This document shows, one piece after another, positions 1-25,402 of a stretch of DNA of 25,402 bases. How positions within the stretch are numbered: position 1 is the stretch's first letter; each line of letters starts with the position of its first letter. Location of the stretch: the UHGV virus genome UHGV-1747320; one strand, written 5' to 3'. Origin of the DNA: a virus. The translations under genes and the position numbers were made by a program. The notes under the pieces were generated by a model that was not told the origin of the DNA, did not search any database, and was given only the letters and a program-made list of their open reading frames with translations.

Positions 1-487
1 ATCCGAAAACATTCATACGCGCGATACCCACGACACGCCATTCCCCAAACAGCGAAGAAACACAGAATCACTGAACCCCCCCAACGAAGCCTGTAACCGC
101 AAGGCTTCTCTCAATCCCAAAAGACACGAAACATAACAATCACGGGAAACGCCATTACCCAATACACGAATAACTACAAAAGCCTTTCACGCACTCCAGA
201 CAAACACAATAACGAAAGGAATCGCCCACCTGCCATTACTCCATACACGGAGAAGAACAATCACCAAAACGACGAGAACACCCCATAGAAGAACCACCGC
301 AAAACGAACGAAACCACATACACCGACAGAGAGAACAACACACCCAATTCACCAACAGAAATAGTCGCCGTATAGAACGTTCTGGAAGGAGTGAGTATTA
401 ACGTCCATAGAGAGGTTGAGACAGATAAAACACGAAGAAAACACAGCATGTATAGCGAAGAAGCCAGGTATGTATAAGTGGGGAGGG
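1..487. other. Non-coding stretch with strong strand compositional asymmetry (plus strand A+C-rich, T and G depleted)
   Basis: No convincing ORF on either strand; track ORFs 261..524(-) and 416..793(+) have low-complexity, Cys/Arg/Trp-rich translations typical of non-coding DNA. Composition judged by eye. Ends at an intrinsic-terminator-like hairpin. Confidence 0.4.
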
Positions 488-511
488 AAGGAGGGGTGTC
501 GCCTCCTTTTT
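488..511 (+). terminator. Rho-independent terminator-like hairpin (stem AAGGAGG/CCTCCTT, loop GGTGTCG, then TTTT)
   Basis: Seen in sequence: 7-bp GC-containing inverted repeat 488-494/502-508 followed by a T-run 507-511. Confidence 0.5.
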
Positions 512-576
512 CGTATTTATTCAACTCCTGATTTTATCCCCCGTAACACCCCTACGGTCAGCCTTCGGTCCATACA

Positions 577-709
577 GGGAAAAGGTTGCATCCCGCTACA
601 GAAACGGCTGGGTTGCCTTCGGGGAACGGCTGGAGGTTTTCAGGGAAACGGTCGAGTTGCCTGTGTGGATTTCGGGAAAAGGCTCGATGCCGGTTCAGGA
701 ACGGTGGCG
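577..709 (+). repeat. Iteron-like array of six direct repeats, consensus (C)GGGAAACGGCTGG
   Basis: Copies begin at about 577, 599, 620, 641, 673 and 696, so spacing is mostly 21-23 bp (about two helical turns). A related cluster lies at 3532-3611. Confidence 0.6.
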
Positions 710-1021
710 TACCGGTATAGCGTGAGGGATAGTTGCGGCTGCCCACCTGTAATGTGCGGGAAGGAGAGAGACGATCACGTGCAGGCGGACTAACTTACCG
801 CTGGATTCCCTCTGAATGCCCAGCTACAGCGTAATTGTGCCAGACAGCCAGCGGGTCACAATCGATTTCAGTAGGTTTTCGGGGAGAGGATTATTCTGCC
901 CACCAGCCACCTTCGGCCACTAAATCAGAATAATGTAAAAAGTGTACTCGGTACTGAACCTGAAAACTCACTGCCAAAACCACATTCACCGGAATAAAAT
1001 CCTTTTTCGCCTGTGCGTTAT

Positions 1022-1056
1022 TGTGATAATAACACCAACAAGAAAACATGTTGTTT
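1022..1056 (+). promoter_or_regulatory. Early promoter module: extended -10 (TGtGATAAT, 1022-1030), conserved CAACAAGAAAACA leader, palindrome AAACA-tgt-TGTTT (1044-1056)
   Basis: The same module (GATAAT, then about 12 nt, then CAACAAGAAAACA and an AACAA-N-TTGTT palindrome) recurs at 2463-2494 and 2947-2978; related copies at 1509-1540 and 13727-13765. Confidence 0.55.
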
Positions 1057-1068
1057 AAGGATTGCTTT

Positions 1069-1398
1069 ATGTTTGCAAATATCGACATCAACCAAATTAA
1101 GAAATTGACTCAAAAAGAGTTTGACCAGTTCTGTGAGCTGGAAGGTTGGTCTTCCACTCTGATCAATTCGCGGTGGGTGCTTGATCTGATGACTCGTGAT
1201 GATGCACCTGCTTTGATGATTTGCGACATGGGTGAAGATGCTGACTTTATGGATATGAGCGAATTTTGTGTGGACACATACAACCGCAGCCAGAAGTACT
1301 ACTTCACATGCGATAGCGAAAATGACGTGATTTCTAAGGTCTATCTTCACCTCGTCCAGCATTGGGACGTTCAGGAGTTTCTTGAGGTATTCGAGTAA
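1069..1398 (+). CDS. Hypothetical small early protein (about 109 aa, acidic, Cys-containing)
   Basis: Track ORF 1048..1398. ATG at 1069 preferred because AAGGA at 1057-1061 lies 7 nt upstream; the 1048 ATG sits inside the promoter palindrome. Hairpin 1408-1424 follows the stop. Confidence 0.55.
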   Translation: MFANIDINQIKKLTQKEFDQFCELEGWSSTLINSRWVLDLMTRDDAPALMICDMGEDADFMDMSEFCVDTYNRSQKYYFTCDSENDVISKVYLHLVQHWDVQEFLEVFE

Positions 1399-1508
1399 AC
1401 CAATCACAGCCAGCATTGCTGGCTTAACTTAATCTGTAGCCGCAGGGAAGAACCTGCGTATCGCTCATGCGCCTGATCAATATGCTTTGTACCTGTTTTC
1501 TCACTGGT

Positions 1509-1540
1509 ATTATTTACGCCATTGAGAAAACAAGTTGTTT
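1509..1540 (+). promoter_or_regulatory. Promoter-like -10 (TATTAT 1509-1514) followed by palindrome AAACAA-g-TTGTTT (1528-1540)
   Basis: Same spacing between the -10 and the AACAAG element as in the other early modules; perfect 6-bp arms. Confidence 0.5.
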
Positions 1541-1551
1541 ACGGAGTTGTG

Positions 1552-1863
1552 ATGAAAAAATCATTGGTTCTTGGTCTGGACAAAGACCAGAAGCGAAAAG
1601 AGAAGCCTGCGCTGGTTGCTCAATTAACTTTGCTGGACATCGTTGCCAATGGAACCTCTATTCGTCTGTTCCGTGAAACAGCGGTGTCTTTCGATAAAAA
1701 CACCTTTACTCGTTATGTAATGAATGTTCGTCGCCAGCGTGGAAAAGGCTGGGTGGCATTTCAAAGAATGTGGCCGGAACATCAGCTCGAACTGGCTTTG
1801 ATGGAAGTTAACCGCGTGGCCCAGCAAGAAATTCAGAGAGCATCAGTGATGGCAATAGCCTGA
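1552..1863 (+). CDS. Hypothetical small basic protein (about 103 aa)
   Basis: Track ORF 1522..1863 begins at a TTG; the in-frame ATG at 1552 has GGAG at 1543-1546. Lys/Arg-rich N-terminus. Confidence 0.55.
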   Translation: MKKSLVLGLDKDQKRKEKPALVAQLTLLDIVANGTSIRLFRETAVSFDKNTFTRYVMNVRRQRGKGWVAFQRMWPEHQLELALMEVNRVAQQEIQRASVMAIA

Positions 1864-1897
1864 TAATGTGCAAGTGGTAATTAGTCGACAGTACGAC

Positions 1898-1926
1898 AGC
1901 CCCGCCATCCTTACGGGGCTTTTTTG
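1898..1926 (+). terminator. Rho-independent terminator (stem AGCCCCG/CGGGGCT then TTTTTT)
   Basis: Inverted repeat 1898-1904/1914-1920 followed by a T-run 1921-1926, directly after the stop of the 1552..1863 gene. Confidence 0.7.
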
Positions 1927-1930
1927 TATT

Positions 1931-1946
1931 GTAAGTACATACTTAC
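1931..1946. promoter_or_regulatory. Perfect palindrome GTAAGTA-ca-TACTTAC upstream of the 1990 gene
   Basis: Member of an AT-rich GTAAGTA/TAGATA palindrome family also seen at 10401-10419, 13655-13669, 15688-15709, 19115-19132 and 22691-22710. Confidence 0.45.
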
Positions 1947-1989
1947 GACTATAAAATAGAAAAATAACCAAGACACTACGGAGAGTGAA

Positions 1990-2385
1990 ATGACCGTTAA
2001 ACGCGAAAAACTGACAGTTGATGTTTACTATGCCTCTGAAACCGCCGAAGGTAAGAATGTGGCAAAAATCACCGTTGTTACGTACAACACCGAAACTGGT
2101 GCCGAAGTACAGGCCAGTACGATCGTGCGTAAAGGTGATGCCTCCGGCGGCGAGTACGCGACTCAATACCAGTCTATTCTCGATGCAACTGACCCGCTGC
2201 TGCTGAAAATCGAGAACTACTTCCGCCAGGTTGATGAAGAGGTGTTTGAAACCATGATGAGTATGGTTAATTCCGTATTCACCTCCAGCCTGAACACCAG
2301 CACCACCTGGATTGGCCAGTATGGTCTGCGCATTACCTCCGGCATTCCTGCTGACACCTTAATCCCTGAAAGCGTATTCGCTTAA
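1990..2385 (+). CDS. Hypothetical protein (131 aa)
   Basis: ATG at 1990 with GGAGAG 6-8 nt upstream; followed by an intrinsic terminator. Confidence 0.7.
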   Translation: MTVKREKLTVDVYYASETAEGKNVAKITVVTYNTETGAEVQASTIVRKGDASGGEYATQYQSILDATDPLLLKIENYFRQVDEEVFETMMSMVNSVFTSSLNTSTTWIGQYGLRITSGIPADTLIPESVFA

Positions 2386-2394
2386 TCCTCTTTG

Positions 2395-2422
2395 AATGGC
2401 GCGTAAACCGCGCCATTTTCTT
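2395..2422 (+). terminator. Rho-independent terminator (stem AATGGCGCG/CGCGCCATT, loop TAAAC, T-rich tail)
   Basis: 9-bp inverted repeat 2395-2403/2409-2417 followed by TTTTCTT. Confidence 0.7.
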
Positions 2423-2462
2423 ATGCCCGATAACAATTTGTTTTCTGCCTTATCTACACTGC

Positions 2463-2494
2463 GATAATTACAACAACAAGAAAACAACATGTTT
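2463..2494 (+). promoter_or_regulatory. Early promoter module copy 2: TGcGATAAT, CAACAAGAAAACA, palindrome AAACA-aca-TGTTT (2482-2494)
   Basis: Near-identical to 1022-1056; a further AACAA-t-TTGTT palindrome lies at 2432-2442. Confidence 0.55.
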
Positions 2495-2513
2495 ACGCAG
2501 TGAGGATATGCTC

Positions 2514-2795
2514 ATGACTGATTTCACCATTACCACCAAAGCACAAAATGTATTCCTCGAATCATGGCTGGACTTGCCGGAAACAGAACAGCAAGAAATG
2601 GATCATGTGGATTATGACGAGCAGGTAAGCACGCGATTCTTCCACTTTGAGGGATGCGTTTACGACATTGCCGACTTCATGCGAGATGACCGCTTCCCTG
2701 AATGGCACGCAAGCTATCCACTAAACGCCTTTGCCATGCTGATGATCCGTGTGGATGATTCAGGGGATACCATCGACATCGGTCTGCTCCACTGA
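2514..2795 (+). CDS. Hypothetical acidic small protein (about 93 aa)
   Basis: Track ORF 2508..2795; second ATG at 2514 chosen because GAGGA at 2502-2506 is 7 nt upstream. A wobble-containing hairpin without a T-run follows at 2801-2824. Confidence 0.55.
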   Translation: MTDFTITTKAQNVFLESWLDLPETEQQEMDHVDYDEQVSTRFFHFEGCVYDIADFMRDDRFPEWHASYPLNAFAMLMIRVDDSGDTIDIGLLH

Positions 2796-2946
2796 ATAAT
2801 AAGGTCACCAATGCTGGTGGCCTTAAATGACCATCCTGTTCCCCGCAGGCTAAAAACACCAACCTCTTACCTCCAGGCAACCGACAAACCCACCTGTTCC
2901 CGTCCGGCTACCGCAACTTTCCACTTTGACGCCTTATTCGTACAAC

Positions 2947-2978
2947 GATAATTAACGCCAACAAGAAAACAATTTGTT
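2947..2978 (+). promoter_or_regulatory. Early promoter module copy 3: GATAAT (2947-2952), CAACAAGAAAACA, palindrome AACAA-t-TTGTT (2968-2978); TTGACG -35 candidate upstream
   Basis: Same module as at 1022 and 2463. Confidence 0.55.
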
Positions 2979-2999
2979 ATTTACGATAAGGAATTAATC

Positions 3000-3482
3000 A
3001 TGAATTTTATCGCTACTGTAAACGCACCCGCACATGGCAATATCGCTGTAACGTTCTCTGACATTGAAAAACGAGTACTTGGTGCCTGGCGTCACAATGA
3101 GACGGTAGAACTGTCAGAACAAGAAAAATGCATTATTGCACGCGACATCATTGGCAATCGTCGTTACTCGCGGGTATTTGAGAAAGTGTATGTGGTAAAT
3201 TCTGGATTCGGAACGTTTGTTTTCCCGGTACGCTCCGGGCGATTCTGCCAGTCCAAGCTGATTGAGTTCGCTACGCAGATTTCGGTCTGGATTAAAACTC
3301 AATCGTCGTTCAAATTTTCCGACGATGAAGCAGTATCGCAGGGGATGCGGATCGCCAACAATGCAATTAAATGCAAAAACATTACGTATACCGCTGGCGT
3401 TGATACATGGAAACTGTTTTGCGCTAACTTTATGTTGAATGTATACGCAAGCAACCGCATCCACATCCTTGATGGCGTGTAA
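3000..3482 (+). CDS. Hypothetical protein (160 aa)
   Basis: ATG at 3000 with AAGGA at 2988-2992; terminator directly downstream. Confidence 0.7.
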   Translation: MNFIATVNAPAHGNIAVTFSDIEKRVLGAWRHNETVELSEQEKCIIARDIIGNRRYSRVFEKVYVVNSGFGTFVFPVRSGRFCQSKLIEFATQISVWIKTQSSFKFSDDEAVSQGMRIANNAIKCKNITYTAGVDTWKLFCANFMLNVYASNRIHILDGV

Positions 3483-3491
3483 CTGAGAAGA

Positions 3492-3512
3492 GGGCCAGAA
3501 ACGGCCCTTTCT
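3492..3512 (+). terminator. Rho-independent terminator (stem GGGCC/GGCCC, loop AGAAAC, then TTT)
   Basis: Inverted repeat 3492-3496/3503-3507 plus T-run; the loop carries the AGAAACGG iteron-like motif. Confidence 0.6.
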
Positions 3513-3531
3513 CTATAGCCACCAGCTGCCG

Positions 3532-3611
3532 CAGGGAAATTTTCAGAAACGGCGAGGAACGTATTCATGAGCCGACGGGAAACGGCCAGGATTTTTTCGG
3601 GAAACGGCTGC
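3532..3611 (+). repeat. Second cluster of GGGAAACGG-type direct repeats (copies near 3532, 3544, 3576, 3598)
   Basis: Sequences CAGGGAAA, CAGAAACGGCGAGG, CGGGAAACGGCCAGG, CGGGAAACGGCTGC; same consensus as the 577-709 array. Confidence 0.55.
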
Positions 3612-3735
3612 ATTCGCCTTTATGTAGAAAAAACATCGGGAAGCTGGTGGAATCCAACCAGCGGTTGTCGGACAGGTGAGCGGGGAAATCATGATGACTT
3701 TCGTCGCCTGAGACATCCAGATTTCTTTCGTAGCG

Positions 3736-3779
3736 TAATCACATACGTGATTAAGTGGTGTGATTATGTGAAAAATCAC
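3736..3779. promoter_or_regulatory. Two adjacent operator-like palindromes sharing a GTGATTA half-site (TAATCAC-atac-GTGATTA at 3736-3753; GTGATT-N8-AATCAC at 3760-3779)
   Basis: Seen in sequence; lies in non-coding DNA between the convergent operons. Confidence 0.4.
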
Positions 3780-3805
3780 GCGCACATAATACGCGAGCGG
3801 ATACG

Positions 3806-3850
3806 GAACAAAACAAAATGCCGATCCGCGCCGACAAATAAACGCGGATC
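3806..3850 (-). terminator. Terminator-like hairpin for leftward transcription (stem GATCCGCG/CGCGGATC with T-rich tract on the minus strand)
   Basis: 8-bp inverted repeat 3823-3830/3843-3850; on the minus strand it is followed by TTTTGTTTTGTT (3806-3820). Confidence 0.45.
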
Positions 3851-4019
3851 ACATAGCAAGACTAAAAGCCAATGATTAACCATACGCTATAGCGCAATAT
3901 AACGCGTTTTAAGCGCGTTAATGTGTTAAGTAATGGGTATGTACTGGTAAGGATATAAAAGCGCGTCTATGGCGTTATTTTGGCGCTTATTTTTATGTTG
4001 TTGGAGTGAGTTAAAGACA

Positions 4020-4047
4020 ATAAAAAACGCGCCATCATTGGCGCGTT
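4020..4047 (-). terminator. Rho-independent terminator for the leftward operon (stem AACGCGCC/GGCGCGTT)
   Basis: 8-bp inverted repeat 4026-4033/4040-4047; the minus strand reads hairpin then TTTTTT. Confidence 0.6.
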
Positions 4048-4065
4048 ATGGTGGGAGTATTGGAA

Positions 4066-4103
4066 ACGAAAAAAGCGCCCATAGTGGGCGCTCGATTTTA
4101 TTT
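4066..4103. terminator. Bidirectional terminator (stem AGCGCCC/GGGCGCT, loop ATAGT) flanked by A-run and T-run
   Basis: Stem 4074-4080/4086-4092; minus strand gives hairpin plus TTTTTT, plus strand gives hairpin plus T-rich tail. The 20-nt core is repeated in inverted orientation at 4571-4590. Confidence 0.65.
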
Positions 4104-4158
4104 GTGTAAACTGATTTTAAATCCCATTTCTACAAACGCTTTTAACATTAAAAATATA

Positions 4159-4329
4159 TCAGCGTCGTTCACGTCTGCTTTTTTTTCGCTCCTGGTCGCT
4201 CAATAAGTCAATTTTGCGCGTCGTTTCATCTATAAGCTCGACTGCGCGCCCAGCGTAACCAGCGATCCCAGCGATGCGATTAACATAATATTCATTATGG
4301 ACGTTAACGCCAGCGATAAGAACAAACAT
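4159..4329 (-). CDS. Possible small ORF (56 aa, hydrophobic N-terminus, basic C-terminus) not in the track (below its length cutoff)
   Basis: ATG at 4329 (minus) with GGAG 7 nt upstream, TGA stop at 4159-4161; lies between the 4351 gene stop and the terminator stack. Confidence 0.3.
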   Translation of the reverse strand: MFVLIAGVNVHNEYYVNRIAGIAGYAGRAVELIDETTRKIDLLSDQERKKSRRERR

Positions 4330-4350
4330 GATTAAGCTCCTTAAAAAAAA

Positions 4351-4554
4351 TTAAATAGAATTTTGAAGTTTTCCGATTAATGCGCTTAAACGTAAATATT
4401 CACGTTTACGCTTACAATCTCGTTTACTGTTAAGCAAATCAGAAAACGTAAAATTTAATTGGTCGCGTTGCGCGATCAAATCATCGATTAATTCCAGTTT
4501 ATAAGCGCGATACTTTGCGCGATATTCCGCGCGGATCTTGTCATAGCTGACCAT
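4351..4554 (-). CDS. Hypothetical small basic protein (about 67 aa)
   Basis: Track ORF 4351..4599; the internal ATG at 4554 is preferred because AAGGAG lies 8 nt upstream and the GCGCCC hairpin (4571-4591) would otherwise fall inside the coding sequence. Confidence 0.5.
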   Translation of the reverse strand: MVSYDKIRAEYRAKYRAYKLELIDDLIAQRDQLNFTFSDLLNSKRDCKRKREYLRLSALIGKLQNSI

Positions 4555-4570
4555 CTTTAAAGCTCCTTTA

Positions 4571-4591
4571 AAGCGCCCACTATGGGCGCTT
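4571..4591 (-). other. Intergenic hairpin AAGCGCCC-loop-GGGCGCTT, inverted copy of the 4072-4092 terminator core
   Basis: Exact 20-nt match to the reverse complement of 4072-4091; sits between two co-directional leftward genes, so it is a candidate attenuator or processing site. Confidence 0.5.
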
Positions 4592-4602
4592 AATTCCATT
4601 AA

Positions 4603-5253
4603 TTACGCTTTGAAAGCATCAGCTAGATAATTGTAGAAATCATTCTTGATAAAGCGATATTGCTGCGTACCAGCTTTGGCGCTTCCCATTCCTTTGACTT
4701 TCTCAACAAGTCCAAGACGTTCGCAAAGATTGATCAACTGGTTGGCTTGAGTATAGCCAGCGTCCAATTTAATCTCACACGCTTTTTTAGCTTCATTCAT
4801 TAAATCGAAAACAGCGCCATTAGTGAACGTGTCGATCTCGTCGTTAATCATATCGATTAAAGCAAATACACGAGATCCTGACATATCAGCGACGGAATAA
4901 GTGCATTTGCCAGATTTAATTGATTTAACCAGATAAACCAGTTTTTCCAGAGAATAACTATTAGTCATTGCATCACGGAAAAATACTTCTGGCGCTTGTT
5001 TGCTTGCTTTAATCGCATAGTAGAAAACAGAGCATAATTTTTCGTCTTCTACAGCGTTTACAACGTTGTTGGTGAAGTAAGCAAGTTTAGTGGTCGCAGC
5101 TTGCATATTTGCTTTGTCTGCTTTGGTGTGCGTACCATTTTTATAATGTTCGTTATATGTTTGAGTTGCCAGATCTGCTTTTTCGCGCAGCTCGTCGGAT
5201 ACAATAGATGCAGCTTCAATGATGGACTTTTTAGAAATGATAATGTTAGCCAT
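4603..5253 (-). CDS. Hypothetical protein (216 aa); C-terminal region may be a helix-turn-helix or winged-helix
   Basis: ATG at 5253 (minus) with AAGGA RBS; sigma70-like promoter upstream; codon usage consistent with the phage core. Confidence 0.7.
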   Translation of the reverse strand: MANIIISKKSIIEAASIVSDELREKADLATQTYNEHYKNGTHTKADKANMQAATTKLAYFTNNVVNAVEDEKLCSVFYYAIKASKQAPEVFFRDAMTNSYSLEKLVYLVKSIKSGKCTYSVADMSGSRVFALIDMINDEIDTFTNGAVFDLMNEAKKACEIKLDAGYTQANQLINLCERLGLVEKVKGMGSAKAGTQQYRFIKNDFYNYLADAFKA

Positions 5254-5311
5254 GATTTCAATCCTTAGTATAAAATTTAATTGTCGTTAGCGATTTCGCT
5301 TTCGATGAGTC

Positions 5312-5350
5312 CAATTATCGATATGAGAAAAAAGATTGCAAGCGTTTTTT
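5312..5350 (-). promoter_or_regulatory. Sigma70-like promoter for the 4603..5253 gene (-35 TTGCAA, 17-bp spacer, -10 ATAATT on the minus strand)
   Basis: Read on the minus strand as TTGCAA-N17-ATAATT about 60 nt upstream of the start; a 13-nt poly-T run lies just beyond (about 5348-5360). Confidence 0.45.
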
Positions 5351-5493
5351 AATTTTTTTTTTTTTTTGCAGGGCGAAAGTCCTAGAAATAAATACGAGAT
5401 CGTCGAAGGTGTTCCCTAAATAAATAATCGATTCCGACTTTAGACCTTATATATTTATACGGGGTAGAATTGAAAGAGTATAAAATGAATGGC

Positions 5494-5527
5494 GTGTAAA
5501 ATAATAACCGGACTTAGCCGGTTATTA
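5494..5527 (-). terminator. Rho-independent terminator for the upstream leftward operon (stem TAATAACCGG/CCGGTTATTA)
   Basis: 10-bp inverted repeat 5502-5511/5518-5527; the minus strand reads hairpin then TTTTAC. Confidence 0.6.
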
Positions 5528-5540
5528 CCCTTATAGGAAT

Positions 5541-5840
5541 TTACATCTTTTTTGCATAGTTCCTGATTTCTTTTATTATATATTCCTGAAAACGCTCCGA
5601 GTTTTCGCATTTGTCTTTTGAAGACTCATCAAGTCCCAACTTGCATCCCGCAACGATCAGTCCATCTTGATATGCAGCGCCTAAAGCCATGCTTAGGTCT
5701 AACATGCACAAATCGTAGTCTTCCGCCTTTGAACACAACTCTGTAGAGACACGTTGCACTCGTTCAATGCTATTTTCTTGAGAAAATGCGGAAGAGCTAA
5801 AAATGAAAGTTAAGAATGTGAATGCTGCTACAGTTTTCAT
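5541..5840 (-). CDS. Small secreted protein with N-terminal signal peptide and four conserved Cys (99 aa); paralog of 5916..6212
   Basis: N-terminus MKTVAAFTFLTFIFSSSAFSQ is signal-peptide-like; AGGAT RBS; shares the pattern C-x8-C-M-x2-L-S-x-A ... C ... C-E with the neighbouring gene. Confidence 0.65.
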   Translation of the reverse strand: MKTVAAFTFLTFIFSSSAFSQENSIERVQRVSTELCSKAEDYDLCMLDLSMALGAAYQDGLIVAGCKLGLDESSKDKCENSERFQEYIIKEIRNYAKKM

Positions 5841-5849
5841 ATCAATATC

Positions 5850-5908
5850 CTAAAACGGTAAAATTCGGTCAACCAAATCGAAGAAAACAAGAATTTTTCT
5901 GCCGTCTT
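5850..5908. repeat. Copy B of an about 58-bp direct repeat; the second copy at 6215-6274 encodes the C-terminus of the 187-aa protein
   Basis: Sequence GGTAAAATTCGGTCAACCAAATCGAAGAAAACAAGAATTTTTCTGCCGTCTT differs by about 2 mismatches from 6223-6274. In copy B the reading frame still spells ...DGRKILVFFDLVDRILPF-stop, a gene 3-prime remnant. Confidence 0.7.
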
Positions 5909-5915
5909 CATACAT

Positions 5916-6212
5916 TTATCGGACTGACTCTACAGCCTTACGATTGGTGTCAAAAAGCGTATCAACGAACAGCAATGAAGAGTTGTTCAATTCACATGGT
6001 TCATAATTTTCCACCTGTTCACATAGTTGAGCGGTCTTACCTATGTTTATCCCTAGTTTTACTGCTGCTGAAAGTTGAAACATGCAAACTGGAATATTCT
6101 GAGACGTTGAGCATACGTCATGCATCAGCGACTTAATAATTGCAATATCATCCTTTGCATTGGCTGAAATTGAGTAAACTAAAAATAATGATGTCAATAG
6201 TATCGATTTCAT
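5916..6212 (-). CDS. Small secreted protein with signal peptide and four conserved Cys (98 aa); paralog of 5541..5840
   Basis: N-terminus MKSILLTSLFLVYSISANA; weak RBS; conserved Cys spacing shared with the paralog. Confidence 0.6.
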   Translation of the reverse strand: MKSILLTSLFLVYSISANAKDDIAIIKSLMHDVCSTSQNIPVCMFQLSAAVKLGINIGKTAQLCEQVENYEPCELNNSSLLFVDTLFDTNRKAVESVR

Positions 6213-6214
6213 AA

Positions 6215-6274
6215 CTCAAAAAGGTAAAATTCGTTCAACCCAATCGAAGAAAACAAGAATTTTTCTGCCGTCTT
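6215..6274. repeat. Copy A of the about 58-bp direct repeat (overlaps the stop and last about 19 codons of 6216..6779)
   Basis: See 5850-5908. Confidence 0.7.
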
Positions 6275-6779
6275 TCAACTTAAGTGTGACTAGGCAGGCA
6301 TCAACGCCATCTGACGTTCCCTCAATTTCGCGGCCGTCTGCCATGTAGACCCTTATAGATTGGCCGTTTTGATAAGCCTTGCGACATATCTTAAAAAAAT
6401 CACGACGTGATGGCTGGTTGTCTACATAGTCAGGGTGTATTGTTAGTCTCCCTTTGAAATCGTAATCAATGCCATCAATTACGCCTGATTCAATTGTGCT
6501 AATGCGCTCAAGTGGGAGCCTTATACGATTTTCTTTGTCAAATGGAGTTGGACAAAGGTCAACTTTGTTACGAGATGACATGAGACCATAAACGTACATG
6601 CAAAACACTTGGCCGTCTTCGAGAGTGACTCTTACAGGAAATTTAGCCCTCCGCCAGAAGAGCAAGGTGCGTTCAGCATGTTCGTAGTCTCGCGGCCATA
6701 CTTCAGCCGGTATGCCGTAGGTGATATCTTTCGTCGTCATATCATTATAAAGTGGTTGGCAATATGTCCATTGTACCAT
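6216..6779 (-). CDS. Hypothetical protein (187 aa; possible alternative start at 6740)
   Basis: Long ORF without recognisable catalytic motifs; the C-terminal stretch SIRVYMADGREIEG...LVTLKLKDGRKILVFFDWVERI looks beta-rich; no clear SD for either start. Confidence 0.55.
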   Translation of the reverse strand: MVQWTYCQPLYNDMTTKDITYGIPAEVWPRDYEHAERTLLFWRRAKFPVRVTLEDGQVFCMYVYGLMSSRNKVDLCPTPFDKENRIRLPLERISTIESGVIDGIDYDFKGRLTIHPDYVDNQPSRRDFFKICRKAYQNGQSIRVYMADGREIEGTSDGVDACLVTLKLKDGRKILVFFDWVERILPF

Positions 6780-7164
6780 CCCAGGTAGTGAAAACCCGAT
6801 ATGTTTTCGAATCGCCCTGCTTTAGCTTTATTTCTCGTTCCATCCTGGAGGGGTTAAATGCGCAAAGACCTGAACTTTCAATTGATGTCCCAACGATCCA
6901 CTCTCCTTCGTTAAGGTAGAAAGTTGCTTTTTCACCAGGTTCTAGCTTTGCAGCCGTTTCTCCATTGATGAAAATGGAAGCGTTACATGCAGAACCAACC
7001 AGCCCTTTGTCTCGAACTATTGTTAGACTAGACTCATGTGGTGTTTGATATTTAAATATTCTGCTTTGAGGTGCATCCTTTGCCTTTGAAATAGATATAG
7101 ACGAAGACGAACACCCAATTAGTGACGTGGTTAGCATTAGAATCATTAAGTTTTTTGCTTTCAT
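6745..7164 (-). CDS. Putative lipoprotein (139 aa) with lipobox L-I-G-C
   Basis: N-terminus MKAKNLMILMLTTSLIGCSSS: hydrophobic signal followed by a lipobox Cys; AT-rich codon usage. Confidence 0.65.
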   Translation of the reverse strand: MKAKNLMILMLTTSLIGCSSSSISISKAKDAPQSRIFKYQTPHESSLTIVRDKGLVGSACNASIFINGETAAKLEPGEKATFYLNEGEWIVGTSIESSGLCAFNPSRMEREIKLKQGDSKTYRVFTTWDGTMDILPTTL

Positions 7165-7191
7165 ATTTGATTGACTATGATTAGTGAGTGG

Positions 7192-7740
7192 TTACATGCT
7201 ATTCTGAGTTCTGTTGTAAATATCTTTTAAGAGGTCATCTCTTTTTATGTTTTTACAGACTTTGTCGAAACTTAATTCACCTGATGATATGCAGTTGTTG
7301 TATTTTTCGATAAAATTTTTTAATGCCAGATGATTTTTGAAAAGAAAAGAAAAACCATAGGGTGACGTGCTATCTCTTATCCATTTCCGAGCACTGGGAT
7401 AAGTGTATAAATTTGAATGCAACTCCAATTTTCCAGGGGCCACGCCATCACAGGAGTCCATAATAGCGAACATTTTTGATATATCAAAAGGATAAAAGAC
7501 TACTCCGCAATTTGTCCTGGTGCCTTCAATATCTTTCACGTATATATAGTGTTCATAACGATCTTTACGTGAAGTCTTTAACCTGTATTGTATTAGTTTG
7601 TGCTCTTCTTTTTGAGAAGAAGTTAGGTGTCTAGGGTTTTCTAAGCAAGATTTCTGTTTATTTTTTTTATGATAAAAATCCACACAGTCCTTTATTTCCT
7701 TTGCACTTAAAAATCTCTTATCAAAAGGTAAGTGACCCAT
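7192..7740 (-). CDS. Hypothetical protein (182 aa), AT-rich, no recognised domain
   Basis: ATG at 7740 (minus) with GGAGG 5 nt upstream; Lys/Asn/Tyr-rich composition. Confidence 0.6.
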   Translation of the reverse strand: MGHLPFDKRFLSAKEIKDCVDFYHKKNKQKSCLENPRHLTSSQKEEHKLIQYRLKTSRKDRYEHYIYVKDIEGTRTNCGVVFYPFDISKMFAIMDSCDGVAPGKLELHSNLYTYPSARKWIRDSTSPYGFSFLFKNHLALKNFIEKYNNCISSGELSFDKVCKNIKRDDLLKDIYNRTQNSM

Positions 7741-7844
7741 TCATGCCTCCGGTTCTAAACATAGGTAAGCCTACAAATATCGTTCAGCCAATCAAGATCT
7801 TTTTTCAGCCGGAGGTATATGTTTCAAAAAACGTGACGAATGTC

Positions 7845-7874
7845 ACATGCAGGTGCTCTCATACACCTGCATGT
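7845..7874 (-). terminator. Perfect 11-bp stem hairpin (ACATGCAGGTG / CACCTGCATGT) just downstream of the 7881..8447 stop; terminator or attenuator candidate
   Basis: Inverted repeat 7845-7855/7864-7874 with an 8-nt loop; on the minus strand a T-run follows about 13 nt later. Confidence 0.45.
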
Positions 7875-7880
7875 AGACTA

Positions 7881-8447
7881 TTAATCATTCAATAATCTAT
7901 ATTTTCTTTTGATTAAATCTTCACCTTTTTTGGTGAACACAAAACCAAATTGCGATTTTTTGTTTAGACGAAGGACTCTATTATCCAACGCATCGGTTGA
8001 TGGAATCAATGTTTGATCATCTATCCAATTAAGTAGCGTAAGAAAGTTCAGCAGCCTCAACGTTGTTGTGCGAAGCTCTTTCGATATATTTTCAATGCTG
8101 GCAATTCGTCTTTCTTTTTTCTCAGGTGGTACAGATAATTGTTCTTGAGATTTCGTGGATAGATAATCAATTTCGTTTGCTGCATCGAATGATATGTGAG
8201 GCGTAATTTTGCTAAAAAAGCCTTTCGCTGACTCACTTGATAATAAACCAGATCTATTCATATCGTTTGTTATTCTGTACAGGAGTGGACTGTGTTTCAT
8301 TTCAGGATAACGTTGATAAAAGTTAAGCAATTCAAAAGCAGCATTAGCACCAACAAGAAAATCAGAAGGATCGCTGACTTTCCAGAACGAATGATTTTTC
8401 TTAGCGCCAGTGGTGTCAACAAATGATAATTCTTTTAACCAACTCAT
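7881..8447 (-). CDS. Hypothetical protein (about 188 aa), AT-rich, no recognised domain
   Basis: Track ORF 7881..8480; ATG at 8447 is preferred because AAGGAG is 6 nt upstream. The start region lies inside an 11-bp-stem hairpin. Confidence 0.6.
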   Translation of the reverse strand: MSWLKELSFVDTTGAKKNHSFWKVSDPSDFLVGANAAFELLNFYQRYPEMKHSPLLYRITNDMNRSGLLSSESAKGFFSKITPHISFDAANEIDYLSTKSQEQLSVPPEKKERRIASIENISKELRTTTLRLLNFLTLLNWIDDQTLIPSTDALDNRVLRLNKKSQFGFVFTKKGEDLIKRKYRLLND

Positions 8448-8480
8448 GATGTGCTCCTTTCTAACAAGTGAGCACATCAT
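8446..8480 (-). promoter_or_regulatory. Hairpin sequestering the RBS and start codon of the 7881..8447 gene (arms ATGATGTGCTC / GAGCACATCAT)
   Basis: Perfect 11-bp inverted repeat 8446-8456/8470-8480 with a 13-nt loop; in the mRNA the AAGGAG SD and the AUG fall in the loop edge and 3-prime arm. Confidence 0.5.
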
Positions 8481-8512
8481 AGAATTAGTATATAGGGGGT
8501 AAATATGAAATG

Positions 8513-8791
8513 TTACGGCAACCTGCTCAGTATTTCCTCTAGATCTTTTTTTGTCATATTGGAGTTTTCATAGATGCGCATGATTTTCTCACGCGTCTTA
8601 GCGGAAACCCCAACGGCAGATGTAACTTTGTCAAATTCAGCCATAGTCATCGTCTCCAGAATGGCATTGATAACTTCAGCCTTAGACATCTTGATTTTTT
8701 TCTCTTTGAGTTTTATTTGAAATTTTCCAAGTTTTTCATTGGCCTTATCAGACAATGCCACTTGGCAATAAGTTGTTTTCTTTTCGCTCAT
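8513..8791 (-). CDS. Small protein (92 aa), possibly ribbon-helix-helix-like DNA-binding; translationally coupled to the helicase
   Basis: ATG at 8791 lies 2 nt after the helicase stop (8794-8796). The fold guess is from a strand-helix-helix-like pattern (TYCQVAL ... SKAEVINAILET) only. Confidence 0.55.
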   Translation of the reverse strand: MSEKKTTYCQVALSDKANEKLGKFQIKLKEKKIKMSKAEVINAILETMTMAEFDKVTSAVGVSAKTREKIMRIYENSNMTKKDLEEILSRLP

Positions 8792-8793
8792 AA

Positions 8794-10353
8794 CTAATCT
8801 CGTTTCAGAACTCCAAAATCGAATGCGCCATCAACAGGCAATACACCTTCTGCAAAGCCAGGTGTGGTGTCGATGATGTGTTTTCGCTCATAAGAGTGAG
8901 ACAACAGGTATTTGTTGCTAATGTCAATGAAATCAGTGATAAAACACACGTTTGCCTGATTCTTCTTGGCTCGTAAGCCACGACCGACACGTTGTCTCAT
9001 TTCAACTTCTGCTTTCCCACCACCAGCAAGAATGACCGCACCAACGCTTGGCACATCAACACCGACATCCAGAATAGTCGAGCCTATTAAAACATCTATT
9101 TCTCCAGACGCTAAACTGTTCAGCTTTGCTTGCCTTGTCGCTTGGTTCGATTCCCCATAGATGAAGTCAACTCTAAGGCCGGACTCCTTCATCATCTCCA
9201 TCAGGATTTGCCCGTGGCGTTTAAGACGAACCAGAGTCATGCAATTGAGAGAATGTTGCTTATAGAGCAATGCTTCGCGCACAATGGCCTCGTTACGTCC
9301 CAAATTATACACGATCCCCAACTGATAAGCCTTTTGGTAGGCAGTGCTCATACCTACTCTAAAATTAAGGTGTTTGTTGGCAAGTTCCGCCTTGATTCTG
9401 ACCTCGTCTGGCTTGTAGGCAACTTTATGATAAAGGAAGTACGGTTTTGCCAGAATGCCTCGATCAATCAGGTACTTTTCCGTGACTTTTATTTCAATTC
9501 GCCCAGCCACTGCCATCAGACGCATGTTGGCTTCCGTAGAATCCTTCATGAACGGCGTTGCCGTAAGCGCCAGACGATAGTCTGCGTTCACACATAATCT
9601 GGCAATGTCATAGAAATTAGAACCTGAAGACTCATGCGCCTCTTCCAGAATAAGCAGAGACACACTTGAAAGGAAGCGTTTCACCAAGTCCCGACGTTTG
9701 AGGTGGTAGCTCTTCTTATCTGGAGTTGCATCGCGTGGTGGTTCTTCAAGGAAACTTGCCAGAGTTTGAACTGTTGCGACGTTGATATGTCGTGATACCT
9801 GGAACTCACCCGAGCCAATGACTCCAACCTTTTGGTCCTTTAACCACGGTTCGCCATTTTCGGCGCGGTAGTCGATGGATCTCTGGAAGTTTTCGGCCAT
9901 TTGAAACATCAGAACAGAGCGGGTTGTTAAAAATAATGTCATTCGACCGATACGTGCAGCTGCTTTGCAGGCAACGTTAGATTTCCCACCACCAGTAGCG
10001 ATCTGGGCAATCATCATTCCCTCGCGAACTAGTGTTTCCACAGCCTGATCCTGATATGCATAATCAGGATTGTATGGGAATGGGTTAACCGCCGGATTTG
10101 GCTTTCCAAGCGCCGGGGCTTTGTCTTTGCGGATATGAACACATTTGATGCCCGCCTTGTTCAAGTTCGCCGCTACAGGCTTGGCAAAGCCAGCAGGGAA
10201 CGAGTTTTTACTCCAGTTGAACATCGTGCTTGTGCCCTTCCAGTCGCCAGTCTCGACTTCGTAGCTCAACATCTGTTGCACCAGTTGCTTTACCTTGTCA
10301 TCTGCGCCAGAAATAAGCGCATTAACTGCGTTAGATACAATCCGAACAGTCAT
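8794..10353 (-). CDS. Superfamily 2 (DEAD/DEAH-type) DNA helicase (519 aa)
   Basis: Motif I ATGGGKS, motif II LILEEAHE, motif III TATP, motif VI QRVGRGLR are present in the canonical order. Confidence 0.85.
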   Translation of the reverse strand: MTVRIVSNAVNALISGADDKVKQLVQQMLSYEVETGDWKGTSTMFNWSKNSFPAGFAKPVAANLNKAGIKCVHIRKDKAPALGKPNPAVNPFPYNPDYAYQDQAVETLVREGMMIAQIATGGGKSNVACKAAARIGRMTLFLTTRSVLMFQMAENFQRSIDYRAENGEPWLKDQKVGVIGSGEFQVSRHINVATVQTLASFLEEPPRDATPDKKSYHLKRRDLVKRFLSSVSLLILEEAHESSGSNFYDIARLCVNADYRLALTATPFMKDSTEANMRLMAVAGRIEIKVTEKYLIDRGILAKPYFLYHKVAYKPDEVRIKAELANKHLNFRVGMSTAYQKAYQLGIVYNLGRNEAIVREALLYKQHSLNCMTLVRLKRHGQILMEMMKESGLRVDFIYGESNQATRQAKLNSLASGEIDVLIGSTILDVGVDVPSVGAVILAGGGKAEVEMRQRVGRGLRAKKNQANVCFITDFIDISNKYLLSHSYERKHIIDTTPGFAEGVLPVDGAFDFGVLKRD

Positions 10354-10400
10354 AAACCTCTTTCCTTAGTGCCTTTTGTATGTTATTTGGCTATTATAAT

Positions 10401-10419
10401 AAGTAAGTGATTACTTAGT
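10401..10419. promoter_or_regulatory. AT-rich imperfect palindrome (TAAGTAAGTGATTACTTAG) in the divergent promoter region between the helicase and ParB-like operons
   Basis: Follows a TATAAT hexamer at 10395-10400; member of the GTAAGTA palindrome family. Confidence 0.4.
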
Positions 10420-10435
10420 GGATTGTAGCAATAAA

Positions 10436-11116
10436 ATGGATGTAAAAATCACGATTTTGCAGGTTGATGTTGCCAACCTTCGCCCGAATACCTGGAACAC
10501 CAATTCGGTTGGTGCGCAGAATTTTGAAAAACTGAAAGGTTCTATCGAAAAATTGGGCTTTTTTAAGCCAATTTTGGCTCGTGAACTTGAAGATGGATTT
10601 TTTGAAATCCTCGGCGGCGAACATCGCTGGCGTGCTGCTATTGAGCAAGGAATTTCAACGGTTCCGGTGCTTTCTGTGGGCAAAATTAGCGATGTCGTAG
10701 CTAAACAGATGTCACTGGTGGACAACGAGCGATACGGTGAAGACGACCAAATCGCATTGCAACGCTTCATTGAAGAAATTCAGTCAGAACTTGACTATCA
10801 ACTGTCTGAAATTGCCCCGTATGACGACGAAATCTCGATGGTTTTAGCAAAAGAGGCGGCAATCGACCTTGAAGCACTGGAGGCGTTGTCTCGTGGTAGT
10901 GATGAGCCTGTCGATACCGACAAACGAGAGAAAACCGAACGTGTGGGTGCGGAACATCAGACCATGCGCTTCAAAGTAACTTTCGATGCGTCAGATCGTG
11001 TTGCAGAAACCATAAAAAACATCATCAAAGAGCAGGCTATTAACACCGGTAATGAAATGGAGAACGCTGGTGAGGCTCTGGTGTGGCTGGTCGACTACTA
11101 CAAGGAGCGTATGTAA
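10436..11116 (+). CDS. ParB/Srx-like N-terminal domain protein (about 226 aa)
   Basis: Signature FEILGGEHRWRAA (ParB GxxRxxA box); acidic C-terminal half. Track ORF begins at a GTG at 10418; ATG at 10436 used here. Confidence 0.75.
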   Translation: MDVKITILQVDVANLRPNTWNTNSVGAQNFEKLKGSIEKLGFFKPILARELEDGFFEILGGEHRWRAAIEQGISTVPVLSVGKISDVVAKQMSLVDNERYGEDDQIALQRFIEEIQSELDYQLSEIAPYDDEISMVLAKEAAIDLEALEALSRGSDEPVDTDKREKTERVGAEHQTMRFKVTFDASDRVAETIKNIIKEQAINTGNEMENAGEALVWLVDYYKERM

Positions 11117-11784
11117 TGACCAAAAAGTTTGAAATCGTATATCGCGACCCGGCAGATCTTATTCCCTATGAGATGAATGCCAAAAAGCATGATGAACAGC
11201 AGATCCGAGATCTGGCCGCAGCCATTAAAAAGCGCGGATTTGACCAGCCAATTACGGTCGATAAGAACGACGTAATTATTACTGGCCACGGCCGCCGTGA
11301 GGCTGCAATTTTTGCTGGACTTGAGCGCGTACCGGTTATTGTTCGCGATGATCTCAGTGATGACGAGGTTCGTGCGAAGCGCCTTGAAGATAACCGACTT
11401 GCCAGCATTGATTACGATGCAATTAAGCTACAGAAAGAACTTGAGTCGCTTGTTCTGGACGATATCGAGGTTTTCGGCTTTGAAGAGCGTGAGTTGAATG
11501 TTCTCGTTGGCAGTATGACAGAAGAAATGGACACCGATTCGCTAGTTATCGATCTTGGCGAAGAAACTAAACGACAGAAGGATGAACACACCGAGATCAG
11601 TCGTGAAGTTGCAGCGGAAGAAGTACGTGTTGTCGACGTATTGGGCTTTAAAACGCTCCCTGCTGGCTCTGCCATTGTTGTTGGTGATTTGCTTGCCCAC
11701 ATGGAAGAAATGACGGGAGAAAGCGGGGTAGACGCATTTGTGGCATATGCGGAGAAGATCTCTTCCGGGGAGATGGCTGCATGA
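11116..11784 (+). CDS. Second ParB/Srx-like domain protein (about 222 aa)
   Basis: Signature ITGHGRREAA; AAGGAG 8 nt upstream of ATG 11116; start overlaps the upstream stop (TAATG). Confidence 0.75.
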   Translation: MTKKFEIVYRDPADLIPYEMNAKKHDEQQIRDLAAAIKKRGFDQPITVDKNDVIITGHGRREAAIFAGLERVPVIVRDDLSDDEVRAKRLEDNRLASIDYDAIKLQKELESLVLDDIEVFGFEERELNVLVGSMTEEMDTDSLVIDLGEETKRQKDEHTEISREVAAEEVRVVDVLGFKTLPAGSAIVVGDLLAHMEEMTGESGVDAFVAYAEKISSGEMAA

Positions 11785-12446
11785 GCAAATACATCATCAA
11801 CGTATCGTTTCAGACACGCGTAAATAAAACCACGCGCACGTTGGAAATCGCTGAGTCGTTCGGGCTTGGTCTGGACGAAAAAGAGTGGACGCTTTACGAC
11901 AATCTGGAGCTGGAAGTGAAGCAGGGCGATGTGGTGTACATCACCGGCCAATCCGGTTCCGGCAAATCCGTTGTGCTGCGCGAGTTGCAACGACAGATGA
12001 AGGATGAAGGGCTGTCTGTAGCCTCCATCGATGATTTTACCTTCGATAATGAGGTTAACGTCATCGATCAGTTGGGCAAAACGACCAGTGATGCGCTTGG
12101 GTTGTTATCTATGGCTGGTCTGAACGATGCATATCTGTTTGTTCGCAAGCCTTCTGAAATGTCAGACGGCCAGAAATATCGTCTCAAGATTGCCAAACTG
12201 ATTGAGTCAGGCGCTAAAGTATGGGCTGCTGACGAGTTCGGCGCTGTTCTCGACCGTGTAACCGCTCAGGTTGTGGCGTCTAACCTCCAGCGTGCCGCTC
12301 GAAAGGTTGGTGCGACGGTAATGGTGGCGACGACTCACGAAGACCTGAAGAACGCGCTGCGCCCGGATATGCAGATCACCAAGCACTACAAAGAACGCGT
12401 GAAGGTGGAATATCACAATGGTAGTCATGATGAGGTCCATTCATGA
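11781..12446 (+). CDS. ABC-type (P-loop) ATPase domain protein (221 aa)
   Basis: Walker A GQSGSGKS, signature-like SDGQKYRL, Walker B VWAADEF, H-loop-like ATTHED; ATGA overlap with the upstream gene. Confidence 0.75.
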   Translation: MSKYIINVSFQTRVNKTTRTLEIAESFGLGLDEKEWTLYDNLELEVKQGDVVYITGQSGSGKSVVLRELQRQMKDEGLSVASIDDFTFDNEVNVIDQLGKTTSDALGLLSMAGLNDAYLFVRKPSEMSDGQKYRLKIAKLIESGAKVWAADEFGAVLDRVTAQVVASNLQRAARKVGATVMVATTHEDLKNALRPDMQITKHYKERVKVEYHNGSHDEVHS

Positions 12447-13333
12447 CGGACATCATCATTAAACGCTACCGCCCTGAAGAGTTTCCGCGTCATCTGGACT
12501 TTCTGGAGCGAATGACTGTTACAAAGGGAACTGTAGAGGACTGGCACGCTCTTAAGTCGCTTCACTACAAAACAGACGGCAAACCTTTCGCGCCAACTTA
12601 CTATCGCTGCGAACTTGATGACCGTCTGGTGGGCGTCGTGGTTATGGCTTACCCGAAACTACTGTTGGCACCTCGCCACCGCATGTTTCCTAAGTTGAAA
12701 CCAACCACTAATACCACCGTGGCTAACCAGTACTGGGGTCGGTACGTGAATAACAACTTTGCGGTGATCAGTCGCTCAGTTGTGGATACTCAGTATCGTG
12801 GCGTAGGCGTCTCTTATCGAATGATTAACCTGGTTAGCAGGATGCATGACCGGCCAATCATTGAGATCCAGTCCTCGATGAGCAAATACAATCCCTTCGC
12901 CATGAAAGCAGGGTTTAAGTTCATCCGCCCTGAGCGACCGAAGAGCTATGAAAGTGCACTGCGTGTATTCCAGCGCCATTTCCGTTCCGACCCGGGTGAT
13001 AACGAGGCGATCGTCAAAGAGTTGTTCGCAATGAGCGAGTCTCGTCGTCGCCGTGCACTGCGTGATCTGGTGGCGGACTACCACAAGAACAGTTCTCTGG
13101 CAAAAGCTGGGCGGAATCGTGGCACGACGATTCAGGACATTGCCGACAGTCTGGTGGACGAGGCCAGCATTGTGAAGCTGCTCAAGGACATTCACAACCT
13201 GAGCTTTACGTCTCCGTTGTATGGTGTGTACCGAAACCCTGACTTTGGCCGTCGACTGCCTGACACGCTGCCACTGCTGGCATTCGACAAACAACCTTTG
13301 GATAAACCGTTAGAAATTGCTTTACCGGCATAA
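12443..13333 (+). CDS. GNAT-like (acyl-CoA N-acyltransferase fold) protein (296 aa), assignment tentative
   Basis: Core resembling the GNAT motif A region (VVMAYP ... QYRGVGVSYRMI ... NPFAMKAGFKF); ATGA overlap with the ATPase gene. Confidence 0.6.
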   Translation: MTDIIIKRYRPEEFPRHLDFLERMTVTKGTVEDWHALKSLHYKTDGKPFAPTYYRCELDDRLVGVVVMAYPKLLLAPRHRMFPKLKPTTNTTVANQYWGRYVNNNFAVISRSVVDTQYRGVGVSYRMINLVSRMHDRPIIEIQSSMSKYNPFAMKAGFKFIRPERPKSYESALRVFQRHFRSDPGDNEAIVKELFAMSESRRRRALRDLVADYHKNSSLAKAGRNRGTTIQDIADSLVDEASIVKLLKDIHNLSFTSPLYGVYRNPDFGRRLPDTLPLLAFDKQPLDKPLEIALPA

Positions 13334-13342
13334 GGATTTGCC

Positions 13343-13609
13343 ATGACGTTAACCGATAAACAAAAGGACATCATCAAAACGCTCAATCTCGGTTATGAGC
13401 GAGGTCATCTACTTGATCTGGACGAATTGCTTGAAGTTTTGCCGTACAAGACAACCAAGCAAAGTATCCAGTTCTCAATTCGCGCTCTGATAAAAAAGGG
13501 GCTGGTGGAGAAAGGGCATACGCGCCAACGCAGTGACAATCGCTATCACCGCCGAACTCTTGGGTTAACCACTTTAGGTCGAGCCAAAGCGAAGTTACTG
13601 GTGATGTAA
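13343..13609 (+). CDS. Small winged-helix-like DNA-binding protein (88 aa)
   Basis: AAGGA RBS; helix-turn-helix-like segment TKQSIQFSIRALIKKGLVEK and basic C-terminus. Confidence 0.6.
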   Translation: MTLTDKQKDIIKTLNLGYERGHLLDLDELLEVLPYKTTKQSIQFSIRALIKKGLVEKGHTRQRSDNRYHRRTLGLTTLGRAKAKLLVM

Positions 13610-13633
13610 TCGGTCTGGGAGCTTATTTAAAGA

Positions 13634-13688
13634 CCTGCTTCTGTATATATAAATAATAAGTAACTTATTAAATATATACGGAAGCAGG
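13634..13688. repeat. About 55-bp near-perfect AT-rich palindrome (CCTGCTTC...AATAAGT-A-ACTTATT...GAAGCAGG)
   Basis: Outer arms CCTGCTTC (13634-13641) and GAAGCAGG (13681-13688) with the perfect core AATAAGTAACTTATT (13655-13669); sits between the ParB module and terS. Confidence 0.65.
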
Positions 13689-13726
13689 CTTAATAAGACA
13701 TGCCCAGACCTAATTAAACAACCCAG

Positions 13727-13786
13727 AAAACAAGTTGGTTAGAAAATGCAGTAAACAAGTTGTTTTAGAGCGCATGGACGCGCTCT
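13727..13786 (+). promoter_or_regulatory. Regulatory region upstream of terS: two AAACAAG-TTG(G/T)TT palindromes (13727-13740, 13753-13765) and hairpin AGAGCGC/GCGCTCT (13767-13786)
   Basis: The same palindrome as in the early promoter modules; the hairpin is flanked by a direct repeat GTTTTAGAG. Confidence 0.5.
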
Positions 13787-13805
13787 GTGTGTTTTAGAGG
13801 GATCT

Positions 13806-14438
13806 ATGACGGTCGAAAAAGACGAGGTAAAAACTCGCCTGACACCAGCGGAGTGGGCCGAAGCTGAAGCCAAATGGACGTCAGGCGAATATACACTCTC
13901 AAAGCTGGAGGAAGAGTACGGCATTCGTCGTGAAACACTCTCCAGACATTTCAAAAAGCGAGGATTAGAGAAAGGCGCGGACTCTGTTGGGAAGATGGTT
14001 CGTGAGTCTCTTAAATCTGACGCAGAGCTTCGCGCTAAAGCCCGTGCGGAAAAGATAGAAGAACGTCGTACACGTTATGACGGCTGGGCGTATGCGTTGG
14101 GGCAGATGGTGATGGTCGAAGTCACTACGGCCAAACGTGAGGGTAAGCCTTTAGGGGCGATTGAGGATTCTCTCAAGAGCTTACAGAGAGCCAGTAATAC
14201 CCTTGCAAAATGCTTTGAAGTTTCGTCCAAAGCATTGGGCATGGATCATGCGGAAAATGACGAGGAAGAAATTCCGAACCTGGTATTTGGTGAGCTTACG
14301 CCTTCCCAGGTGGCGAAATTACGTCAGGAAGACGACGAGCCTGAAATCATCGATGACGAATTGCTTGAGACGTTGGAAGAAGAAGCTCTAAGCGAATTTG
14401 ATGCGACAGATGATGGAAGTGAAGGGGAGGACGAATAA
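13806..14438 (+). CDS. terS: Terminase small subunit (210 aa)
   Basis: Position immediately upstream of and overlapping the large terminase (TAATG); N-terminal HTH-like region and a strongly acidic C-terminal tail. Confidence 0.75.
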   Translation: MTVEKDEVKTRLTPAEWAEAEAKWTSGEYTLSKLEEEYGIRRETLSRHFKKRGLEKGADSVGKMVRESLKSDAELRAKARAEKIEERRTRYDGWAYALGQMVMVEVTTAKREGKPLGAIEDSLKSLQRASNTLAKCFEVSSKALGMDHAENDEEEIPNLVFGELTPSQVAKLRQEDDEPEIIDDELLETLEEEALSEFDATDDGSEGEDE

Positions 14439-15694
14439 TGGCAATCCCGTCCTCGCTCAGTCTTGTGCAACTGCATTCTGGACAGATGAAAGTCTTCCAG
14501 TCTCCGCATCGATTTAAAGTTGTTTGTGCTGGTCGACGCTGGGGAAAATCCCGGTTGTCGATCTCCACTATTATTCGTGCGGCGGCAAAGGAAAAAAAGC
14601 AAAGGGTCTGGTATGTCGCTCCTACTTACCAGATGGCTCGCCAGATTTTGTGGGACGATCTACAGGAAGTTCTGCCTCGTAAGTGGGTTAGGAAAAAGAA
14701 CGACACCACGATGACAATCGTGTTGAAGAACGGTTCGGAGATCGCCCTCAAAGGTGCTGATAAGCCTGACACTCTGCGCGGCGTAGCGTTGCATTTTGTA
14801 GTGCTTGATGAATTTCAGGATATGAAGGCTGACACCTGGTACAAGGTGTTACGACCTACTCTTTCATCGACACGCGGCGGTGCACTGATCATTGGTACGC
14901 CAAAAGGCTTCTCGGAGTTTCACAAACTGTGGACTATAGGCCAGAACGTAGAGCTGCAAAGAAAGGGACAGTGGAAGAGCTGGCAGTTTGTAACTGCCGA
15001 TTCTCCGTTTGTACCTACGGCGGAAATTGAAGCTGCTAAGAACGATATGGACCCCAAATCGTTCGCTCAGGAGTACCTGGCCAGCTTTGAGAACATGTCC
15101 GGGCGCGTTTACTACCCGTTCGATCGTAACGTGCATGTAAAACCGCTTCAGTTCAACCCTCGGTTGCCTATATGGGTAGGGCAGGACTTCAACATTGACC
15201 CGATGTCTTCCGTAATTTTGCAACCTCAGCCAAATGGTGAGCTATGGGCAATTGATGAATTGGTGCTCTTTTCCTCTAACACGGCAGAAGTTTGTGATGA
15301 GCTTGAGAGACGCTTCTGGCGCTGGAAATCACAGGTAACGGTATTTCCAGATCCGGCAGGTGCTTATCGCCAACATGCTCGTGGGGAGTCTGACGTAGAC
15401 ATATTCAAAGAGAAGGGATTCTTACGTGTCGATTATTCGAAAAAGCACCCGCCAATTGCGGATCGTGTTAATGCTGTTAACCGAATGCTGATGACCGCAT
15501 CTGGAGATATCCGGCTGTATATCGATCCGAAGTGCAAGCATTTGATTGATTCACTGGAAAAAGTCATCTACAAGCCTGGAACACGAGATATGGATAAGAC
15601 AGGTGGCATTGAGCATAGTGCAGACGCATTGGGCTATCCAGTACATCGTAGGTATCCAGTCAAAAACCGTGTTATTCTTGGTGGTTCTAGATAG
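14438..15694 (+). CDS. terL: Terminase large subunit (418 aa)
   Basis: Walker A VVCAGRRWGKS, Walker B FVVLDEFQDM, C-terminal nuclease-like acidic residues; GGAGG RBS. Confidence 0.9.
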   Translation: MAIPSSLSLVQLHSGQMKVFQSPHRFKVVCAGRRWGKSRLSISTIIRAAAKEKKQRVWYVAPTYQMARQILWDDLQEVLPRKWVRKKNDTTMTIVLKNGSEIALKGADKPDTLRGVALHFVVLDEFQDMKADTWYKVLRPTLSSTRGGALIIGTPKGFSEFHKLWTIGQNVELQRKGQWKSWQFVTADSPFVPTAEIEAAKNDMDPKSFAQEYLASFENMSGRVYYPFDRNVHVKPLQFNPRLPIWVGQDFNIDPMSSVILQPQPNGELWAIDELVLFSSNTAEVCDELERRFWRWKSQVTVFPDPAGAYRQHARGESDVDIFKEKGFLRVDYSKKHPPIADRVNAVNRMLMTASGDIRLYIDPKCKHLIDSLEKVIYKPGTRDMDKTGGIEHSADALGYPVHRRYPVKNRVILGGSR

Positions 15695-15709
15695 GTAAGT
15701 AGTTATCTA
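15688..15709. promoter_or_regulatory. Palindrome TAGATA-N10-TATCTA containing GGTAAGTAG, between terL and portal
   Basis: Related to 19115-19132 (TAGATAA-gtaa-TTATCTA). Confidence 0.4.
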
Positions 15710-15720
15710 AGGTTATTCAA

Positions 15721-17295
15721 ATGGAATTGAACGACAAACAAATTAAGGATCTGGTGGCGCGACGCCACCCGGAATACGAAAAGAAAAAAGAACATTGGGA
15801 CTTCCTCGCCAGCACCTATGCTGGCGGGCGTGGTTGGTTTACAGACAATATCTTTCGTTACTTTAAAGAGGGCGATCAGGAGTTTAAGGAGCGAGTTGAG
15901 CGTGCTTATCGCTTCAACCACACTCGTGAGGTGGTAAACCTCATCAACAAATATCTCTTTAAAGAAGACATTCATAGAAATATCGAAGAGGCTCCAGAGC
16001 AGATCCGCAATTTCTGGAAACGTGCGACTCGCCAGAATGCCTCTATTGACTCATTTATGGCCGCCATTGATTTGCAATCGTCAATCTACGGCCGTATTTG
16101 GGTTGTTGTTGATAGCACAATGAGTGGTGATGTTGAGTCAGTAGCTGACGAGAAAAAGAAAGATGCTCGTGCCTACGCCTACTGGATTTCACCTCAGCAA
16201 ATGCTGGATGTGGCATGGGACGACGACGGGAATATGTTATGGGCGTTAATTGTGGAAGTCGCTCGCGATGACGCAGATCCTTTTACTTCTACAGGTCAGG
16301 AATACCAACGTTATCGTCTGTGGACACAAAACGAGTGGTATCTGTTCCGTGAGGAAGTGAAGAAGGGGGCTGGTGGAGCAGGTCGTCGTCAGGCAAAAGT
16401 TATTTTAGAGGACAGCGGCGCGCATAATCTCGGCGTAGTTCCTGTGTTTCCTGTTGATTGTATTGGAGAAAGTGAATCACCGTATTTCAGCCCATCGTTG
16501 ATCGATGATATCGCTTATCTTGATCGTGCGGTTGCAAACTATCTGTCAAACCTTGATGCCATTATTCAGGATCAGACATTTAGCCAGTTGGCTATACCGG
16601 TACAGTCGCTTTTACCTGGTGATGAAAACCACACTAAAGTGCTTGAAATGGGCACAAAGCGAGTCTTCACCTACGATTCTGAAGGTGGAAACCAGCCGTT
16701 TTATCTGTCACCAGACCCGAAACAAGCTCAGATGATCATCACTACGATTAAGACGGTGATTAACGAAATCTACCATTCAGTTGGTGTAGCTGGTGAGCGA
16801 ACGAAGCAGGACAACGCACAGGGAATCGATAACTCATCTGGTGCCGCAAAAATGTATGACTTCCAGCGTGTAAATAGCTTGCTTGTCACAAAAGCAGAGC
16901 GTCTGGAAAGGGCTGAACGCCAAATCATGCTACTGGTTGCGAAATGGATGGGGGTAGATCTGGACGAAGACCACTCTTTAATTGCGTATCCAGAAAGTTT
17001 CGATATTCGTGGCCTTACAGATGAATTTTCTGTTGCCGAGAAACTGTCATTACTTCAGGCACCGGACTCTGTACGTCGTCACCAGATGGAAATGCTTATT
17101 GAGAAGATTTTCCCGAACATTACTGAGGCGATGAAAAAGGAATTTGATAAAGATCTCTTGAATTTTCCGCCAAAAAATGATCTAAATACCCTTGAAAATA
17201 AGTCAGTACTTACTTATGATTGTGGTGCAGCCCAAGAAAGCGGGCAAGATCAACCCCGAGGGAATGGGGACTCATCTACTCAAGAGAACGAGTGA
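15721..17295 (+). CDS. Portal protein (524 aa)
   Basis: Size, position after terL and acidic C-terminus typical of portal proteins. Confidence 0.85.
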   Translation: MELNDKQIKDLVARRHPEYEKKKEHWDFLASTYAGGRGWFTDNIFRYFKEGDQEFKERVERAYRFNHTREVVNLINKYLFKEDIHRNIEEAPEQIRNFWKRATRQNASIDSFMAAIDLQSSIYGRIWVVVDSTMSGDVESVADEKKKDARAYAYWISPQQMLDVAWDDDGNMLWALIVEVARDDADPFTSTGQEYQRYRLWTQNEWYLFREEVKKGAGGAGRRQAKVILEDSGAHNLGVVPVFPVDCIGESESPYFSPSLIDDIAYLDRAVANYLSNLDAIIQDQTFSQLAIPVQSLLPGDENHTKVLEMGTKRVFTYDSEGGNQPFYLSPDPKQAQMIITTIKTVINEIYHSVGVAGERTKQDNAQGIDNSSGAAKMYDFQRVNSLLVTKAERLERAERQIMLLVAKWMGVDLDEDHSLIAYPESFDIRGLTDEFSVAEKLSLLQAPDSVRRHQMEMLIEKIFPNITEAMKKEFDKDLLNFPPKNDLNTLENKSVLTYDCGAAQESGQDQPRGNGDSSTQENE

Positions 17296-17316
17296 TAAGT
17301 AACAAAGGGAATTTTT

Positions 17317-18204
17317 ATGAAACTGTGGCAAATGCTTTTGGCCCGTCGTGGTCTGATGGATGTTGCTGAAGCGCATGAGCGTGGAGGCGCTGGCGGTGTA
17401 GCTGCTGATAATGAGCAGAGTACACAAGATCCTGACAAGCAGGGTGAACAAAAAGAGCAGCCGAAGGGTGATGACGAATACGCTGGCATGACTCATGAAG
17501 AGTTACTGGCCGAACTTCGCAAAACCAAGAAAGCTGGTGCTGAACTGCTGAAAGAGAACATGAAGCGCAAAGAGAAAGAGCGCACATTGGCCGATCAGCT
17601 TGCTCAGTACGGTGATATCGATCCGGCTCGTGCTCGCCAGCTTTTAGAAGCTGAACAGGCCGCAGAAAACGCACGTCGTGAGGCGGAGCAAGCTGAACTG
17701 GAGCGTCGTGGTGAGTTCGATGCTGTTAAAAAACAGATGATCGAAGCACACCAGGCAGAGCTGGCACAGCGTGACGAACGTTATGCAGCACTGGAAAGTG
17801 AAAACGCATCACTGAAATCTCAATTAGTCGAGATGACCGTGGGCGCTTCCTTCAGTAACTCTCTCTTCCTACGTGACAAAGTTCTGATGACTCCGGCAAA
17901 AGCCCGCGTGATCTACGGTTCTCATTTTGAAGTGGGTGAAGACGGTAGCGTAGTGGGTTATGACAAACCGGCAGGTCATAAAGAACGAGCTGTTCTGGTT
18001 GACGGTGAAGGTAAGCCGTTGCCGTTTGAATCCGCGATTGAACGCATTGTGCGGGCAGATCCGGAAGCTGACGCATTGATGCGTAGCGAAGCCAAGCAGG
18101 GTGTAGGCTCACATTCCAAATCGACCTACACAATATCCCGACCGAAGAACAAGTCGACTATGGATAAGTTGGCCTCCGGTCTGGGGAAAATTGGACTTAA
18201 GTAA
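17317..18204 (+). CDS. Scaffolding protein (295 aa)
   Basis: Highly charged Ala/Glu/Arg/Gln-rich coiled-coil-like sequence between portal and major capsid genes. Confidence 0.75.
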   Translation: MKLWQMLLARRGLMDVAEAHERGGAGGVAADNEQSTQDPDKQGEQKEQPKGDDEYAGMTHEELLAELRKTKKAGAELLKENMKRKEKERTLADQLAQYGDIDPARARQLLEAEQAAENARREAEQAELERRGEFDAVKKQMIEAHQAELAQRDERYAALESENASLKSQLVEMTVGASFSNSLFLRDKVLMTPAKARVIYGSHFEVGEDGSVVGYDKPAGHKERAVLVDGEGKPLPFESAIERIVRADPEADALMRSEAKQGVGSHSKSTYTISRPKNKSTMDKLASGLGKIGLK

Positions 18205-18229
18205 CATCTAAATCAAAGGGAATTGATAG

Positions 18230-19105
18230 ATGCCATTACTGCGTGATGAAGCTGAAAAGCTGTCTAACAACGAACTTGAGCAGGGTGTGATCGAAACTAT
18301 TATCGATCGCGATGACCTGTTCGCCATCCTGCCTTTTATGAAAATTACTTCAAAGGCATATCTGTACAACCGTGAGGCTACTCTGAGCGAAGCCACATTT
18401 ATTGATGTAAACGACACCATCACTGAAGGTGCAGCAACCTTCACAGAACATGTAGCGAAACTGCGTATTCTGGCTGGTGACGTAGACGTTGATAAATTCC
18501 TGGCAACCACCATGTCAGACACTAATAACCAACTGGCAATTCAGGTTCGCCAGAAAGTTAAAGGTCTGGCTCGTGCGTTCCGTCGCAACCTGATTTTGGG
18601 CGACTCAAGCTCTAACAGCAAAGCGTTCGACGGCATTCCACGCCTGATGCATGAAGATCAGAAGATCGACATCGCAGGTGCATCTATGACTTTCTCCATG
18701 TTCGACGAACTGGTCGATGCGGTGAAAGATCTTGGTGCTGACTGCATCATGATGCGTTCAGAGCACCTGCGTGCTTACCGTGCGCTGCTGCGTACAGTAA
18801 ACGTAGGCCCGTCTGAAATCATGATGGAGAACTTCGGTCGTCCGATGCTGTGTCATAACGGCGTTCCGTTCATCATCAACGACTTCATCCCGACCGATTC
18901 TGGCAAAGCAAGCATCTACTGCCTGCATCTGTCAGAAGAGAACGGCGTTACTGGTCTGTATGGCGGCGATAACGCAGGTATCGTTGTTGAAAACATTGGT
19001 ACTGTACAGAACAAAGACGCAGTACGTACCCGTGTGAAGTGGTACTGCTCTCTGGCGAATAAGCACGATAAGGCTATCGCTGCACTGACCAATGTAAAAA
19101 TTTAA
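18230..19105 (+). CDS. Major capsid protein (291 aa)
   Basis: Position after the scaffold gene, AAGGGA RBS, strong terminator downstream. Confidence 0.85.
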   Translation: MPLLRDEAEKLSNNELEQGVIETIIDRDDLFAILPFMKITSKAYLYNREATLSEATFIDVNDTITEGAATFTEHVAKLRILAGDVDVDKFLATTMSDTNNQLAIQVRQKVKGLARAFRRNLILGDSSSNSKAFDGIPRLMHEDQKIDIAGASMTFSMFDELVDAVKDLGADCIMMRSEHLRAYRALLRTVNVGPSEIMMENFGRPMLCHNGVPFIINDFIPTDSGKASIYCLHLSEENGVTGLYGGDNAGIVVENIGTVQNKDAVRTRVKWYCSLANKHDKAIAALTNVKI

Positions 19106-19114
19106 TCAGTGTGG

Positions 19115-19132
19115 TAGATAAGTAATTATCTA
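19115..19132. promoter_or_regulatory. Perfect palindrome TAGATAA-gtaa-TTATCTA
   Basis: 7-bp arms; directly after the capsid stop and before the terminator. Confidence 0.45.
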
Positions 19133-19137
19133 TGTTT

Positions 19138-19166
19138 AAGGGTGGGCTATACGCCCACCCTTTTTG
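19138..19166 (+). terminator. Strong rho-independent terminator (stem AAGGGTGGGC/GCCCACCCTT, loop TATAC, TTTTT)
   Basis: 10-bp GC-rich inverted repeat 19138-19147/19153-19162 followed by a T-run. Confidence 0.85.
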
Positions 19167-19178
19167 TAGGAGCAAGAA

Positions 19179-20099
19179 ATGCCAGAACAAAAGATGAAGA
19201 TTACGGAAGAGGCATTTTCGGATTTTACGGGGCATATGTGCCGCGCCGGATTTACCAATTCTATCTCCGATGAACCTTTAACCGAGCGGCAACAAAGTCA
19301 GCTATCTGCTTGTTTGCAGGCGGTTCCCCTCTCCCAATCCGTAAACATAACCCCGGCTTCACCGTCAGTTTTGGTTGGGAAAACTGTTCAACTTAGTGCA
19401 GGTATTAGTATGGGTAAGAGTGCCAGTTCATTCACCTGGAAGTCAGCCAATGATCAAATTGCAACCGTTAACGGCACTGGATTAGTAACTGGCGTAGCAC
19501 CAGGCAAAGTAAAAATTACTGCAACTGATCAGGAAACCCAGCTTTCCGCTTCAGTGGAAGTCACCGTAAATCCGGTAGCCGTTCAATCCGTAACGGTAAC
19601 GCCAGACTCAACCTCTGTTGAGAAAGGGAAATCAGTCAGTCTGAAAGCGAATGTTCAGCCGTCAAATGCGACGAATAAGGCTGTTACCTGGTCTTCCAAA
19701 AATGAAGATAAGGCAACGGTAGACCAGAGCGGGAACGTTACTGGTGTAGAAGTTGGCACTGCGACGATTGAGATCGTTTCCCAAGATGGCAGCAAAAAGG
19801 CAACTGCAACGGTGGAAGTAACTGCGCCTGTTGTGGCTGTTACCGGCGTCGAAATCGACCCAAATAGCACAACCGTTGAGGCAAACAAAACTGTTCAGCT
19901 GACCGCAAATGTCGAGCCGGCAGGAGCAACAAATAAAACCGTTACTTGGGAATCCAAAAATACCGAGTTTGCAACGGTGGATAGCGAAACCGGTGTTGTA
20001 ACTGGCGTTGCGGCTGGTACTGCCACAATCGAGGTTACTACCCAAGATGGTAGCCACAAAGCGACAGCGACCGTAGAAGTCACTGCTGCACAGGAATAA
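19179..20099 (+). CDS. Ig-like (Big_2-type) repeat protein, probable capsid decoration or accessory protein (306 aa)
   Basis: Three tandem repeats with the bacterial Ig-like group 2 pattern (V.V.P...v..G.t.qL.A.v.P..AtNk.VtW.S.n...ATVd..G.vTgv..GtAtI). Confidence 0.75.
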   Translation: MPEQKMKITEEAFSDFTGHMCRAGFTNSISDEPLTERQQSQLSACLQAVPLSQSVNITPASPSVLVGKTVQLSAGISMGKSASSFTWKSANDQIATVNGTGLVTGVAPGKVKITATDQETQLSASVEVTVNPVAVQSVTVTPDSTSVEKGKSVSLKANVQPSNATNKAVTWSSKNEDKATVDQSGNVTGVEVGTATIEIVSQDGSKKATATVEVTAPVVAVTGVEIDPNSTTVEANKTVQLTANVEPAGATNKTVTWESKNTEFATVDSETGVVTGVAAGTATIEVTTQDGSHKATATVEVTAAQE

Positions 20100-20107
20100 T
20101 CAATATT

Positions 20108-20125
20108 GGGCGGCGAAAGCCGCCC
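20108..20125 (+). other. GNRA-tetraloop hairpin (GGGCGGC-GAAA-GCCGCCC) without a U-tract
   Basis: Perfect 7-bp GC stem; likely an mRNA stability or processing element. Confidence 0.4.
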
Positions 20126-20143
20126 ATGTAGAGAGAATGCGTT

Positions 20144-20578
20144 ATGAAACCAGCAAAAATTGTTTTATTAGAACCGCAATTTTCCGGTTATTCGGGAATG
20201 CTTTGCGGCGTTCAGTTCGAGAACGGGGTGTCCGTAGCGGAGTTGCCTTTTATCGATCAGCAGAGAATTTGTGCATCAATGCGAGCGTCAACAGTAGAGG
20301 GAAAAAATGTTTCCCCATCTGCCGCATACAGTGATCGTGGCGAATTGGCCGCAGACCTGATTACAGAGCCAGTAGCGCCTGACATTGTGCCAATGAAACG
20401 AGGGACGCCAGATGAACCGATCAAACAGATCCAGACTTTCACACGAGAAGAGTTGGAGTCAATTGCAGACAATGAAGGCATTGCCGGTCTACGTGTGATT
20501 GGCAATCAGGTTGGTGTCAAAGCGAAAGGAATTGTCGAGATGATTGAAGGCATCCTGAAAGCACAAGGCGGTGAGTAA
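20144..20578 (+). CDS. Hypothetical structural protein (144 aa)
   Basis: ATG at 20144; position in the head-to-tail connector region. Confidence 0.6.
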   Translation: MKPAKIVLLEPQFSGYSGMLCGVQFENGVSVAELPFIDQQRICASMRASTVEGKNVSPSAAYSDRGELAADLITEPVAPDIVPMKRGTPDEPIKQIQTFTREELESIADNEGIAGLRVIGNQVGVKAKGIVEMIEGILKAQGGE

Positions 20579-21411
20579 TGGCGCAGATCGACTCGTATCG
20601 TAGCGGTGAAGCTGTTTCTCTTTCATTTGCCTTCAACGTGCTGGATATCGAATCTGCTACCTACACAGTAAAGGACAGCTCCGGGGCTATTCTCGTTGAT
20701 GGCGAGCAGCTAGAAATTACCAGCGGGCAAATGTCGATTCCGGTTGTCGTGTCGGCTGAATATAACCAGCTCTCTGAGAAAGAACGCGATCTGCGGTACG
20801 TCATTGTGAAGGCTGTTGCATCGGGTCTGACGCATGAAGAGCGGCAAATGTATGTTCTGCTGAATAGTTTTGAACTGTCGATACCAGAACAGTCGTTTGC
20901 AACTGTCGCTGATGCTCAAATGCAGGCGATCGATATGCTGAATGGGGACACTTTGCTGTCGGATGGTGAAGGCTTAATGCGCAAGCGTCTCATTGAGGCT
21001 ACCAGACGAATTAAAACTTTACCGTTCTCAATCCGCAAAATTCTACGTATCGACTTTGACCGATACGATCGCCCTCAAAATATGCTGAATGTGTATGACA
21101 TTCCGTGGGGAGCAGATGGAGCGTACCGGCATGATTTAGTCGATTGGGAAAAGATGACGCAAGAGAAGTTTGAAGAGTTCCCTGACTACTTCAAAGAAGC
21201 GTTGATGCTTGCCGTTGTCAACGAAGCGTGTGAGATCGCAAATGGCAATGATGTTGCCGCAGCACGAGAGGATGGCATTTTGTCAGAGTCAATCGGTGAA
21301 ACAACCAACATGTACCGTACCGGTAAAGCTGCAAACGTGCATGTGGCTCGCAGTACCTGGCGCTTGCTGGTCAGTTACATCAACAACCGTATGATTGTTC
21401 GCCGTGCGTAA
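20578..21411 (+). CDS. Hypothetical structural protein, possible head-tail connector or adaptor (277 aa)
   Basis: TAATG overlap with the upstream gene; function from position only. Confidence 0.6.
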   Translation: MAQIDSYRSGEAVSLSFAFNVLDIESATYTVKDSSGAILVDGEQLEITSGQMSIPVVVSAEYNQLSEKERDLRYVIVKAVASGLTHEERQMYVLLNSFELSIPEQSFATVADAQMQAIDMLNGDTLLSDGEGLMRKRLIEATRRIKTLPFSIRKILRIDFDRYDRPQNMLNVYDIPWGADGAYRHDLVDWEKMTQEKFEEFPDYFKEALMLAVVNEACEIANGNDVAAAREDGILSESIGETTNMYRTGKAANVHVARSTWRLLVSYINNRMIVRRA

Positions 21412-21490
21412 CGCCAGTCGCATTATTTACTTTTGGTCGAAAGGGTTTTTGGCCAGTAATGAGAGCGACCGACAACAACAGAGAGAGAGC

Positions 21491-21835
21491 ATGAATATTT
21501 CGTGGCAAACAGAAATTGCGATCTACCGCTTTGGCGCAAAGAACGTTTACGGCGAGGCGCAATTACAATTCGTCAGGAAGACGAATGTCGGCGTGGTTAA
21601 GTTCGAACAGAGTAATGAGAAATCGTCAGTTCGTGCTGATAGCTCTGGTAGTCGTGGTAAGGCGAGTCTGGAGCTGTTTGATGCTGTGTTAGTTGTCCCT
21701 TTGGAAGCGGCTGTACAACTTGATGATGTACTGATCCTTGAAGGTCAAAAATTAAAGGTGTCCAGTGTTCATCGCCGCTGGGGGCTACGAGGAAGACCTG
21801 GGCATCTTGAAGTAGGGGCGAATATATGGGTCTGA
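21491..21835 (+). CDS. Putative head-tail joining protein (about 114 aa)
   Basis: Track ORF 21395..21835 begins at a TTG; ATG 21491 has a GAGAGAG RBS. Confidence 0.5.
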   Translation: MNISWQTEIAIYRFGAKNVYGEAQLQFVRKTNVGVVKFEQSNEKSSVRADSSGSRGKASLELFDAVLVVPLEAAVQLDDVLILEGQKLKVSSVHRRWGLRGRPGHLEVGANIWV

Positions 21836-22299
21836 AATACGATGCGCATCAGTTCAAACGTGCGGGGAATCGACTCAACAACAGCCAGAAAGCATTTAAG
21901 CGATATCTTATCCGGGACATGGAAAAGCTGGCGCGTTTGGTTGAGCGCCTCAGCCGTGCAATGGCCCCGCTGGAAACCGGATCTCTGGAGACAGCCATCT
22001 TTGCTAGGGTGATTAAAGAAGGTTATTCAGGGCTGCGCATTGAGCTTTCTGTGTCTGGAGCAAAACCACGTCAGGGGCATCCGGGGGTAGAAGTAGGTGA
22101 CTATGCTAAGTACATGGAGCTGGGTAAATATCGACTCGGTTATCTTTCTCGAATGAAGAACGTGACAAACCCACCAATTGTCGGTGTTAAACCTCGTGTT
22201 GGGCCACACTTTCTGGAAAGAGCGGTGGAAATTAGCGAGAAGCAGTTCTCAGAAGCGATTCTTGAGGCTGCCAGAAAAGCCGGTTTTACGAGAGGTTAA
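21826..22299 (+). CDS. Putative neck or tail-completion protein, HK97 gp10-like by pattern (157 aa)
   Basis: Overlaps the upstream gene by 10 nt; family resemblance is tentative. Confidence 0.55.
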   Translation: MGLKYDAHQFKRAGNRLNNSQKAFKRYLIRDMEKLARLVERLSRAMAPLETGSLETAIFARVIKEGYSGLRIELSVSGAKPRQGHPGVEVGDYAKYMELGKYRLGYLSRMKNVTNPPIVGVKPRVGPHFLERAVEISEKQFSEAILEAARKAGFTRG

Positions 22300-22300
22300 T

Positions 22301-22684
22301 GTGTTTATTGAAGCGTTTGCAAGTTTGATGCAGAAGGCAAAGATTGGCACGGTCGGGACTGACATTTTCTGTCACTACTTGCCTGCCAATGTGAAATCTG
22401 GCGTCCTGCTTATTAACCCAAATACCGGCATCAGCATCGATCATGAGCTACAGGGCTTTTACCACGAATCATTCACAATCATTGTGCGTGGTTCGTCAAT
22501 CACTACGACGGTTGAGAAAGCCAATAAAATCATTGAGATGTTTCCAGTAGAGGAAACGGAATCTGGTGGTGTTTATTTTCGACTTGTACGACCGATGGCG
22601 ATGCCAATCATTTATCCCAAAAATGATGGGGCATTAATAGAAGCAGGCATTCCTGTTGAATTTGCTGGCTATTTATTGAATTAA
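22301..22684 (+). CDS. Putative tail completion or terminator protein (about 127 aa, GTG start)
   Basis: Track ORF 22178..22684 overlaps the upstream gene in another frame; the in-frame GTG at 22301 is 2 nt after the upstream stop with GAGAGG upstream. Confidence 0.5.
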   Translation: MFIEAFASLMQKAKIGTVGTDIFCHYLPANVKSGVLLINPNTGISIDHELQGFYHESFTIIVRGSSITTTVEKANKIIEMFPVEETESGGVYFRLVRPMAMPIIYPKNDGALIEAGIPVEFAGYLLN

Positions 22685-22690
22685 GTTAAT

Positions 22691-22710
22691 TGGTAAGTAT
22701 ATACTTACCA
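22691..22710. promoter_or_regulatory. Perfect 20-bp palindrome TGGTAAGTAT-ATACTTACCA upstream of the major tail gene
   Basis: 10-bp arms with no spacer; GTAAGTA family. Confidence 0.5.
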
Positions 22711-22758
22711 TTGACGCAATAAATGCGTAGAATTAACGGAAAAAGGAGTTTTCCATCA

Positions 22759-23505
22759 ATGTCTAATACCCATGTAAAAAACATCAAACTTGGTGCCTGT
22801 AAGGTGTCGTTTGGTGGTGTGGATTTGGGTTACACCAAAGGTGGTGTTCAGGTTGAAGTAGCCACTGAAACGCAGAAAATCACCGTTGACCAGAGAGGTC
22901 AAACCGTAGTCTCAGAAGTAGTTATGGGGCGTAACATTACCATTACCGCACCTCTGGCCGAATCTGTGCTCCGAAACATGGTTGACCTGATGCCCGGTTC
23001 TACTCTGAGCGAAGATGACAACTCTGTCACGATCACATCTGCTCAGGGCGTAAACCTGATGGATGTAGCGAAGGAGCTGGTTCTGACTCCGCAGGACACA
23101 ACCGACTATGTGTTGACCATCCCGAAAGCGGCAACTGCGGGCAACTTCACTATGACCTACCAGTCTGATGATGTTCGTGTGTTCTCTGTTCAGTTCAGCG
23201 CATACCCGGATGATGAAGGCGTTTTGGGCAAAATGAGCGGTCCAAAACCGGTAAAAACTGTGTCGATCACACCGGAATCTCCAACCGTAAAAGCTGGAGA
23301 GACAGTGCAACTGACAGCAGAAATCACTCCAGCTGATGCCGCAGATAAAACCGGTGTTTGGGAATCCGAAGACCAGGAAAAGGCCACGGTAGATCAAACG
23401 GGTCTTGTGCGTGGTGTGGCGCAGGGTACTGCAAATATCTCCTTCACCAGCAATAGCGGTGCTAAGAAGGCAACTAAGTCAGTAACGATTAACTCCGCAG
23501 ATTAA
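22759..23505 (+). CDS. Major tail protein with C-terminal Ig-like (Big_2) domain (about 248 aa)
   Basis: AAGGAG RBS before ATG 22759; C-terminal 80 aa match the Big_2 pattern; strong terminator downstream; position before chaperone and tape measure genes. Confidence 0.8.
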   Translation: MSNTHVKNIKLGACKVSFGGVDLGYTKGGVQVEVATETQKITVDQRGQTVVSEVVMGRNITITAPLAESVLRNMVDLMPGSTLSEDDNSVTITSAQGVNLMDVAKELVLTPQDTTDYVLTIPKAATAGNFTMTYQSDDVRVFSVQFSAYPDDEGVLGKMSGPKPVKTVSITPESPTVKAGETVQLTAEITPADAADKTGVWESEDQEKATVDQTGLVRGVAQGTANISFTSNSGAKKATKSVTINSAD

Positions 23506-23519
23506 TCAGTAATTAAGCA

Positions 23520-23546
23520 GAGGCTCAGGATGAGCCTCTCTTTTAA
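23520..23546 (+). terminator. Rho-independent terminator (stem AGAGGCTC/GAGCCTCT, loop AGGAT, T-run)
   Basis: 8-bp inverted repeat 23520-23527/23533-23540 then CTTTT. Confidence 0.75.
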
Positions 23547-23560
23547 AAGGATTTTAACCA

Positions 23561-23878
23561 ATGACCAAATTACTCGATCTCGATTCCATTCTGCCTCCGA
23601 AGAAAAGCATCAAATTTGGCGGTCAGGAATATCCCATCGTTGAAATGACGGTAGGTCTGTTCGTTTCCATCAAACAGATGGAAGGCAAAGATCTCATGAA
23701 CATGTCTCCTGTTGAGCAAGTGACAGCTTATGCAGATCTGGTTCGTAAGGTTATCCCTTCAGTACCTGACGAAGTTCTTGAAAAACTGACTGTTCCGCAA
23801 CTCCAGCAGATCTTCACCTTCGCTATGGAAGTGATTGATGAAGAAAACGAAAAAGCGGCTGGCGAAGGGGCAAAGTAA
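23561..23878 (+). CDS. Tail assembly chaperone (gpG-like, 105 aa)
   Basis: Position between major tail and tape measure genes; acidic C-terminus; the -1 frame is open across its 3-prime end. Confidence 0.7.
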   Translation: MTKLLDLDSILPPKKSIKFGGQEYPIVEMTVGLFVSIKQMEGKDLMNMSPVEQVTAYADLVRKVIPSVPDEVLEKLTVPQLQQIFTFAMEVIDEENEKAAGEGAK

Positions 23879-24228
23879 TTTCCCGCGATGAATCCGGGAC
23901 AAGGACCGTTTCAATAGATCTCGGATTCTATTTCAGTCGTGTAGTTGCTCACTACGCTGTGTCGCCATTAGAGCTATTGAACATCCCTCTCACGATGTTC
24001 TGGATGCTCAGTCGCAATATAGACCGTCTGCGTGCGGAAGAGGATGTCCGCAACTTACAAGTCGCTCGTGCGTCCCAGGCGGATGGCGAGGCTGTGAAGG
24101 CGTTCATGGAGGGTTTGCAACTCAGGATTGGAAGACCAGTCGTAACAGATAAAGTCTACGATCCAAGCCAGGATAAGGCAGACCCTGACGCCAAAGAGCA
24201 ACTGATGCAAATATTTGGCAGAGGATGA
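23842..24228 (+). CDS. Probable -1 frameshift extension of the tail assembly chaperone (gpGT-like)
   Basis: The -1 frame relative to 23561..23878 is open from 23842 to 24228 with no ATG until far downstream; an A-run GAAAAAG (23849-23855) lies in the 34-nt overlap. Confidence 0.45.
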   Translation, partial: RKRKSGWRRGKVISRDESGTRTVSIDLGFYFSRVVAHYAVSPLELLNIPLTMFWMLSRNIDRLRAEEDVRNLQVARASQADGEAVKAFMEGLQLRIGRPVVTDKVYDPSQDKADPDAKEQLMQIFGRG

Positions 24229-24235
24229 CAAGGGA

Positions 24236-25402
24236 ATGTCACAAAACGTAGAGTTTATCCTGTCGCTGGAAGACAAACAGTTTACAGCGTCAATCGATCG
24301 TGCGGGGAAACTGCTTACTCGATTTGGTGAGCAGGTAACAAAGCCTGCTCAAAAAATCCAAACCTTTGAACGCTCTTTGGGTTCGGTCGCCCGTATCATT
24401 GGCGTTCTGGAAAGCAAGCTCGATTCTACGGCAGATAAACTACAGGATGTAGCTGCCGGTTTTGAGCTTGCTTCAGATGCTACGCGTAAAATGCGTGGTA
24501 ACATCACCAGCCTCAATTCTGGTCTTAAAGCCCTGATTGAGCGCGTCGATACGACAACTTCTTCAGTAGATAAACTCACCGCGTCATTACGTAAAGTGCA
24601 ATCAGAGCTAAATGATTTCTCTGATTGGGCGACCTATGCAAGCAAAAGCGCAAGCCGCTTTGGTACGGAGGTCAAAGAAGCCTCTGCGTCCGTGAGTGGC
24701 ATGAATACGCGCCTTAATACCACGACGAAGCGACTCAGTAATTGGGGTGTCACAACGACTCAGGCTGCCGAGGGACTGAAAAAGGTTCGTGAGCAGATGG
24801 ACGAAGTTATCGGGCGTCAGCAACTGATTAGCAAGCCGGTACGTGTTCGTACATCTGGAAGTGGTGATGGTGGTAGCGGTAGCAGGCAGCGTAGCGGCGC
24901 TTCTGGCCACAGCGGTAAAAATAACGAAGGAGGTATATTCTCTGGCCTTCGTGGCAACATTTTCCTGCTTGGCGAGATCGGAGATGCAGCCAGAACGGTT
25001 ACTGACATCATGTTTGGGTGGCAGAAGCCTATTGTTGAAGCTGCGGCCGAAATGGAACGTATGCGGGTGATGCTTCGAGGGTTGAATAAGGAGAAGTCCA
25101 ACCCTGGCCAGGCTGCCGCTGATGATATGAAGTACATCGTAGACATGGCTCAAAATGCGCCGTTCGCGATGCAGGCGTTAACAGACTCCTTCGTGAAGTT
25201 TCGTTCTGCTGGCTTAGATCCAACCGATGGTTCTCTGAAGGCGCTGGTGGACTCCGTTGCTCGTTTTGGTGGTGATAGTGAGCTGTTGAAACGTGCGGCT
25301 GTGGCCGTTCAGCAGATGTCCGGTAAGGGCGTTGTGTCAATGGAAGAGCTACGTCAGCAATTAGGTGAAGCCGTTCCTAACGCGATGCAGGCAATGGCAG
25401 AC
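24236..25402 (+). CDS. Tail tape measure protein, N-terminal part (3-prime truncated by the window end)
   Basis: Open frame from ATG 24236 to the last base of the window (389 codons, not in the track because it has no stop); Ala/Gln/Ser-rich helical sequence; position after the chaperone genes. Confidence 0.8.
   Translation, partial: MSQNVEFILSLEDKQFTASIDRAGKLLTRFGEQVTKPAQKIQTFERSLGSVARIIGVLESKLDSTADKLQDVAAGFELASDATRKMRGNITSLNSGLKALIERVDTTTSSVDKLTASLRKVQSELNDFSDWATYASKSASRFGTEVKEASASVSGMNTRLNTTTKRLSNWGVTTTQAAEGLKKVREQMDEVIGRQQLISKPVRVRTSGSGDGGSGSRQRSGASGHSGKNNEGGIFSGLRGNIFLLGEIGDAARTVTDIMFGWQKPIVEAAAEMERMRVMLRGLNKEKSNPGQAAADDMKYIVDMAQNAPFAMQALTDSFVKFRSAGLDPTDGSLKALVDSVARFGGDSELLKRAAVAVQQMSGKGVVSMEELRQQLGEAVPNAMQAMAD

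Follow-up and report, generated by a model that had tools for sequence, protein, structure and literature searches.

A conserved A+C-rich, non-coding block of SSU5/pHCM2-type phage-plasmids and its possible role as a Rho-loading regulatory spacer

Unstructured RNA that is rich in C and poor in G is known to load the termination factor Rho at rut sites, as in rutA/rutB of lambda tR1 or the corA and mgtA leaders of Salmonella, and Rho needs only around 80 nt of such RNA. Repeated sequences with a role in double-stranded DNA are also well described, among them R1 parC, the omega heptad arrays of pSM19035 and the dispersed C1 operators of P1, while RNA decoys include the phage-encoded anti-sRNA AgvB and the protein-sponge RNAs CrcZ and CsrB. 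SSU5/pHCM2-type phage-plasmids are common in clinical Enterobacteriaceae. To our knowledge, little is known of how they change from plasmid life to lytic growth and back, and no description of this was found in the papers searched.

Here we analyze a non-coding block that is the compositionally most extreme sequence of these elements, is found across genera and is unannotated in most of the records inspected; no description of it was found in the literature. Together with the operator-like palindrome and the repeat arrays presented below, it offers concrete cis elements for dissecting the switch. If the block were a Rho-loading insulator, as we tentatively propose, it would illustrate how a lysogen can express its cargo genes while keeping that transcription out of the lytic genes.

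The block, its host element and its surroundings

The stretch of DNA analyzed (the window) has 25,402 nucleotides. Its first 1000 positions are 96% identical over their full length to Escherichia phage Cyrano (plasmid pLF82 of E. coli LF82) and also match other SSU5/pHCM2-type phage-plasmids; on this sequence identity, the window is an element of that type. The counterpart of positions 1-1000 lies at 94.75-95.76 kb in the 108-kb Cyrano replicon, whose record begins at the small terminase gene. The match is therefore internal, and the start of the window is an arbitrary cut in a circular element, with the block around 13 kb away from the terminase genes.

The earlier note on this DNA had described an A+C-rich stretch of about 490 bp at the start of the window. 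The bias is real: positions 1-360 have an A+C fraction of 0.756 (75.6%; A 0.419, C 0.336, G 0.136, T 0.108), 7.4 SD over the window mean and the maximum among all 360-nt windows of the 25.4 kb (mean 0.495, sd 0.035), the next most extreme value being 0.589. The length had to be corrected, since the bias fades near 370-400 (47.7% A+C in 361-511) and the extent within the window is thus only some 370-400 bp. Strand skew, previously judged by eye, was computed, and no stretch within 101.7 kb of Cyrano has a C-G skew as extreme as that of the block (+0.215 over 600 nt, against a mean of -0.025 and sd of 0.037), which ranks first at both the 300-nt and the 600-nt scale. The block holds a run of 697 consecutive 78-nt windows in which C/G exceeds 1.5, the next longest run in Cyrano having 179, and C/G is 1.8-2.7 across 636-676 nt in all five lineages.

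The feature is clipped by the edge of the window. In Cyrano the block covers about 850 bp (5572-6422 of locus L001, where window position 1 is 6001), and in relatives around 450 bp of it lie to the left of position 1. The parts recognized within the window are the following:

1..370, plus strand: right-hand ~45% of the ~850-bp A+C-rich, C>G, non-coding block (remainder, Cyrano L001 5572-6000)
1..10, plus strand: third 31-nt tandem unit, tail only (box1 ACCMACCTSTT and box2 CAGGCWACCG)
35..63, plus strand: 'ACGCCATT...' repeat unit, variant copy (ACGCCATTCCCCAAACAGCGAAGAAACAC), its position conserved in all lineages
149..174, plus strand: 'ACGCCATTACCCAATACACG...' repeat unit
230..260, plus strand: 'CTGCCATTACTCCATACACGGAGAAGAACAA' repeat unit, the best-conserved copy, with 17 nt invariant across lineages
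364..382, plus strand: right edge of the A+C-rich block, marked by the conserved box GTCGCCGTATAGAACGTT, which hardly varies in alignments A1 and A2
472..496, plus strand: conserved GTATAAGTG followed by a purine tract (GGGGAGGGAAGGAGGGG) that forms the 5' arm of a hairpin; GTATAAG conserved
485..511, plus strand: hairpin and T5 run, intrinsic-terminator-like in the E. coli lineage

The three 31-nt units (Cyrano 94668-94752) are mostly to the left of the window, the third one ending at window position 10. The 'ACGCCATTACYC..ACACGGAGAAGAAC' units number four to six per block and occupy conserved positions with an irregular spacing of 41-143 bp, all in one orientation, which is shared by the 31-nt units; the block has four occurrences of GCCATTAC, where 1.2 would be expected in 45 kb. 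Beyond the window edge, the left-hand portion of the block holds a conserved promoter-like element (TTGACG, 18-nt spacer, TATACC), inverted repeats and one conserved copy of an operator-like palindrome. The candidate promoter lacks the usual final T of the -10 hexamer, and the scan did not call it. No periodicity of 3, 10.5 or 22 nt was found in the block.

The absence of a credible ORF, pointed out before, held: the ORF listing contains no plus-strand ORF of at least 40 aa before 416, and on the minus strand only TTG ORFs of 49 and 87 aa. A protein-coding gene was rejected, given that stop-free stretches differ in frame and length among five lineages; alignment gaps in the block are not multiples of three, and 3-nt periodicity is absent. 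Cyrano has two CDS calls here, CYRAN_103 (94381-94737, left half of the block) and CYRAN_104, neither of which is conserved; in most of the plasmid records inspected, PGAP places no gene at the block. The listed ORF 416-793 (plus strand, CYRAN_104 region) has its frame broken in relatives by a 10-nt insertion and a 22-nt deletion. From these comparisons, the ORFs called over the non-coding region (416-793, CYRAN_103 and CYRAN_104) are probably spurious.

The block marks the border between variable cargo genes on the left and conserved small genes on the right. The former encode MetRS, a MinD-like ATPase and a coiled-coil protein in Cyrano, a ppGpp hydrolase and YdfZ in SSU5, a GIY-YIG nuclease in Enterobacter, and DUF262 plus a type I restriction-modification system, on the opposite strand, in Klebsiella. 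These cargo regions correspond to L001 1-5500, L002 1-5230, L003 1-2950 and L005 1-2550 of the loci compared, and a few junction sequences are recurrent at the left edge of the block. The small genes on the right all belong to PHROG families of unknown function. Several related cis elements were identified on this side:

575..710, plus strand: array of six G-rich units of the GGGAAAMGG type, at spacings of 21-23 and 31 bp, in the same 1.5-kb gene-free region as the block
1025..1057, plus strand: first downstream promoter/operator module (GATAAT at 1025-1030, palindrome AGAAAACA-TG-TTGTTT at 1041-1057)
2830..2915, plus strand: shorter paralogue of the three 31-nt A+C-rich units, directly upstream of the TTGACG of the promoter of a 160-aa gene
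3496..3607, plus strand: second GGGAAACGG/CAGAAACGG repeat array, downstream of the 160-aa gene
1041-1057, 1525-1541, 2479-2495, 2964-2980 and 13750-13766: palindromes AGAAAACAA-N-TTGTTT(A) in the window; in Cyrano at 82, 29259, 32080, 58595, 80549, 81278, 93114, 93165 and others

The copy at 2830-2915 is the sole other site of the 31-nt units and the second most A+C-rich stretch in the window; it precedes a promoter at 2926-2952 (TTGACG 2926-2931, 15-nt spacer, GATAAT 2947-2952) and is conserved in SSU5 and Cyrano. The recurrence nearby of both the 31-nt units and the G-rich array indicates that the block is one of a family of repeated cis elements in this control region. Similarity to the 160-aa gene locus, of which the block might have been a decayed paralogue, was not found, and a block made of operator half-sites was likewise rejected, these being not enriched beyond composition. 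The arrays at 575-710 and 3496-3607, with four to five GGGAAAMGG/CAGAAACGG sites against about 0.2-0.4 expected and a spacing of mostly 21-23 bp, could, from their sequence, represent either DNA sites of the iteron type or the loops of small RNA hairpins; they show no enrichment of GGA, nor was covariation observed. Just to the right of the G-rich array, GC content falls to 0.35-0.39.

Each of the small genes on the right is preceded by a -10-like hexamer and, around 10 nt further on, by the palindrome of about 17 bp, which is also present upstream of terminase, parA, helicase and other genes, with at least 13 intergenic sites in Cyrano. By analogy, it looks like a dispersed operator of a master regulator, such as those of P1 C1. 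Allowing at most one mismatch, AAGAAAACAA appears 15 times in the window against 4.4 expected. In the first downstream gene (1048-1398), ATG 1048 sits inside the palindrome, ATG 1069 is preceded by AAGGA and the PHROG match begins at residue 8; a start at 1069 rather than 1048 is more likely from these features.

Other elements were noted in the course of this survey. A helicase, a primase, Pol III alpha, RNase H and recombination proteins of the T4-like kind are encoded by the element itself. Its DNA-binding proteins include a FljA-like repressor (window 6216-6779), CYRAN_114, CYRAN_45 and the LexA-like CYRAN_98. The plasmid origin is away from the block in Cyrano: repA, at 60.6-61.7 kb, is flanked by CTCTCTATAGTGGATA iterons with 21-bp spacing, and arrays of these are found on both sides of the gene at 60.1-62.5 kb (10100-12480 of locus L091). 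This two-sided layout resembles the P1 oriR/incA arrangement. The CTCTCTATAGTGGATA iterons are unrelated to the repeats of the block, which was thus discarded as a RepA origin or incompatibility array. Exact Chi sites (GCTGGTGG) number eight in the 25.4 kb, against 0.56 expected from shuffles (window positions 900, 2813, 3519, 3643, 9020, 13501, 16369 and 25243), and the one at 900-907, on the minus strand, is conserved in several lineages. A sub-threshold Rfam match to the Hfq-regulated sRNA Hrs1 (32 bits, gathering score 56.4) at 4019-4093 overlies a pair of back-to-back terminator hairpins in a convergent intergenic region.

A 981-nt query covering the block retrieved 838 PLSDB plasmid records from at least six genera (Klebsiella 430, Escherichia 224, Enterobacter 90, Salmonella 49, Citrobacter 25, Cronobacter 9, and others) and 12 phage records. 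Among the records listed, each has the match in one place, and most plasmid records have no annotated gene under it. The block was found in 235 of 5,426 complete E. coli genomes (4.3%), always on a plasmid and with a best identity to the window of 96.2%. The circular plasmids that carry it are around 100-120 kb. It measures 850-900 bp and has 66-70% A+C in SSU5, pHCM2, an Enterobacter plasmid and a Klebsiella plasmid, in a gene-free gap of 1.4-1.9 kb in relatives. A genome-collection scan for more distant relatives gave only four loci, the three analyzed being all of the SSU5 lineage, and homologues of one downstream gene were not found outside the SSU5/pHCM2-type group.

Four sequence lineages were distinguished, 62-75% identical to each other. 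Identity of the block between lineages is 65-74%, compared with 45.8 +/- 1.9% for composition-matched shuffles aligned in the same way (around 10 SD), and exceeds that of third codon positions in two neighbouring genes (41-49%), the comparison being approximate because the region recombines as a mosaic. Primary sequence is therefore constrained, and from these alignments we take the block to be under purifying selection. Columns that vary among three lineages have 64.5% A+C and invariant ones 74.4%, the commonest mismatch being A<->C; composition is thus maintained beyond the conserved motifs. In one lineage (L078) the A+C-rich block is 84% identical to that of Cyrano (L001) and both flanks around 70%, which indicates recombination inside the non-coding region.

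Plus-strand RNA, the hairpin and expression in the lysogen

The plus-strand RNA of positions 1-370 has a minimum free energy of -38.3 kcal/mol, compared with -103.5 +/- 14.8 for 67 other segments of equal length, and is the least foldable of the 68, with 25% of its bases paired against 61%. The minus-strand RNA of the block folds normally (-91.5 kcal/mol). An RNA with 11-15% U and 12-18% G is as a consequence very poor in start codons (AUG, GUG or UUG), in Shine-Dalgarno sequences and in hairpins.

A terminator-like hairpin followed by a T-run had been noticed at the end of the stretch, and its elements are in place: GGAGG at 490-494, CCTCC at 502-506 and TTTTT at 507-511, with an energy of -20.1 kcal/mol in a 56-nt context (z = -3.6 with respect to shuffles). 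The hairpin is kept across eight sequences, largely through G.U pairs, so that it is workable only in plus-strand RNA. The T-run is restricted to the E. coli lineage, being absent in SSU5, pHCM2 and Enterobacter and interrupted in Klebsiella, and outside that lineage the hairpin is no stabler than shuffled sequence (z = +0.3 in SSU5 and +0.4 in pHCM2). Judging from the sequence, 485-511 resembles an intrinsic terminator within the E. coli lineage; it is not conserved as such in the SSU5, pHCM2, Enterobacter and Klebsiella lineages.

Searches for known RNA features in the block gave no Rfam 15 covariance-model match at E <= 1 and no tRNA or tmRNA. Fold z-scores were -1.6 and +1.0 in a structured-RNA test that, with only four lineages, has little covariation power; with the same four lineages, the RNAalifold covariation term for the neighbouring G-rich region was unfavourable. 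Counts of Hfq ARN runs and CsrA GGA motifs in the block equal those of dinucleotide shuffles, and GGA is not preferentially unpaired in the G-rich region. Using a verified GcvB sequence, the best duplex energies with its region R1 were within the shuffle distribution, like those of coding controls, and no significant complementarity to an antisense target elsewhere in the element was detected.

RNA-seq data are available for LF82, with values given as log2(FPKM+5) (PMC9928086, S1 Table). In that dataset, CYRAN_103, which covers the left half of the block, is at the floor of 2.32, i.e. FPKM 0, in the two replicates grown overnight in LB and close to the floor throughout the ten samples, CYRAN_102, just upstream of the block, is at around 57 FPKM, and CYRAN_104, over the G-rich array, at around 14 FPKM (PMC9928086). 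These values indicate that the block is silent under those conditions and that upstream transcription stops at its left edge; no intrinsic terminator was found in the scan between CYRAN_102 and the left half of the block. The FPKM of 0, taken here irrespective of strand, may be mere repression. No expression data for the induced state were found in the literature.

The suggestion of the earlier note that the stretch might specify an unusually unstructured CA-rich non-coding RNA is thus compatible with the sequence, in view of the low foldability of the plus strand and the G.U-kept hairpin. It is nevertheless conjectural, given the lack of signal over the left half of the block in the LF82 lysogen, a T-run limited to the E. 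coli lineage, and Hfq, CsrA and GcvB decoy roles that found no support other than from base composition.

Possible functions

Our preferred explanation, which we hold only tentatively, is that the block is a conserved cis-regulatory spacer of about 850 bp in an early control region, whose untranslatable, unstructured and C-rich transcript would load Rho. The spacer opens the conserved region of small, presumably early genes and directly adjoins the variable cargo on its left. A rightward transcript, with almost no start codons, Shine-Dalgarno sequences or hairpins and a C/G of around 2-2.7 over more than 600 nt, would be an ideal loading substrate for this host factor, and the block could work as a zone of Rho-dependent termination or attenuation, that is, as an insulator, preventing transcription that arrives from the cargo, or that starts at its own promoter-like element, from entering the genes downstream unless overridden by the phage. 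A putative phage-plasmid regulator would bind the conserved repeat boxes and, in the E. coli lineage, the intrinsic terminator at 485-511 could act as a backup at the 3' edge.

Several observations argue for this. C exceeds G over far more than the ~80 nt typical of rut sites, in the most extreme stretch of the genome, and the plus-strand RNA is predicted to be the least stable of the 68 segments and has no conserved ORF. Purifying selection on the block and its position between variable cargo and conserved small genes also agree with this reading. A constraint confined to one strand suggests a single-stranded molecule, the plus-strand transcript being the simplest candidate, and it is the combination of conserved same-orientation boxes with a strand-specific composition in variable positions that leads us to favour a Rho insulator. 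That expression in the LF82 lysogen falls from 57 to 0 FPKM at the left edge of the block is an indirect hint of Rho-dependent ends, and the single copy of the operator-like palindrome, by its sequence, ties the block to the regulated promoter set. On the other hand, given how little RNA Rho requires, loading does not by itself explain the 850 bp and the conserved boxes. In Klebsiella the upstream genes point away from the block, which is nevertheless retained; a transcript through the block was seen in no condition, and the candidate promoter is imperfect and was not called by the scan. In addition, the paralogous 31-nt array that abuts a -35 box, with its 30-31-bp spacing, points to a role in double-stranded DNA.

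This last role constitutes the main rival to the Rho-loading spacer and is possible, if rather doubtful: the 31-nt and GCCATTAC units would be an array of binding sites for regulators, acting solely as double-stranded DNA in an enhancer-, operator- or centromere-like platform, and the strand bias would be a by-product of repeats that run the same way. The boxes do stand at conserved positions in every lineage, GCCATTAC is over-represented in the block, the 31-nt units lie about three helical turns apart and recur only directly upstream of TTGACG-15-GATAAT, and both the operator-like palindrome within the block and its silence in the LF82 lysogen would fit. However, spacers and variable columns are A+C-rich too (64.5%), which double-stranded sites do not need; GCCATTAC spacing is irregular and not helically phased, 10.5-bp periodicity is absent, operator half-sites are at the level expected from base composition, and no cognate protein was identified.

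The same lack of structure, specific to the plus strand, that suits Rho loading would also suit a trans-acting long non-coding RNA of the lytic phase, an unstructured CA-rich decoy for Rho, Hfq, CsrA or GU-rich sRNAs such as GcvB. An untranslatable RNA of around 0.85 kb from the block might then titrate Rho hexamers at induction, or some other host factor that binds single-stranded RNA. In favour of this, sequence and composition are both conserved and the 3' hairpin is kept through G.U pairs; if true, phages would have a class of long non-coding RNA that is new and is set apart by composition, not by fold. We regard this as unlikely in view of ARN runs and GGA motifs that are no commoner than in shuffles, GcvB R1 pairing no better than in shuffles or coding controls, the lack of an Rfam match, the FPKM of 0 in the lysogen, and the absence of a clear sigma-70 promoter and of a conserved terminator.

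The G-rich array beside the block raises another improbable reading, according to which the region would be part of a lytic replication origin, with the GGGAAAMGG units (575-710) as iterons followed by the A+T-rich dip, and the A+C-rich block providing activating transcription or primer RNA. The regular spacing and excess of these units, the fall in GC content just to their right and the replication and recombination proteins encoded by the element would agree with it. Against it, the plasmid origin is elsewhere and its RepA has unrelated CTCTCTATAGTGGATA iterons, the second GGGAAACGG array (3496-3607) follows a gene, no origin-binding protein is encoded nearby, and the RNA is only around 53% purine, which would give it no special R-loop-forming character.

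There is similarly little probability that the block is a functionless relic of duplicated promoter-leader modules. The 31-nt units are followed by TTCATACGCGCGATACC, a degenerate counterpart of the TTGACG...GATAAT promoter, and there is a resemblance between the GCCATT units and 'TTACGCCATTGAGAAAACAAG', the leader that goes with the promoter at 1508-1541, but a size of around 850-900 bp has been kept in four lineages and at least six genera, and identity is around 10 SD over the composition-matched baseline and above saturated third-codon positions. Finally, the left end or terminal repeat of a linear virion genome, also raised in the earlier note, is in practice out as an explanation and has next to no probability left: the window merely happens to begin inside the block, which runs on for around 450 bp to the left of position 1 into flanking genes, is internal and contiguous on both sides in the circular plasmid and phage records, lies far from the terminase genes and, being in a single place in each of the records listed, gives no sign of a second copy.

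Comparison with described systems

With the terminal repeats of linear phage genomes of the T7 or T5 type, the block has in common only that it is non-coding; it is single copy and internal to a circular replicon. Position 485-511 shares with intrinsic terminators a G+C-rich stem and five T, whereas its counterparts in SSU5, pHCM2 and Enterobacter have no T-run and that of Klebsiella has an interrupted one. Like CrcZ, CsrB/RsmZ and AgvB, the latter a phage-borne CA-rich mimic, the block is non-coding and has repeated motifs and low structure, yet it is much longer, shows neither ARN/GGA enrichment nor specific GcvB complementarity, has no Rfam match and is not expressed in the LF82 lysogen.

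The block resembles operator and centromere arrays in that the repeats share one orientation and the 31-nt units, spaced 30-31 bp apart, have a further copy that immediately precedes a promoter; the operator-like palindrome, dispersed over many promoters of the element, is, in turn, reminiscent of P1 C1. It departs from these arrays in the irregular spacing of the GCCATTAC units, the strand bias of the spacers and the unrelated RepA iterons. Rut regions and untranslated leaders are likewise C-rich, G-poor, unstructured, untranslated and located between transcription units, and with respect to them the block is around 10 times longer than needed and carries conserved repeat boxes.

Follow-up and report, generated by a model that had tools for sequence, protein, structure and literature searches.

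The window analyzed here, the whole 25,402-nt stretch of virus genome UHGV-1747320, comes from a phage-plasmid of the SSU5/pHCM2/pLF82 (Cyrano) type. Its first 4.2 kb are 96.7% identical to Escherichia phage Cyrano, the pLF82 phage-plasmid, with Klebsiella phage-plasmids and Salmonella phage SSU5 giving weaker matches. Two arrays of short direct repeats, array 1 at 575–709 and array 2 at 3532–3611, both on the plus strand, bracket a cassette of five small early genes (1048–3482, plus strand), so that the arrays do flank the early gene block, as a preliminary description of this DNA had stated. Array 1 lies inside the largest non-coding gap of these phage-plasmids (1.4–1.8 kb), ahead of the small early-gene run.

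Each gene of the cassette possesses an extended -10 promoter, a GAAAACAAnnTGTT palindrome, and a terminator, and only the last of them (3000–3482, 160 aa) is present in all lineages. The promoters, in which the extended -10 (TGnGATAAT) is followed by the palindrome, can be found at 1025–1064, 1509–1548, 2463–2502, and 2948–2990. The GAAAACAAnnTGTT element also occurs at 2429–2445, 8767–8780, and 13726–13767, and at 30915–30945 of the relative L005. Since one further copy is found at the parA promoter of a related plasmid and two lie upstream of the terS-like gene (17 matches versus 4.7 expected), it defines a separate regulon, probably as the operator of a global regulator. Between the fourth and fifth early genes (2830–2910) there are three direct repeats of 28–30 bp (ACC[CA]ACCTnTTCC..CAGGCTA), members of a family that is also present inside the A/C-rich tract of relatives (L002 5437–5520).

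This tract occupies positions 1–360 of the window and about 900 nt in relatives (e.g., L002 5080–5950). It is A/C-rich, G- and T-poor, and strongly strand-asymmetric, with a GC skew of -0.33 to -0.48 and an AT skew of up to +0.8, and has its own dispersed repeat, CGCCATTACCC...ACGGAGAAGAAC, at 36, 150, and 231. It terminates at a terminator-like hairpin (485–512), which is a clean terminator in the E. coli lineage only, and it may serve for Rho loading or give an unstructured RNA. At the other end of the cassette, positions 3780–4100 form a conserved non-coding region with many ACGCG/GCGCG hairpins and bidirectional terminators, situated between convergent gene blocks. Its weak, sub-threshold Rfam matches are to Hfq-binding sRNAs (Hrs1, E = 0.002, and isrK), and it may encode small RNAs. 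Chi sites (GCTGGTGG) are abundant, with eight copies in 25 kb versus 0.56 expected, at 900–907(-), 2813–2820(+), 3519–3526(-), 3643–3650(+), and four other positions; array 2 is flanked by two Chi in inverted orientation, and the copy at 3519–3526 is kept in several relatives, not all.

The short motif common to both clusters is GGGAAACGG. Array 1 consists of six direct copies of a 9–11-bp motif, all on the same strand: GGGAAAAGG (577–585), CAGAAACGG (599–607), CGGGGAACGG (620–629), CAGGGAAACGG (641–651), CGGGAAAAGG (673–682), and CAGGAACGG (696–704), with cores of the form G[AG]AA[AC]GG at 579, 601, 623, 645, 676, and 698. Every copy begins where the preliminary description had placed it, but the periodicity of about 21 bp given there should be amended to 22 bp with one 31-bp step (22-22-22-31-22). 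At 10.5 bp per turn, the six sites fall within one third of a turn, the 31-bp step offsetting the drift of the 22-bp steps, which agrees with the earlier proposal that they share one face of the DNA. The array GC content is 58%.

Array 2 has full-copy cores at 3546, 3579, and 3601, spaced 33 and 22 bp apart, within CAGAAACGG (3544–3552) and two copies of CGGGAAACGG (3576–3585 and 3598–3607); CAGGGAAAT at 3532–3540 and another copy at 3555–3563 are partial. The second cluster is therefore real, but only three of the four copies previously assigned to it are full ones, that at 3532–3540 being partial. A further copy, CCAGAAACGG (3495–3504, plus strand, core 3498), is present, as had been noted, in the loop of the 3492–3512 intrinsic terminator of the last early gene. 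Its membership of the array is doubtful, since it lies 48 bp from array 2 and out of helical phase; in relatives this loop reads TGGAAAC or CAGAAAC. Directly upstream of array 1 is a conserved block, CACCCCTACGGTCAGCCTTCGG (545–574, plus strand), which is present in all lineages, including the most distant, and as an identical string in the relative L143.

Searching the window and its relatives for the motif, a check proposed from the start, showed clustering beyond chance, even though the overall frequency is near expectation. The 7-mer G[AG]AA[AC]GG is not enriched across the window (18 matches versus 13.4 expected), whereas the largest same-strand cluster within 130 nt holds six matches, compared with a maximum of three in 2000 dinucleotide-preserving shuffles. 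With a 16-nt weight matrix built from the ten sites, the window and a complete 109-kb relative each have scores of at least 13 bits only in the two clusters and at a single isolated site. We rejected a protein-coding repeat because the 22-nt period is not a multiple of three and the overlying Cyrano ORF, CYRAN_104, is not conserved.

Conservation of the arrays among related elements

Some 100 related loci, drawn from annotated plasmids and IMG/VR contigs, of Escherichia, Salmonella, Klebsiella, Enterobacter, Kluyvera, Cronobacter, and Yersinia pMT1, have both arrays at the same positions and identically spaced. The boundaries of the IMG/VR loci are unusable as genome ends, since the stored stretches are arbitrary chunks. 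The 22-22-22-31-22 pattern is unchanged in most of these loci, with shortened forms in the Klebsiella types, and 54 distinct related sequences, that of Y. pestis pMT1 among them, have array 2 spaced 33/34-22.

In alignments of 13 lineages of less than 95% identity, the motif cores are kept and the spacers are replaced. Between the window and pHCM2, for example, 48 of the 54 motif columns of array 1 are identical (89%), compared with 42 of the 80 spacer columns (53%; Fisher p = 1e-5), and column entropy likewise separates motif from spacer (p = 2e-5). Two deep lineages possess two to three copies of the unchanged motif at both positions, with looser spacing, and an adjacent 160-aa protein that is 31–33% identical. 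This early protein beside array 2 was deprioritized as a binder on account of that low identity where the motif is unchanged and the lack of a family or PDB match.

Positions 380–1000 of the window matched 716 PLSDB plasmids, nearly all of them non-mobilizable and 100–120 kb in size. One exceptional case is the E. albertii plasmid NZ_CP126909.1, a 62-kb deletion derivative from which all virion genes, the terminase, and the ParB-like genes are gone, and which retains RepA, ParA, the replisome genes, the early cassette, the gene for the winged-helix (wHTH) protein discussed below, and both arrays; further E. albertii plasmids of similar size (62–64 kb) also matched. A few invariant motif bases are altered in this derivative (e.g., TCGGGAAACAGC), a weak hint that constraint may be relaxed once the phage mode is lost.

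Most matches of an array-derived 20-mer in GTDB genomes were chance ones, the useful ones being limited to Kluyvera relatives, and in the literature consulted we found no description of these repeats, of a lytic origin, or of the virion ends of SSU5-like elements. An unrelated high-GC phage contig (L096, IMG/VR UViG_3300046714_000194, 1540–1680) has a GGGAAACGG cluster of its own, with direct and inverted copies, some of them 11 bp apart, just downstream of a 413-aa ORF that is RecA/DnaB-like by eye only.

Replication, partition, and terminase modules

The plasmid replicon of these elements is easily located. The record of NZ_CP148383.1 begins with a 364-aa RepA (Pfam Rep3_N), 36 kb from the arrays, and RepA is preceded by TTATCCACA, a GATC-rich block, and five TATGCTGTCAGCGGT iterons, with about a dozen more iterons downstream. 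In all, some 17 copies of this P1-like iteron flank RepA, and a DnaA box and GATC repeats are present at oriR. On the evidence of its sequence, the RepA region is a P1-type oriR/incA.

Iteron origins possess tandem direct repeats about two helical turns apart, and the arrays have this geometry (22-22-22-31-22 and 33-22); their repeats do not match those beside the cognate rep gene. No conserved AT-rich unwinding element or DnaA box adjoins them, neither the only AT-rich stretch nearby (505–545) nor a 7/9 match to a DnaA box being conserved in relatives. The cumulative GC skew of the whole plasmid shows a break at oriR only and nothing at the arrays. We therefore rejected the arrays as RepA iterons, given a rep gene and P1-like origin 36 kb away with a different repeat, and the replication origin listed among the candidate roles in the preliminary description does not apply to the plasmid state, for which oriR lies elsewhere with other iterons and the arrays lack an unwinding element, DnaA box, or skew signal. 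The only origin role left for them is a possible, separate lytic origin.

The partition operon is 42 kb away and encodes a 222-aa ParA (MipZ/ParA Pfam) and a 117-aa RHH-like partner, behind a GAAAACAAGTTGTTTC palindrome; the centromere of this ParA system was rejected as an identity for the arrays on location and motif. Within the window, a block at 10418–13333 on the plus strand, just ahead of the terminase module, encodes two proteins with a ParB N-terminal domain and then an ABC-type ATPase and a 296-aa protein. Of the two ParB-like proteins, the first can be aligned with Spo0J through its HTH, and the block is kept even in the most distant relative (L148). The terminase module comprises a terS-like gene (13806–14438) and terL (14438–15694), which encodes a large terminase of T4-like type, 10–13 kb from the arrays and separated from them by an opposite-strand block.

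The 216-aa winged-helix protein and transcription of the region

To the right of array 2, several genes are retained in relatives, and one of them, at 4603–5253 on the minus strand, encodes the candidate binder. It is a 216-aa protein (PHROG 1513) with predicted long N-terminal helices and a predicted C-terminal winged helix. It has no Pfam, NCBIfam, or PDB sequence match, and a BFVD fold search with its model returned nothing significant; TubR and AspA are among the structural matches of the predicted model. The protein is 83–87% identical across genera, which places it among the best-conserved nearby gene products, and a profile search of 1.84 billion representative proteins recovered only 23 clusters of the family.

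A distant member, 34% identical, is encoded by the low-GC relative L148. The gene order there is that of the window (two ParB-like genes, helicase, wHTH gene, intergenic region, and then convergent small genes), and the HTH segment DAGYTQ.NQLI.L.ER.GLV is almost identical in the two proteins. At the position of array 2, the otherwise unalignable L148 intergenic region holds two AAAGGGAA(A/C)GTTTTCCCAT palindromes, 57 bp apart, with the same half-site; they account for two of the four GGGAAMG matches in 10 kb, where 1.0 would be expected. Their palindromic form argues for a dimer that recognizes double-stranded DNA. From this adjacency and the co-conservation of HTH segment and half-site, we infer that the 216-aa protein is the most likely binder of the motif. 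The wHTH protein, mentioned only in passing in the preliminary description, has thus become the best lead through its winged-helix prediction, its conservation, and this shared half-site.

Two other features of this part of the window should be recorded. A run of 15 A (5340–5365, minus strand) lies directly upstream of the TTGCAA -35 of the wHTH gene promoter and may be an UP element or a slippage-prone tract. The 182-aa ORF at 7192–7740 was rejected, as it has no matches and is not the "transcriptional regulator" annotated in relatives. That annotation belongs to the protein encoded at 6216–6779 on the minus strand, which has a strong Pfam Flag1_repress match and is a member of the FljA family. 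The gene is core in all but the most distant relative examined (L148), non-flagellate Klebsiella elements included, and is induced about 16-fold in LF82 outside LB; the predicted fold consists of two tandem Sm/Hfq-like domains. Salmonella FljA may derive from such a phage-plasmid regulator.

Published RNA-seq of LF82 is informative with regard to when these genes act. In LB lysogens, expression of the wHTH gene (CYRAN_113) is at floor level, the only rise being seen at 6 h in macrophages, and the highly expressed S24 LexA-like protein is CYRAN_98 (PMC9928086, S1 table). The silence of the wHTH and ParB-like genes in LB lysogens makes a role in plasmid maintenance unlikely and fits the phage mode. 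CYRAN_104, the ORF over array 1, has log2 values of 2.6–4.7 in all ten samples, where the floor is 2.32, and its signal does not rise along with that of the adjacent early genes, which reach 7.5–7.8 in macrophages (PMC9928086, S1 table).

The arrays themselves carry no RNA signals. An Rfam E-value scan of positions 1–4300 found no match at the arrays, the z-scores in single-sequence folding of both strands were -0.5 and -0.1, and RNAalifold across 11 lineages returned a covariation term of +1.18, where positive values are unfavorable. A structured or sponge ncRNA of the CsrB type would be expected to have its own promoter and terminator, structure, covariation, and an abundant transcript, none of which is seen here, and no sigma-70-like promoter overlapping the arrays could be recognized on either strand. 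Conserved motif and spacing, diverged spacers, the lack of RNA structure, and a region that is almost untranscribed are all consistent with an iteron-like protein-binding array, as originally suggested.

Proposed function and comparison with known systems

The two arrays, with their conserved motif and spacing, stand apart from oriR, parA, and the terminase genes. We favor, without giving it an even chance, the view that they are binding sites for a protein of the phage-plasmid, likely the 216-aa wHTH protein, acting in the phage mode. Each array would offer phased, same-orientation sites to this sequence-specific protein, with units 22 bp apart (31–34 bp where the spacing is irregular), all on one face of the helix, that could assemble cooperatively through the long N-terminal helices predicted for the protein. 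The two co-oriented arrays, 2.9 kb apart, could then be bridged and the early-gene cassette looped out, in a complex that would lie outside the plasmid replicon and the ParA partition system and would work in the phage (lytic) mode. As a more specific form of this proposal, by analogy with the P4 ori/crr pair or R6K looping, we prefer a second, lytic-phase replicon: a bipartite origin in which two co-oriented GGGAAACGG arrays, an origin and a distant enhancer site, are looped over the early cassette with the wHTH protein as initiator or organizer. This is possible but rather speculative, the looping and the replication role both being inferred.

What favors a cis element of the phage mode is a replisome separate from RepA, the silence of the wHTH and ParB-like genes, and the E. 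albertii derivative. These phage-plasmids encode their own DnaB-like helicase, primase, Pol III alpha, gp32-like SSB, ligase, and RNase H, and such a self-encoded replisome needs an entry site distinct from RepA/oriR, which is a point for a lytic origin. Against a lytic origin, there is no unwinding element, DnaA box, or skew signal, and the arrays are not beside the helicase and primase genes. One should also keep in mind that distant lineages hold only two to three copies per array with looser spacing, and that a position just after terminators would equally suit an insulator or roadblock.

That last point leads to the reading of the protein-bound arrays as a boundary or regulatory complex, that is, an insulator, roadblock, or looping scaffold that isolates the cassette from read-through and tunes its expression. 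The borders of the cassette are each marked by a terminator-like hairpin (485–512 and 3492–3512) with an array directly downstream, a Rho-loading-like tract that is rich in C and poor in G lies upstream, and two site clusters 2–3 kb apart recall the looping of lambda OL/OR. We nevertheless regard this explanation as unlikely, though worth serious attention, because the arrays overlap no recognizable promoter, as operators of the lambda OL/OR type would, a palindromic operator-like element is already present at each early promoter, and lysogens, in which the cassette is nearly silent, do not express the candidate binder. Packaging is a less probable function, and one for which we see only a slim chance. 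The arrays would here be a pac-like site that wraps an oligomer of the small terminase or an accessory protein, with headful packaging starting near the early genes. Small-terminase sites typically consist of phased repeats, the large terminase belongs to the T4-like type, and the R sites of lambda cosB have what we take to be a common core, GGAAACG, with the array motif; in T7 and T5, the early genes adjoin the genome end. This likeness to cosB R sites and the idea of a LytTR/AlgR-like 9-mer with a 13-bp spacer were both set aside, and neither a Nu1-like nor a LytTR protein was found. Sites of the pac/cosB type are adjacent to or within the small-terminase gene, whereas 10–13 kb and an opposite-strand block separate the arrays from the terminase genes, and the usual place of pac, directly upstream of the terS-like gene, holds an 88-aa DNA-binding protein and palindromes. 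No public phage record begins at the arrays, and in the published LF82 virome (run ERR8973296) the Cyrano coverage is indistinguishable from the plasmid background. The pac site proposed in the preliminary description has nothing positive in its favor.

The same description had offered a centromere for the ParB-like proteins, a notion that can be widened to a centromere-like or silencing site bound by those two proteins or by a TubR/AspA-like adaptor and used in partition or DNA condensation. We find this hard to credit. Palindromes are the usual sites of ParB HTH dimers, but the motif is asymmetric, and the arrays do not adjoin a partition operon, a complete type Ib pair (ParA and its RHH-like partner) already existing 42 kb off. 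In LB lysogens, where the element is stably maintained, RNA-seq puts the ParB-like genes (CYRAN_119/120) and the wHTH gene at or near the floor, so that the would-be binders are not expressed in the plasmid state, and the 62-kb E. albertii derivative is maintained without the ParB-like genes, with the arrays still present. Finally, the repeats might be read in a transcript, as target or sponge, by an RNA-binding protein such as the FljA-family protein or, through GGA, host CsrA. All copies are co-oriented with the flanking transcription units, and GGA occurs nine times in the roughly 150 nt of array 1. The FljA-family protein is modeled with two Hfq-like domains and, being core even in non-flagellate Klebsiella elements, would need a target in the phage-plasmid itself. 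The target of FljA-type proteins is fliC mRNA (PMC2652032). The E. coli fliC 5'UTR has GAGCCGACGGG..GAAAC in common with one array-2 unit at positions 3568–3586, the counterpart being the E. coli K-12 5'UTR (L145, about 850–870, minus strand), with 11 nt of identity and then GAAAC. Only the E. coli lineage of the phage-plasmid has that 11-nt match, however, and chance alone would give about 0.6 per window. The arrays come after terminators and have no promoter or terminator of their own, the fold z-scores and covariation are unsupportive, and the RNA-seq signal of array 1 is near the floor and uncoupled from its neighbors. In addition, the best-conserved motif bases (AAMGG) differ from the GGA core of CsrA, and in L148 the sites are palindromic and the stretch from the helicase gene to the wHTH gene holds no FljA-like gene. 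We consider an RNA-level role very improbable indeed.

If the arrays are indeed a lytic-phase origin bound by the wHTH protein, they would be a functional counterpart of P1 oriL/RepL that is built like P4 ori/crr, with an initiator from a previously uncharacterized winged-helix family. SSU5-like phage-plasmids are clinically widespread and among the commonest in the Enterobacterales, with the region present in more than 700 PLSDB plasmids, and the carriers include S. Typhi pHCM2, Y. pestis pMT1, pLF82, and KPC- or OXA-carrying Klebsiella elements. A conserved array pair, unique in the genome and with a plausible cognate protein, gives the researcher an experimental handle on the switch from plasmid to phage, and the pair is also a compact diagnostic signature of the SSU5-type family.

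Among the known systems, the iterons of theta plasmids and phages (P1 oriR/incA, F, R6K, and lambda ori) share with the arrays short co-oriented repeats about 22 bp apart, a conserved core, and variable spacers, which is the geometry one might expect for cooperative winged-helix binding on one face of the DNA. They differ in that the Rep_3 initiator of this element has other iterons 36 kb off, the array core is only 9–11 bp, and the arrays lack an adjoining DnaA box, GATC cluster, or AT-rich unwinding element. The TubR-tubC, ParR-parC, and AspA centromeres are likewise direct-repeat arrays, sometimes in two clusters, coated by a small DNA-binding protein; the present arrays have no adjacent motor gene, coexist with a separate ParA/RHH pair, and have a candidate binder that is silent in the plasmid state. 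Lambda OL/OR also consists of site clusters with a spacing of about two helical turns, 2–3 kb apart and flanking a gene block, but its operators are pseudo-palindromic, overlap promoters, and bind a repressor that is abundant in lysogens, whereas the arrays are asymmetric sites outside promoters with a candidate binder silent in lysogens. P4 uses its large primase-helicase alpha protein as binder, with a proven need for both sites, whereas the candidate here is a 216-aa protein with a single predicted winged helix. P4 ori/crr and R6K looping nevertheless offer the likeness that we prefer: two co-oriented clusters of the same motif, a few kilobases apart on either side of a gene block and conserved together in a phage-plasmid, for which an element-encoded bridging protein would be expected.

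Follow-up and report, generated by a model that had tools for sequence, protein, structure and literature searches.

Several described systems place one short site, or one short cassette, before many transcription units of the same genome. In the plasmid prophage P1, the sites of a single regulator, C1, are dispersed over about 100 kb and overlap the promoters of many operons. The KorA/KorB regulons of RK2 and other IncP plasmids coordinate replication, partition and transfer genes; their short palindromes recur at or near the -35 or -10 elements of one replicon's promoters. At lac (O1/O3), gal (OE/OI) and deo, identical dyads on the same helix face flank the core promoter. T4-type phages repeat a standard promoter/stem-loop cassette (PeSL) before small single-gene units in a variable region; to our knowledge, PeSLs have no shared operator dyad. 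Another system acts on RNA: Salmonella FljA prevents translation of the fliC mRNA, according to the passage of PMC2652032 that cites Bonifield & Hughes 2003 and Yamamoto & Kutsukake 2006.

The DNA considered here, a window of 25,402 nucleotides from UHGV-1747320, was first taken for a plain phage; it is about 97% identical to Escherichia phage Cyrano and belongs to an SSU5-like phage-plasmid, a type akin to SSU5 and pHCM2 (PMC9928086). SSU5-like phage-plasmids are frequent in clinical Enterobacteriaceae, and the literature searched contains no description of the mechanism that silences their lytic genes. A palindrome repeated through the window is most likely, to judge from its sequence and placement, the DNA binding site of one regulator controlling lytic genes including terS, a regulator for which there are candidates only.

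The core of the motif is a single palindrome of 13 bases, AAACAA-N-TTGTTT, with the central base count fixed at one. The initial annotation described AACAA and TTGTT arms around a variable spacer of one to three bases; this variability is an artefact, as the spacer looked variable because 5-mers were used to define the palindrome. The copies at 1044-1056 (AAACATGTTGTTT) and 2482-2494 (AAACAACATGTTT) represent one 13-mer, each with a single mismatch. The sequences reported earlier, modules at 1022-1056, 2463-2494 and 2947-2978 and palindromes at 1528-1540, 2432-2442, 13727-13740 and 13753-13765, are all present where they were placed, and the observation is confirmed as real and larger than was then stated. 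Seven sites with at most one mismatch occur in the window against 0.15 expected, a number reached in 0 of 100 shuffles; the looser pattern AACAA-N(0-3)-TTGTT gives four matches (0.24 expected), and the 13-mer CAACAAGAAAACA is found exactly three times. Five relatives, about 300 kb in all, hold 33 perfect sites, 31 with one mismatch and 24 with two. By chance, two-mismatch sites would far outnumber perfect ones, and the mismatch spectrum shows that selection acts on the 13-mer itself. In the site alignment, information content is symmetric between positions 1-6 and 8-13, with an uninformative centre. That is, half-sites at a fixed spacing form a 6+1+6 dyad, as in the operator of a symmetric regulator. 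An exact-pattern scan of IMG/VR with AAGAAAACAANTTGTTT gave mostly single chance matches among the matches listed, and a literature search for the palindrome found primer coincidences only.

Four putative promoter-operator modules, all on the + strand, carry the motif. Three were noticed at the outset and all three are present; the total is four, with 1487-1548 as a further full copy. The repeat search joins 1003-1064, 1487-1548 and 2441-2502 in one family, and 1025-1055, 1509-1539, 2463-2493 and 2948-2978 in a second. Module 1 (1003..1064) has an extended -10, TGTGATAAT, at 1022-1030, a conserved segment, CAACAAGA, at 1036-1043, and its operator copy at 1044..1056, 3' of the -10 and at a predicted position of about +7 to +19; the gap between -10 and palindrome is 13 nt by coordinates, as in most relatives, and the same site is found in Cyrano at 95801. 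The gene that follows (1069..1398, +; 109 aa, phrog_7645) has no assigned function, and the ATG at 1048, within the palindrome, is probably not its start. Module 2 (1487..1548) reads TGG-TATTAT (TGGTATTAT) at 1505-1513 and has a perfect operator copy, AAACAAGTTGTTT, at 1528..1540; its gene (1552..1863, +) encodes 103 aa of phrog_5125, function not assigned. Module 3 (2441..2502) has the extended -10 TGCGATAAT at 2460-2468 and its one-mismatch copy at 2482..2494. Its gene (2514..2795, +; phrog_1845, function not assigned) most likely starts at the second ATG, at 2514, 7 nt past GAGGA; the phrog_1845 profile match starts at residue 3 of the ORF that opens at 2508. Module 4 (2925..2990) has TTGACG at 2926-2931, GATAAT at 2947-2952 and, at 2967..2979, the operator copy AAACAATTTGTTA with one mismatch; it precedes a 160-aa gene of phrog_1641 (3000..3482, +), also with no function assigned. 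The description of the -10 elements as extended holds for modules 1 to 3, where TGn (at 1022, 1505 and 2460) adjoins a near-TATAAT hexamer as in sigma-70 extended -10 promoters; it fails for module 4, which is without TGn (2944-2952 is AACGATAAT). A generic promoter scan of the window listed none of the module promoters, because their -35 elements are poor.

Module 3 has in addition an upstream operator copy, TAACAATTTGTTT, at 2431..2443, overlapping the -35 region and 51 bp upstream of the downstream copy. As it follows a terminator-like hairpin at about 2400-2424, it should lie outside the module 3 transcript. Its counterpart is kept in Cyrano, the Klebsiella phage-plasmid, the metagenomic L007 and SSU5 (2 mismatches); copies matching it come from five lineages, and the changes among them preserve the consensus.

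What was first presented as three early promoters plus terS is a genome-wide set, with about 18 copies in Cyrano and 20 in SSU5, which there also fronts parA, the replicative helicase, cobT and nrdB. The motif turns up as well in the parts that were read of two Klebsiella lineages, of a metagenomic relative and of Yersinia pestis pMT1. Almost every copy lies between genes, and the positions often match across relatives: in Cyrano, with only 13% of the genome intergenic (87% coding), 15 of the 18 sites are so placed. The same 13-mer fronts the same genes (terS, parA, helicase, cobT, nrdB and the small-gene block) in Cyrano, SSU5, Klebsiella pJN2-26, L007 and pMT1; it does so too in the divergent Klebsiella plasmid pL3995-2, where 40 kb contain 12 perfect copies and no other 6+1+6 palindrome more than once. 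An invariant 13-bp site stands before replication, partition, nucleotide-metabolism, accessory and packaging genes, which makes regulon prediction possible in any relative and provides a basis for reporters of the plasmid-to-lytic switch.

This distribution bears on the supposition that the motif has no dedicated binder at all, and that one promoter cassette was copied by duplication or recombination in the manner of the T4-type mobile cassettes. In favour of this, a cassette measures about 65 bp, which is long; the units flanked hold one gene each and are delimited by terminator-like hairpins; and the region is a variable one, with a gene content that changes from relative to relative, much as in the PeSL arrangement. 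But the palindrome, unlike the PeSLs, also occurs away from cassettes (at terS, helicase, nrdB and parA) and in inverted orientation, and it remains perfect even next to flanks that have diverged; with a mismatch spectrum that reflects selection on the 13-mer, copying as the sole explanation is very improbable. The constant spacings described below could nevertheless be due in part to the shared ancestry of duplicated cassettes, and not to selection.

The invariance of the motif across relatives and hosts, while most element proteins diverge, might suggest instead a host protein conserved across Enterobacteriaceae, IHF for example, since this would explain the identity of the site in elements of E. 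coli, Salmonella, Klebsiella and Yersinia. The motif does fit seven of the nine specified positions of the IHF consensus WATCAANNNNTTR, in both orientations. That consensus, however, is matched by 0 of the 7 window sites (its sole match in the window lies elsewhere); at position 3, 58 of 59 sites have A and none has the T of ATCAA; and positions 8-10, free in IHF sites, are among the most conserved here. We know of no enterobacterial regulator with an AAACAA-N-TTGTTT dyad, and a host binder of this kind is hardly to be expected.

Relative to the promoter, the palindrome takes two positions: 13-14 nt past the extended -10 (TGnGATAAT), at about +7 to +19 as estimated from the sequence, or over the -35 region and outside the transcript. 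In the relatives, 23 downstream-type sites have a good -10; in 18 of these the offset is 13-14 nt, and TGn is present in 13 of the 18. From site to start codon there are anywhere between 12 and 41 nt, whereas the interval to the -10 is constant. Where upstream and downstream copies are both present they are 51 bp apart, and the complete palindromes of the upstream type overlap with the -35 region. Several modules, those of pL3995-2 above all, have no complete palindrome but the upstream copy; their leader retains only AAACAA, ahead of the ribosome-binding site. Roughly half the downstream-type sites (those of terS, helicase, nrdB, parA and cobT) are without a convincing -10 at the standard offset; there the site could be a roadblock, serve a different promoter or act on RNA.

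We think it probable, though well short of certain, that AAACAA-N-TTGTTT serves one element-encoded repressor, a symmetric dimer or tetramer, as its operator in double-stranded DNA; the binding, the repression and the transcription starts are what we infer from the arrangement. The earlier proposal of a common operator for a dimeric regulator gains from the fact that the motif behaves as a DNA operator should, in its excess, intergenic placement, conservation and fixed promoter positions. The reiterated cassette of about 65 bp would then be read as follows: a terminator-like hairpin belonging to the gene before; in some cases an operator over the -35 region; the extended -10, TGnGATAAT; an initial transcribed sequence of 13-14 nt, of the CAACAAGA type; another operator, at about +7 to +19; a ribosome-binding site; and a single gene. 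Occupation of one or both operators would block the binding or the escape of RNA polymerase. Paired operators, about five helical turns apart, would bracket the core promoter, and strong-looking promoters would in this way be kept silent during plasmid maintenance.

Such a repressor would resemble P1 C1 in having one site scattered before many separate operons of a plasmid-prophage, and would differ from it in that the C1 operator is 17 bp and asymmetric (ATTGCTCTAATAAATTT) while the site here is a 13-bp dyad; as an identity for the site, the C1 operator was rejected, with 0 matches here at up to three mismatches. The KorA/KorB regulons are similar in the recurrence of short palindromes at the promoters of one replicon. 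The KorB site is likewise 13 bp with a single central base, and only this format is common to the two: its sequence, TTTAGC(G/C)GCTAAA (TTTAGCSGCTAAA), differs and gave 0 matches at up to two mismatches. Proteins with a ParB N-domain are encoded in the window and nothing ties them to the palindrome; the two genes show background expression in the lysogen (PMC9928086). With lac, gal and deo, the promoters that have both copies, 51 bp apart, share identical dyads on the same helix face about the core promoter. The spacing is shorter than in those systems and both sites lie inside the RNA polymerase footprint; looping here is putative.

A second class of explanation places the motif in RNA. The simplest, a leader hairpin, was thought unlikely from the beginning, and that rejection stands; the argument from a variable spacer does not, and the grounds are instead that leader folds are no better than those of shuffles (z -1.1 to +0.5) and that 0 of 24 double-mismatch sites in the five relatives are compensatory. 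In an Rfam search at E up to 1, nothing in the modules matched. A more specific proposal is that the transcribed motif, AGAAAACAA-N-UUGUUU, is bound by a FljA-family protein, with translation blocked and mRNA decay promoted in the way that Salmonella FljA acts at the fliC 5' leader. A member of PF03614 is indeed encoded 3-5 kb from the modules (6216..6740, -; E = 4e-80, 268 bits against a cut-off of 24), and its model predicts two Sm/Hfq-like barrels and no helix-turn-helix, a fold compatible with RNA binding. The gene, linked to the motif, is present in every relative examined and by itself in 831 plasmid records, including plasmids of S. Typhi and Y. pestis pMT1. As with FljA and fliC, many copies lie in leaders, a few tens of nucleotides before the start codon, and many occupy short intercistronic gaps with no obvious promoter. 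The Salmonella fliC leader, moreover, has CAAGTTGT, the same as the motif's centre (primer in PMC5056187), and this stretch is the exact point where fliC departs from the fljB leader (read from L132), which FljA must spare.

Against this, complete palindromes also stand outside the transcribed leader, upstream of the -35 region or after terminator-like hairpins, and in some modules such a copy is the only complete one. Dyad symmetry is meaningless for a single-stranded RNA site where no pairing is supported, and the site keeps a fixed distance to the -10 and not to the start codon. FljA acts on one host mRNA, whereas there are at least about 18 sites here; the motif is invariant, while the FljA-family protein falls to 38% identity in pL3995-2 and to 35% against FljA itself; and the E. 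coli fliC leader has CAACGACTTG in place of the motif. FljA-type control at the RNA level is accordingly unlikely. Doubtful too, and slightly more so, is the larger idea that palindrome or transcript is the natural target of tandem Sm-fold proteins of the FljA family, global repressors of phage-plasmids of which Salmonella FljA would be a domesticated copy. If true, FljA-type proteins would repress elements of the SSU5/pHCM2/pMT1 type globally through an Hfq-like fold on nucleic acid, the repressor of Salmonella flagellar phase variation would derive from them, and the fliC leader would have kept CAAGUUG as a recognition core.

To return to the DNA operator, it is also placed outside the modules, before the packaging genes. 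The motif copies reported there are present in tandem. Operator 1 (AAACAAGTTGGTT, one mismatch; 13728..13740), preceded by CCTAATTAAAC, a weak -10-like sequence only, is conserved in Cyrano, SSU5, pMT1 and the relative L008; operator 2 (13753..13765), 25 bp from it, is perfect, with the same sequence as the module 2 copy. A GC-rich hairpin, AGAGCGC-ATGGAC-GCGCTCT, followed by GTGTGTTTT, terminator-like (13767..13795, +) and recovered in the predicted fold of 13721-13808, sits between the operators and the ribosome-binding site of terS (13806..14438, +; CYRAN_1 match), the small terminase subunit gene that opens the packaging/head operon. The tandem pair ahead of this hairpin would bring the packaging operon under the same regulator.

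Expression in the lysogen agrees with repression. In RNA-seq of an LF82 lysogen of Cyrano, the module genes and terS have values of 5.7-25.5 against a median of 9.8 (PMC9928086 supplementary file 2); expression is at background even with -10 elements near consensus. A leader-binding protein that triggers decay would likewise leave little mRNA in the lysogen.

For the binder itself, the candidates rank as follows: an 88-aa winged-helix-like protein, then a 92-aa ribbon-helix-helix (RHH)-like protein, then something outside the window. The first is encoded just upstream of the terS operators (13343..13609, +); its matches to Sta1, Lrs14 and the LexA DNA-binding domain are weak and stay below threshold, its identity is 76-89% in every lineage, and it keeps the stretch TTKQSIQFS.RALIKKGLVEK identical in a divergent plasmid (L130). 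The homologues found are all at least 75% identical. The second (8513..8791, -), with an N-terminus, TTYCQVALSDKAN..., that reads as RHH-like, evolves fast, and its putative DNA-facing residues differ between lineages; the conserved sequence of the winged-helix protein makes it the better fit. PDB sequence searches with both were empty or insignificant, and the AF2 model of the 92-aa protein (pLDDT 54, from an 8-sequence alignment) was too poor for a fold search. These two and the FljA-family protein co-occur in the same set of SSU5-like phage records, so presence or absence cannot separate them. The palindrome, used as bait for DNA-affinity capture, offers a concrete handle on the master regulator. 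The 5' end of the RHH-like gene holds CAATAAGTTGTTT (8766-8778), a possible autoregulatory site; it is not conserved in SSU5, Klebsiella or L007 and was taken as chance.

In the Cyrano lysogen the RHH-like gene, CYRAN_117, reaches about 149 in one LB replicate (median 9.8), and the winged-helix-like gene is at background, 7.8 (PMC9928086), which fits a regulator of the lytic phase better than a maintenance repressor. The same DNA site might serve a lytic-switch protein, the winged-helix-like one for example, that late in infection shuts off the strong cassette promoters and activates or anti-terminates at the weak terS promoter, silence in the plasmid state being owed to another factor such as H-NS or another repressor. 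This protein is the only candidate with conservation that matches the invariance of the motif; its gene adjoins the tandem terS operators, its operon ends just before terS, and no good -10 accompanies the terS site, which has the terminator-like hairpin after it. In class II activation, activators work from sites near -38, and the upstream-type copy is centred near there. The cassette promoters, on the other hand, look self-sufficient (TGn, and five of six bases in the -10), leaving activation unneeded, and a site at +7 to +19 is in a repressing position. A lytic switch is possible but unlikely, and repression remains the reading we prefer.

The positions of the motif also correct some annotated gene starts in Cyrano: at least two of its three non-intergenic sites look like the result of mis-set starts.

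One way to understand the short palindrome AAACAA-N-TTGTTT, which recurs in the promoter modules of this element, is as the DNA operator of an element-encoded regulator; this explains the data best, and the regulator most probably represses the cassette promoters. The first 4 kb of the window match Escherichia phage Cyrano (OV696614.1) at 96.8% identity over 100% of their length, and also match three further E. coli records; Salmonella phage SSU5 and Klebsiella phage-plasmids match this part more weakly. In E. coli LF82, Cyrano is the phage-plasmid pLF82, present in ~5.5 copies per cell, and genotoxic stress induces it (PMC9928086). Mapped onto Cyrano, the window has the small-gene block CYRAN_104-111 at one end and packaging and head genes at the other; between them lie two gene groups, one on the minus strand (helicase, small proteins and a FljA-family gene) and one on the plus strand (ParB, ParB, ABC ATPase, ATPase).

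All the sequences listed in the initial annotation are present where it placed them. Its three promoter modules stand, but comparison of repeats in the window brings the total to four: one repeat family comprises 1003-1064, 1487-1548 and 2441-2502, and a second, shorter one comprises 1025-1055, 1509-1539, 2463-2493 and 2948-2978. The spacer of one to three bases does not hold, as copies in register always have a single central base. Under a 5-mer definition the spacer seemed variable because 1044-1056 (AAACATGTTGTTT) and 2482-2494 (AAACAACATGTTT) carry one mismatch apiece, adjoining the centre of the palindrome.

The palindrome is real, highly non-random and kept across the SSU5/pHCM2/pMT1 group. 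With at most one mismatch the window has seven sites (1044, 1528, 2431, 2482, 2967, 13728 and 13753) versus 0.15 expected, and no shuffle had more than one. The Cyrano and SSU5 genomes were assembled from pieces and scanned: allowing one mismatch, 18 sites turn up in Cyrano, 15 of them between genes although 87% of the genome is coding, and SSU5 has 20, many ahead of the same genes. Outside the small-gene block, the Cyrano sites precede terS, the small terminase subunit gene (two sites), parA, the replicative helicase, cobT, nrdB, a TciA-like gene and others. Of the three ‘coding’ sites, at least two are explained by doubtful annotated starts. The starts given for CYRAN_105 (95805, with its ATG inside the palindrome; window 1048) and CYRAN_110 (97903, upstream of the promoter module; window about 2470) are probably wrong; ribosome-binding sites and PHROG profiles point instead to 1069 and 2514 in the window, respectively. 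The identical 13-mer with identical flanks occurs in Klebsiella phage pJN2-26, in a metagenomic relative of 110 kb (L007), in a chromosomal remnant (L008) and in Y. pestis CO92 pMT1. The divergent Klebsiella plasmid pL3995-2 has, in 40 kb, 12 perfect 6+1+6 palindromes with the AAACAA half-site; no other half-site occurs there more than once. Five relatives pooled give 33 perfect sites, 31 with one mismatch and 24 with two, the reverse of a chance distribution; therefore, the 13-mer itself is under selection.

Sites fall into two orientation classes. The downstream type reads aGA, then AAACAAnTTGTTT, then A; 18 of the 23 such sites with a good -10 in the relatives lie 13-14 nt past it, 13 of these 18 with the TGn of an extended -10. 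All four window modules conform, their -10 hexamers lying at 1025-1030, 1508-1513, 2463-2468 and 2947-2952. If transcription starts ~7 nt past the -10, the palindrome would span about +7 to +19; its end lies 12-41 nt upstream of the start codon. In the upstream type the sequence is the reverse complement (T, core, TCt) and lies over the -35 region, often directly 3′ of the preceding gene's terminator-like hairpin. Modules with both types have them exactly 51 bp apart (for example window 2431/2482, Cyrano 93114/93165, SSU5 88319/88370, pL3995-2 10624/10675); additional pairs at this spacing have one weaker partner.

A second perspective, also raised in the initial annotation, supposes that the palindrome is a 5′ leader element, read as RNA. 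Four observations favour recognition as double-stranded DNA instead. The dyad is exact, with mirror-symmetric information content and an uninformative centre. Signs of RNA structure do not appear: compensatory changes are found in none of the 24 double-mismatch variants, leaders fold no better than shuffles, and an Rfam search gives nothing at the leaders. The distance from palindrome to -10 is fixed, that to the start codon variable. Finally, complete palindromes are retained outside the transcript: in several modules the upstream copy is the only complete one (among them SSU5 85602; Klebsiella 21773; L007 4395; pL3995-2 9614, 13505, 15874, 16403 and 17535), the leader having just AAACAA followed by the ribosome-binding site. 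The counterpart of the window copy at 2431 is kept in five lineages, with changes that preserve or improve the consensus.

Promoters with TGn and five of six matches in the -10 are not normally expected to be silent; repression is therefore the simplest reading of expression in the lysogen. In the published LF82 transcriptome (overnight LB; PMC9928086, supplementary file 2), Cyrano genes have a median of 9.8; values are 7.1 for terS, 7.5 for CYRAN_101, 12.8 for CYRAN_105, 12.2 for CYRAN_106, 5.7 for CYRAN_108, 6.7 for CYRAN_110, 25.5 for CYRAN_111, 7.8 for cobT, 21 for the helicase and 50 for parA. An untranslated mRNA that decays rapidly would give the same picture.

Motif, conservation, dyad and promoter geometry support the proposal of a common operator; for the regulator itself the data supply three candidates. 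Their genes are found in one and the same set of SSU5-like phage records, so that presence or absence is uninformative among them. The 88-aa protein (13343-13609), whose gene lies immediately 5′ of the terS operators, matches three families of winged-helix regulators (Sta1, Lrs14 and the LexA DNA-binding domain) weakly and below threshold. It is 76-89% identical across all lineages, and its segment TTKQSIQFS.RALIKKGLVEK has not changed even in pL3995-2, conservation that matches the invariance of the motif; its mRNA in the lysogen, however, is at background level (7.8). The 92-aa protein (8513-8791, minus strand) resembles ribbon-helix-helix proteins at its N-terminus and is well expressed in the lysogen (~149, one LB replicate). 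Its structure model (pLDDT 54) leaves that fold unconfirmed; identity is 36-58% in SSU5, the Klebsiella phage-plasmid and L007, no homologue was detected in pL3995-2, and the presumed DNA-facing strand residues differ among lineages.

The third candidate, a FljA-family protein (6216-6740, minus strand; PF03614, E = 4e-80), has a model of fair confidence (pLDDT 79) with two Sm/Hfq-like barrels, pointing to a protein that binds RNA or single strands. FljA is reported to stop translation of fliC mRNA (PMC2652032); CAAGTTGT, the centre of the motif, lies within the Salmonella fliC leader (sequence from a published primer), at the exact point of divergence from the fljB leader. However, some motif copies lie outside transcripts, the E. 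coli fliC leader reads CAACGACTTG, and the protein is divergent (38% identity in pL3995-2, 35% to FljA). The 3′ end of its gene (caac.caatcgaagaaaacaagaatttttctgccgtctt) is duplicated (5870-5915 and 6236-6280), and two small minus-strand ORFs with signal-peptide-like starts (5541-5840, 5916-6212) lie between and beside the copies; the arrangement suggests cassette insertion through recombination at the duplicated end.

A system with one short site in many promoters of one replicon is of a kind already well known: P1 C1 with its dispersed operators, on a large plasmid/prophage, and KorA/KorB of RK2 follow the same logic. Neither consensus is present, and the dyad does not fit an IHF site. A literature search found no paper describing the motif or a regulatory circuit of SSU5-like elements. 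The main value lies in a direct path to the master regulator of these widespread phage-plasmids; the FljA link is the sole part that might prove surprising.

The same operator would also stand at the entrance to the packaging operon. Tandem palindromes at 13728 and 13753 in the terS leader are 25 bp apart, a spacing found likewise at terS in Cyrano, SSU5, pMT1 and L008; a GC hairpin with a T-run (13767-13795) and then the ribosome-binding site follow. This hairpin resembles a terminator and, like the operators 5′ of it, belongs to the leader; read-through or anti-termination may be needed for late expression. Between the 88-aa gene and the operators sits a large AT-rich inverted repeat (13634-13688; CCTGCTTCtGTATATAT ... 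ATATATACgGAAGCAGG, with AATAAGTAACTTATT at its centre), with a possible role in regulation, as a second motif, in termination or in packaging; a related dyad, AAGTAAgtgaTTACTT (about 10395-10418), occurs in the 65-bp divergent helicase/ParB region.

The window has further features. A degenerate module copy at 417-455 (GATAAAACACGAAGA-AAACAGCATGTAT; palindrome with three mismatches), ~40 nt upstream of a terminator-like hairpin (485-512), could be a decayed cassette or a short-RNA promoter. Three ~23-nt direct repeats (ACCATCCTGTTCCCCGCAGGCTA and variants; 28-30-nt spacing) occupy 2830-2910, past the module 3 gene and ahead of module 4. At 4019-4085, over a terminator-like hairpin, Rfam gives a weak match to Hrs1 (32 bits, gathering 56.4, E = 0.011), probably by chance. 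GGGAAA(A/C)GG-type repeats in two clusters (540-720 and 3530-3610; ~17-35 nt spacing) flank the small-gene block and look like iterated protein-binding sites; in Cyrano they are distant from repA. Positions 1-360 are strongly CA-rich (A 42%, C 34%, G 14%, T 11%), 211-381 being conserved at 81% in SSU5, and the stretch probably runs on to the hairpin at 485-512. Relatives have a palindrome copy ahead of the stretch at the matching position, where the window begins; in L007 it is a tandem pair 25 bp apart. The stretch may therefore be transcribed, subject to the same regulation, into a long CA-rich RNA that lacks structure and is, at a guess, a sponge for an A/C-binding RNA protein.

Follow-up and report, generated by a model that had tools for sequence, protein, structure and literature searches.

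A dispersed two-fold symmetric dyad in SSU5-type phage-plasmids and its possible role as the operator of an element-encoded regulator

The analysed window, a 25,402-nt stretch of the virus genome UHGV-1747320, represents an SSU5-type phage-plasmid with 98% identity to Escherichia phage Cyrano. It contains a family of AT-rich palindromic dyads that, on balance, we interpret as operator or stoperator-like sites of a co-evolving dimeric regulator, encoded by the phage-plasmid and controlling transcription genome-wide. The palindromes share the consensus GATAGGTAAGTACTTACCTATC, which is two-fold symmetric over 18-22 bp, with half-sites TA(A/G)GTA and TAC(C/T)TA 6 bp apart and a nested (TAAG)2 repeat inside the dyad. 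The family is found in phage-plasmids of the SSU5/pHCM2/pMT1 type at approximately 25-40 copies per ~105-kb genome, nearly all between genes. Most dyads are located in short spacers separating co-directional genes; strong copies were present in 38% of the +/+ gaps of at least 22 nt, at a median distance of 15 nt past the stop codon.

A first-pass annotation had described six palindromes in the window as a single intergenic family. All six exist in the sequence, and five are copies of one dyad; the other (13655-13669) forms the middle of a distinct 55-nt hairpin. Most are indeed intergenic, except that the copy at the terL/portal junction overlaps the terL stop codon (TAG, 15692-15694). The copy at 1926-1947 (GTAAGTAcaTACTTAC core) is a weaker, N2-type site (PWM 14.7 bits) directly past an intrinsic terminator and upstream of an ORF at 1990-2385. 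It overlaps a sigma-70-like promoter (TTGTAA-17-TAAAAT, 1929-1957) and has orthologs in Cyrano (96685) and SSU5 (93164). The copy at 10398-10419 (PWM 22.1 forward, 19.5 reverse), whose TAAGTAAGTGATTACTTAG occupies 10400-10418, 1 nt from the position first assigned, lies in the 82-nt divergent region between a uvsW-like helicase gene (8794-10353, minus strand) and a ParB-like gene (10436-11116, plus strand) and is adjoined by a TATAAT hexamer (10393-10398). It is kept in all lineages, including Acinetobacter, and close relatives show (TAAG)n slippage variants. The copy at 15690-15711 (22.7 forward, 20.7 reverse), initially read as TAGATA-N10-TATCTA, is better described as TAGGTA-AGTAGT-TATCTA (15692-15709). 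It lies 9 nt ahead of the portal start, and its orthologs in 80+ loci change their arms in pairs (TAGGTA..TACCTA vs TAAGTA..TACTTA). The copy at 19113-19134 (TAGATAA-gtaa-TTATCTA; 22.8 forward, 21.5 reverse) separates the major capsid gene stop from a GC-rich intrinsic terminator (19138-19166); in Yersinia, K. pneumoniae and K. oxytoca every ortholog is a near-perfect palindrome with a half-site variant of its own. The copy at 22688-22709 (TGGTAAGTAT and ATACTTACCA; 21.5 forward, 17.7 reverse), between the tail-completion and tail-tube genes, is kept in Yersinia and K. pneumoniae relatives and is overlapped by promoter-like matches at 22676-22705 (TTGAAT-18-TATACT) and 22705-22733.

A strong seventh copy had been overlooked at 17197-17218, in the 3' end of the portal gene and ~100 nt upstream of the scaffold gene, and has the best score in the window (24.4 forward, 23.5 reverse). 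Third-codon-position entropy was 0.23 in the site versus 0.65 in flanking codons (p=0.017, 53 unique sequences); this intragenic copy is under nucleotide-level selection. It sits in the spacer, of optimal 17-bp length, of a plus-strand sigma-70-type promoter (TTGAAA-N17-TATGAT, 17192-17220), the best one in the late region and the sole 10/12 match in 14000-25402; the codons of its -35 and -10 hexamers show no third-position variation. The same layout recurs at Cyrano 57445 and SSU5 55694 (TTGAAA-17-TATCAT), and the element is a putative internal promoter of the scaffold and major capsid genes. Two non-palindromic TAAGTAA sequences, at 17296 and 18198, were lost or altered in relatives and are therefore probably stop-codon context rather than dyads.

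The family is not a product of chance. An unbiased test ranked TAAGTA as the 6-mer most enriched between genes (31 intergenic vs 9 coding, 21-fold), ATAAGTAA occurred 13 times between genes and never in coding sequence, and ATAGGTA 9 times versus 0. When palindromes were enumerated against shuffled controls, as the first-pass annotation had proposed, 28 with TAAGT/TAGGT were found between genes versus 2.0 in shuffles. Cyrano contained 38 PWM sites, 33 of them intergenic in a genome with 13.6% non-coding DNA, counts that are partly circular because the matrix was trained on Cyrano. That training does not affect the SSU5, k-mer and spacing tests; at a threshold of at least 14 bits, SSU5 had 27 sites, 25 of them intergenic, and ten random genomes gave 0-1. 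Moreover, half-site pairs were spaced by 2 or 6 only (11 + 15 in Cyrano and 14 + 16 in SSU5, against ~0.05 in shuffles), and one 18-mer yields both spacings; the half-site spacing of the dyad is rigid. The dyads are clearly not equally frequent in coding or shuffled sequence.

Orthologous junctions in Escherichia, Salmonella, Yersinia, Klebsiella and Xenorhabdus retained the dyad, and retention extended over MCP identities of 60-100%; the half-sites were specific to lineages and kept the 6-N6-6 frame. Specifically, the form was TAGGTA-N6-TACCTA in Xenorhabdus and Morganella and TAAGTC-N6-GACTTA in L091, and at these junctions Acinetobacter relatives had the variant TTAGTA-N6-TACTAA (10 copies in 34 kb vs 0.01 expected). 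Paired changes of both arms were frequent among orthologous copies. They may reflect selection for self-complementarity, although they can also arise from phylogenetic non-independence or from templated quasi-palindrome correction.

Between a third and half of the dyads overlapped sigma-70-like core promoters, where they typically lay between the -35 and -10 hexamers. The counts were 8/24 in Cyrano and 10/21 in SSU5, against ~0.9 +/- 0.9 in controls (0/500 reached the observed value), and 3/10 versus 0.4 in Acinetobacter. Part of the overlap stems from the sequence of the dyad itself, TATCAT and TAGATA being similar to -10 and -35 hexamers. With looser settings (+/-60 nt, 8/12), the count of 15/23 versus 11.0 +/- 2.3 was not significant. 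The remaining dyads were located in promoter-less gaps directly past stop codons.

In the operator reading, an element-encoded regulator, a dimer as implied by the two-fold symmetric site, would dock on the 18-22 bp dyad as duplex DNA and control transcription genome-wide, probably silencing it in the plasmid-prophage state. Operator-type copies would occlude promoters, with the dyad filling the -35/-10 spacer, and other copies might act as roadblocks, as in 'stoperators'. We infer protein binding to the dyad, the identity of the protein and the repressive effect alike. The first-pass annotation had proposed sites for a phage-encoded DNA-binding protein acting as a late-gene regulator. Dyad geometry, arm independence, fold symmetry, lineage variants, synonymous constraint and promoter overlap support the general proposal, and its late-gene restriction was not borne out: about two thirds of the sites are located where the genome encodes replication, recombination and nucleotide metabolism (helicase module, SSB, SbcCD, Nrd, ThyX, Dam and ParB), not only before structural genes. 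Against the operator reading, (TAAG)n slippage alters the arm spacing of the helicase/ParB copy, a change that should be hard to accommodate in a rigid dimer site.

Three proteins are candidates for reading the dyad, nominated solely by fold, position and weak co-variation. The 88-aa protein encoded at 13343-13609 (plus strand), directly upstream of the large hairpin and terS, is kept in all lineages. Its AlphaFold2 model (pLDDT 72.5) has a winged-helix topology, and the best Foldseek matches were the LexA DNA-binding domain (prob 0.97-0.99) and DtxR, MecI and MarR-type domains; profile matches to Lrs14, RosR and MarR were sub-threshold. Wherever the half-site is unchanged, the predicted recognition helix does not vary; in L091 and Acinetobacter, whose half-sites are changed, the helix is altered too. 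An alternative candidate is the ParB/Srx-type N-terminal domain protein at 10436-11116 (plus strand; Pfam ParB_N E=3e-13), whose gene lies directly downstream of a dyad in every lineage and precedes those of a second ParB_N protein (11116-11784) and an ABC-type ATPase. It matched Spo0J, ParB and Noc in the PDB and carries a GGEHRWRAA motif and a conserved C-terminal module; its AF2 model was unusable (pLDDT 45). A weaker candidate is the 92-aa protein at 8513-8791 (minus strand; CYRAN_117), in the uvsW operon, whose transcription is driven from the divergent region that holds the dyad. CYRAN_117 was 12x above local background in LF82 lysogens, indicating expression in the lysogen (PMC9928086). 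The protein is kept down to Xenorhabdus, its positional counterpart in Acinetobacter gave a sub-threshold RHH_4 match (E=0.025), and a PDB comparison gave no support. A further point against the operator reading is that CYRAN_45, annotated as a putative repressor in Cyrano, is absent from SSU5, which nonetheless has dyads.

The large hairpin at 13634-13688 (CCTGCTTCTGTATATA...TATACGGAAGCAGG; RNA MFE ~-34 kcal/mol) is a separate composite element. Its AT-rich centre, AATAAGTAACTTATT (13655-13669), is excluded as a canonical dyad by its AAGT-N1-ACTT geometry and scored only 15.2. The hairpin occurs in three copies per genome (Cyrano 108.34 kb, 31.16 kb and 78.08 kb) and is kept in Yersinia and Klebsiella relatives, and the SSU5 and Cyrano records begin 9-10 nt from its centre. 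That centre contains AAGTAACTT (13658-13666), which has the form of the P1 late-promoter -22 box, and the box of the Yersinia relative, AAGTGACTT, is identical to that of P1 LPmat.

Several properties indicate that the dyad is a site in duplex DNA rather than an RNA hairpin or a terminator: its spacing is rigid, its arms vary independently within one genome, and G·T mismatches at pair 5-18 in Cyrano plus SSU5 were no commoner than A·C (9 vs 10). Additionally, RNA folds of the plus and minus strands were equally weak (13 vs 10, p=0.48; mean ~-3.6 kcal/mol, several at 0), and an Rfam search of the sites matched no family. With such weak folds and no consistent T-tract, the dyads are too weak for intrinsic terminators, which bears out the earlier remark that they would not terminate efficiently. 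Intercistronic hairpins, perhaps bound by the FljA-family protein at 6216-6779 (Pfam Flag1_repress, E=4e-80), that serve RNA processing, 3'-end protection or translational control therefore seem quite improbable, although sites lie directly past stop codons or adjoin ribosome-binding sites, TAAGTA between genes favours the coding strand (31 vs 17 on the complement), arms change in pairs among orthologs, and FljA-type proteins block fliC mRNA translation (PMC2652032). The loop is not free to vary, because the spacing is quantised; the Acinetobacter locus lacks the FljA-like gene; a comparison with the fliC leader gave no match; and one copy lies in a divergent promoter region transcribed outward. 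Non-regulatory repeats, whether selfish palindromic elements, module-boundary recombination linkers or nuclease/nickase targets, would explain a palindrome family dispersed at gene boundaries with slippage polymorphism at one site. They are hardly credible given that positions are orthologously conserved across genera, the dyad sites do not fall on the mosaic breakpoints that separate the window from Cyrano, and no REP-type tag or transposase was found; synonymous-site constraint and promoter overlap also suggest a role in expression. No support emerged for the site-specific nuclease suggested in the first pass, and a packaging nuclease would require one site, not ~30.

Activator-dependent promoters of the P1 Lpa type, in which the dyad would replace the -35 upstream of a -10-like hexamer and an element-encoded activator would recruit RNA polymerase in lytic growth, are a rather doubtful alternative. 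P1 late promoters are annotated as a palindromic -22 box AAGT(G/T)ACTT, 4 nt and a -10 hexamer, and the SSU5-type half-site core is the same AAGT/ACTT pair, with TATC(A/T)T at a fixed offset after about half of the dyads. Moreover, AAGTAACTT lies between the putative small DNA-binding protein gene and terS, mirroring the P1 order lpa-LPpac-pacA; sites precede most functional modules; and both elements are phage-plasmids sharing some genes (Cra, TciA/B, S fibre). However, no Lpa homolog was detectable (hhalign prob 0.1; tblastn E>3), and the exact odd-centred box, with its N1 half-site spacing, has one intergenic occurrence only, the family using AAGT-N4-ACTT and nested 6-N6-6 forms. The left side mirrors the -10-like flank to the same degree, so this flank is only an extension of the palindrome. 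Unlike P1 boxes, the dyads are not restricted to late genes, and many are incompatible with a downstream start: at least 6 end 0-14 nt from a start codon, so a transcript begun ~9 nt downstream would be without a ribosome-binding site. Some copies lie upstream of an intrinsic terminator, and the best promoters have good -35/-10 hexamers at the optimal 17-bp spacing, which makes an activator superfluous. It is also unlikely that the dyads are centromere-like or ParB/CTPase loading sites with a role in long-range silencing, DNA organisation or partition, comparable to RK2 KorB/OB or the dispersed SopB sites of N15. The two ParB_N proteins (GxxHRxxA) and the ABC-type ATPase occur in all lineages, the first gene always after a dyad, and KorB, a ParB/CTPase-family clamp, represses at long range through dispersed palindromic operators, which act both at promoters and at a distance (PMC11790492). 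However, KorB has a defined HTH DNA-binding domain, whereas neither an HTH nor any other DNA-binding domain is recognisable in the ParB_N proteins, C-terminal module included. Their conserved C-terminal strand does not vary even in lineages with a different half-site, which argues against its setting specificity, and a separate ParA-type partition locus is located elsewhere in the genome.

Among known systems, the operators and 'stoperators' of L5 and Cluster A phages resemble the dyads as a short genome-wide site, with some copies in promoters and many in short intergenic spaces, whose sequence varies between related phages. Temperate L5 has more than 20 such copies, whose presumed function is to keep lytic genes silent in the lysogen (PMC9283540). 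They are 13-bp asymmetric sites used in one orientation by a monomer with two DNA-binding domains, in contrast to the 18-22 bp symmetric dyads, and the host clades differ. The RK2/RP4 KorB (OB, TTTAGCSGCTAAA) and KorA (OA) operators are likewise palindromes dispersed over a plasmid genome, but their sequence and length differ and no conjugative-plasmid backbone occurs here. P1 also has many dispersed operators of its master repressor C1, several overlapping sigma-70 promoters (NC_005856 annotation), which are fewer, 17-bp, asymmetric and unrelated in sequence. A 22-bp repeat lies predominantly between genes in the enterobacterial siphoviruses T1 and Stevie (16-20 copies, role unknown; PMC4319613), but it is asymmetric, oriented with transcription and found in virulent phages. 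Temperate Streptomyces phage phiC31 resembles the elements described here in having many highly conserved intergenic copies of a ~17-bp inverted repeat (CIR), one also in the repressor's own promoter, with unrelated sequence, host and repressor and a concentration in the early region. These CIRs are reportedly bound by the c repressor, as attributed to Ingham et al. 1994 (Nucleic Acids Res).

The AT-rich palindromes at gene boundaries of the window belong to a much larger family, and the view that this family, hereafter the dyad, is a real, selected, genome-wide DNA site is well supported. All six palindromes quoted in the first-pass annotation were found in the window sequence, the second being displaced by one base, and enumeration against shuffled sequence gave 28 intergenic palindromes with TAAGT or TAGGT compared with 2.0 in shuffles. 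The signal far exceeds what had been noticed. In Escherichia phage Cyrano (pLF82 of E. coli LF82), which together with CMS-2020a matches a 10-kb window query at ~98%, the + strand has 44 TAAGTA occurrences, of which 35 touch non-coding DNA (13.6% of the genome). An unbiased intergenic/coding k-mer comparison in Cyrano ranked TAAGTA as the top enriched 6-mer (31 intergenic versus 9 coding), and the longer words were led by ATAAGTAA (13 versus 0) and ATAGGTA (9 versus 0). Iterative refinement yielded a 22-bp PWM model, GATAGGTAAGTACTTACTTATC, with the symmetrised consensus GATAGGTAAGTACTTACCTATC. This model detected 38 sites in Cyrano, most of the strong ones scoring about equally on both strands, 27 sites in the independent genome of Salmonella phage SSU5 (81% with the same query; Klebsiella phage-plasmids, 78%) and 0-1 in each of ten random genomes.

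In the window, PWM sites were located at 1926-1947 (14.7 bits, weak), 10398-10419 (22.1 bits), 13648-13669 (15.2 bits, atypical), 15690-15711 (22.7 bits), 17197-17218 (24.4 bits), 19113-19134 (22.8 bits) and 22688-22709 (21.5 bits). The proposed intergenic location was largely confirmed (33/38 sites in Cyrano and 25/27 in SSU5), except that the copy at 17197-17218, which had escaped the first reading, lies inside the portal gene, and the palindrome at 15688-15709 overlaps the terL stop codon. Dyads usually lie 0-40 nt past a stop codon (median 15), with the next start at a median distance of 41 nt, and a strong copy is present in 38% of the co-directional (+/+) gaps of at least 22 nt. A bias toward the upstream stop codon was seen only as a non-significant trend (14 versus 8 and 10 versus 5). 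A separate GC-rich terminator hairpin directly follows at least four copies, and other copies directly follow such a hairpin. The non-palindromic, unconserved TAAGTAA at 17296 and 18198 is probably stop-codon context.

Cyrano 1-11725 corresponds to window 13672-25402, and the end of the Cyrano record corresponds to window 1-13671. Small early-type genes occupy 1-3500, low-GC accessory genes including a uvsW-like helicase gene occupy the minus strand of 4100-10353, and, as the third block, a ParB_N/ParB_N/ABC-ATPase cluster precedes the terS, terL, portal, scaffold, major capsid and tail genes. The accessory stretch 4100-8800 (- strand) has a GC content of 35-42%, codes for PHROG families without assigned function and is mosaic, being 83-89% identical to Cyrano or absent from it, with 96-99% identity in the flanking segments. 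A T-rich run broken by AA (tttttaa followed by 15 T) is found at ~5346-5367.

The half-sites TA[AG][AG]TA and TA[CT][CT]TA were paired at 2 and 6 nt in 11 and 15 cases in Cyrano and in 14 and 16 cases in SSU5. All other spacings from 0 to 14 nt gave counts near zero, apart from 1-2 pairs at 10 nt, as did everted and direct arrangements and shuffles. Both spacings are yielded by a single consensus 18-mer, TAGGTAAGTACTTACCTA, with a nested (TAAG)2 repeat, indicating one rigid family geometry, 6-N6-6, around a fixed dyad axis. Two-fold symmetric half-sites at a fixed spacing are what a dimer-bound operator displays. The exception is the copy at the uvsW|parB junction (10398-10419), where orthologs in the otherwise nearly identical relatives L004, L055, L059 and L061 differ by (TAAG)n slippage (n = 1, 2 and 4), which could tune or phase-vary the divergent uvsW/parB operons.

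The first-pass judgement that the palindromes are too AT-rich for efficient intrinsic termination was borne out: the mean RNA MFE was -3.6 kcal/mol, several sites were at 0, and a consistent T tract was absent. The matches in a terminator scan were distinct GC-rich hairpins adjoining some sites, never the dyads themselves. The presence of G·T in some stems and the coding-strand excess of TAAGTA had prompted the reading that the dyad acts as an RNA hairpin, but this was rejected as unsupported. The variable arm positions were statistically independent among the non-orthologous sites of one genome (pair 5-18 was Watson-Crick in 16 cases versus 14.0 expected), and A·C was as frequent as G·T (G·T : A·C of 8:4 at pair 5-18 and 6:6 at pair 6-17 in Cyrano, and 1:6 at pair 5-18 in SSU5). 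The + strand folded more stably at 13 sites and the - strand at 10 (p = 0.48), the quantised spacing leaves loop length unfree, and an Rfam search of the dyads gave nothing at the gathering threshold. Neither a covariance-model match nor the strand-specific pairing of a structured RNA, in which G·U is accepted and A·C is not, was observed. Orthologous dyads commonly show paired changes in both arms; shared ancestry confounds this comparison, and such changes can also arise through templated quasi-palindrome correction.

Approximately 95 related loci were compared. They came from PLSDB, which contains ~950 related plasmids and supplied loci from Yersinia pestis, K. pneumoniae, K. oxytoca and Acinetobacter baumannii; from GTDB genomes, Kluyvera, Xenorhabdus and Morganella among them; and from 80 IMG/VR contigs. 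Throughout the enteric lineages, the dyad is kept at the uvsW|parB, terL>portal, MCP>next gene and tail-completion>tube junctions. In more distant lineages, the half-site is altered and the geometry unchanged, giving TAGGTA-TTTAAA-TACCTA in Xenorhabdus and Morganella, TAAGTC-N6-GACTTA in locus L091 and TTAGTA-AGCGCT-TACTAA in Acinetobacter. Ten copies of the Acinetobacter variant were counted in 34 kb (0.01 expected), nine of them intergenic, at the same junctions. All copies change together in each lineage, as predicted for a co-evolving, element-encoded reader. A REP/MITE-like mobile palindrome, the hallmarks of which are a conserved GTAG/CGTC tag with a GC-rich palindrome, insertion polymorphism and an associated transposase, was rejected because the dyads are AT-rich, their positions are orthologous across genera and the mosaic breakpoints lie elsewhere. 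A role in recombination at mosaic boundaries was likewise dismissed, since breakpoints and sites do not coincide.

In the portal copy, the third-codon-position entropy among 53 unique sequences was 0.23 in the site compared with 0.65 in the flanking codons (p = 0.017), which argues that the DNA sequence itself is under constraint. This copy lies between the two hexamers of TTGAAA-N17-TATGAT (17192-17220) and fills their 17-nt spacer; no other sigma-70-type sequence in the 11.4-kb late region matches at 10/12 positions. The dyad-in-spacer layout recurs at Cyrano 57445 and SSU5 55694 (TTGAAA-17-TATCAT). Strong dyads overlapped sigma-70-like promoters matching at least 9/12 positions in 8/24 cases in Cyrano and 10/21 in SSU5, compared with ~0.9 +/- 0.9 for AT-matched random 22-mers (0/500 samples equalled the observed count), an overlap typical of dimer-bound operators that is partly a product of the dyad's own sequence, as its ends themselves resemble -10 and -35 hexamers. 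In the Acinetobacter variant, 3 of 10 dyads overlapped promoter-like matches compared with 0.4. A looser earlier association test (+/-60 nt, 8/12) was not significant and is superseded by the stricter one. Within the window, the promoter-like matches at 1929-1957, 17192-17220 and 22676-22705 overlap the dyads at 1926, 17197 and 22688, respectively, and the dyad at 10398 abuts TATAAT; promoter-like context was absent at the remaining window copies, for example, 15690 and 19113.

We lean towards an operator-type explanation, in which a dimeric, element-encoded DNA-binding regulator would sit on the dyads. A dyad in the spacer of a near-consensus promoter would be expected to bring about repression by occlusion, and promoter-less dyads in short intergenic gaps might serve as roadblocks, as proposed for the stoperators of mycobacteriophage L5, or might mark low-level or unrecognised promoters. 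Like the L5 stoperators, the dyads occur in many copies in short intergenic spaces genome-wide. However, L5 stoperators are asymmetric 13-bp sites whose orientation follows transcription and which are bound by a monomeric two-domain repressor (PMC9283540), whereas the dyads are symmetric 18-22-mers. In kind, the dyads belong with the L5 stoperators, the C1 operators and late boxes of P1, the phiC31 CIRs and the KorA/KorB operators of RK2.

The main rival to a repressing regulator is an activator like Lpa, the late-promoter activator of P1, with the dyads acting as late-promoter boxes. In the annotated P1 record, Lpa-dependent late promoters consist of a palindromic box, AAGT(G/T)ACTT, followed after 4 nt by a -10 hexamer, and the gene order is lpa - LPpac - pacA. 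The dyads share the AAGT and ACTT tetranucleotides with this box, and the window has the same order, a winged-helix gene followed by a box-bearing hairpin upstream of terS. However, members of the dyad family are built as AAGT-N4-ACTT and in the nested 6-N6-6 form, and the exact odd-centred P1 box occurs intergenically only once (13658-13666), where it is followed by AATATA rather than TAnnnT. Moreover, an Lpa homolog was undetectable in the element (hhalign probability of 0.1 against the winged-helix protein; best tblastn E of 3-5), and many dyads are too near start codons to be the promoter of the next gene. Considering the missing homolog, the single exact box and the start-codon proximity, we regard the Lpa-like model as an unlikely rival and not as the best explanation. 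A T4-type late promoter, which GATAAGTA resembles by fitting TATAAATA at 6/8 positions, was dropped because the sites are symmetric and also occur away from late genes, and because a gp55-like factor was not observed. Separately, residues 51-99 of the 7881-8480 product (- strand) show 35% identity to the N-terminal 52 residues of P1 Lpa, a weak and non-significant similarity (pairwise E = 0.001, uncorrected; database-level E of ~5).

The candidate readers of the dyad are the winged-helix protein encoded at 13343-13609, the ParB_N proteins (10436-11116 and 11116-11784) and a small protein encoded at 8513-8791. The product of 13343-13609, 88 aa long and conserved in every lineage, is a predicted winged helix (pLDDT 72.5) whose best structural matches are the LexA DNA-binding domain, DtxR, MecI and MarR-type domains; its profile matches were all sub-threshold. 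Its recognition helix is constant where the half-site is unchanged and different in L091 and Acinetobacter. A dyad lies upstream of the ParB_N gene (Pfam E = 3e-13; GGEHRWRAA motif) in all lineages, and a palindrome beside a ParB-family gene with an N-terminal CTPase-type domain is the ParB/KorB-type arrangement. Pfam and PDB profile searches found neither an HTH nor another recognisable DNA-binding domain in the ParB_N proteins, the structure model was poor (pLDDT 45), and a conserved C-terminal strand stays constant while the half-site differs. The first of them, ParB1, has an acidic linker besides the GGEHRWRAA motif, and its conserved C-terminal module reads QTMRFKV...AGEALVWL. Assignment of this module to the ribbon-helix-helix fold was rejected, being a matter of pattern with an empty PDB profile search and a poor single-sequence AF2 model; all proteins returned by a homolog search were at least 86% identical. 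The surrounding cluster (10436-13333), just upstream of the packaging genes, encodes two proteins with a ParB/Srx N-terminal domain together with an ABC-type ATPase and a phrog_886 protein, and is retained as far as the Acinetobacter relatives.

The 92-aa protein encoded at 8513-8791 is CYRAN_117, whose expression in lysogens is 12-fold over background (PMC9928086). A ribbon-helix-helix assignment was also rejected here, as the likeness was at the pattern level and a sub-threshold match was obtained only for the Acinetobacter counterpart. CYRAN_45, a 'putative repressor' with a core dyad copy 28 nt upstream, was discarded as the reader because the gene and the integrase region are missing from SSU5, which retains the dyads. 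The conserved 'transcriptional regulator' next to uvsW (6216-6779, - strand) belongs to the FljA family (PF03614, 'Repressor of phase-1 flagellin'; E = 4e-80) and is conserved among relatives in E. coli, Salmonella, Yersinia and Klebsiella; a truncated second copy of its C-terminus is found at 5853-5909. It was excluded as the dyad reader because the Acinetobacter locus lacks it and the fliC leader yielded no match. The target of FljA proteins is fliC mRNA (PMC2652032). A host-directed function is more likely, and the element may repress host flagellin translation through this protein.

A broader proposal, which we put forward tentatively and with less confidence than the operator function itself, is that SSU5/pHCM2/pMT1-type phage-plasmids possess an unrecognised genome-wide silencing system, in which ~30 dyads, serving as promoter operators and intergenic roadblocks, would be occupied by a small dimeric protein of the element itself, either the product of the winged-helix gene that precedes terS or a ParB-CTPase-linked factor. 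The half-sites would then represent lineage 'immunity' specificities (enteric TA(A/G)GTA, L091 TAAGTC and Acinetobacter TTAGTA), and the system would be a symmetric-site Gram-negative counterpart of the mycobacteriophage stoperators, evolutionarily tied to the P1 late-promoter box. A description of the motif was not found in the searched literature on SSU5, pHCM2, pMT1 and Cyrano. Among the SSU5-type phage-plasmids are pHCM2 (Salmonella Typhi), pMT1 (Yersinia pestis) and widespread carriers of resistance genes in Klebsiella and E. coli, and the dyad bears on how ~60 kb of lytic genes are silenced in their plasmid state. As a conserved site at most module boundaries, it offers an experimental handle and could be used as bait for the master regulator, to annotate internal promoters such as the one within portal, and as a means of engineering or derepressing these elements; the half-site variant could predict homo- versus hetero-immune elements. 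The dyad family also suggests that large temperate or plasmid genomes have repeatedly adopted dispersed regulator sites, which are known from mycobacteriophages, P1, phiC31 and IncP plasmids.

The palindrome at 13655-13669, listed by the first-pass annotation as one of the family, is present but is merely the centre of a much larger hairpin, a 55-nt inverted repeat at 13634-13688 (CCTGCTTCTGTATATA...TATACGGAAGCAGG; MFE of ~-34 kcal/mol, and ~-30 to -34 kcal/mol over the three copies of the repeat). The centre reads AAGTAACTT in the window and AAGTGACTT in a Yersinia relative. Cyrano has three copies (the others at 31159-31211 and 78084-78138): one precedes terS, one precedes the helicase module and one follows the Dam methylase gene. 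Both the SSU5 and the Cyrano GenBank entries begin 9-10 nt away from the middle of the terS copy, suggesting a connection with the end of the genome or its packaging site, or alternatively with a late promoter/terminator complex. The hairpin is an element distinct from the dyad family and may be of one of these kinds.

A second, unrelated motif family, (A/T)AGAAAACAAnTTGTTTA, was observed at 1043-1056, 1527-1540, 2478-2492, 2966-2979, 13727-13740 and 13752-13765. Its members follow -10-like hexamers (as in TTGACG-N16-GATAAT at 2927-2954) at a distance of ~8-12 nt and precede the starts of small early-type genes by 10-25 nt, and terS is preceded by two copies and a GC hairpin. In Cyrano, 12/14 matches are intergenic, including those upstream of parA and the helicase. 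The motif might act as an operator at +1 or form a hairpin in the 5'-UTR, and is possibly the target of the FljA-like protein encoded at 6216-6779.

Outside the window, a perfect host LexA box, TACTGTATGTGTATACAGTA, lies at 39274-39295 of locus L002 (Cyrano 89274-89295), directly upstream of the S24 LexA-like peptidase gene CYRAN_98, which suggests an SOS-controlled induction module. Positions 1-450 of the window are extremely asymmetric in strand composition, with an AT skew of +0.48 to +0.58 and a GC skew of -0.25 to -0.44, the + strand being A/C-rich and nearly T-poor; neither a convincing ORF nor a tandem repeat was found in this segment. Decamers resembling GGGAAACGGC (for example, cagggaaacggtcgag, gggaacggctgg and cgggaaacggcc) were seen by eye to cluster in non-coding DNA at 540-720 and 3530-3620 and may be iteron-like or protein-binding repeats.

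What the first reader, a model, noticed from the sequence alone, without database searches (positions are those of the whole stretch)
3483..4160. About 680-bp hairpin-dense non-coding region between convergent operons, with an exact 20-nt hairpin core repeated in inverted orientation
Seen in sequence: no credible ORF (track ORF 3567..3875 has a junk-like translation); instead an iteron cluster, two GTGATTA operator-like palindromes (3736-3779), and at least four GC-stem hairpins (3823-3850, 3901-3921, 4026-4047, 4074-4092), the last two forming strong terminators for leftward transcription. The core AAGCGCCCATAGTGGGCGCT at 4072-4091 recurs as its reverse complement at 4571-4590 between two leftward genes. 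Inference: a convergent-transcription buffer with stacked bidirectional terminators, possibly also an origin or small-RNA locus; the inverted copy suggests a mobile or recombination-spread hairpin element used for attenuation.
Basis: partly seen in the sequence, partly recalled or inferred. Interest (0 to 1): 0.5.

Follow-up and report, generated by a model that had tools for sequence, protein, structure and literature searches.

The report
Terminator-flanked control gap in a phage-plasmid
This is the conserved non-coding junction where the two converging gene blocks of an SSU5-type phage-plasmid end, made of ordinary stacked transcription terminators (one of which is re-used as a boundary for swappable small-gene cassettes) around a shielded stretch of repeats and a promoter whose job is still unknown.

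Summary
Window 3483-4158 is a non-coding gap in an E. coli SSU5-like phage-plasmid, and it is kept in 784 plasmid records from several enterobacterial genera.

Its right end carries two stacked intrinsic terminators for the leftward operon (t2 4026-4047, t1 4073-4092). Its left end carries the terminator of the rightward 160-aa gene.

The "inverted" 20-mer at 4572-4591 is a direct copy of t1 whose 3-nt loop has flipped. Relatives carry 1-3 copies. These bracket one or two unrelated small genes in different combinations, and loops flip independently at every hairpin. The hairpin is therefore a locus-bound terminator and cassette boundary. It is not a genome-wide mobile element and not an invertible switch.

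Between the terminators lie:
- four RGGAAACGGC direct repeats, with a second array 3 kb upstream;
- two outward-acting Chi sites;
- a promoter-like element pointing left, present in 45 of 50 relatives;
- palindromes that exist only in this lineage.

No conserved ORF, Rfam family or large RNA structure is present. The repeats are not the plasmid RepA iterons, and their function is unresolved.

Interest is moderate to low.

The parts
3486..3514 (+). Intrinsic terminator (H0) of the rightward 160-aa gene (3000-3482): GGGCC-AGAAAC-GGCCC plus a T-rich tail
   Evidence: dG -15.2 kcal/mol, z -3.9. The stem is kept through changes in other lineages (GGGGC...GCCCC; pairs 29-59 to 40-47 are 100% paired in 50 sequences).
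3498..3608 (+). Array B: four direct RGGAAACGGC repeats (GAAACGGC at 3498, 3546, 3579, 3601). The central pair is spaced 22 bp in every lineage examined.
   Evidence: 81% identical to SSU5, against 70% for the adjacent coding DNA. All copies lie on the + strand.
3519..3526 (-). Chi octamer (CCACCAGC on the + strand), active against RecBCD moving rightward
   Evidence: Present in 40 of 50 relatives at this position.
3614..3633 (.). Conserved block GCCTTTATGTAGAAAA next to the repeats
   Evidence: Conservation profile; alignments A1 and A3.
3643..3650 (+). Chi octamer GCTGGTGG, active against RecBCD moving leftward
   Evidence: Present in 47 of 50 relatives, including mosaic variants whose surrounding sequence does not align.
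3736..3779 (.). Two lineage-specific palindromes (TAATCAC-ATAC-GTGATTA and GTGATT-N8-AATCAC), directly downstream of the leftward promoter-like site
   Evidence: Other lineages carry different palindromes here (CACGT-N7-ACGTG).
3786..3816 (-). Conserved sigma-70-like promoter pointing left: -35 TTGTTT (3816-3811), 19-bp spacer, -10 TATTAT (3791-3786)
   Evidence: Score of at least 5 in 45 of 50 sequences. The -10 is T-A-T-N-A/G-T in all lineages, with the 4th position free (TATTAT, TATCAT, TATGAT, TATAGT).
3822..3851 (-). Hairpin with a T-rich tail (leftward terminator-like), found only in the E. coli lineage
   Evidence: dG -16.7 kcal/mol; scan; the stem is not conserved in other lineages.
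3971..3994 (+). Weak plus-strand terminator-like hairpin followed by a conserved GGCGCTTATTTTT
   Evidence: A nearby helix shows AU to CG swaps in 18 sequences (columns 581-597).
4026..4047 (-). t2: second intrinsic terminator of the leftward operon (AACGCGCCA-loop-TGGCGCGTT plus U6)
   Evidence: dG -14.8 kcal/mol. The stem is near-invariant. Loops flip between genomes: ACAA 31 / TTGT 9, TCAT 15 / ATGA 10.
4073..4092 (-). t1: first intrinsic terminator of the leftward operon (AGCGCCCA-loop-TGGGCGCT plus U6)
   Evidence: dG -15.5 kcal/mol. Invariant in 50 sequences. Loop TAG 81 / CTA 9. In distant relatives it occurs as 2-3 tandem copies at 44-47-nt spacing.
4159..4329 (-). Cassette gene B (phrog_1585). 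Here it is cut to 56 aa by a +1 frameshift in a T8 run (4179-4186); relatives have T7 and 76 aa.
4351..4554 (-). Cassette gene A (67 aa, phrog_6145)
4572..4591 (-). Inner copy of the t1 hairpin with a flipped loop, between the stop of the 216-aa gene (4603) and the start of gene A (4554). Its tail is only UUU, followed by the ribosome-binding site.
485..710 (+). Sister module outside the finding: a plus-strand terminator (485-512) followed by array A, about six RGGGAAA(A/C)GG repeats at roughly 22-nt spacing
   Evidence: Copy number varies by 22-nt indels between relatives.

Best explanation
The window comes from an E. coli SSU5-type phage-plasmid. Positions 3483-4158 are the conserved non-coding junction where its very long rightward gene array meets a roughly 6-kb leftward operon (helicase, then the FljA-family regulator, then the 216-aa gene, then small cassette genes).

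**Shown**
1. The rightward unit ends at hairpin H0.
2. The leftward operon ends at two stacked canonical intrinsic terminators, t1 and t2. Every lineage keeps at least two such hairpins, always oriented for leftward transcription.
3. The t1 hairpin is duplicated upstream, just after the 216-aa gene. The copies bracket one or two unrelated small genes whose content differs even between genomes about 98% identical.
4. Hairpin loops invert independently, while the stems and the gene orientation stay fixed.

**Inferred**
- The hairpin copies act as short homology patches for gain, loss and exchange of cassettes.
- Loop flips arise from intra-hairpin template switching or arm recombination.
- The inner copy, which has only a UUU tail, attenuates or stabilises the transcript rather than fully terminating it.

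**The shielded core (about 500 bp between the terminators)**
- It carries four same-strand RGGAAACGGC repeats bracketed by two Chi sites, each positioned to stop RecBCD coming from outside.
- It also carries a conserved leftward promoter-like element, with lineage-specific palindromes at its predicted start.
- I infer that this core is a DNA-level protein-binding and regulatory module that has to be kept free of read-through transcription. Its precise role, and the protein that binds it, are not identified.

The confidence of 0.65 applies to this statement as a whole. It is about 0.85 for the terminator and cassette-boundary parts and about 0.45 for the 'DNA-level binding module' reading of the core.
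For: **Identity and context**
- 96-97% identity to Escherichia phages PhiR41_1, Cyrano and CMS-2020a.
- Gene maps show that almost all genes are on the + strand except the block ending at this gap.
- The gap is conserved in 784 plasmid records from Klebsiella, Escherichia, Enterobacter, Yersinia (pMT1), Salmonella (pHCM2) and others.

**Non-coding**
- No conserved ORF.
- No Rfam hit.
- RNAalifold finds only the terminators plus small helices.

**Terminators**
- Fold energies and U-tails.
- The t2+t1 block is 92% identical to SSU5, against 70-82% for the flanking genes.
- Tandem t1 copies occur in distant relatives.

**Cassettes**
- Arrangements seen: hp-A-hp, hp-B-hp, hp-B-A-hp, hp-B-hp-B'-hp, or a single hairpin.

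**Loop flips**
- Counts; a CTA/CTA combination is never seen.

**Locus-bound**
- 2 copies in 108 kb.
- 145 of 147 viral-contig copies lie in the same context.

**Repeats**
-.

**Promoter-like site**
-.

**Chi**
-.
Against: - No transcript ends, start sites or protein binding were measured, so terminator and promoter function rest on sequence and conservation only.
- The promoter-like site has an unusually long 19-bp spacer. The stricter consensus scan found no promoter in the region.
- Both Chi octamers are lost in a few relatives, for example pMT1. Chi is also generally frequent in this genome, 20 copies in 108 kb.
- No candidate binding protein was found. The adjacent 160-aa protein has no recognisable fold.
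- High conservation of t1 and t2 could partly reflect homogenisation by recombination rather than selection.
Confidence: 0.65

Rival explanations
1. The shielded core is a second (lytic) origin of replication. An unknown initiator binds the RGGAAACGGC iterons next to the AT-rich block. The origin is activated by transcription from the repressor-gated leftward promoter, by analogy with the transcription-activated origins of lambda and P1 oriL.
For: - Four direct repeats with an invariant 22-bp central spacing, next to a conserved AT-rich block.
- Terminators on both sides.
- A conserved promoter firing into the repeats, with palindromes at its start.
- Chi sites oriented toward the array.
- The plasmid replicon lies elsewhere and uses different iterons.
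Against: - No DnaA-box enrichment.
- The AT-rich block is only about 20 bp.
- No initiator gene is adjacent.
- Cumulative GC skew is uninformative.
- A second array of the same repeats lies 3 kb away, which fits a regulator's sites as well as it fits an origin.
Confidence: 0.2
2. The core encodes a leftward non-coding RNA of about 270-300 nt, starting near 3779. Its CCGUUUCCC repeats would pair with the GGGAAACGG repeats of array A on the rightward transcript. This would control termination or translation there, in the manner of the P4 CI or P1 c4 immunity RNAs.
For: - A conserved leftward promoter-like element.
- Array A lies on the rightward transcript just after an extremely C-rich, G-poor tract and a terminator.
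- The repeat units share about 17 of 22 nt between the two arrays.
Against: - No conserved RNA structure on the region.
- No good terminator for a leftward RNA at H0 in most lineages.
- No Rfam match, including to known phage antisense RNAs.
- The pMT1 sRNAs listed in that Y. pestis RNA-seq study (sR082, sR083) lie elsewhere on the plasmid, not at this locus (PMC3770706).
- The 5' half of the putative RNA is the least conserved part of the gap.
Confidence: 0.12
3. The repeats are cis-targets, on RNA or DNA, of the phage-plasmid's FljA-family regulator, which is encoded 2.6 kb away at 6216-6779.
For: - Full-length Pfam Flag1_repress match, E 4e-80.
- A transcriptional-regulator gene occupies the syntenic position in the Klebsiella and Y. 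pestis elements; its family was not tested. If it is the same regulator, and given that these hosts lack phase-variable flagellin (my knowledge), its target would lie on the element.
- Window 3568-3578 (GAGCCGACGGG, just before a repeat) is identical to an 11-mer of the E. coli fliC 5' leader, GAGCCGACGGGTGGAAACCC.
- In other lineages H0 has a UGGAAAC loop like that of the fliC leader hairpin.
Against: - The invariant core GAAACGG does not match the fliC leader (GAAACCC).
- The 11-mer is exact only in the E. coli lineage, and the chance of such a match is roughly 0.02 by my estimate.
- The FljA binding site could not be checked in the literature held here.
Confidence: 0.12
4. The 20-nt hairpin is a mobile REP/MITE-like palindromic element, or the two copies are the inverted repeats of an invertible DNA switch.
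For: - Exact repetition.
- The two copies in this window have opposite loop orientation.
Against: - Only two copies in a 108-kb genome, both at this locus.
- 145 of 147 copies in viral contigs lie in the same context.
- The flanks match in direct orientation.
- The genes between the copies are never inverted, and loops flip one at a time.
- No recombinase gene is adjacent.
Confidence: 0.03

Closest known systems
Tandem Rho-independent (intrinsic) terminators at the meeting point of convergent operons
   Same: - GC-rich perfect stems of 8-9 bp, loops of 3-4 nt and U6 tails.
- Placed right after the last gene of the operon.
- Stacked in pairs or triplets.
   Different: - One of the hairpins is re-used upstream as an intergenic boundary with a poor U-tract.
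- The stems are far more conserved than the neighbouring genes.
PeSL (promoter-early stem-loop) cassettes of T4-type phages (PMC2839356, PMC4122927)
   Same: Short conserved stem-loop motifs flank small, unrelated, variable ORFs and serve as points of exchange, producing indels between close relatives.
   Different: - No promoter is part of the repeat here.
- Only 1-3 copies, at a single locus, rather than dozens across hyperplastic regions.
- Different phage group.
Hairpin-loop 'minute inversions' known from plastid spacers such as trnH-psbA (PMC2903610)
   Same: The loop between perfect inverted arms is found in both orientations among close relatives, recurrently and independently of phylogeny.
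   Different: - Seen here in the terminators of a bacterial phage-plasmid.
- Three different hairpins at one locus all show it.
Iteron arrays of plasmid and phage replicons (for example P1 incC/incA, lambda ori)
   Same: - Same-strand direct repeats at about 22-bp (two-turn) spacing.
- Two separate clusters.
- An AT-rich neighbour.
   Different: - The sequence is unrelated to this element's own RepA iterons (ACCGCTGACAGCATAC).
- No initiator gene lies between or beside the clusters.
- No DnaA boxes.
E. coli REP/BIME palindromic units
   Same: GC-rich palindromes in intergenic DNA after genes, often between convergent genes.
   Different: - REP elements occur in hundreds of copies genome-wide.
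- This hairpin is confined to one locus of one mobile-element family.

Membership tests
Intrinsic (Rho-independent) terminator | Stable GC-rich stem-loop immediately followed by a U-tract on the transcribed strand | tested here: met
   - t1: -15.5 kcal/mol plus UUUUUU.
- t2: -14.8 kcal/mol plus UUUUUU.
- H0: -15.2 kcal/mol plus UUUCUCU.
- The inner copy at 4572-4591 has only UUU, so it meets the criterion only partly.
Intrinsic (Rho-independent) terminator | Located downstream of the last gene of a transcription unit, in the matching orientation, and conserved | tested here: met
   Gene maps. The orientation of the U-tracts is conserved in 50 relatives and in more distant loci.
Intrinsic (Rho-independent) terminator | RNA 3' ends map to the U-tract | not testable with these tools
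   Needs Term-seq or 3' RACE.
PeSL-type shuffling cassette boundary | Conserved stem-loop flanking variable, unrelated small ORFs, with indels at the motif between close relatives | tested here: met
   Five arrangements of genes A and B between hairpin copies, including differences among genomes about 98% identical.
PeSL-type shuffling cassette boundary | The motif is composite: an early promoter joined to the stem-loop | tested here: not met
   Only about 17 nt, holding the ribosome-binding site, separate the inner hairpin from the start of gene A. No promoter-like site is there.
PeSL-type shuffling cassette boundary | Many copies dispersed through hyperplastic regions of the genome | tested here: not met
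   2 copies in 108 kb, both at this locus.
Iteron-type replication origin | Cluster of direct repeats at helical-turn spacing | tested here: met
   GAAACGGC at 3546, 3579 and 3601, with the central pair 22 bp apart in all lineages.
Iteron-type replication origin | Adjacent AT-rich unwinding element and host-factor (DnaA) boxes | tested here: inconclusive
   - A conserved AT-rich block of about 20 bp at 3614-3633.
- No DnaA-box enrichment; one 1-mismatch site in the region.
Iteron-type replication origin | Repeats match the sites of an initiator encoded by the element | tested here: not met
   The RepA (IncFIB) iterons are ACCGCTGACAGCATAC and flank repA about 70 kb away. No other initiator was identified.
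Iteron-type replication origin | Supports initiation of replication | not testable with these tools
   Needs marker-frequency analysis, 2D gels or an origin-cloning test.
Known RNA family (Rfam 15), including phage antisense and immunity RNAs | Covariance-model match at the gathering score | tested here: not met
   - No match in the whole window.
- The best sub-threshold hit is 32 bits, against 56 needed, over the terminators.
- No match in 1-1100.
Invertible DNA segment (site-specific switch) | The segment between the inverted repeats is found in both orientations, and a recombinase gene is nearby | tested here: not met
   Genes A and B are always on the minus strand in about 90 loci. Loops flip singly. 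No recombinase gene is adjacent.

The most novel reading that the evidence does not exclude
The two terminator-preceded arrays of RGGAAACGGC repeats (3498-3608 and 565-710) may be the cis-targets of the element's own FljA-family protein.

- This protein family is otherwise known only as a repressor of flagellin fliC mRNA.
- On this reading it would be a general regulator of SSU5-type phage-plasmids, which would explain why a regulator gene sits at the same position in elements of Klebsiella and Y. pestis.
- The shielded core would then be a regulator-loaded control site (an origin, a roadblock or a decoy), gated together with the adjacent leftward promoter.
Probability: 0.12. Interest if true: 0.6.

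Novelty: new variant of a known kind. Interest (0 to 1): 0.35.

Why it matters
SSU5-type phage-plasmids are common in clinical Enterobacteriaceae, and they include pMT1 of Y. pestis and pHCM2 of S. Typhi. Their regulatory DNA is essentially unannotated.

This analysis does three things:
- It marks where the two main transcription units stop.
- It shows a simple hairpin-bounded mechanism for gain and loss of small accessory genes.
- It flags a conserved, transcriptionally shielded repeat-and-promoter module, plus a sister array, as the most promising unannotated control site of the family.

The terminators themselves are ordinary. The value lies in annotation, and in a testable lead on how these elements are controlled or replicated.

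Tried and rejected
- **Rfam.** Gathering-score search on the whole window, and permissive searches on 3400-4650 and 1-1100: nothing usable. tRNA/tmRNA scan: none.
- **Large structured RNA.** RNAalifold on 50 sequences gave only the terminators, with a covariation term of -3.7. Rejected.
- **Hidden small protein.** No ORF is conserved across lineages. Rejected.
- **Known Y. pestis pMT1 sRNAs.** sR082 and sR083 lie elsewhere on the plasmid.
- **RepA iterons.** The sequence is unrelated. Rejected.
- **Lambda-type cosB sites.** The resemblance (GGAAACG) is recalled from memory only. The terminase is T4/P22-like rather than Nu1/gpA-like, and it lies 10 kb away. Not pursued.
- **CsrA-sponge idea.** The conserved core is GAAACGG rather than GGA. 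Dropped.
- **DnaA boxes.** No enrichment.
- **Cumulative GC skew of the complete relative genome.** Dominated by gene orientation and uninformative.
- **The 160-aa neighbour as candidate binder.** No Pfam match, no PDB sequence hit and no fold match; the model has pLDDT 79.
- **Wider scan for paired repeats in viral contigs.** Besides SSU5-type loci, many hits fell on short or otherwise unrecognised contigs whose context was not examined; not analysed further.
- **FljA binding-site papers.** Not held in the library.
Full report
**What the window is.** Positions 3000-5300 are 96-97% identical to Escherichia phages PhiR41_1, Cyrano and CMS-2020a, and about 83% identical to parts of Salmonella phage SSU5. 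The window is therefore part of an E. coli SSU5-type phage-plasmid. In the complete PhiR41_1 genome nearly every gene is on the + strand. The main exception is one block of about 6 kb (window ~4100-10353) that runs leftward from a helicase gene. The finding is the gap where the last rightward gene (160 aa, 3000-3482, phrog_1641) meets the end of that leftward block. Every relative inspected has the same gap of 590-640 bp. A 751-nt query spanning it matches 784 plasmid records from Klebsiella, Escherichia, Enterobacter, Yersinia pestis (pMT1), Salmonella (pHCM2), Citrobacter and others.

**Checking the observation.**
- The region is non-coding. Across 14 lineage representatives, the ORFs of at least 35 aa differ in position, frame and sequence on both strands.
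- It is hairpin-dense. It folds better than shuffles on both strands, z -5.4 and -8.0. The terminator-like scan finds 9 sites against 1.8 expected.
- Individual hairpins have the following energies:

| Hairpin | Coordinates | dG (kcal/mol) |
|---|---|---|
| H0 | 3486-3514 | -15.2 |
| lineage-specific | 3822-3851 | -16.7 |
| weak | 3899-3922 | -8.0 |
| t2 | 4026-4047 | -14.8 |
| t1 | 4073-4092 | -15.5 |

- The 20-mer AAGCGCCCATAGTGGGCGCT is at 4073-4092, and its reverse complement is at 4572-4591. None is expected by chance.
- The GTGATTA palindromes exist but are not conserved outside this lineage.

**The terminators.**
- On the minus strand, t1 and t2 are textbook intrinsic terminators: 9-bp GC-rich stems, 3-4-nt loops and U6 tails.
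- The t2-spacer-t1 block is 92% identical between this window and SSU5. The flanking genes are only 70% and 82% identical at the DNA level.
- More distant relatives fill the t2 position with a second t1 copy, or carry three t1 copies at 44-nt spacing. The U-tract always lies on the strand of the leftward genes.
- Stacked leftward terminators are therefore a conserved property.
- The plus-strand T-run after t1 is not conserved, so 'bidirectional' does not hold.
- H0 is the terminator of the 160-aa gene. Its stem is maintained through base changes in other lineages.

**The repeated hairpin.**
- The stem is a perfect palindrome, so only the loop and the flanks tell orientation. The flanks align in direct orientation (family D2).
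- Among 91 relatives with the hairpin, 48 have TAG/TAG. Ten have TAG/CTA, as here. Eight have CTA/TAG, and none has CTA/CTA.
- t2 shows the same behaviour: ACAA 31 / TTGT 9, TCAT 15 / ATGA 10, TCAA 3 / TTGA 1.
- The 'inverted copy' is thus a direct copy with a flipped loop. Recurrent loop inversion between perfect arms is known from plastid spacers (PMC2903610).
- The copies bracket two unrelated small genes: A (67 aa, phrog_6145) and B (75-76 aa, phrog_1585). The arrangements seen are hp-A-hp, hp-B-hp, hp-B-A-hp (this window), hp-B-hp-B'-hp, or a single hairpin. They differ even among genomes about 98% identical in the gap.
- The genes are never inverted.
- The hairpin occurs only twice in the 108-kb PhiR41_1 genome. 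Of its copies in viral contigs, 145 of 147 lie in the same context.
- It works like the PeSL boundaries of T4-type phages (PMC2839356, PMC4122927). It lacks their promoter half and their genome-wide spread, so I do not file it as a PeSL.
- The inner copy has only a UUU tail followed by the ribosome-binding site of gene A. It is therefore at most a partial terminator. This is inference.

**The shielded core (3519-4020).** Conservation is patchy.
1. GAAACGGC occurs at 3498 (inside H0), 3546, 3579 and 3601.
   - The central pair is 22 bp apart in every lineage.
   - The octamer occurs only six times in 108 kb. Five of those are in this array or in a sister array at window 565-710.
   - The sister array also follows a plus-strand terminator (485-512), and its repeat number varies by 22-nt indels.
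   - All copies are on the + strand.
   - They are unrelated to the element's RepA iterons.
2. The array is bracketed by Chi octamers: CCACCAGC at 3519 (40 of 50 relatives) and GCTGGTGG at 3643 (47 of 50).
   - The second is retained even where the surrounding sequence has been replaced.
   - From the known polarity of Chi, each would stop RecBCD arriving from outside.
3. One promoter-like site is conserved in 45 of 50 sequences. It points left, with -35 TTGNNN, a 19-bp spacer and -10 T-A-T-N-A/G-T.
4. Directly downstream of it lie palindromes that differ between lineages. The GTGATTA set is found here and CACGT-N7-ACGTG elsewhere. This is the least conserved part of the gap, at 39% identity.
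5. Comparison with close relatives shows mosaic breakpoints near 3634, 3780-3816, 3853 and 4017.

**What the core is not.**
- It gives no Rfam match.
- It has no conserved RNA structure beyond the terminators and a few short helices.
- It has no conserved ORF.
- It shows no DnaA-box enrichment.
- The neighbouring 160-aa protein gives no clue to a binder.

**What the core may be.** The core is insulated on both sides. The repeats are on one strand at two-turn spacing, and the promoter looks gated. This points to a DNA-level binding and control site.
- I rank a lytic origin first among the specific roles (0.2).
- Next come a leftward regulatory RNA that pairs with the sister array (0.12) and target sites of the FljA-family regulator at 6216-6779 (0.12).
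- The FljA lead rests on three points:
  - a full-length Pfam match;
  - a regulator gene at the syntenic position in the Klebsiella and Y. pestis elements, whose family I did not test;
  - an exact 11-mer shared between 3568-3578 and the E. coli fliC leader.
- By my estimate the chance of that 11-mer match is about 0.02. The invariant repeat core does not match the leader.

**Expression data.** In Cyrano lysogens of LF82 grown in LB, the 160-aa gene (CYRAN_111) reads 25.5 on a scale where the neighbouring silent genes read about 5. The cassette gene and the 216-aa gene are at that floor, and the FljA-family gene reads 18 (PMC9928086, table S1). The intergenic region itself was not quantified there.

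**Verdict.** The terminators and the cassette-boundary hairpin are well supported and of known kinds. The repeat-and-promoter core is real and conserved, but its function is unresolved.

Noticed in passing
window 1-480: This tract is extremely A+C-rich and G+T-poor on the + strand (GC skew -0.44, AT skew about +0.5) and has no evident gene. It is conserved at 65-70% identity in other lineages. It lies in the middle of the rightward gene array, just before a terminator. From general knowledge, it looks like an ideal Rho-loading (rut) region.
   Followed up: partly
window 485-800: A plus-strand terminator (485-512) is followed by about six RGGGAAA(A/C)GG repeats at roughly 22-nt spacing. PhiR41_1 annotates a 270-nt CDS over the array (record 31554-31823). 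Between relatives, repeat units are gained or lost by 22-nt indels, so that CDS is probably not real.
   Followed up: partly
window 4179-4186: Cassette gene B (4159-4329, minus strand) is cut to 56 aa by one extra T in a homopolymer: T8 here, against T7 and 76 aa in PhiR41_1 and other relatives. This is either a real pseudogene or a sequencing error.
   Followed up: yes
window 3519-3526 and 3643-3650; whole PhiR41_1 genome: Chi (GCTGGTGG) is frequent in this phage-plasmid, with 11 copies on the + strand and 9 on the - strand in 108 kb, where about 1.6 per strand would be expected by chance (my estimate). A conserved pair brackets the repeat array, each in the orientation that acts on RecBCD coming from outside.
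   Followed up: partly
window 3568-3578 and 6216-6779: GAGCCGACGGG, just before a repeat unit, is identical to an 11-mer in the 5' leader of E. coli K-12 fliC (GAGCCGACGGGTGGAAACCC). The element encodes a full-length FljA-family protein (Pfam Flag1_repress, E 4e-80).
   Followed up: partly
window 3634-4017: The non-coding gap is itself a mosaic. Against close E. coli relatives, identity drops from 94-100% to 41-57% in 3634-3779 (L003). In another relative it drops to about 53% in 3853-4016 (L004). The sharp breakpoints indicate recombinational exchange of sub-modules.
   Followed up: partly
window 5541-6229: This stretch does not align with PhiR41_1, which is otherwise about 95% identical on both sides. 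The genes between the 216-aa gene and the FljA-family gene have therefore been replaced in this element.
   Followed up: no
L099 3900-5600 (PhiR41_1 103,900-105,600): The plasmid replicon has at least 12 copies of a roughly 20-bp iteron (ACCGCTGACAGCATAC...) on both sides of repA. This is the P1-like layout of an origin plus a control locus.
   Followed up: partly
L149 1497-1603; L118; L124; L160; L169: More distant SSU5-type contigs carry two or three identical copies of the t1 hairpin in tandem at 44-47-nt spacing, in place of the t1/t2 pair.
   Followed up: partly
window 3786-3816: The conserved leftward promoter-like site keeps a 19-bp spacer in almost every lineage, and the spacer itself (CGCGAGCG next to the -10) is conserved. 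A spacer this long is unusual for sigma-70 promoters and may point to an activator or DNA-twisting regulator.
   Followed up: no

Follow-up and report, generated by a model that had tools for sequence, protein, structure and literature searches.

Positions 5254-8800 of the window (the whole stretch of DNA analysed, 25,402 nucleotides) are a recombination-prone accessory segment of a leftward helicase operon, in which two slots of exchangeable genes lie on either side of a conserved fljA-like gene. Taking the data together, we lean towards the explanation that this two-slot segment would combine a flagellin-type repressor, the product of the fljA-like gene at its centre, with exported proteins acting on the envelope and a nuclease-less protein, p182.

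Layout of the region and the element that carries it

The backbone has a fixed order of helicase, p92, slot A, fljA-like gene, slot B, terminator, conserved promoter region and p216, with the following features:

8513-8791, minus strand: p92, small conserved protein, right edge of slot A
7881-8447, minus strand: p188, first cassette of slot A, predicted cytoplasmic
7831-7874, minus strand: tandem hairpins and T6, intrinsic-terminator-like, after p188
7192-7740, minus strand: p182, rare second cassette of slot A
6745-7164, minus strand: lipoprotein of 139 aa, third cassette of slot A, lipobox LIGC
6216-6740, minus strand: FljA-family protein (PF03614), conserved anchor of the region
5916-6212, minus strand: sec98, first cassette of slot B, predicted secreted 4-Cys protein
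5845-5908, minus strand: remnant of a fljA 3' end, direct repeat, recombination scar
5541-5840, minus strand: sec99, second cassette of slot B, predicted secreted 4-Cys protein
5494-5527, minus strand: conserved terminator-like hairpin, left edge of the variable region
5254-5493, minus strand: conserved regulatory region of the p216-p82-p56 unit, with repeats, A15, promoter-like site and RBS
4603-5253, minus strand: p216, conserved backbone gene, phrog_1513

All open reading frames listed in the original prediction were found on the minus strand (182, 188 and 187 aa, the 139-aa lipoprotein, and proteins of 98 and 99 aa), and the helicase that it placed upstream gave ResIII, DEAD and Helicase_C matches. 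Judged by sequence, the whole window belongs to an E. coli phage-plasmid of SSU5/pSLy3 type; at the nucleotide level it is 96% identical to Escherichia phage CMS-2020a, and its gene order is syntenic with SSU5-type Klebsiella phages. Phage-plasmids of the SSU5 supergroup have been described (bioRxiv 10.1101/2025.09.12.675607; PMC12429562). Matches to the element were present in 241 of 5426 complete E. coli genomes, in each case on a plasmid. A nearly identical island (~97-98%) occurs in several E. coli plasmids; the combination of p188, p182, lipoprotein, sec98 and sec99 is almost intact in only ~6 and is a minority allele. Every protein of the region could be assigned to an existing PHROG family, and a variable cargo region is an ordinary kind of feature, though a real one.

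Exchange of cassettes in both slots

A presence/absence table was compiled for the cassettes over 88 related loci. Each of p188, p182, the lipoprotein, sec98 and sec99 is present, absent or swapped for a divergent allele, with slot A ranging from 108 to 2937 bp and slot B from 291 to 2056 bp, never less. Aligned with close relatives that match it at 95-98% in the flanks, the region loses homology at the borders of genes (5543, 5910, 6218, 6731, 7767 and 8447/8538). Whole genes are swapped in both slots through recombination between co-resident relatives, and the fljA allele is swapped along with the slot cassettes. A trace of this lies between sec98 and sec99, where 64 nt at 5845-5908 directly repeat 6211-6274 with 91% identity. 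They match the final 18 codons plus the stop codon of a fljA gene, retain the native junction of fljA and sec99, and align with the fljA 3' ends of two relatives (L005 and L018) in which sec99 adjoins fljA. By this alignment the remnant is a recombination scar: sec98 came in by replacement, leaving 64 nt of the earlier fljA 3' end ahead of sec99.

The breaks, the cassette pattern over the 88 loci and the scar within the window bear out the hotspot proposed originally. Comparison with related phage genomes, suggested then as a check, confirmed variable gene content for the two slots; the fljA-like gene and p92 are kept by nearly all relatives. Many cassettes in both slots encode predicted exported proteins or lipoproteins; defence-type cargo, an HNH nuclease and a SMEK-domain protein, occupies the same slots in relatives.

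Base composition and boundaries of the segment

The region had been described as AT-rich with shifted codon usage, and the computed profiles agree. Its GC content is 37.6%, compared with 47.7% for the remainder of the window, and the lowest-GC interval of its length (3547 bp) in the whole sequence begins at 5201. GC3 is 0.30-0.44 versus 0.42-0.59 in core genes (means of 0.37 for the seven genes from p92 to sec99 and 0.49 for 20 core genes; Mann-Whitney p=1e-4). Low GC reaches left to ~4000, across the conserved genes p216 and p82, and is broken at 6250-7000 by a rise to 0.44-0.45 that coincides with the fljA-like gene. AT-richness is no marker of cargo, because the backbone genes p216 (GC 0.389, GC3 0.369), p82 and p92 (GC 0.38) are as AT-rich as the cargo.

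The low GC, the shifted GC3 and the hairpins or terminators at 5494-5527 and 7831-7874 would suit a single, recently acquired foreign island (moron) spanning 5254-8800 within the operon, a reading that we consider very improbable and that the comparative data already contradict. The centre of such an island is a family-wide core gene, the fljA-like gene, found in about 835 plasmid records with the same genus spread as p216 (815 records). Both this gene and p92, at the right end, are present in essentially all relatives, and the equally AT-rich p216 and p82 lie outside. Nor do the cassettes share one history: sec99 has 90% identity to Klebsiella elements, sec98 and the lipoprotein match another E. 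coli lineage at 60%, and a third set of relatives has p188 in common with the window. The internal scar shows stepwise assembly.

The hairpins taken as island bounds are both real, but only one lies at an edge. The hairpin at 7874-7845 (dG -24.7 kcal/mol, z -4.9), adjoined by a second hairpin and T6 at 7848-7831, sits inside the region between p188 and p182, and in p188-bearing relatives the conserved flank continues to 7767. The hairpin at 5527-5494 (dG -15.3 kcal/mol, z -3.3) keeps its 3' arm and T-run family-wide, irrespective of the upstream gene; the breakpoint beside it, 5541/5543, recurs in relatives, and this terminator-like hairpin closes the fljA unit. In the regulatory region that follows lie a pair of direct repeats (about 5427-5402 and 5395-5374), an A15 tract (5367-5353) and a promoter-like site (5341-5314), plus an RBS. 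At the right edge, p92 (phrog_1466, E=1e-45) is a backbone gene that immediately follows the helicase; nearly all relatives have it, with identities of 36-100%. Its 92-aa product had been called RHH-like; Pfam gave no match to RHH or any other family.

A conserved FljA-family gene and its possible targets

None of the proteins had been recognised in the original prediction. The 187-aa reading frame, however, is a full-length match to Pfam PF03614 (Flag1_repress; profile positions 1-170 of 170, E=4e-80). The frame is open to 6779; the true start is probably the ATG at 6740, giving 174 aa, as it is in the PGAP annotation and all homologs. The protein belongs to phrog_1444 and falls into 82 clusters, almost all from 100-115-kb contigs. 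It shares the motifs of flagellin-linked FljA; the window shows no flagellin gene linked to it.

Plasmid-borne FljA(z66) represses fliC post-transcriptionally, a pBSSB1 derivative turns motile E. coli non-motile, and all characterised members of the family act on fliC (PMC2652032). If the fljA-like protein acts as these relatives do, it would bind an mRNA 5' leader and stop translation, and in a motile E. coli host fliC would be the likeliest target. The element could then shut off flagellin synthesis, which would affect motility, the flagellin antigen and flagellum-dependent phages. Host flagellin is unlikely to be the whole story, because phage-plasmids of classically non-flagellated hosts keep the gene just as conserved and intact (Klebsiella, 345 records; Y. 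pestis pMT1, 62; and Shigella). Also counting against a fliC role is the identity of only 35% (full-length, E=5e-33) to an FljA whose gene immediately follows a flagellin gene on a Salmonella linear plasmid. S. Typhi CT18 carries pHCM2 with the fljA-like gene, yet is motile.

A more tentative possibility is that the protein regulates the phage-plasmid itself, binding RNA and blocking translation of at least one of the element's own mRNAs, with any flagellin effect absent or incidental. Conceivable targets would include the lysis-lysogeny switch, replication or cargo expression. The gene is core whatever the motility of the host, follows p216 in genus spread, and shares an operon with a helicase rather than a flagellin gene. 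Its deep allelic classes are swapped with adjacent cassettes, as is usual in specificity or immunity modules. Synonymous divergence of fljA is 0.49-0.93, compared with 0.12-0.22 in the flanking helicase and p216, and reaches 2.2 between L005 and L079, whose flanks differ by 0.04; dN/dS is 0.09-0.23, the value of 0.09 coming from two alleles on near-identical Klebsiella-type backbones. By these estimates the alleles are old, with dS 3-50 times that of the flanks, and under purifying selection. Against self-regulation stand the action of every characterised family member on fliC, the retained motifs, and the lack of a candidate RNA target in the island: scanning the window for likeness to the E. 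coli fliC leader, a possible internal target, gave no match, and an Rfam search found no element, nor was other conserved structure seen.

The slot A proteins p188 and p182

p188 has 188 aa, or 199 aa from an upstream ATG, the match to phrog_13473 beginning at residue 12 of the longer frame. Only 10 clusters were found among 5.8 billion proteins, and the gene is present in 29 of the 88 loci, at 96-100% identity or as a 42-43% allele. No PDB relative was found, and the AF2 model (pLDDT 41) was unusable. By eye, the conserved C-terminal region has a winged-helix look.

p182 (phrog_31250), preceded by a GGAGG ribosome-binding site, occurs in 40 of about 815 family plasmids and gave 6 clusters among the 5.8 billion proteins and 5 matches among 1.84 billion representatives. 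One of these, P0099, joins a p182 domain (residues 1-171) to an HNH domain (PF01844). Distant paralogs of 191/204, 162 and 377 aa, the last with HNH, occupy the same slot. By these alignments p182 is the stand-alone, nuclease-less form of a domain fused to a C-terminal HNH nuclease in relatives, and it may be related to the N-terminal domain found in HNH nucleases of McrA style. Neither the structure models (pLDDT 65 for p182, 41 for p188) nor fold searches on p182 yielded a fold, no protein of the window matched a known defence model in PADLOC, and the cargo proteins had no Pfam, PADLOC or PDB relative above cutoff.

It is conceivable, but in our judgement unlikely, that p188 and p182 are conflict genes, acting as anti-restriction or decoy proteins or as a nuclease-less defence sensor, in a hotspot that is mainly a defence/anti-defence locus. 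The fusions in the slot of relatives (P0099 and the 377-aa protein, annotated as an HNH endonuclease) point that way, as do the match of their HNH part to the PADLOC "Type IV methyl-directed restriction enzyme" (E=2e-5) and a SMEK-domain protein in slot B of locus L097 (PF21941, E=8e-30; PADLOC 9e-28). The families are also very narrowly distributed, and the p182-type N-terminal domain is strongly diversified, with four subfamilies, beside an HNH module that, on reading the sequences, looks much the same in both fusions. However, p182 lacks a nuclease domain and no nuclease remnant lies downstream, PADLOC gave nothing for p182 and a chance-level SspC match for p188 (E=0.004), and structure assigned no fold.

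Predicted exported proteins

The 139-aa lipoprotein (phrog_890 "lipoprotein", E=8e-51) has lipobox LIGC with Ser at +2. Its homologs are 31% to 99% identical, some on the opposite strand, and four of seven family members gave weak DUF2846 matches, all below cutoff. Both sec98 (98 aa) and sec99 (99 aa) have a signal-peptide-like N-terminus and four cysteines in the mature part. They had been proposed as paralogs, and are distant ones (BLASTP E=2e-5; hhalign E=2e-5, probability 77%, cysteines aligned). sec98 (phrog_9536) occurs in 24 of the 88 loci at 44-99% identity, with no Pfam or PDB match; sec99 (phrog_27673, E=1e-61) is 89-91% identical in Klebsiella phage-plasmids and missing from most close E. 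coli relatives.

That the cargo frames are decaying, non-functional leftovers of recombination is the least probable reading of all. It could draw on the one true remnant, 5845-5908, and on sec98 being uncalled in the PGAP annotation of the near-identical plasmid pSTEC388_1; yet all five cargo frames are intact and closely packed, with ribosome-binding sites such as that before p182, and each has intact homologs (44-93% identity) in which cysteines, lipobox and motif columns are conserved. The envelope would be where the predicted lipoprotein and 4-Cys proteins act, with exclusion or host interaction as plausible roles; a role of the cargo in superinfection exclusion or anti-defence is a guess.

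Comparison with known systems

Phage lipoproteins such as T5 Llp and Cor of phi80/N15 block receptors; the window likewise has a small outer-membrane-type lipoprotein of a temperate phage in an accessory position, a likeness of type and position. McrA-like type IV restriction enzymes, with an N-terminal recognition domain and C-terminal HNH, share their layout with the p182 relatives, which have a CxxC...HAHH...CxxCH HNH finger, PF01844 above cutoff and a PADLOC mREase_IV match (E=2e-5) on the HNH part. The p182 of the window differs in having no HNH domain, and the p182-type N-terminal domain matches no known DNA-modification reader.

As is general for prophage morons and accessory or defence hotspots, the region occupies fixed positions flanked by core genes, varies between presence and absence in close relatives, deviates in composition, has its own terminators and, in some alleles, carries defence-type genes. 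It differs in the conserved gene in its middle, whose own allele is also exchanged, in a low GC common to flanking core genes, and in the lack of a known defence system in the window.

Salmonella FljA (fljBA operon) and FljA(z66) of the linear plasmid pBSSB1 share with the fljA-like protein full-length PF03614, a size like its 174 aa, carriage on a mobile element, and the motifs YG..AE.WPR(D/E)Y (N-terminal), R(R/K)DFF.IC (central) and FDWV.RI (C-terminal). The gene described here belongs to the helicase operon of a phage-plasmid, with neither a flagellin gene upstream nor an invertible promoter; it forms a separate clade, kept also in non-flagellated hosts, and its action on fliC is putative.

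The window itself belongs to the SSU5 supergroup (SSU5, pHCM2, pMT1, pSLy3, Escherichia phages CMS-2020a/PhiR41_1/Cyrano and Klebsiella pJN2-26), with which it shares 79-96% nucleotide identity and gene order. Existing annotations of the group already name the fljA-like gene "putative repressor of phase 1 flagellin" or "transcriptional regulator", and the window stands apart by its minority combination of cassettes.

The region belongs to an SSU5-type phage-plasmid

Megablast of the window against phage records returned Escherichia phage CMS-2020a at 96% identity over 90% of the window length. By megablast, PhiR41_1 and Cyrano were 94–96% identical, Klebsiella phage-plasmids such as pJN2-26 ~79% identical, and Salmonella phage SSU5 matched the right half of the window. 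Annotated relatives share one gene order, in which ParB-like genes and the structural module point right and the helicase operon points left. DNA of the region was found in 241 of 5426 complete E. coli genomes, in every case on a plasmid of ~105–115 kb, and in 652 plasmid records from Escherichia, Klebsiella, Enterobacter, Yersinia, Salmonella and others. Window identity and synteny with reference members, together with the plasmid location, thus identify the element as a member of the SSU5 supergroup (pSLy3-type) of phage-plasmids, a group described previously (bioRxiv 10.1101/2025.09.12.675607; PMC12429562). Clinically important lineages of S. Typhi, Shigella sonnei and Klebsiella also carry elements of this type, and Y. 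pestis has one in pMT1 (bioRxiv 10.1101/2025.09.12.675607). Approximately 4% of complete E. coli genomes harbour SSU5-type phage-plasmids.

Divergent from the helicase operon, positions 10418–11784 (plus strand) encode two consecutive proteins with a ParB N-terminal domain (232 and 233 aa, 34-nt overlap); the first of these genes begins 64 bp from the helicase start, leaving a compact divergent control region at 10354–10417. A stretch of an E. coli chromosome (CP125919, 385–398 kb; locus L015) carries degenerate copies of p92, p188 and the FljA-like gene with 38–49% identity and frameshift-like stretches; rather than a flagellar locus, it looks like part of an SSU5-type element that has integrated and is decaying. 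Enterobacterial phage-plasmid genes were also encountered on two contigs binned as Bacillota and 'Candidatus Fimivivens' (L013 and L014; helicase 82–92% identical) and in protein P0097, labelled Gemella morbillorum and chimeric after residue ~70; these taxon labels probably reflect binning or assembly contamination.

Base composition and transcription layout

The original prediction described an AT-rich, horizontally acquired moron or hotspot island downstream of a helicase, bounded by hairpins. The listed open reading frames and the helicase are as described, and the compositional claim survived calculation: GC content is 37.6% at 5254–8800 and 47.7% elsewhere in the window, and the lowest-GC 3547-bp stretch of the whole sequence starts at 5201. 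The proposed shift in codon usage was likewise apparent, with GC3 of 0.30–0.44 in the seven genes from p92 to sec99 against 0.42–0.59 in 20 core genes (p=1e-4). Low GC is nevertheless a regional trait common to conserved genes: the cargo genes have GC3 of 0.30–0.40, the adjacent conserved genes p216, p82 and p92 are AT-rich too, and low GC runs left to ~4000 across p216 and p82, with a break at 6250–7000. Both proposed bounding hairpins are real, but the one at 7845–7874 is internal, separating p188 from p182.

Predicted signals in and beside the region
7874–7845, minus strand: hairpin between p188 and p182, dG -24.7 kcal/mol
7848–7831, minus strand: hairpin followed by T6, adjoining the 7874–7845 hairpin
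5527–5494, minus strand: hairpin, dG -15.3 kcal/mol
5254–5493, minus strand: regulatory region upstream of p216, conserved family-wide and containing the four features below
about 5427–5402 and 5395–5374, minus strand: two direct repeats of the form TATTTATTT.TAGG.AC..TTCG
5367–5353, minus strand: A15 tract
5341–5314, minus strand: promoter-like site TTGCAA-16-GATAAT
within 5254–5493, minus strand: RBS and conserved leader CATCGAAAGCGAA..CGCTAACGA

The 5527–5494 hairpin and the next 240 bp are kept across the whole family irrespective of the upstream gene. This conservation, together with the promoter-like stretch, argues that the variable region stops at the 5527–5494 terminator and that p216-p82-p56 form a separate transcription unit, probably ending at bidirectional terminators at 4026–4093. 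The 5254–5493 stretch looks like an operator/promoter for some regulator. The hairpins at 7831–7874 suggest that p188 has its own terminator, and a weak promoter-like match, judged by eye, lies between 7741 and 7830.

A GC-rich palindrome, AAAGCGCCCA(TAGT/CTAT)GGGCGCT, occurs twice in the window, at 4068–4096 in the terminal bidirectional terminator and at 4570–4600 between p216 and p82. Because the latter copy falls within the first 15 codons of the 82-aa reading frame, p82 probably starts at Met16 and is then 67 aa long, the length seen in phrog_6145. Calling this 67-aa protein 'MIT family metal ion transporter', as PHROG does, looks like an annotation error. An Rfam search of the whole window returned no family at gathering score. 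The sRNA Hrs1 scored below threshold at 4019–4085 on the plus strand (32 bits, gathering score 56; E=0.002), across the convergent terminator hairpins; these hairpins, which lie outside the region, probably account for the match.

An FljA-family core gene at the centre of the region

None of the proteins had been recognised from sequence reading; the '187-aa unknown', however, is a full-length match to Pfam PF03614 (Repressor of phase-1 flagellin, FljA; profile 1–170 of 170, E=4e-80, 268 bits against a cutoff of 24) and matches phrog_1444 at E=1e-97. In homologs and in PGAP annotation the protein begins with the ATG at 6740 and is 174 aa long. The observation of a distinct region was real and the hotspot idea right, and the centre of the island is a known, already annotated core gene. 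Protein searches yielded 82 FljA-like clusters, nearly all on 100–115-kb contigs and some named 'repressor of fliC' in S. Typhi.

By tblastn, fljA-like genes were present in 835 plasmid records (Klebsiella 345, Escherichia 229, Enterobacter 92, Yersinia 62 including pMT1 of CO92, Salmonella 60), and p216, a backbone gene counted independently, in 815 records spread over the genera in the same way. The fljA-like gene is therefore a core gene of the family, not cargo, and essentially all SSU5-type phage-plasmids carry it. Loci L018–L097 of the comparison were fetched with FljA as bait and contain fljA by construction, so its universality rests on the p216 count and on relatives found with the whole window.

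Two cassette slots flank the core gene

We compared 88 related loci, each containing p92, fljA and p216. The interval from p92 to fljA (slot A) ranged from 108 to 2937 bp (~1770 bp in the window), and that from fljA to p216 (slot B) from 291 to 2056 bp (~960 bp in the window).

Cassette families of the two slots
Slot A: p188 family, 29 loci, two allele classes
Slot A: superfamily of p182 (4 loci), 191/204-aa proteins (9), 162-aa proteins (7) and one 377-aa protein
Slot A: lipoproteins of 139–145 aa, on either strand
Slot A: 266-aa lipoprotein, on the opposite strand
Slot A: 117-aa secreted protein
Slot B: sec98 (24 loci) and sec99 (13 loci)

Against relatives with 95–98% identical flanks, homology breaks at 5543, 5910, 6218, 6731, 7767 and 8447/8538, all of them gene boundaries. 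The cassettes p188, p182, lipoprotein, sec98 and sec99 are present or absent at the same position among close relatives, whereas fljA-like and p92 are core and lack the presence/absence variation typical of moron cargo. Identity of sec99 to Klebsiella elements is ~90%, yet most of the close relatives in E. coli lack it; sec98 and the lipoprotein show ~60% identity to another E. coli lineage. With ~97–98% identity, the full cassette combination recurs in pSTEC388_1 and, covered to ~90%, in some five further E. coli plasmids.

The best-supported statement is that two cassette slots flank a core FljA-family gene and are shuffled by recombination. The hotspot part of the original prediction thus stands, since its cassettes vary among relatives; a single acquired island does not, as the region is a mosaic around an annotated core gene and shares its low GC with conserved genes. 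As a sequence feature it is an ordinary mosaic accessory locus already in public records; the slots are a practical hunting ground for new exclusion or defence genes, perhaps worth mining across the ~800 plasmids of the family.

A recombination scar and old fljA alleles

A 64-nt direct repeat (5845–5908 and 6211–6274, 91% identical) records how the region was put together. The sec98–sec99 spacer contains the 3' end of an fljA (its final 18 codons plus the stop), followed by the exact fljA–sec99 junction of loci L005 and L018, in which sec99 directly follows fljA. This remnant and native junction show that an fljA-sec98 module replaced most of an fljA already standing before sec99, an event that gave rise to the sec98/sec99 tandem. 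The two 4-Cys proteins are paralogs, as proposed, although distant ones.

Between the window and three related loci (L004, L001 and L003), dS was 0.49–0.93 for fljA and 0.12–0.22 for helicase and p216; between L005 and L079 it was 2.2 for fljA and 0.04 for the flanks. The dN/dS of fljA was 0.09–0.23 throughout. The high dS relative to the flanks, combined with low dN/dS, indicates that fljA alleles are old, have been maintained by selection and have passed from one near-identical backbone to another. They usually travel with a given lipoprotein or secreted-protein set.

Cassette proteins

The lipoprotein has a signal peptide ending in a lipobox (MKAKNLMILMLTTSLIGC), with a Cys invariant in seven homologs, and belongs to phrog_890. 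Four of seven members of its family matched DUF2846 (PF11008), at best with E=0.003 and all under the 34.3-bit cutoff. Localisation signals and the slot content of relatives suggest envelope roles for the lipoprotein and the 4-Cys proteins. The RHH-like label given to p92 did not hold up, as no RHH family was found in Pfam at E<=0.1 and its match, phrog_1466, carries no function. A 104-aa reading frame antisense to sec98 (5822–6136, plus strand) is unlikely to be a gene; its conservation is limited to the near-identical pSTEC388_1.

Searches of the cargo proteins against Pfam, NCBIfam and PADLOC gave nothing significant, profile searches of the PDB with the p188, lipoprotein and sec98 families gave nothing, and structure prediction of the unknown cargo proteins gave no usable folds. 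In PADLOC, nine window proteins had no match, an SspC match of p188 (E=0.004) being at chance level; matches do occur for relatives' proteins in the same slots. The p182 and p188 families comprise 6 and 10 clusters, respectively, in 5.8 billion proteins. An exhaustive search of 1.84 billion representatives with the p182 profile found five proteins, of which P0101, a repetitive membrane protein, was regarded as spurious. In another, P0099, an HNH nuclease (PF01844) stands C-terminal to the p182 domain. The 377-aa protein of the same slot on plasmid NZ_CP027369, annotated by PGAP as HNH endonuclease, likewise combines a divergent p182-type domain with HNH (PF01844). Compared by reading, the two HNH modules look nearly alike, and the HNH part of the fused relatives matches the PADLOC 'Type IV methyl-directed restriction enzyme' at E=2e-5. 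No Pfam domain was assigned to the window's p182, which stops short of the HNH module and contains no HNH (beta-beta-alpha metal finger) domain. These fusions suggest that it corresponds to the variable N-terminal part of a McrA-style nuclease, in a version lacking the nuclease. Relatives have defence-type cargo at these positions: the 377-aa HNH endonuclease (L098, 4299–5432) and a 343-aa protein with a SMEK domain (PF21941, E=8e-30), the latter in slot B of L097, a distant relative. By analogy with this cargo, p182 and p188 may act in conflict.

Possible roles and comparison with known systems

The nearest flagellin-linked relative of the FljA-like protein is encoded directly downstream of a flagellin gene on the Salmonella Senftenberg linear plasmid pCFSAN004025.2 (35% identity over 171 aa, full length, E=5e-33). 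In this flagellin-linked branch, experiments show post-transcriptional repression of fliC, and a pBSSB1 derivative turns motile E. coli non-motile (PMC2652032). Judged from homology, the likeliest activity of the FljA-like protein is to bind the leader of an mRNA and prevent its translation; the candidate target in E. coli would be fliC. A target within the element itself is a serious rival, because fljA-like is kept in non-flagellated hosts and its alleles are swapped between backbones. Comparison of the E. coli K-12 fliC leader with the window gave chance-level matches of 8–12 nt alone.

A weak LSM match (E=0.045) raised the idea of tandem Sm-like repeats in FljA, which was dropped after hhalign of the two halves (E=0.048, probability 1%). 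The chromosomal FljA-like protein P0091 (49% identity), considered as a flagellar-locus gene, turned out to lie in a degenerate integrated phage-plasmid piece. No solved structure was found among FljA relatives, and full-text literature searches on FljA with SSU5, pHCM2, phage-plasmids and annotation phrases found no functional work for the clade.

A speculative and rather improbable proposal is that the phage-plasmid uses the FljA-like protein as an RNA-binding regulator whose targets depend on the allele, either as a translational immunity-type switch of the element or for silencing host flagellin on entry, and that, in parallel, the p182 domain is a new specificity domain of HNH restriction nucleases whose nuclease-less copy serves as decoy or inhibitor. 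Such a regulator would explain the core status of the gene even in non-flagellated hosts, the swaps of deep alleles between near-identical backbones with neighbouring envelope cassettes, and the purifying selection. The region poses two testable questions: the target of regulation by the FljA-like protein, and the activity of the p182 domain alone or joined to its nuclease. Should the FljA-like protein repress flagellin, motility, H-antigen expression, TLR5 stimulation and sensitivity to flagellotropic phages would all be altered by these 'cryptic' elements; otherwise it would be an uncharacterised RNA-binding regulator of a major plasmid family.

FljA as a phase-variation repressor is linked to a second flagellin gene in the fljB-fljA operon. 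The window's fljA-like gene lacks this linkage: no flagellin gene accompanies it in the window, and its neighbours encode the helicase, the lipoprotein and secreted proteins. Binding of the fliC mRNA leader and translation block are properties of FljA relatives (PMC2652032), predicted for the window protein by homology. The HNH domain of McrA-like type IV nucleases is present in P0099 and the 377-aa relative, but absent from the window's p182.

Follow-up and report, generated by a model that had tools for sequence, protein, structure and literature searches.

The window, the whole stretch of 25,402 nucleotides of the virus genome UHGV-1747320 that we analyzed, carries a gene on the minus strand (positions 6745 to 7164; 139 aa plus stop in the ORF listing) that is best read as encoding a small envelope lipoprotein made during the residence of a phage-plasmid in the cell, and not a part of the virion. 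The product probably alters the envelope of the carrier cell. As its main role, we propose envelope-level protection of the carrier against incoming phages, with a specificity unmatched to the element's own receptor-binding domain, and we give this reading a probability of roughly 40%. The protein belongs to a large family without characterized function that has repeatedly been carried by temperate phages as an add-on gene.

The lipoprotein and its family

The N-terminus of the protein, MKAKNLMILMLTTSLIGCSSS, has an n-region with two Lys residues followed by an uncharged hydrophobic core. The signal peptide read from the sequence (residues 1–17, MKAKNLMILMLTTSLIG; 7114 to 7164, minus strand) ends in the lipobox L15-I16-G17-C18 (7111 to 7122, minus strand) with Ser-19 at position +2, as the original prediction had described. 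This lipobox obeys the [LVI][ASTVI][GAS]C rule and, by our own reading by eye, would also satisfy the PROSITE PS51257 pattern. Cleavage by signal peptidase II is expected before Cys-18, which is predicted to begin the mature protein and carry its lipid, and Ser-19 predicts sorting to the outer membrane under the Lol rule. Residues 4 to 18 formed a helix, at lower confidence, in the AlphaFold2 (AF2) model. These features extend across the family: a lipobox was present in 278 of the 289 collected family proteins, its Cys is invariant in alignment A1 and across the 58 sequences of alignment A2, and the +2 residue is Ala, Ser, or Thr in 244 of the family lipoproteins, with Asp in only three of 278.

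The window protein matched PHROG 890, annotated as "lipoprotein," with an E value of 7.8e-51 (residues 4–139 on profile positions 2–136 of 136), and a profile search at E ≤ 1e-3 returned at least 1,331 family representatives (50%-identity clusters), nearly all of them 135 to 150 aa long. The family was found in 415 plasmid records, 347 IMG/VR contigs, and more than 1,300 sequence clusters, including phage-plasmids of E. coli, Enterobacter, Salmonella Typhi (pHCM2), and Yersinia pestis (pMT1) and many lambda-like prophages; a tblastn search of the phage collection added 25 Vibrio phage records that carry a homologue. Gene-wide pairwise dN/dS values ranged from 0.06 to 0.23, with no gene-wide positive selection seen in these comparisons. 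The gene is thus real, conserved, and under purifying selection. The protein gave no match in NCBIfam and 0 matches in a PDB sequence profile search, it is absent from PADLOC, and our literature search turned up no functional work on the family, SSU5_122, the pMT1 and pHCM2 orthologues, or mEp390 gp17.

A Pfam scan at E ≤ 1 yielded only DUF2846 (PF11008; 14.4 bits and E 0.041, against a gathering score of 34.3) and thus no match to Lambda_Bor, the Bor/Iss family. Weak DUF2846 matches over the first strands were obtained for 21 of the 58 family members (best E 4e-4), suggesting that DUF2846 is at most a distant relative. Many DUF2846 proteins are annotated as lipoproteins too; no function has been assigned to the domain, so that the resemblance says nothing about mechanism. 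Where the CASP15 paper mentions DUF2846, the protein in question is Bd1399, reassigned to DUF4360 by the authors of that paper.

According to the AF2 model, the mature part (~121 residues) folds into a compact transthyretin-like β-sandwich with a pLDDT of 87. The mature domain (residues 18–139; 6748 to 7113, minus strand) comprises a short linker, a conserved segment AK-AP--R-F-YQ, and the eight-strand sandwich. A known protein to compare is TssJ, the outer-membrane lipoprotein of the type VI secretion system, which also has a transthyretin-like fold. Two Cys residues, Cys-60 in the conserved loop R51-D52-K53-G54-x-x-G57-S58-x-C60 (6985 to 6987, minus strand) and Cys-101 in the conserved G-x-G-L-C loop (6862 to 6864, minus strand), are invariant in alignments A1, A2, and A3, and alignment A2 additionally shows Cys-18, Arg-51, and Asp-52 to be invariant. 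Exactly two Cys residues besides the lipid-bearing one were present in 250 of 278 family proteins. From this pattern we propose a Cys60–Cys101 disulfide.

We also considered a lysis role, in which the protein would be the Rz1-like outer-membrane half of a spanin, as the window protein weakly matched two Rz-like spanin PHROGs (E 0.014 and 0.087). These matches were confined to residues 4–32 and 1–23, that is, to the signal peptide, the mature protein is a 120-residue globular sandwich and not a short proline-rich peptide as in an o-spanin, and no lysis genes adjoin the gene in the window. A spanin identity is therefore effectively refuted, and we give it practically no weight.

A cassette in an SSU5-type phage-plasmid

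The window is an SSU5/pHCM2/pMT1-type phage-plasmid, in which plus-strand genes from ~14.4 kb to the window end encode the terminase, the portal protein, and other head-region functions. Directly 3′ of the lipoprotein gene lies a gene for an FljA-like repressor (6216 to 6740, minus strand) that matches Pfam PF03614 (Flag1_repress) over its full length with E 4.2e-80. The longest reading, with its start at 6779, extends into the lipoprotein gene; the match to PHROG 1444 (E 1e-97) begins at residue 14 of this long reading. The FljA-like ATG is located only 4 nt past the lipoprotein stop in the same orientation, so that the two genes are probably cotranscribed and translationally coupled. On the other side, the stop of a gene for a 182-aa protein, p182 (7192 to 7740, minus strand; PHROG 31250, no function assigned), precedes the lipoprotein ATG by 27 nt. 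The p182 gene has a GGAGG ribosome-binding site, and a consensus scan and sequence view revealed no recognizable Shine–Dalgarno sequence before the lipoprotein gene in the window; nor did the consensus scan find a terminator directly 3′ of it, where the unit runs on into the FljA-like gene. The p182, lipoprotein, and FljA-like genes thus make up a putative single transcription unit, whose upstream boundary is likely the terminator-like hairpin with a T-run that follows a 199-aa gene (7831 to 7848, minus strand; consensus scan and sequence view, a consensus match only).

This arrangement recurs in related elements. The lipoprotein-to-FljA-like order was found in 22 of 22 SSU5-like IMG/VR loci and in SSU5, pMT1, and pHCM2, the tblastn matches of the two genes being 4 to 23 nt apart in the SSU5-like loci other than the window. 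SSU5 and pMT1 have a terminator-like hairpin 3′ of the FljA gene, and p182 lies 5′ of the lipoprotein gene in the four closest relatives (L014–L017). Downstream of the FljA-like gene, the window encodes two small secreted paralogues with four Cys residues each and signal-peptide-like N-termini (5541 to 6212, minus strand: 98 aa at 5916–6212 and 99 aa at 5541–5840; BLASTP E 2e-5 between them; PHROGs 9536 and 27673, no function assigned). The 98-aa gene comes after FljA in several relatives, and the pair possibly belongs to the same envelope-directed cassette as the lipoprotein. The lipoprotein of phage Cyrano from the same slot, which has Asp at +2, proved unrelated to the window protein, and the pHCM2 antigens HCM2.0043 and HCM2.0069c, known from in vivo antigen screening, are probably other genes, as judged by position and strand.

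The constant proximity of the two genes raises the idea that lipoprotein and repressor have a joint effect on motility or the flagella, such as the removal of a flagellar antigen or receptor, since the FljA-like gene is always directly 3′ of the lipoprotein gene in those SSU5-type elements that have the latter. The partnership is not reciprocal, however: plasmid records contained the FljA-like gene 831 times and the lipoprotein gene 415 times, the latter being present in roughly half of SSU5-type plasmid records. The imbalance is larger in Klebsiella (341 versus 52 records), where SSU5-type plasmids keep FljA alone; the sampled Klebsiella lipoprotein records are plasmids of ~54 to 70 kb, and the one that we examined is an N15-like element. 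Moreover, no FljA match was found near the homologues of lambda-like, Vibrio, and Pseudomonas phages within the flanking sequence retrieved or the annotation. Repression of flagellin is itself questionable in Klebsiella and Y. pestis, both classically nonmotile. We consider a joint action on flagella very unlikely.

Homologues in other temperate phages and the comparison with Llp and Cor

In 43 of the 80 most similar IMG/VR loci, the homologue is located between K and I of a lambda-like tail module. The same K–homologue–I order was found in four other elements, including E. coli, Serratia, and Klebsiella N15-like ones. In N15, K directly adjoins I, and in lambda and pHCM2 the two genes overlap. 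Further locus searches gave no match for a single Pseudomonas-phage query and 10 loci in a genome scan. A GC hairpin with a T-run immediately followed the homologue in 19 of 20 nonredundant K–lipoprotein–I loci, as compared with 0 of 19, 2 of 18, 3 of 19, and 13 of 20 at the control junctions L–K, TMP–M, M–L, and I–J, respectively. Promoter-like scores, which are consensus matches only, were higher 5′ of the homologues than at control junctions (means 7.6 versus 6.6 of 12; Mann–Whitney p 0.0018). VaK, the one Vibrio H20-like phage that we examined, has the homologue 15 nt 3′ of a cI-like repressor gene, and the slot directly behind such a repressor is that of rexAB-type genes. From four independent gene arrangements (the FljA operon, the K–I insertion, the terminators and promoter-like scores around the inserted gene, and the cI-adjacent slot), expression of the lipoprotein in the carrier state is suggested. 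Such contexts, typical of prophage- or plasmid-state expression, offer what a superinfection-exclusion factor needs.

The homologues in lambda-like tail modules have the classic moron layout, that is, insertion between adjacent genes with a terminator of their own. Tail-module and cI-adjacent morons include virulence factors too (lom and bor), and HK97 gp15 is an inner-membrane protein. The classical lambdoid morons (Juhala/Hendrix; HK97 gp15, lambda lom, and bor) are likewise single genes placed between two tail genes that are neighbors in related phages and, as do the homologues, possess their own terminator and promoter-like 5′ sequence; the homologues, too, are predicted to be envelope-located. 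The protein family is not the same, with Bor showing no similarity, and the window gene differs from these morons in lying outside the tail module, in a multigene unit with the FljA-like repressor. Among the cargo of tail-module islands with a homologue are Lamassu LmuA and LmuB (E 1e-46 and 4e-124), a DEDDh exonuclease, and genes of the Fic/DOC and HigBA-like kinds; further lipoproteins occur there too, as does a second member of the family in tandem. Homologues were only 46 to 49% identical inside tail modules that were 76 to 96% identical, and, given the low dN/dS values, this divergence looks like cassette replacement and not rapid adaptive change.

The original prediction had likened the protein to Llp and Cor, phage lipoproteins that block their own phage's receptor. 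A lipoprotein of this type would bind the periplasmic face of its own outer-membrane receptor, change the surface loops, and so block receptor-sharing phages. Several features fit: like T5 Llp, N15/ϕ80 Cor, and Rtp45, which bind FhuA or LptDE, the window protein is a phage lipoprotein with an outer-membrane-type signal, a role in guarding the infected or lysogenized cell is plausible for it as for them, and known exclusion lipoproteins use such a mechanism on FhuA and LptD (PMC9586334, PMC12685063). Lipoproteins encoded in structural clusters can exclude as well, since the cloned genes for Lpp021 and Lpp010 of mEpimmI coliphages exclude OmpA- or LamB-using phages (PMC11893012). Like the homologues, Lpp021 and Lpp010 are lipobox proteins inside the structural gene cluster of temperate siphoviruses, exclusion being a proposed role for the homologues; we saw no sign of homology, in that no mEp021- or mEp010-type phage was among the listed tblastn matches of the window protein in the phage collection. 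The distance of the gene from a receptor-binding gene, which the original prediction held against the analogy, is real in this element, where ~20 kb would separate it from the tail-tip genes, judging by the relative pHCM2, whose homologue lies ~22 kb from them. This caveat is softened because most phage homologues, including those of most lambda-like prophages, lie one or two genes from the receptor-binding gene J, the copy in the L111 prophage being directly upstream of it.

Beyond the signal, the likeness ends. An hhalign comparison with the A2 profile aligned 20 columns with T5 Llp and 16 with N15 Cor, in both cases in the signal peptide only; Llp and Cor fall into PHROG 1119, which the window protein did not match even at E ≤ 1. 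As the original prediction had noted, the protein exceeds them in size (139 aa versus 77 aa for Llp and 78 aa for Cor), and its mature part (~121 aa) is twice as large as theirs (~60 aa, or ~6 kDa for Rtp45). A structure comparison, which the prediction had called for, gave the transthyretin-like sandwich described above, with neither Llp nor Rtp45 among the structural matches listed. As judged from sequence and model, the protein appears unrelated to the receptor-blocking Llp and Cor.

Nor do the homologues follow the receptor. Homologue identity was uncorrelated with that of the C-terminal receptor-binding region of J (Spearman 0.07, Mantel p 0.26 in a small sample of n = 19 from the 80 most similar IMG/VR loci), J ends 85 to 98% identical accompanied homologues only 46 to 49% identical, and discordant pairs ran in both directions. 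At least 13 J-end types occurred among homologue-bearing prophages, and one prophage (L049) carries the homologue together with a Cor homologue. On the covariation test (n = 19) and J-end clustering, we reject receptor matching of the homologues. In addition, the invariant residues are common to nonphage chromosomal members of the family, and the type phage SSU5 binds the LPS core through its tail fiber (PMC12312913), a receptor that a periplasm-facing lipoprotein cannot mask. Together, these results leave the outer-membrane-type signal of the Llp/Cor analogy standing and remove the match in mature sequence, size, fold, and receptor, and a plug of the phage's own receptor now seems improbable.

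Proposed role in the carrier cell

For the preferred reading, protection of the carrier at the envelope, we envisage that the lipoprotein would be expressed in the lysogenic or plasmid state and placed on the periplasmic face of the outer membrane, stabilized by the Cys60–Cys101 disulfide. Its conserved loop pole (RDKG..GS.C and G.GLC) would bind a conserved envelope component, and protection could come from a block of adsorption or, equally likely, from stopping the passage of tail tip and DNA through the periplasm. Its sorting to the outer membrane, its topology, its disulfide, and the time of its expression are predictions, and phage exclusion by the window lipoprotein is what we infer. In favor of a protective role, we count the tail-module islands that combine homologues with defense and envelope cargo, the cassette swapping, and the precedent of unrelated exclusion lipoproteins in structural clusters. 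Against it, we count the chromosomal family members, the absence from PADLOC, the virulence-type morons, the lack of a Shine–Dalgarno sequence and terminator at the window gene, and the lack of gene-wide positive selection.

The mechanism might represent a new class of envelope exclusion, in which the lipoprotein, with its anchor in the inner leaflet of the outer membrane, would stop something that all lambda-type tail tips have to do, for example bring their tape-measure or tail-tip proteins, or the cell-wall peptidase K, through the periplasm, or would bind a conserved envelope machine that they all require. No particular receptor would be plugged. The lambda-type tail-tip set M-L-K-I-J with the tape measure is common to lambda-like prophages and SSU5-type phage-plasmids. 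A block of such a common step would explain the travel of the gene in tail-tip modules, its independence of J ends, and its sharing by lambda-like prophages and SSU5-type elements. We regard this specific version as a long shot.

An envelope function that benefits the host is the next most likely role after phage protection, and we hold it as a possible, if less probable, reading. The product would then be a lysogenic-conversion lipoprotein, like Bor/Iss or TraT in role, that boosts the cellular function of the chromosomal members; tolerance of envelope stress or resistance to serum, bile, or antimicrobial peptides could be examples and would make the carrier fitter in the gut or host. Away from phages, many distant members of the family occur as stand-alone genes on chromosomes, among ordinary neighbors, and one resides on a conjugative plasmid of the plant pathogen Xanthomonas, adjoining a type III secretion effector gene. 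Since such members exist and key residues are common to phage and nonphage copies, we take the ancestral role of the family to be cellular, and the phage copies may simply supply it. The purifying selection with no gene-wide signature of positive selection, the cassette with secreted proteins and an FljA-like gene in the window, and the frequency of the element family in pathogens (Y. pestis pMT1 and S. Typhi pHCM2) fit this reading as well. However, similarity to Bor is lacking (no Pfam match), repeated embedding in siphovirus tail-tip modules beside defense cargo would be unneeded for a general fitness factor, and the allele swapping and tandem duplicate better suit a diversification of specificity. 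We retain envelope-level protection as the leading reading.

How infected or lysogenized Gram-negative cells close the door to further phages is best understood for phage lipoproteins such as Llp, Cor, and Rtp45. All characterized exclusion lipoproteins are tiny and matched to one receptor, whereas the PHROG 890 family is larger, has a different fold, and is very widespread. If its members do exclude phages regardless of the receptor-binding domain, this would be a new exclusion mechanism, and phage therapy of strains with these elements would meet a practical obstacle or gain a marker. Should the protein instead serve host fitness, its gene would count among the common lysogenic-conversion genes of enteric pathogens. 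In both cases, this single small gene is a cheap, well-defined target that can be tested by cloning.

Sequence, family and predicted fold of the lipoprotein

The minus-strand ORF at 6745..7164 (139 residues) gave a full-length match to PHROG 890 ("lipoprotein"; E 7.8e-51). In a search of 1.84 billion proteins at E<=1e-3, a close-relative profile matched 1,331 cluster representatives, nearly all 135-150 aa long, and pairwise dN/dS values against relatives were 0.06-0.23, indicating that this is a real gene and not a chance ORF. In the N-terminus, MKAKNLMILMLTTSLIGCSSS, positive charges at the start precede an uncharged hydrophobic stretch and the lipobox L-I-G-C (Cys18) with Ser at +2; the hydrophobic signal, lipobox and +2 residue are exactly as described in the original prediction. 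A lipobox was present in 278 of 289 collected family proteins, with Ala, Ser or Thr at +2 in 244 and Asp in 3. According to the Lol sorting rule, by which the +2 residue serves to predict an outer-membrane destination, the window protein is a predicted outer-membrane lipoprotein, both lipidation and sorting being predictions. Exactly two extra cysteines were found in 250 of the 278 lipobox-bearing proteins, and the invariance of C60 and C101 in the family alignments suggests a disulfide bond, in agreement with a periplasmic location.

With 58 diverse relatives as input, AlphaFold2 gave a confident model (pLDDT 87.4, pTM 0.80). In it, a short linker joins the signal helix to a conserved N-terminal segment that lies against the domain, and eight strands complete the model. 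Conservation in the family alignments peaked in two loops (R51-D52-K53-G54..G57-S58.C60 and G..G-L-C101), with E78-K79, K120 and R123 as the other top-conserved positions. A C60-C101 bond would bring both loops together at a single pole of the sandwich, which would form a candidate binding site. Foldseek searches with this model gave no match to the PDB at E<=1e-3 and no informative match among viral models. The sole Pfam match, DUF2846, was sub-threshold (14.4 vs 34.3 bits) and recurred weakly in 21 of the 58 relatives, and no match was found in NCBIfam, PADLOC or PDB sequences. The family is already catalogued as PHROG 890 with no function assigned, and we found no experimental study of any member in the searchable literature. 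An exported beta-sandwich protein with a lipid anchor and a probable outer-membrane location is well supported.

Distant members retained the lipobox, both cysteines and the motifs; some were stand-alone chromosomal genes in ordinary neighbourhoods, one lay at the edge of an integrated element, and one was on a Xanthomonas conjugative plasmid. Since these non-phage members have the same features, their sequences identify the family as putative bacterial envelope lipoproteins captured repeatedly by temperate siphoviruses, and the binding partner is probably a conserved bacterial component. The chromosomal relatives, with conserved residues in common with the phage members, also favor a phage-independent envelope function that would benefit the host, a reading that we rank second and consider tentative and somewhat unlikely.

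Local gene order and the FljA-like neighbor

The window aligned at 96% identity, across 96% of its length, with ~109-kb non-mobilizable Escherichia plasmids. It was also related to the Salmonella phage SSU5 and to the coliphages Cyrano and PhiR41_1. These similarities classify it by sequence as an SSU5/pHCM2/pMT1-type phage-plasmid. E. coli plasmid NZ_CP126951 encodes an identical copy of the lipoprotein. From 10353 down to ~4350, every gene was on the minus strand, in the order DEAD-box helicase, 92-aa, 199-aa and 182-aa proteins, lipoprotein, FljA-like protein and two secreted paralogues. A strong terminator-like hairpin with a T-run (7848-7831, minus strand, in the region ~7880-7831) lay 3' of the 199-aa gene (7881-8480; PHROG 13473) and before the 182-aa gene (7192-7740; PHROG 31250), which has a GGAGG ribosome-binding site; neither accessory protein matched Pfam, NCBIfam or PADLOC. 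The lipoprotein gene, which had no clear Shine-Dalgarno sequence, started 27 nt beyond the 182-aa gene stop, and the FljA-like gene (6216-6779 in its longest reading; full-length match to PF03614, E 4e-80; PHROG 1444, E 1e-97), when read from its ATG at 6740, began 4 nt beyond the lipoprotein stop. The two small secreted four-Cys proteins (98 aa, 5916-6212; 99 aa, 5541-5840), each with a signal peptide, were distant paralogues (27% identity, E 2e-5) assigned to PHROGs of unknown function; the 98-aa type also comes after the FljA-like gene in several related elements. The region from the helicase to a 216-aa gene is the variable part of SSU5-type phage-plasmids, and only 57% of 5000-9000 aligned to the nearest phages.

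The lipoprotein gene was followed directly by the FljA-like gene in SSU5, pMT1 and pHCM2 and, among 80 IMG/VR loci examined, in all 22 of SSU5 type, with a terminator-like hairpin 3' of FljA in SSU5 and pMT1. Among plasmid records, the FljA-like gene was present in 831 and the lipoprotein in 415, and most Klebsiella SSU5-type plasmids were without the latter. In phage Cyrano, the slot beside the FljA-like gene (L001:7174-7974) was occupied by an opposite-strand gene for an unrelated lipoprotein of 266 aa whose +2 residue, Asp, is a signal for inner-membrane retention; this slot seems to gather envelope proteins. The pairing is therefore non-obligatory, and the lipoprotein gene is an optional accessory gene set ahead of a core regulator-like gene. 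PF03614 is named 'repressor of phase-1 flagellin', and homologues also occurred in Klebsiella and Yersinia pestis elements. Since these hosts are classically non-motile, the phage-plasmid protein may control a target other than flagellin, perhaps the element itself. We found no publication that connects fljA with SSU5 or with phage-plasmids. A flagellum-related partnership between the adjacent products is highly improbable given the non-obligatory pairing and the 831 vs 415 records.

Tail-module contexts and moron layout

We mapped gene contexts by tblastn of tail and neighbor genes on the 80 most similar IMG/VR loci. Besides the 22 SSU5-type loci, the homologue lay between K and I of lambda-like modules, on the same strand and one gene from J, in 43; 400-490 nt upstream of the tape-measure gene in 11; between the tape-measure gene and M in 3; and in none of these arrangements in 1. 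The K-lipoprotein-I order also occurred in an E. coli prophage, a Serratia prophage, coliphage mEp390 and a Klebsiella N15-like plasmid, and homologues were located 3' of the tape-measure gene in HK639, between I and J in a Superficieibacter prophage and 3' of I in Pseudomonas phage phiAH14b. Because K and I lie end to end in N15, and overlap one another in both lambda and pHCM2, the gene at K-I is an insertion. One prophage had two tandem diverged family copies there (L071:9463-9915 and L071:10004-10423). Where the lipoprotein precedes the tape-measure gene, it was followed by a 136-aa protein (L077:10408-10818; PHROG 8436, unknown function) with hydrophobic segments at both ends, by eye membrane-spanning, and a CxxC...CxxC zinc-ribbon motif, which may be a second envelope-directed moron.

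A GC-rich hairpin with a T run, variable in sequence, separated the lipoprotein gene from the I ribosome-binding site in 19 of 20 non-redundant K-lipoprotein-I loci; at control junctions, terminator-like hairpins were found in 0/19 (L to K), 2/18 (tape measure to M), 3/19 (M to L) and 13/20 (I to J). Promoter-like consensus matches upstream of homologues outscored those at control junctions (p 0.0018). Together these features make up the classical moron layout. The frequent I-J hairpins (e.g. L099:5308-5331 in N15, where one is annotated) indicate that late tail operons seem to accept internal terminators, presumably read through via antitermination.

Downstream of cI is the classical place for prophage-expressed genes. 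In VaK, an H20-like phage of Vibrio anguillarum (L102:5308-6408), the homologue lay 15 nt downstream of the gene for a lambda-cI-like repressor and in the same orientation, an arrangement suggestive of co-transcription in lysogens. The published VaK genome paper makes no mention of the homologue, which was present in 25 Vibrio phage records. Other cargo in the same tail-module islands included Lamassu, DEDDh exonuclease, Fic/DOC and HigBA-like genes, other lipoproteins and a secreted protein, and one locus carried a second tandem family copy. In IMGVR_UViG_2849446820_000001, Lamassu (L046:13336-16010; LmuA, E 1e-46; LmuB, E 4e-124), together with HigBA-like and Bro/KilAC-type genes, directly followed the lipoprotein homologue in the interval from the tape-measure gene to M of a siphovirus tail module. 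An accessory, moron-type gene is thus well supported, and its expression in the carrier state is probable.

Receptor matching and candidate roles

The original prediction proposed an Llp/Cor-like factor blocking the phage's own receptor, remarking that 139 aa is larger than those proteins; T5 Llp and N15 Cor are indeed 77 and 78 aa in their own records, and the mature window protein is about twice the size of Llp, Cor and Rtp45 (~6 kDa). Alignments of the family profile with Llp (20 columns) and Cor (16 columns) covered the signal peptide and lipobox only. Both belong to PHROG 1119, which the window protein did not match even at E<=1, and the proposed structural comparison returned neither Llp nor the LptDE-binding Rtp45 among the matches listed. 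These differences place the window protein outside the Llp/Cor family.

Across 19 loci with complete genes, a small sample, lipoprotein identity correlated weakly with that of K, I and the J N-terminus (Spearman 0.23-0.28) and did not correlate with that of the last 200 J residues (Spearman 0.07, Mantel p 0.26). Three prophages were 76-96% identical in the tape-measure, M, L, K, I and J proteins and 85-98% in the J ends, with lipoproteins only 46-49% identical; two others had identical lipoproteins and differing J ends (71%). The J ends of lipoprotein-bearing prophages fell into at least 13 clusters, one of which groups with the FhuA-binding N15 J. Prophage L049, whose J end is in that cluster, carried the lipoprotein between K and I and a Cor homologue downstream of J (15422-15649; 59% identity to N15 Cor). 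A passage in PMC12312913, citing Kim et al. 2014, states that SSU5 binds the LPS core through its tail fibre. These observations, from a small sample, speak against a plug whose specificity follows the receptor of the phage itself. With the protein outside PHROG 1119 and its identity uncoupled from the J end, we regard such a plug as improbable. The original sequence observation is confirmed, and its interpretation is supported in part, not as a receptor-matched plug.

We favor, with a probability of about 0.4, envelope-level phage exclusion that would operate without receptor matching. In favor of this reading, homologues recur within tail-tip modules, occupy the slot next to cI, have defence-type neighbors, and show cassette swapping and duplication in tandem; as a precedent, unrelated lipoproteins whose genes lie in structural clusters exclude phages that use OmpA or LamB (PMC11893012). 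The comparative pattern is clean and holds nothing yet surprising for a temperate element; if the lipoprotein does exclude phages, the theme of exclusion lipoproteins would gain another fold, size and specificity logic.

Follow-up and report, generated by a model that had tools for sequence, protein, structure and literature searches.

A conserved hairpin predicted to occlude the translational start of a winged-HTH gene in SSU5-type phage-plasmids carries a promoter-like element over its 5' arm

Results

The window, a stretch of 25,402 nucleotides from UHGV virus genome UHGV-1747320, is part of an SSU5/Cyrano-type phage-plasmid. On its minus strand, a gene encoding a 188-aa protein lies downstream of a 92-aa gene, and a hairpin at the junction of the two includes the translational start of the 188-aa gene. 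The features considered here are as follows (window coordinates).

7825..7874, minus strand: 3' end module, the terminator-like end of the transcription unit
7881..8447, minus strand: 188-aa gene (PHROG 13473, no assigned function)
8445..8447, minus strand: start codon of the 188-aa protein (basis: PGAP and start of homology), with A and U paired
8446..8456, minus strand: 3' arm of the core stem, GAGCACATCAT = GAGCACAUCAU, with G at 8445 next
8454..8460, minus strand: Shine-Dalgarno (SD) sequence AAAGGAG, 6 bases 5' of the AUG, straddling the loop/stem junction
8457..8469, minus strand: loop of 13 nt, ACTTGTTAGAAAG = ACUUGUUAGAAAG, holding the AAAG of the SD
8470..8480, minus strand: 5' arm of the core stem, ATGATGTGCTC = AUGAUGUGCUC
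8476..8481, minus strand: -10-like hexamer TATGAT, made up of T8481 and the first five bases of the 5' arm
8482..8489, minus strand: outer 5' extension of the stem in the MFE structure, ACUAAUUC, inside the N13 spacer
8495..8503, minus strand: T-tract/C-run block, TTTACCCCC, at about -34 to -26 of the putative promoter
8513..8791, minus strand: upstream 92-aa gene (PHROG 1466, no assigned function)

The 188-aa protein has an N-terminal domain without a recognised fold and a C-terminal winged-HTH domain. It gave no significant match in Pfam or PADLOC, and a PDB sequence search was also empty; a similarity to the KilAC (ANT) antirepressor domain (PF03374), noticed by eye, was sub-threshold only, scoring below the gathering score. 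A toxic product, as proposed in an earlier sequence-only reading of this DNA, gained no support from these searches. The same reading had regarded the gene as the first of an AT-rich island. The order helicase, 92-aa gene, 188-aa gene is instead common to nine lineages, and the 188-aa gene is followed by its own hairpin-plus-terminator. In this 3' module, a perfect hairpin of 11 bp (7874-7845) is overlapped by a second, short one (7848-7831), and a T-run completes the arrangement; the module is conserved, with its stem rewritten through compensatory changes between lineages, and the variable region begins past it (homology break at ~7767). A likeness between the 5' and 3' hairpins (common AGCACATGAT), found in a single lineage (L004), was treated as chance.

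The start of the 188-aa protein is annotated by PGAP, protein conservation starts there, and tblastn alignments to the clade with 42% identity start at the same Met. In the Cyrano record, the protein is given as a 199-aa form, starting at an ATG that is itself the 5' arm of the hairpin. The 188-aa start, taken earlier as the preferred AUG inside the 3' arm, is the right one, the 199-aa form being an annotation artefact caused by the palindrome.

With an inverted-repeat search, we recovered the perfect 11-bp stem and 13-nt loop described earlier, 8480-8470 being 100% complementary to 8456-8446. The 3' arm runs from the GAG of the SD through the SD-AUG spacer to the first two bases, A and U, of the start codon. 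The description of the SD as lying at the loop/stem junction holds, whereas its placement within the 13 loop nucleotides was slightly loose: the GAG is already paired, as the first three bases of the 3' arm. Beyond the core, ACUAAUUC pairs with 8438-8445 (GAGUUGGU, comprising the G of AUG, codons 2-3 and the first base of codon 4). This extension adds 8 pairs, reaching codons 2-4, and the full stem measures ~19 bp; two of the added pairs are G.U, so the extension pairs in the sense RNA only.

The 96-nt region folds at -29 kcal/mol, compared to -13.1 +/- 2.9 kcal/mol for 200 shuffles (z -5.4), none of which (0/200) folded as well. Perfect inverted repeats of at least 11 bp number 14 in the genome against ~0.8 in shuffles and are mostly terminators; the stem by itself is therefore not exceptional, but its position is. 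Opening of the translation initiation region (TIR) was calculated to cost 22.6 kcal/mol against a median of 7.6 (z 3.9), and among the 117 annotated genes of a complete relative the 188-aa gene ranked first for occlusion. The predicted opening cost fell from 25.4 kcal/mol at 37 C to 23.4 at 42 C and was about 22-23 at 42-45 C; at 42-45 C, the SD and the 3' arm were predicted to be at least 99% paired and the AUG ~97%, with substantial melting of the stem only above 80 C. A scan of Rfam 15 returned no family match for the hairpin (best overlap mir-1244, 18.6 bits versus a gathering score of 105.4, E 5.5). The hairpin was not listed in the terminator scan, its stem being followed by GAGUUGGUUAAAAG without a U-tract, and a search for an alternative pairing partner of the 5' arm found none.

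Each of the 59 loci from the two closest clades, comprising 24 distinct sequences, has the hairpin, and 87 of 5426 complete E. coli genomes carry it, every time as a single copy on a plasmid. AAAGGAG is the same throughout the E. coli and Klebsiella-type clades. All of the inner 9 core pairs form in 16/16 distinct sequences, and one compensatory swap (G-C/C-G) separates the clades. The outer stem showed AU/GC/GU variation; two loci (L042 and L059) have a G.U variant in the stem. Between identical arms, the loop is 13, 14 or 25 nt long. In most of the window's clade (not L040), the sense fold was ~7 kcal/mol more stable than the antisense fold.

Similar folds were predicted farther away. In 8 of the 9 syntenic lineages, the SD, usually together with the AUG, is inside the 3' arm of a stem-loop. 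Providencia, Pectobacterium, Moellerella and three further lineages (L073, L074 and L076) share the synteny and have unrelated arms (for example CUGCUUUGCCAUUUU/AAAAUGGCAAAGCAG and GUAUUCACUCCGU/ACGGAGUGAAUAC); in each, the 3' arm holds the SD, alone or together with the AUG, and opening costs are 12-28 kcal/mol. Altogether, the arm sequences are unrelated in seven lineages beyond the two closest clades. All lineages have long, unstructured loops rich in A and C; in the distant lineages these loops are CA-rich, 15-22 nt in length and different in sequence from lineage to lineage. Because the stem over the SD is kept while the arms are unrelated in most lineages, selection appears to act on an RNA structure and not on a DNA operator.

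In L003 the gene is missing and so is the hairpin, indicating that the hairpin travels with the gene. In two lineages, L045 and L072, the spacers are long (148 and 230 nt) and the stems degraded, but the block and the hexamer are retained; L045 also has a terminator-like hairpin upstream. Apparently, the hairpin decays where read-through is less likely. Translational control, as proposed earlier, was the right category: a conserved cis-acting structure occludes the SD and the start codon, and on the strength of the predicted folds the element very probably constitutes an RNA-level block to translation initiation.

A second pattern was found over the 5' arm. In 9/9 lineages, the C-run of the pyrimidine block ends exactly 13 nt before a hexamer that overlaps or abuts the 5' arm. 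This block-N13-hexamer spacing was established by a scripted check in five lineages and then in four picked by protein homology alone, as a blind test. At the offset of TATGAT, the other sequences read CATCAT, TACTAT, TATTAT, TAATAT, TATGAT, TAGTAT, TACTAT and TAAATT, giving the consensus TAnnAT (T 8/9, A 9/9, n, n, A 8/9, T 9/9). In the E. coli clade, the hexamer is invariant and the N13 spacer varies at ~8 of 13 columns (hand count). The 5' arm ends 2-10 nt past the hexamer in every lineage, and between block and stem there are ~0 to 15 nt, depending on which of the nine is considered. Assuming independent lineages, the joint chance of the block/hexamer pattern is ~1e-6 to 7e-5, an estimate that is generous because the lineages share descent.

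In a promoter scan, TTTACC-16-TATGAT scored as a 9/12 sigma-70-like site. The -35 region, CTTTTT with CCC at -28 to -26, departs from the sigma-70 consensus, and a TG extension is missing; the putative site would be weak or need an extra factor. The block-N13-hexamer arrangement occurs once in the 108.5-kb genome and thus does not represent a promoter class that can be recognised. For the hexamers of the two closest clades (TATGAT/CATCAT), which complement the ATC/ATG-ATG start region, the resemblance to a -10 element could result from pairing. In Moellerella, the hexamer is in an unpaired internal loop, and its resemblance hence does not come from pairing. From its position and consensus, we infer that the hexamer may be a functional -10 element. 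Alternatively, the pyrimidine block could act in RNA, for example as a single-stranded 30S/S1 landing site.

Other readings of these sequences were discarded. TATACT in the N13 region was rejected as a -10 element, since close relatives have TCTACT, TCAACT or TCCACC instead. Sigma-32, sigma-E, sigma-28, sigma-54 and a MerR-type 19-20 bp spacer were compared by eye, on their consensus sequences, as possible readers of the block, and none fitted across lineages. Pairing of the block with AAAGGAG as an anti-SD (CUCCUUU, CUUCUUU) was found in a few lineages only and is not conserved. A small upstream ORF through the 5' arm was rejected, as its frame differs between the loop-length variants.

Transcripts starting shortly past the hexamer and those reading through from upstream differ greatly in prediction. 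Opening of the TIR costs 1.9-8.0 kcal/mol (mean 5.2) in the short transcripts and 11.4-28.0 kcal/mol (mean 18.9) in the read-through transcripts. A scan for terminator-like sites between the 92-aa gene and the hairpin found none; together with the synteny, this makes read-through into the 188-aa gene likely.

Discussion

The position of a promoter-like element in the 5' arm suggests that only transcripts begun there are translatable. We lean, with modest confidence, towards a model of two transcripts, in which the read-through mRNA would be silent and the mRNA from the gene's own promoter translated. Transcripts from the upstream helicase and 92-aa genes would carry both arms; in such an mRNA the GAG of the SD and the AUG would be locked in the ~19-bp stem, and 30S binding would be blocked. 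Transcription from the gene's own promoter would start ~7 nt past TATGAT, near 8469, which is the first base of the loop. The 5' arm would be gone from this transcript, leaving an open 22-nt leader with a strong SD, and the mRNA would be translated. In this way, the hairpin would insulate the gene from read-through and tie protein output to its own promoter. The 188-aa protein would then be a regulator requiring a tight off state. Since the promoter-like element is inside the hairpin, the most likely mechanism is no longer opening of the stem by temperature, a ribosome or a protein, as the sequence-only reading, which did not include this element, had supposed; opening by a protein or a ribosome is still a serious competitor.

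Control by a promoter within a hairpin is a known phage strategy and would, as far as we know, be new for this element. According to section 29 of a review (PMC3014915), T4 genes e, soc, 49 and I-TevI have a TIR hairpin with a late promoter in its 5' strand; in read-through transcripts the helix sequesters the SD and/or the AUG, transcripts from the promoter are without the 5' strand and are translated, and in T4-related phages the arrangement is kept while the sequence varies. As at T4 gene e, an SD/AUG-sequestering helix would form in transcripts from upstream (predicted here); for the promoter over the 5' strand, the second feature of the T4 case, there is here a candidate in the sequence. 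The T4 promoter is gp55-dependent and late, with a motif (TATAAATA) recurring genome-wide, whereas the element described here combines a sigma-70-like hexamer with a unique T-tract/C-run block that occurs once per genome. In addition, the stem is much stronger here and belongs to a temperate phage-plasmid.

The same insulation logic is known from IS10/Tn10. In fold-back inhibition, an upstream segment of transcripts from outside pairs with the transposase TIR, whereas transcripts from the IS10 promoter begin inside the pairing segment and are translatable, which insulates the gene from read-through. IS10 differs from this locus in gene class and structure and adds antisense RNA control; we found no antisense partner for this locus. 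In mRNAs of type I toxins (hok, tisB, aapA1), a stable structure makes the full-length mRNA untranslatable and a 5'-shortened form is active. Local structure would likewise silence the full-length mRNA here, and the 5'-shortened form is predicted to be active. However, type I toxins are small membrane proteins activated by mRNA processing and controlled by antisense RNA, in contrast to a 188-aa winged-HTH protein, and nothing at the 188-aa locus pointed to a toxin or an antisense RNA. TIR structures of the lambda N-leader, cIII and the T7 early RNase III sites are remodelled by RNase III. They share with this locus a long stem at or beside the TIR of a phage regulator but rely on RNase III cleavage or alternative conformers, and the 5' arm here lacked an alternative partner in our search.

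Among the alternatives, a translational lock without an internal promoter fares best, although we doubt it. The gene would be transcribed from the operon only and translated at a very low level until the hairpin is opened or cut, by RNase III, by 30S/S1 standby binding at the A/C-rich loop or the pyrimidine block, by an RNA chaperone or helicase, or by a repressor or activator protein, maybe the gene's own product. The extreme and conserved occlusion fits such a lock equally well. Stems of 14-19 bp are within the size range of RNase III substrates and compatible with cleavage by this enzyme; the long A/C-rich loops and the conserved pyrimidine tract 5' of the stem would suit a standby site; and the phage-plasmid carries its own CspG. 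What the lock leaves unexplained is the occurrence of TAnnAT exactly 13 nt from the block in nine lineages and the ending of the 5' arm no more than 10 nt past the hexamer. A sequence-specific RNA-binding factor is unlikely, as arms and loops are both unconserved across lineages. Translational coupling to the 92-aa ORF was rejected as well: ~23 nt lie between its stop and the extended stem, and 32 nt between its stop and the core stem, too great a distance for a terminating ribosome to act directly.

It is distinctly improbable that the inverted repeat serves as a double-stranded DNA operator, through which a dimeric protein (the gene's own winged-HTH product or the 92-aa protein) would control transcription. 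The product has a MerR/RacA/Par-like DNA-binding fold, and the arms are near-invariant between two clades whose proteins are only 42% identical, the mean pairwise difference being 0.056, compared with 0.385 in the 3' hairpin of these loci. However, as the arms hold the SD, the start codons and the -10-like hexamer, most of this low divergence is accounted for. Symmetric changes in half-sites would also be expected from operator-repressor coevolution, but the G.U-compatible substitutions and the G.U-containing extension pair only in the sense RNA. Arms of 11-15 bp are long for a half-site, identical arms are spaced 13, 14 or 25 nt apart, and seven other lineages retain the stem-over-TIR architecture with unrelated arms. 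A multi-site operator or regulon was rejected, because the arm word and its variants recur no more than by chance in the window or in the 108.5-kb genome.

Lower still is the probability that the hairpin mainly serves mRNA protection or processing and has no role in translation, whether by stabilising the 5' end, by being a site of processing or by terminating the upstream gene. Stable hairpins do lie at both ends of the gene, and perfect hairpins, mostly terminators, are frequent in the genome; yet this stem is not followed by a U-tract, and the SD, with or without the AUG, is always in the 3' arm in eight lineages with unrelated sequences, which neither a stabiliser nor a terminator needs. 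An RNA thermometer, the stem of which would melt at host temperature or upon heat shock to free the SD and the AUG, is scarcely credible: as in known thermometers both lie within a helix of the 5' leader, its sole support, but ROSE and fourU elements are weak, mismatched helices typically melting at 30-42 C, and the thermosensor proposed earlier fails because this stem, perfect, G+C-containing, without mismatches or weak pairs and without an Rfam match, is predicted to stay closed to above 80 C.

Returning to the two-transcript model, a further step may be considered, which we think unlikely: block and hexamer together would form a dedicated factor-dependent promoter, whose putative reader, a regulator or sigma-like factor, would be a phage-plasmid or host product, and with the fail-safe hairpin they would make up a switch for an antirepressor-like winged-HTH protein.

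SSU5-type phage-plasmids are common in clinical and farm Enterobacteriaceae, and parts of the locus occur in 87 to 243 of the 5426 complete E. coli genomes. Such elements can carry resistance genes, for example dfrA51. By their titles and abstracts, the papers on SSU5 phage-plasmids returned by a literature search are genomic surveys. The locus offers a testable regulatory module, combining the most strongly locked start in the genome, a conserved DNA-binding protein and a specific predicted productive start site. It also provides a comparative example of an RNA structure that is selected while its sequence is replaced. As long transcripts are probably silent, RNA-seq coverage alone cannot show expression of the 188-aa gene. 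If the factor-dependent promoter is real, it would form with the hairpin a core part of the plasmid-versus-lytic decision circuit in SSU5-type phage-plasmids, and the promoter-in-hairpin design may recur at other phage-plasmid genes, such as the DUF4942 gene.

Genomic context of the 188-aa gene

Positions 7700-10400 of the window are 95-98% identical to Escherichia phage Cyrano and related phage records. Among 5426 complete E. coli genomes, 243 have a match, always on a plasmid of ~105-116 kb; no chromosome is matched. In NZ_CP126951.1 (108,542 bp), a complete relative, genes for the tail, capsid, portal and terminase occur alongside those for a RepB replication initiator and for ParB-family partition. 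Judged by sequence, these matches and gene contents indicate that the window is part of an SSU5/Cyrano-type phage-plasmid. The genes concerned here are as follows.

8794-10353, minus strand, DEAD/DEAH helicase gene
8513-8791, minus strand, 92-aa gene
65 nt, minus strand, spacer between the 92-aa and 188-aa genes
7881-8447, minus strand, 188-aa gene

The 188-aa gene had been taken for the first gene of an AT-rich island. That reading was not supported: the gene order is common to distant lineages, and homology to most E. coli relatives stops only at ~7767. The 188-aa start is the real start, because PGAP uses it and because both tblastn alignments to the diverged clade and protein conservation begin there. 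The Cyrano record conflicts with PGAP at 8448-8480 (minus strand), calling 199 aa from an ATG in the 5' arm of the hairpin described below; this upstream ATG exists only as the complement of CAT in the 3' arm.

NZ_CP126951.1 also carries its own cspG, rnhA, metG, apbC, nrdAB and thymidylate synthase genes (L048-L050), four tRNA genes, a TacA/GNAT toxin-antitoxin pair and the trimethoprim-resistance gene dfrA51. The ORF at 6216-6779 (minus strand) encodes a strong FljA homolog (Pfam Flag1_repress, E 4e-80; PHROG 1444), and most lineages have a homolog a few genes downstream of the 188-aa gene. FljA is the repressor of phase-1 flagellin, and repression of host flagellin by a phage-plasmid would merit attention. 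Upstream of the terminase region, a gap without coding sequence contains a long, imperfect inverted repeat (13612-13710; arms of 39 nt, 72% complementary). A close relative has it with a perfect 17-bp core (CCTGCTTCCGTATATAT) and a 21-nt AT-rich spacer, and it may serve in packaging or replication.

A hairpin over the translation initiation region

As the sequence-only reading had proposed, a perfect 11-bp stem lies at 8446-8480: on the minus strand, ATGATGTGCTC (8480-8470) is fully complementary to GAGCACATCAT (8456-8446) across a 13-nt loop. The Shine-Dalgarno sequence (SD) spans the loop/stem junction, with AAAG in the loop and GAG in the 3' arm, and the 3' arm also takes in the SD-AUG spacer and the first two bases of the AUG. 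Eight further pairs, two of them G.U, are predicted to extend the stem (8489-8482 with 8445-8438). The predicted fold has -29 kcal/mol, compared with -13.1 +/- 2.9 in shuffles (z -5.4). The genome contains 14 perfect inverted repeats of at least 11 bp, mostly terminators, against ~0.8 expected; the exceptional feature of this one is its position. We computed the free energy required to open positions -15 to +12 (opening cost) for all 117 annotated genes of NZ_CP126951.1. The 188-aa gene ranked first at 22.6 kcal/mol (median 7.6; z 3.9). The second most occluded start, outside the window, is that of a DUF4942 gene (71992-72035; L049 ~21992-22035; 19.6 kcal/mol), where a perfect 16-bp stem reaches the AU of the AUG and the extended -10-like TGAAATAAT overlaps the beginning of the 5' arm; it may share the promoter-in-hairpin design proposed here for the 188-aa gene.

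The hairpin had been suggested to act as a thermosensor, but the predictions do not support an RNA thermometer: at 42-45 C the SD and 3' arm stay at least 99% paired and the AUG ~97% paired, the opening cost falls from 25.4 (37 C) to 23.4 kcal/mol (42 C), and the stem does not melt substantially until above 80 C. By the usual relation between stability of the initiation region and expression, a lock of at least 20 kcal/mol renders full-length mRNA effectively untranslatable. Since the ORF is intact and conserved, its expression must take another route.

Conservation of the hairpin

Relative loci were collected via protein homology, which gave a set without bias toward the hairpin. Protein identity was 78-100% in the E. 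coli clade and 35-45% in the other close clade (Klebsiella, Enterobacter, Cronobacter, Salmonella and Citrobacter). The hairpin was present in all 59 loci of the two clades (24 distinct sequences); a single compensatory exchange, G-C to C-G, distinguishes the arms of one clade from those of the other. Nine inner pairs of the core were kept in 16/16 distinct sequences, a C-to-U change produced a G.U pair in L042 and L059, and AU, GC and GU variants of the outer stem go with synonymous codon-2 changes. Neither the sequence nor the length of the loop is fixed (mostly 13 or 14 nt; 25 nt in L043, with identical arms). Insertions between stem and ATG (1 nt in L040, 4 nt in L041) show that the AUG itself does not have to be buried in every case. 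L003, a locus without the gene, lacks the hairpin too.

In L003 (CP053388.1; reverse-complemented segment 3401-4300, ~330-370 nt in), a lipoprotein gene directly follows the 92-aa gene and has a small hairpin of its own, GGGAGAC-AAAGATGAA-GTCTCCC, whose 5' arm contains the SD and whose loop contains the AUG. In E. albertii plasmids of 62-64 kb (L012, NZ_CP034165.1, 1463-2031), the 188-aa gene is split by a frameshift and the hairpin is still intact.

Through weak tblastn matches, phage-plasmids of Providencia, Pectobacterium and Moellerella that share this gene order were identified, and an exhaustive profile search gave four further full-length lineages, P0040 to P0043.

Hairpin arms, placement of start signals and -10-like hexamers in the window's own clade and its relatives (5' arm / 3' arm)
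E. coli clade: ATGATGTGCTC / GAGCACATCAT
Klebsiella-type clade: (TTC)ATCATGTGCTC / GAGCACATGAT(GAA); hexamer CATCAT
Providencia: GUCGUACUAC / GUAGUAUGAC; AUG in 3' arm; hexamer TACTAT
Pectobacterium: UUAUUAUUCC / GGAAUAAUAA, outer helix UAUUUC / GAAAUA; SD at loop/stem junction; hexamer TATTAT
Moellerella: CUGCUUUGCCAUUUU / AAAAUGGCAAAGCAG, inner helix AUCUCGU / ACGAGAU; AUG in outer 3' arm, SD-like GAG in inner helix; hexamer TAATAT
Locus L074: GUAUUCACUCCGU / ACGGAGUGAAUAC; SD in 3' arm
Locus L073: CGCUCCGUU / AACGGAGCG; SD in 3' arm, AUG 4 nt past the stem
Locus L076: UUUCAUCUC / GAGAUGAGA; SD-like GAG in 3' arm

In Pectobacterium, the A is the only base of the AUG within the inner stem, and the G belongs to the outer helix. 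Predicted opening costs in the distant lineages were 12-28 kcal/mol. Because their arms are unrelated to those of the window while the architecture is the same, selection appears to act on RNA structure, unlike that on a sequence-specific DNA operator; further points against an operator are that the arms are variably spaced, that some pairs depend on G.U and that the arm word is absent elsewhere in the genome. Compared directly, sense and antisense stabilities gave a mixed picture: the sense strand was ~7 kcal/mol more stable in most of the window's clade, but not in L040.

A second perfect 11-bp hairpin of similar size lies right behind the stop codon (7874-7845, minus strand), followed by a short hairpin, GUGAC...GUCAC (GUGAU...AUCAC in relatives), with a T-run (7848-7825, minus strand); together they are probably a terminator or 3' stabiliser of the unit. 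The second stem, a good example of covariation, is largely rewritten between lineages by compensatory changes (mean pairwise arm difference 0.385 versus 0.056 for the 5' hairpin). A stem can thus be rewritten at the prevailing level of neutral divergence; the 5' arms are under extra constraints, mostly the SD, start codons and hexamer. Just past the terminator, ACCTCCGGCTGAAAAAAGATCTTGATTGGCT (~7786-7816, minus strand) is conserved in both close clades despite different flanking genes and may act as a promoter for the variable genes behind it or otherwise regulate them.

The 5' structure is real, strongly conserved and functionally placed. Translational control, the category originally proposed, is right, since the stem is conserved and placed over the SD and AUG; an RNA-level block to translation initiation is highly probable.

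A promoter-like element in the 5' arm

8503-8495, minus strand, T-tract/C-run block (TTTACCCCC)
8481-8476, minus strand, -10-like hexamer TATGAT

Such a block lies upstream of every stem (elsewhere as CTTTTTCCCC, CTTCTTCCCC, CTTTTTACCC and TTTTCACCC), and a script check of the first five lineages placed the hexamer exactly 13 nt past the end of the C-run. In a blind test, four later lineages found by protein search alone had TATGAT, TAGTAT, TACTAT and TAAATT at the same offset. Taking the nine lineages together, the hexamer reads T (8/9), A (9/9), n, n, A (8/9), T (9/9), which is how a sigma-70 -10 element is conserved. If independence is assumed, the first three distant matches have a chance probability of ~1e-6 to 7e-5, a significance that is overstated since the lineages are related. 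By hand count in the E. coli clade, the 13-nt spacer is the most variable stretch (~8/13 columns) and the hexamer is invariant. The distance from block to stem varies from ~0 to 15 nt, whereas the 5' arm always ends 2-10 nt past the hexamer. The hexamer of the two closest clades doubles as the complement of the start-codon region; the Moellerella hexamer lies in an unpaired internal loop and is therefore no side effect of pairing in that lineage.

A promoter scan independently returned TTTACC-16-TATGAT with a promoter-like score of 9/12. The sequence at -35 does not resemble that of a sigma-70 promoter. As the motif occurs only once in the genome, the putative promoter would be weak or factor-dependent. 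The pyrimidine block could instead act in RNA.

Two transcripts as a possible mode of control

A start 7 nt downstream of the hexamer would fall at ~8469, the first base of the loop. Modelled short transcripts from there had opening costs of 1.9-8.0 kcal/mol (mean 5.2), against 11.4-28.0 (mean 18.9) for read-through transcripts. Long helicase-operon transcripts, with both arms, would be translationally silent; those from the embedded promoter, without the 5' arm, would be translated. Two lineages, L045 and L072, have degraded stems and retain block and hexamer; their spacers to the upstream gene are long (148 and 230 nt), and L045 also has an upstream terminator-like hairpin. The degraded stems fit a hairpin that silences read-through transcripts.

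The loops of distant lineages (L011 1431-1452, L068, L069/L070, L073, L074, L076) are 15-22 nt long and strikingly CA-rich, e.g. CAACACCAACAACACACAACA and ACAAACACACACAA. On the short transcript they could serve as an unstructured leader or translational enhancer, and on the long one as a site of the standby or Hfq type. The main rival, which we consider less likely, is a lock that RNase III, standby ribosomes or some other trans factor would open.

Promoter-in-hairpin discrimination of transcripts, a known mechanism, is the most likely one; the balance tips slightly in favour of the full two-transcript model with its putative promoter. The proposed control would resemble fold-back inhibition in IS10, which follows the same two-transcript logic. 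This logic is documented for the phage T4 genes e, soc, 49 and I-TevI, of which hairpin-bearing long transcripts are silent and embedded-promoter transcripts are translated (PMC3014915, section 29). The model gives a sharp, testable prediction of a transcription start at ~8469, and such discrimination would be newly seen in SSU5/Cyrano-type phage-plasmids, which are widespread but little studied.
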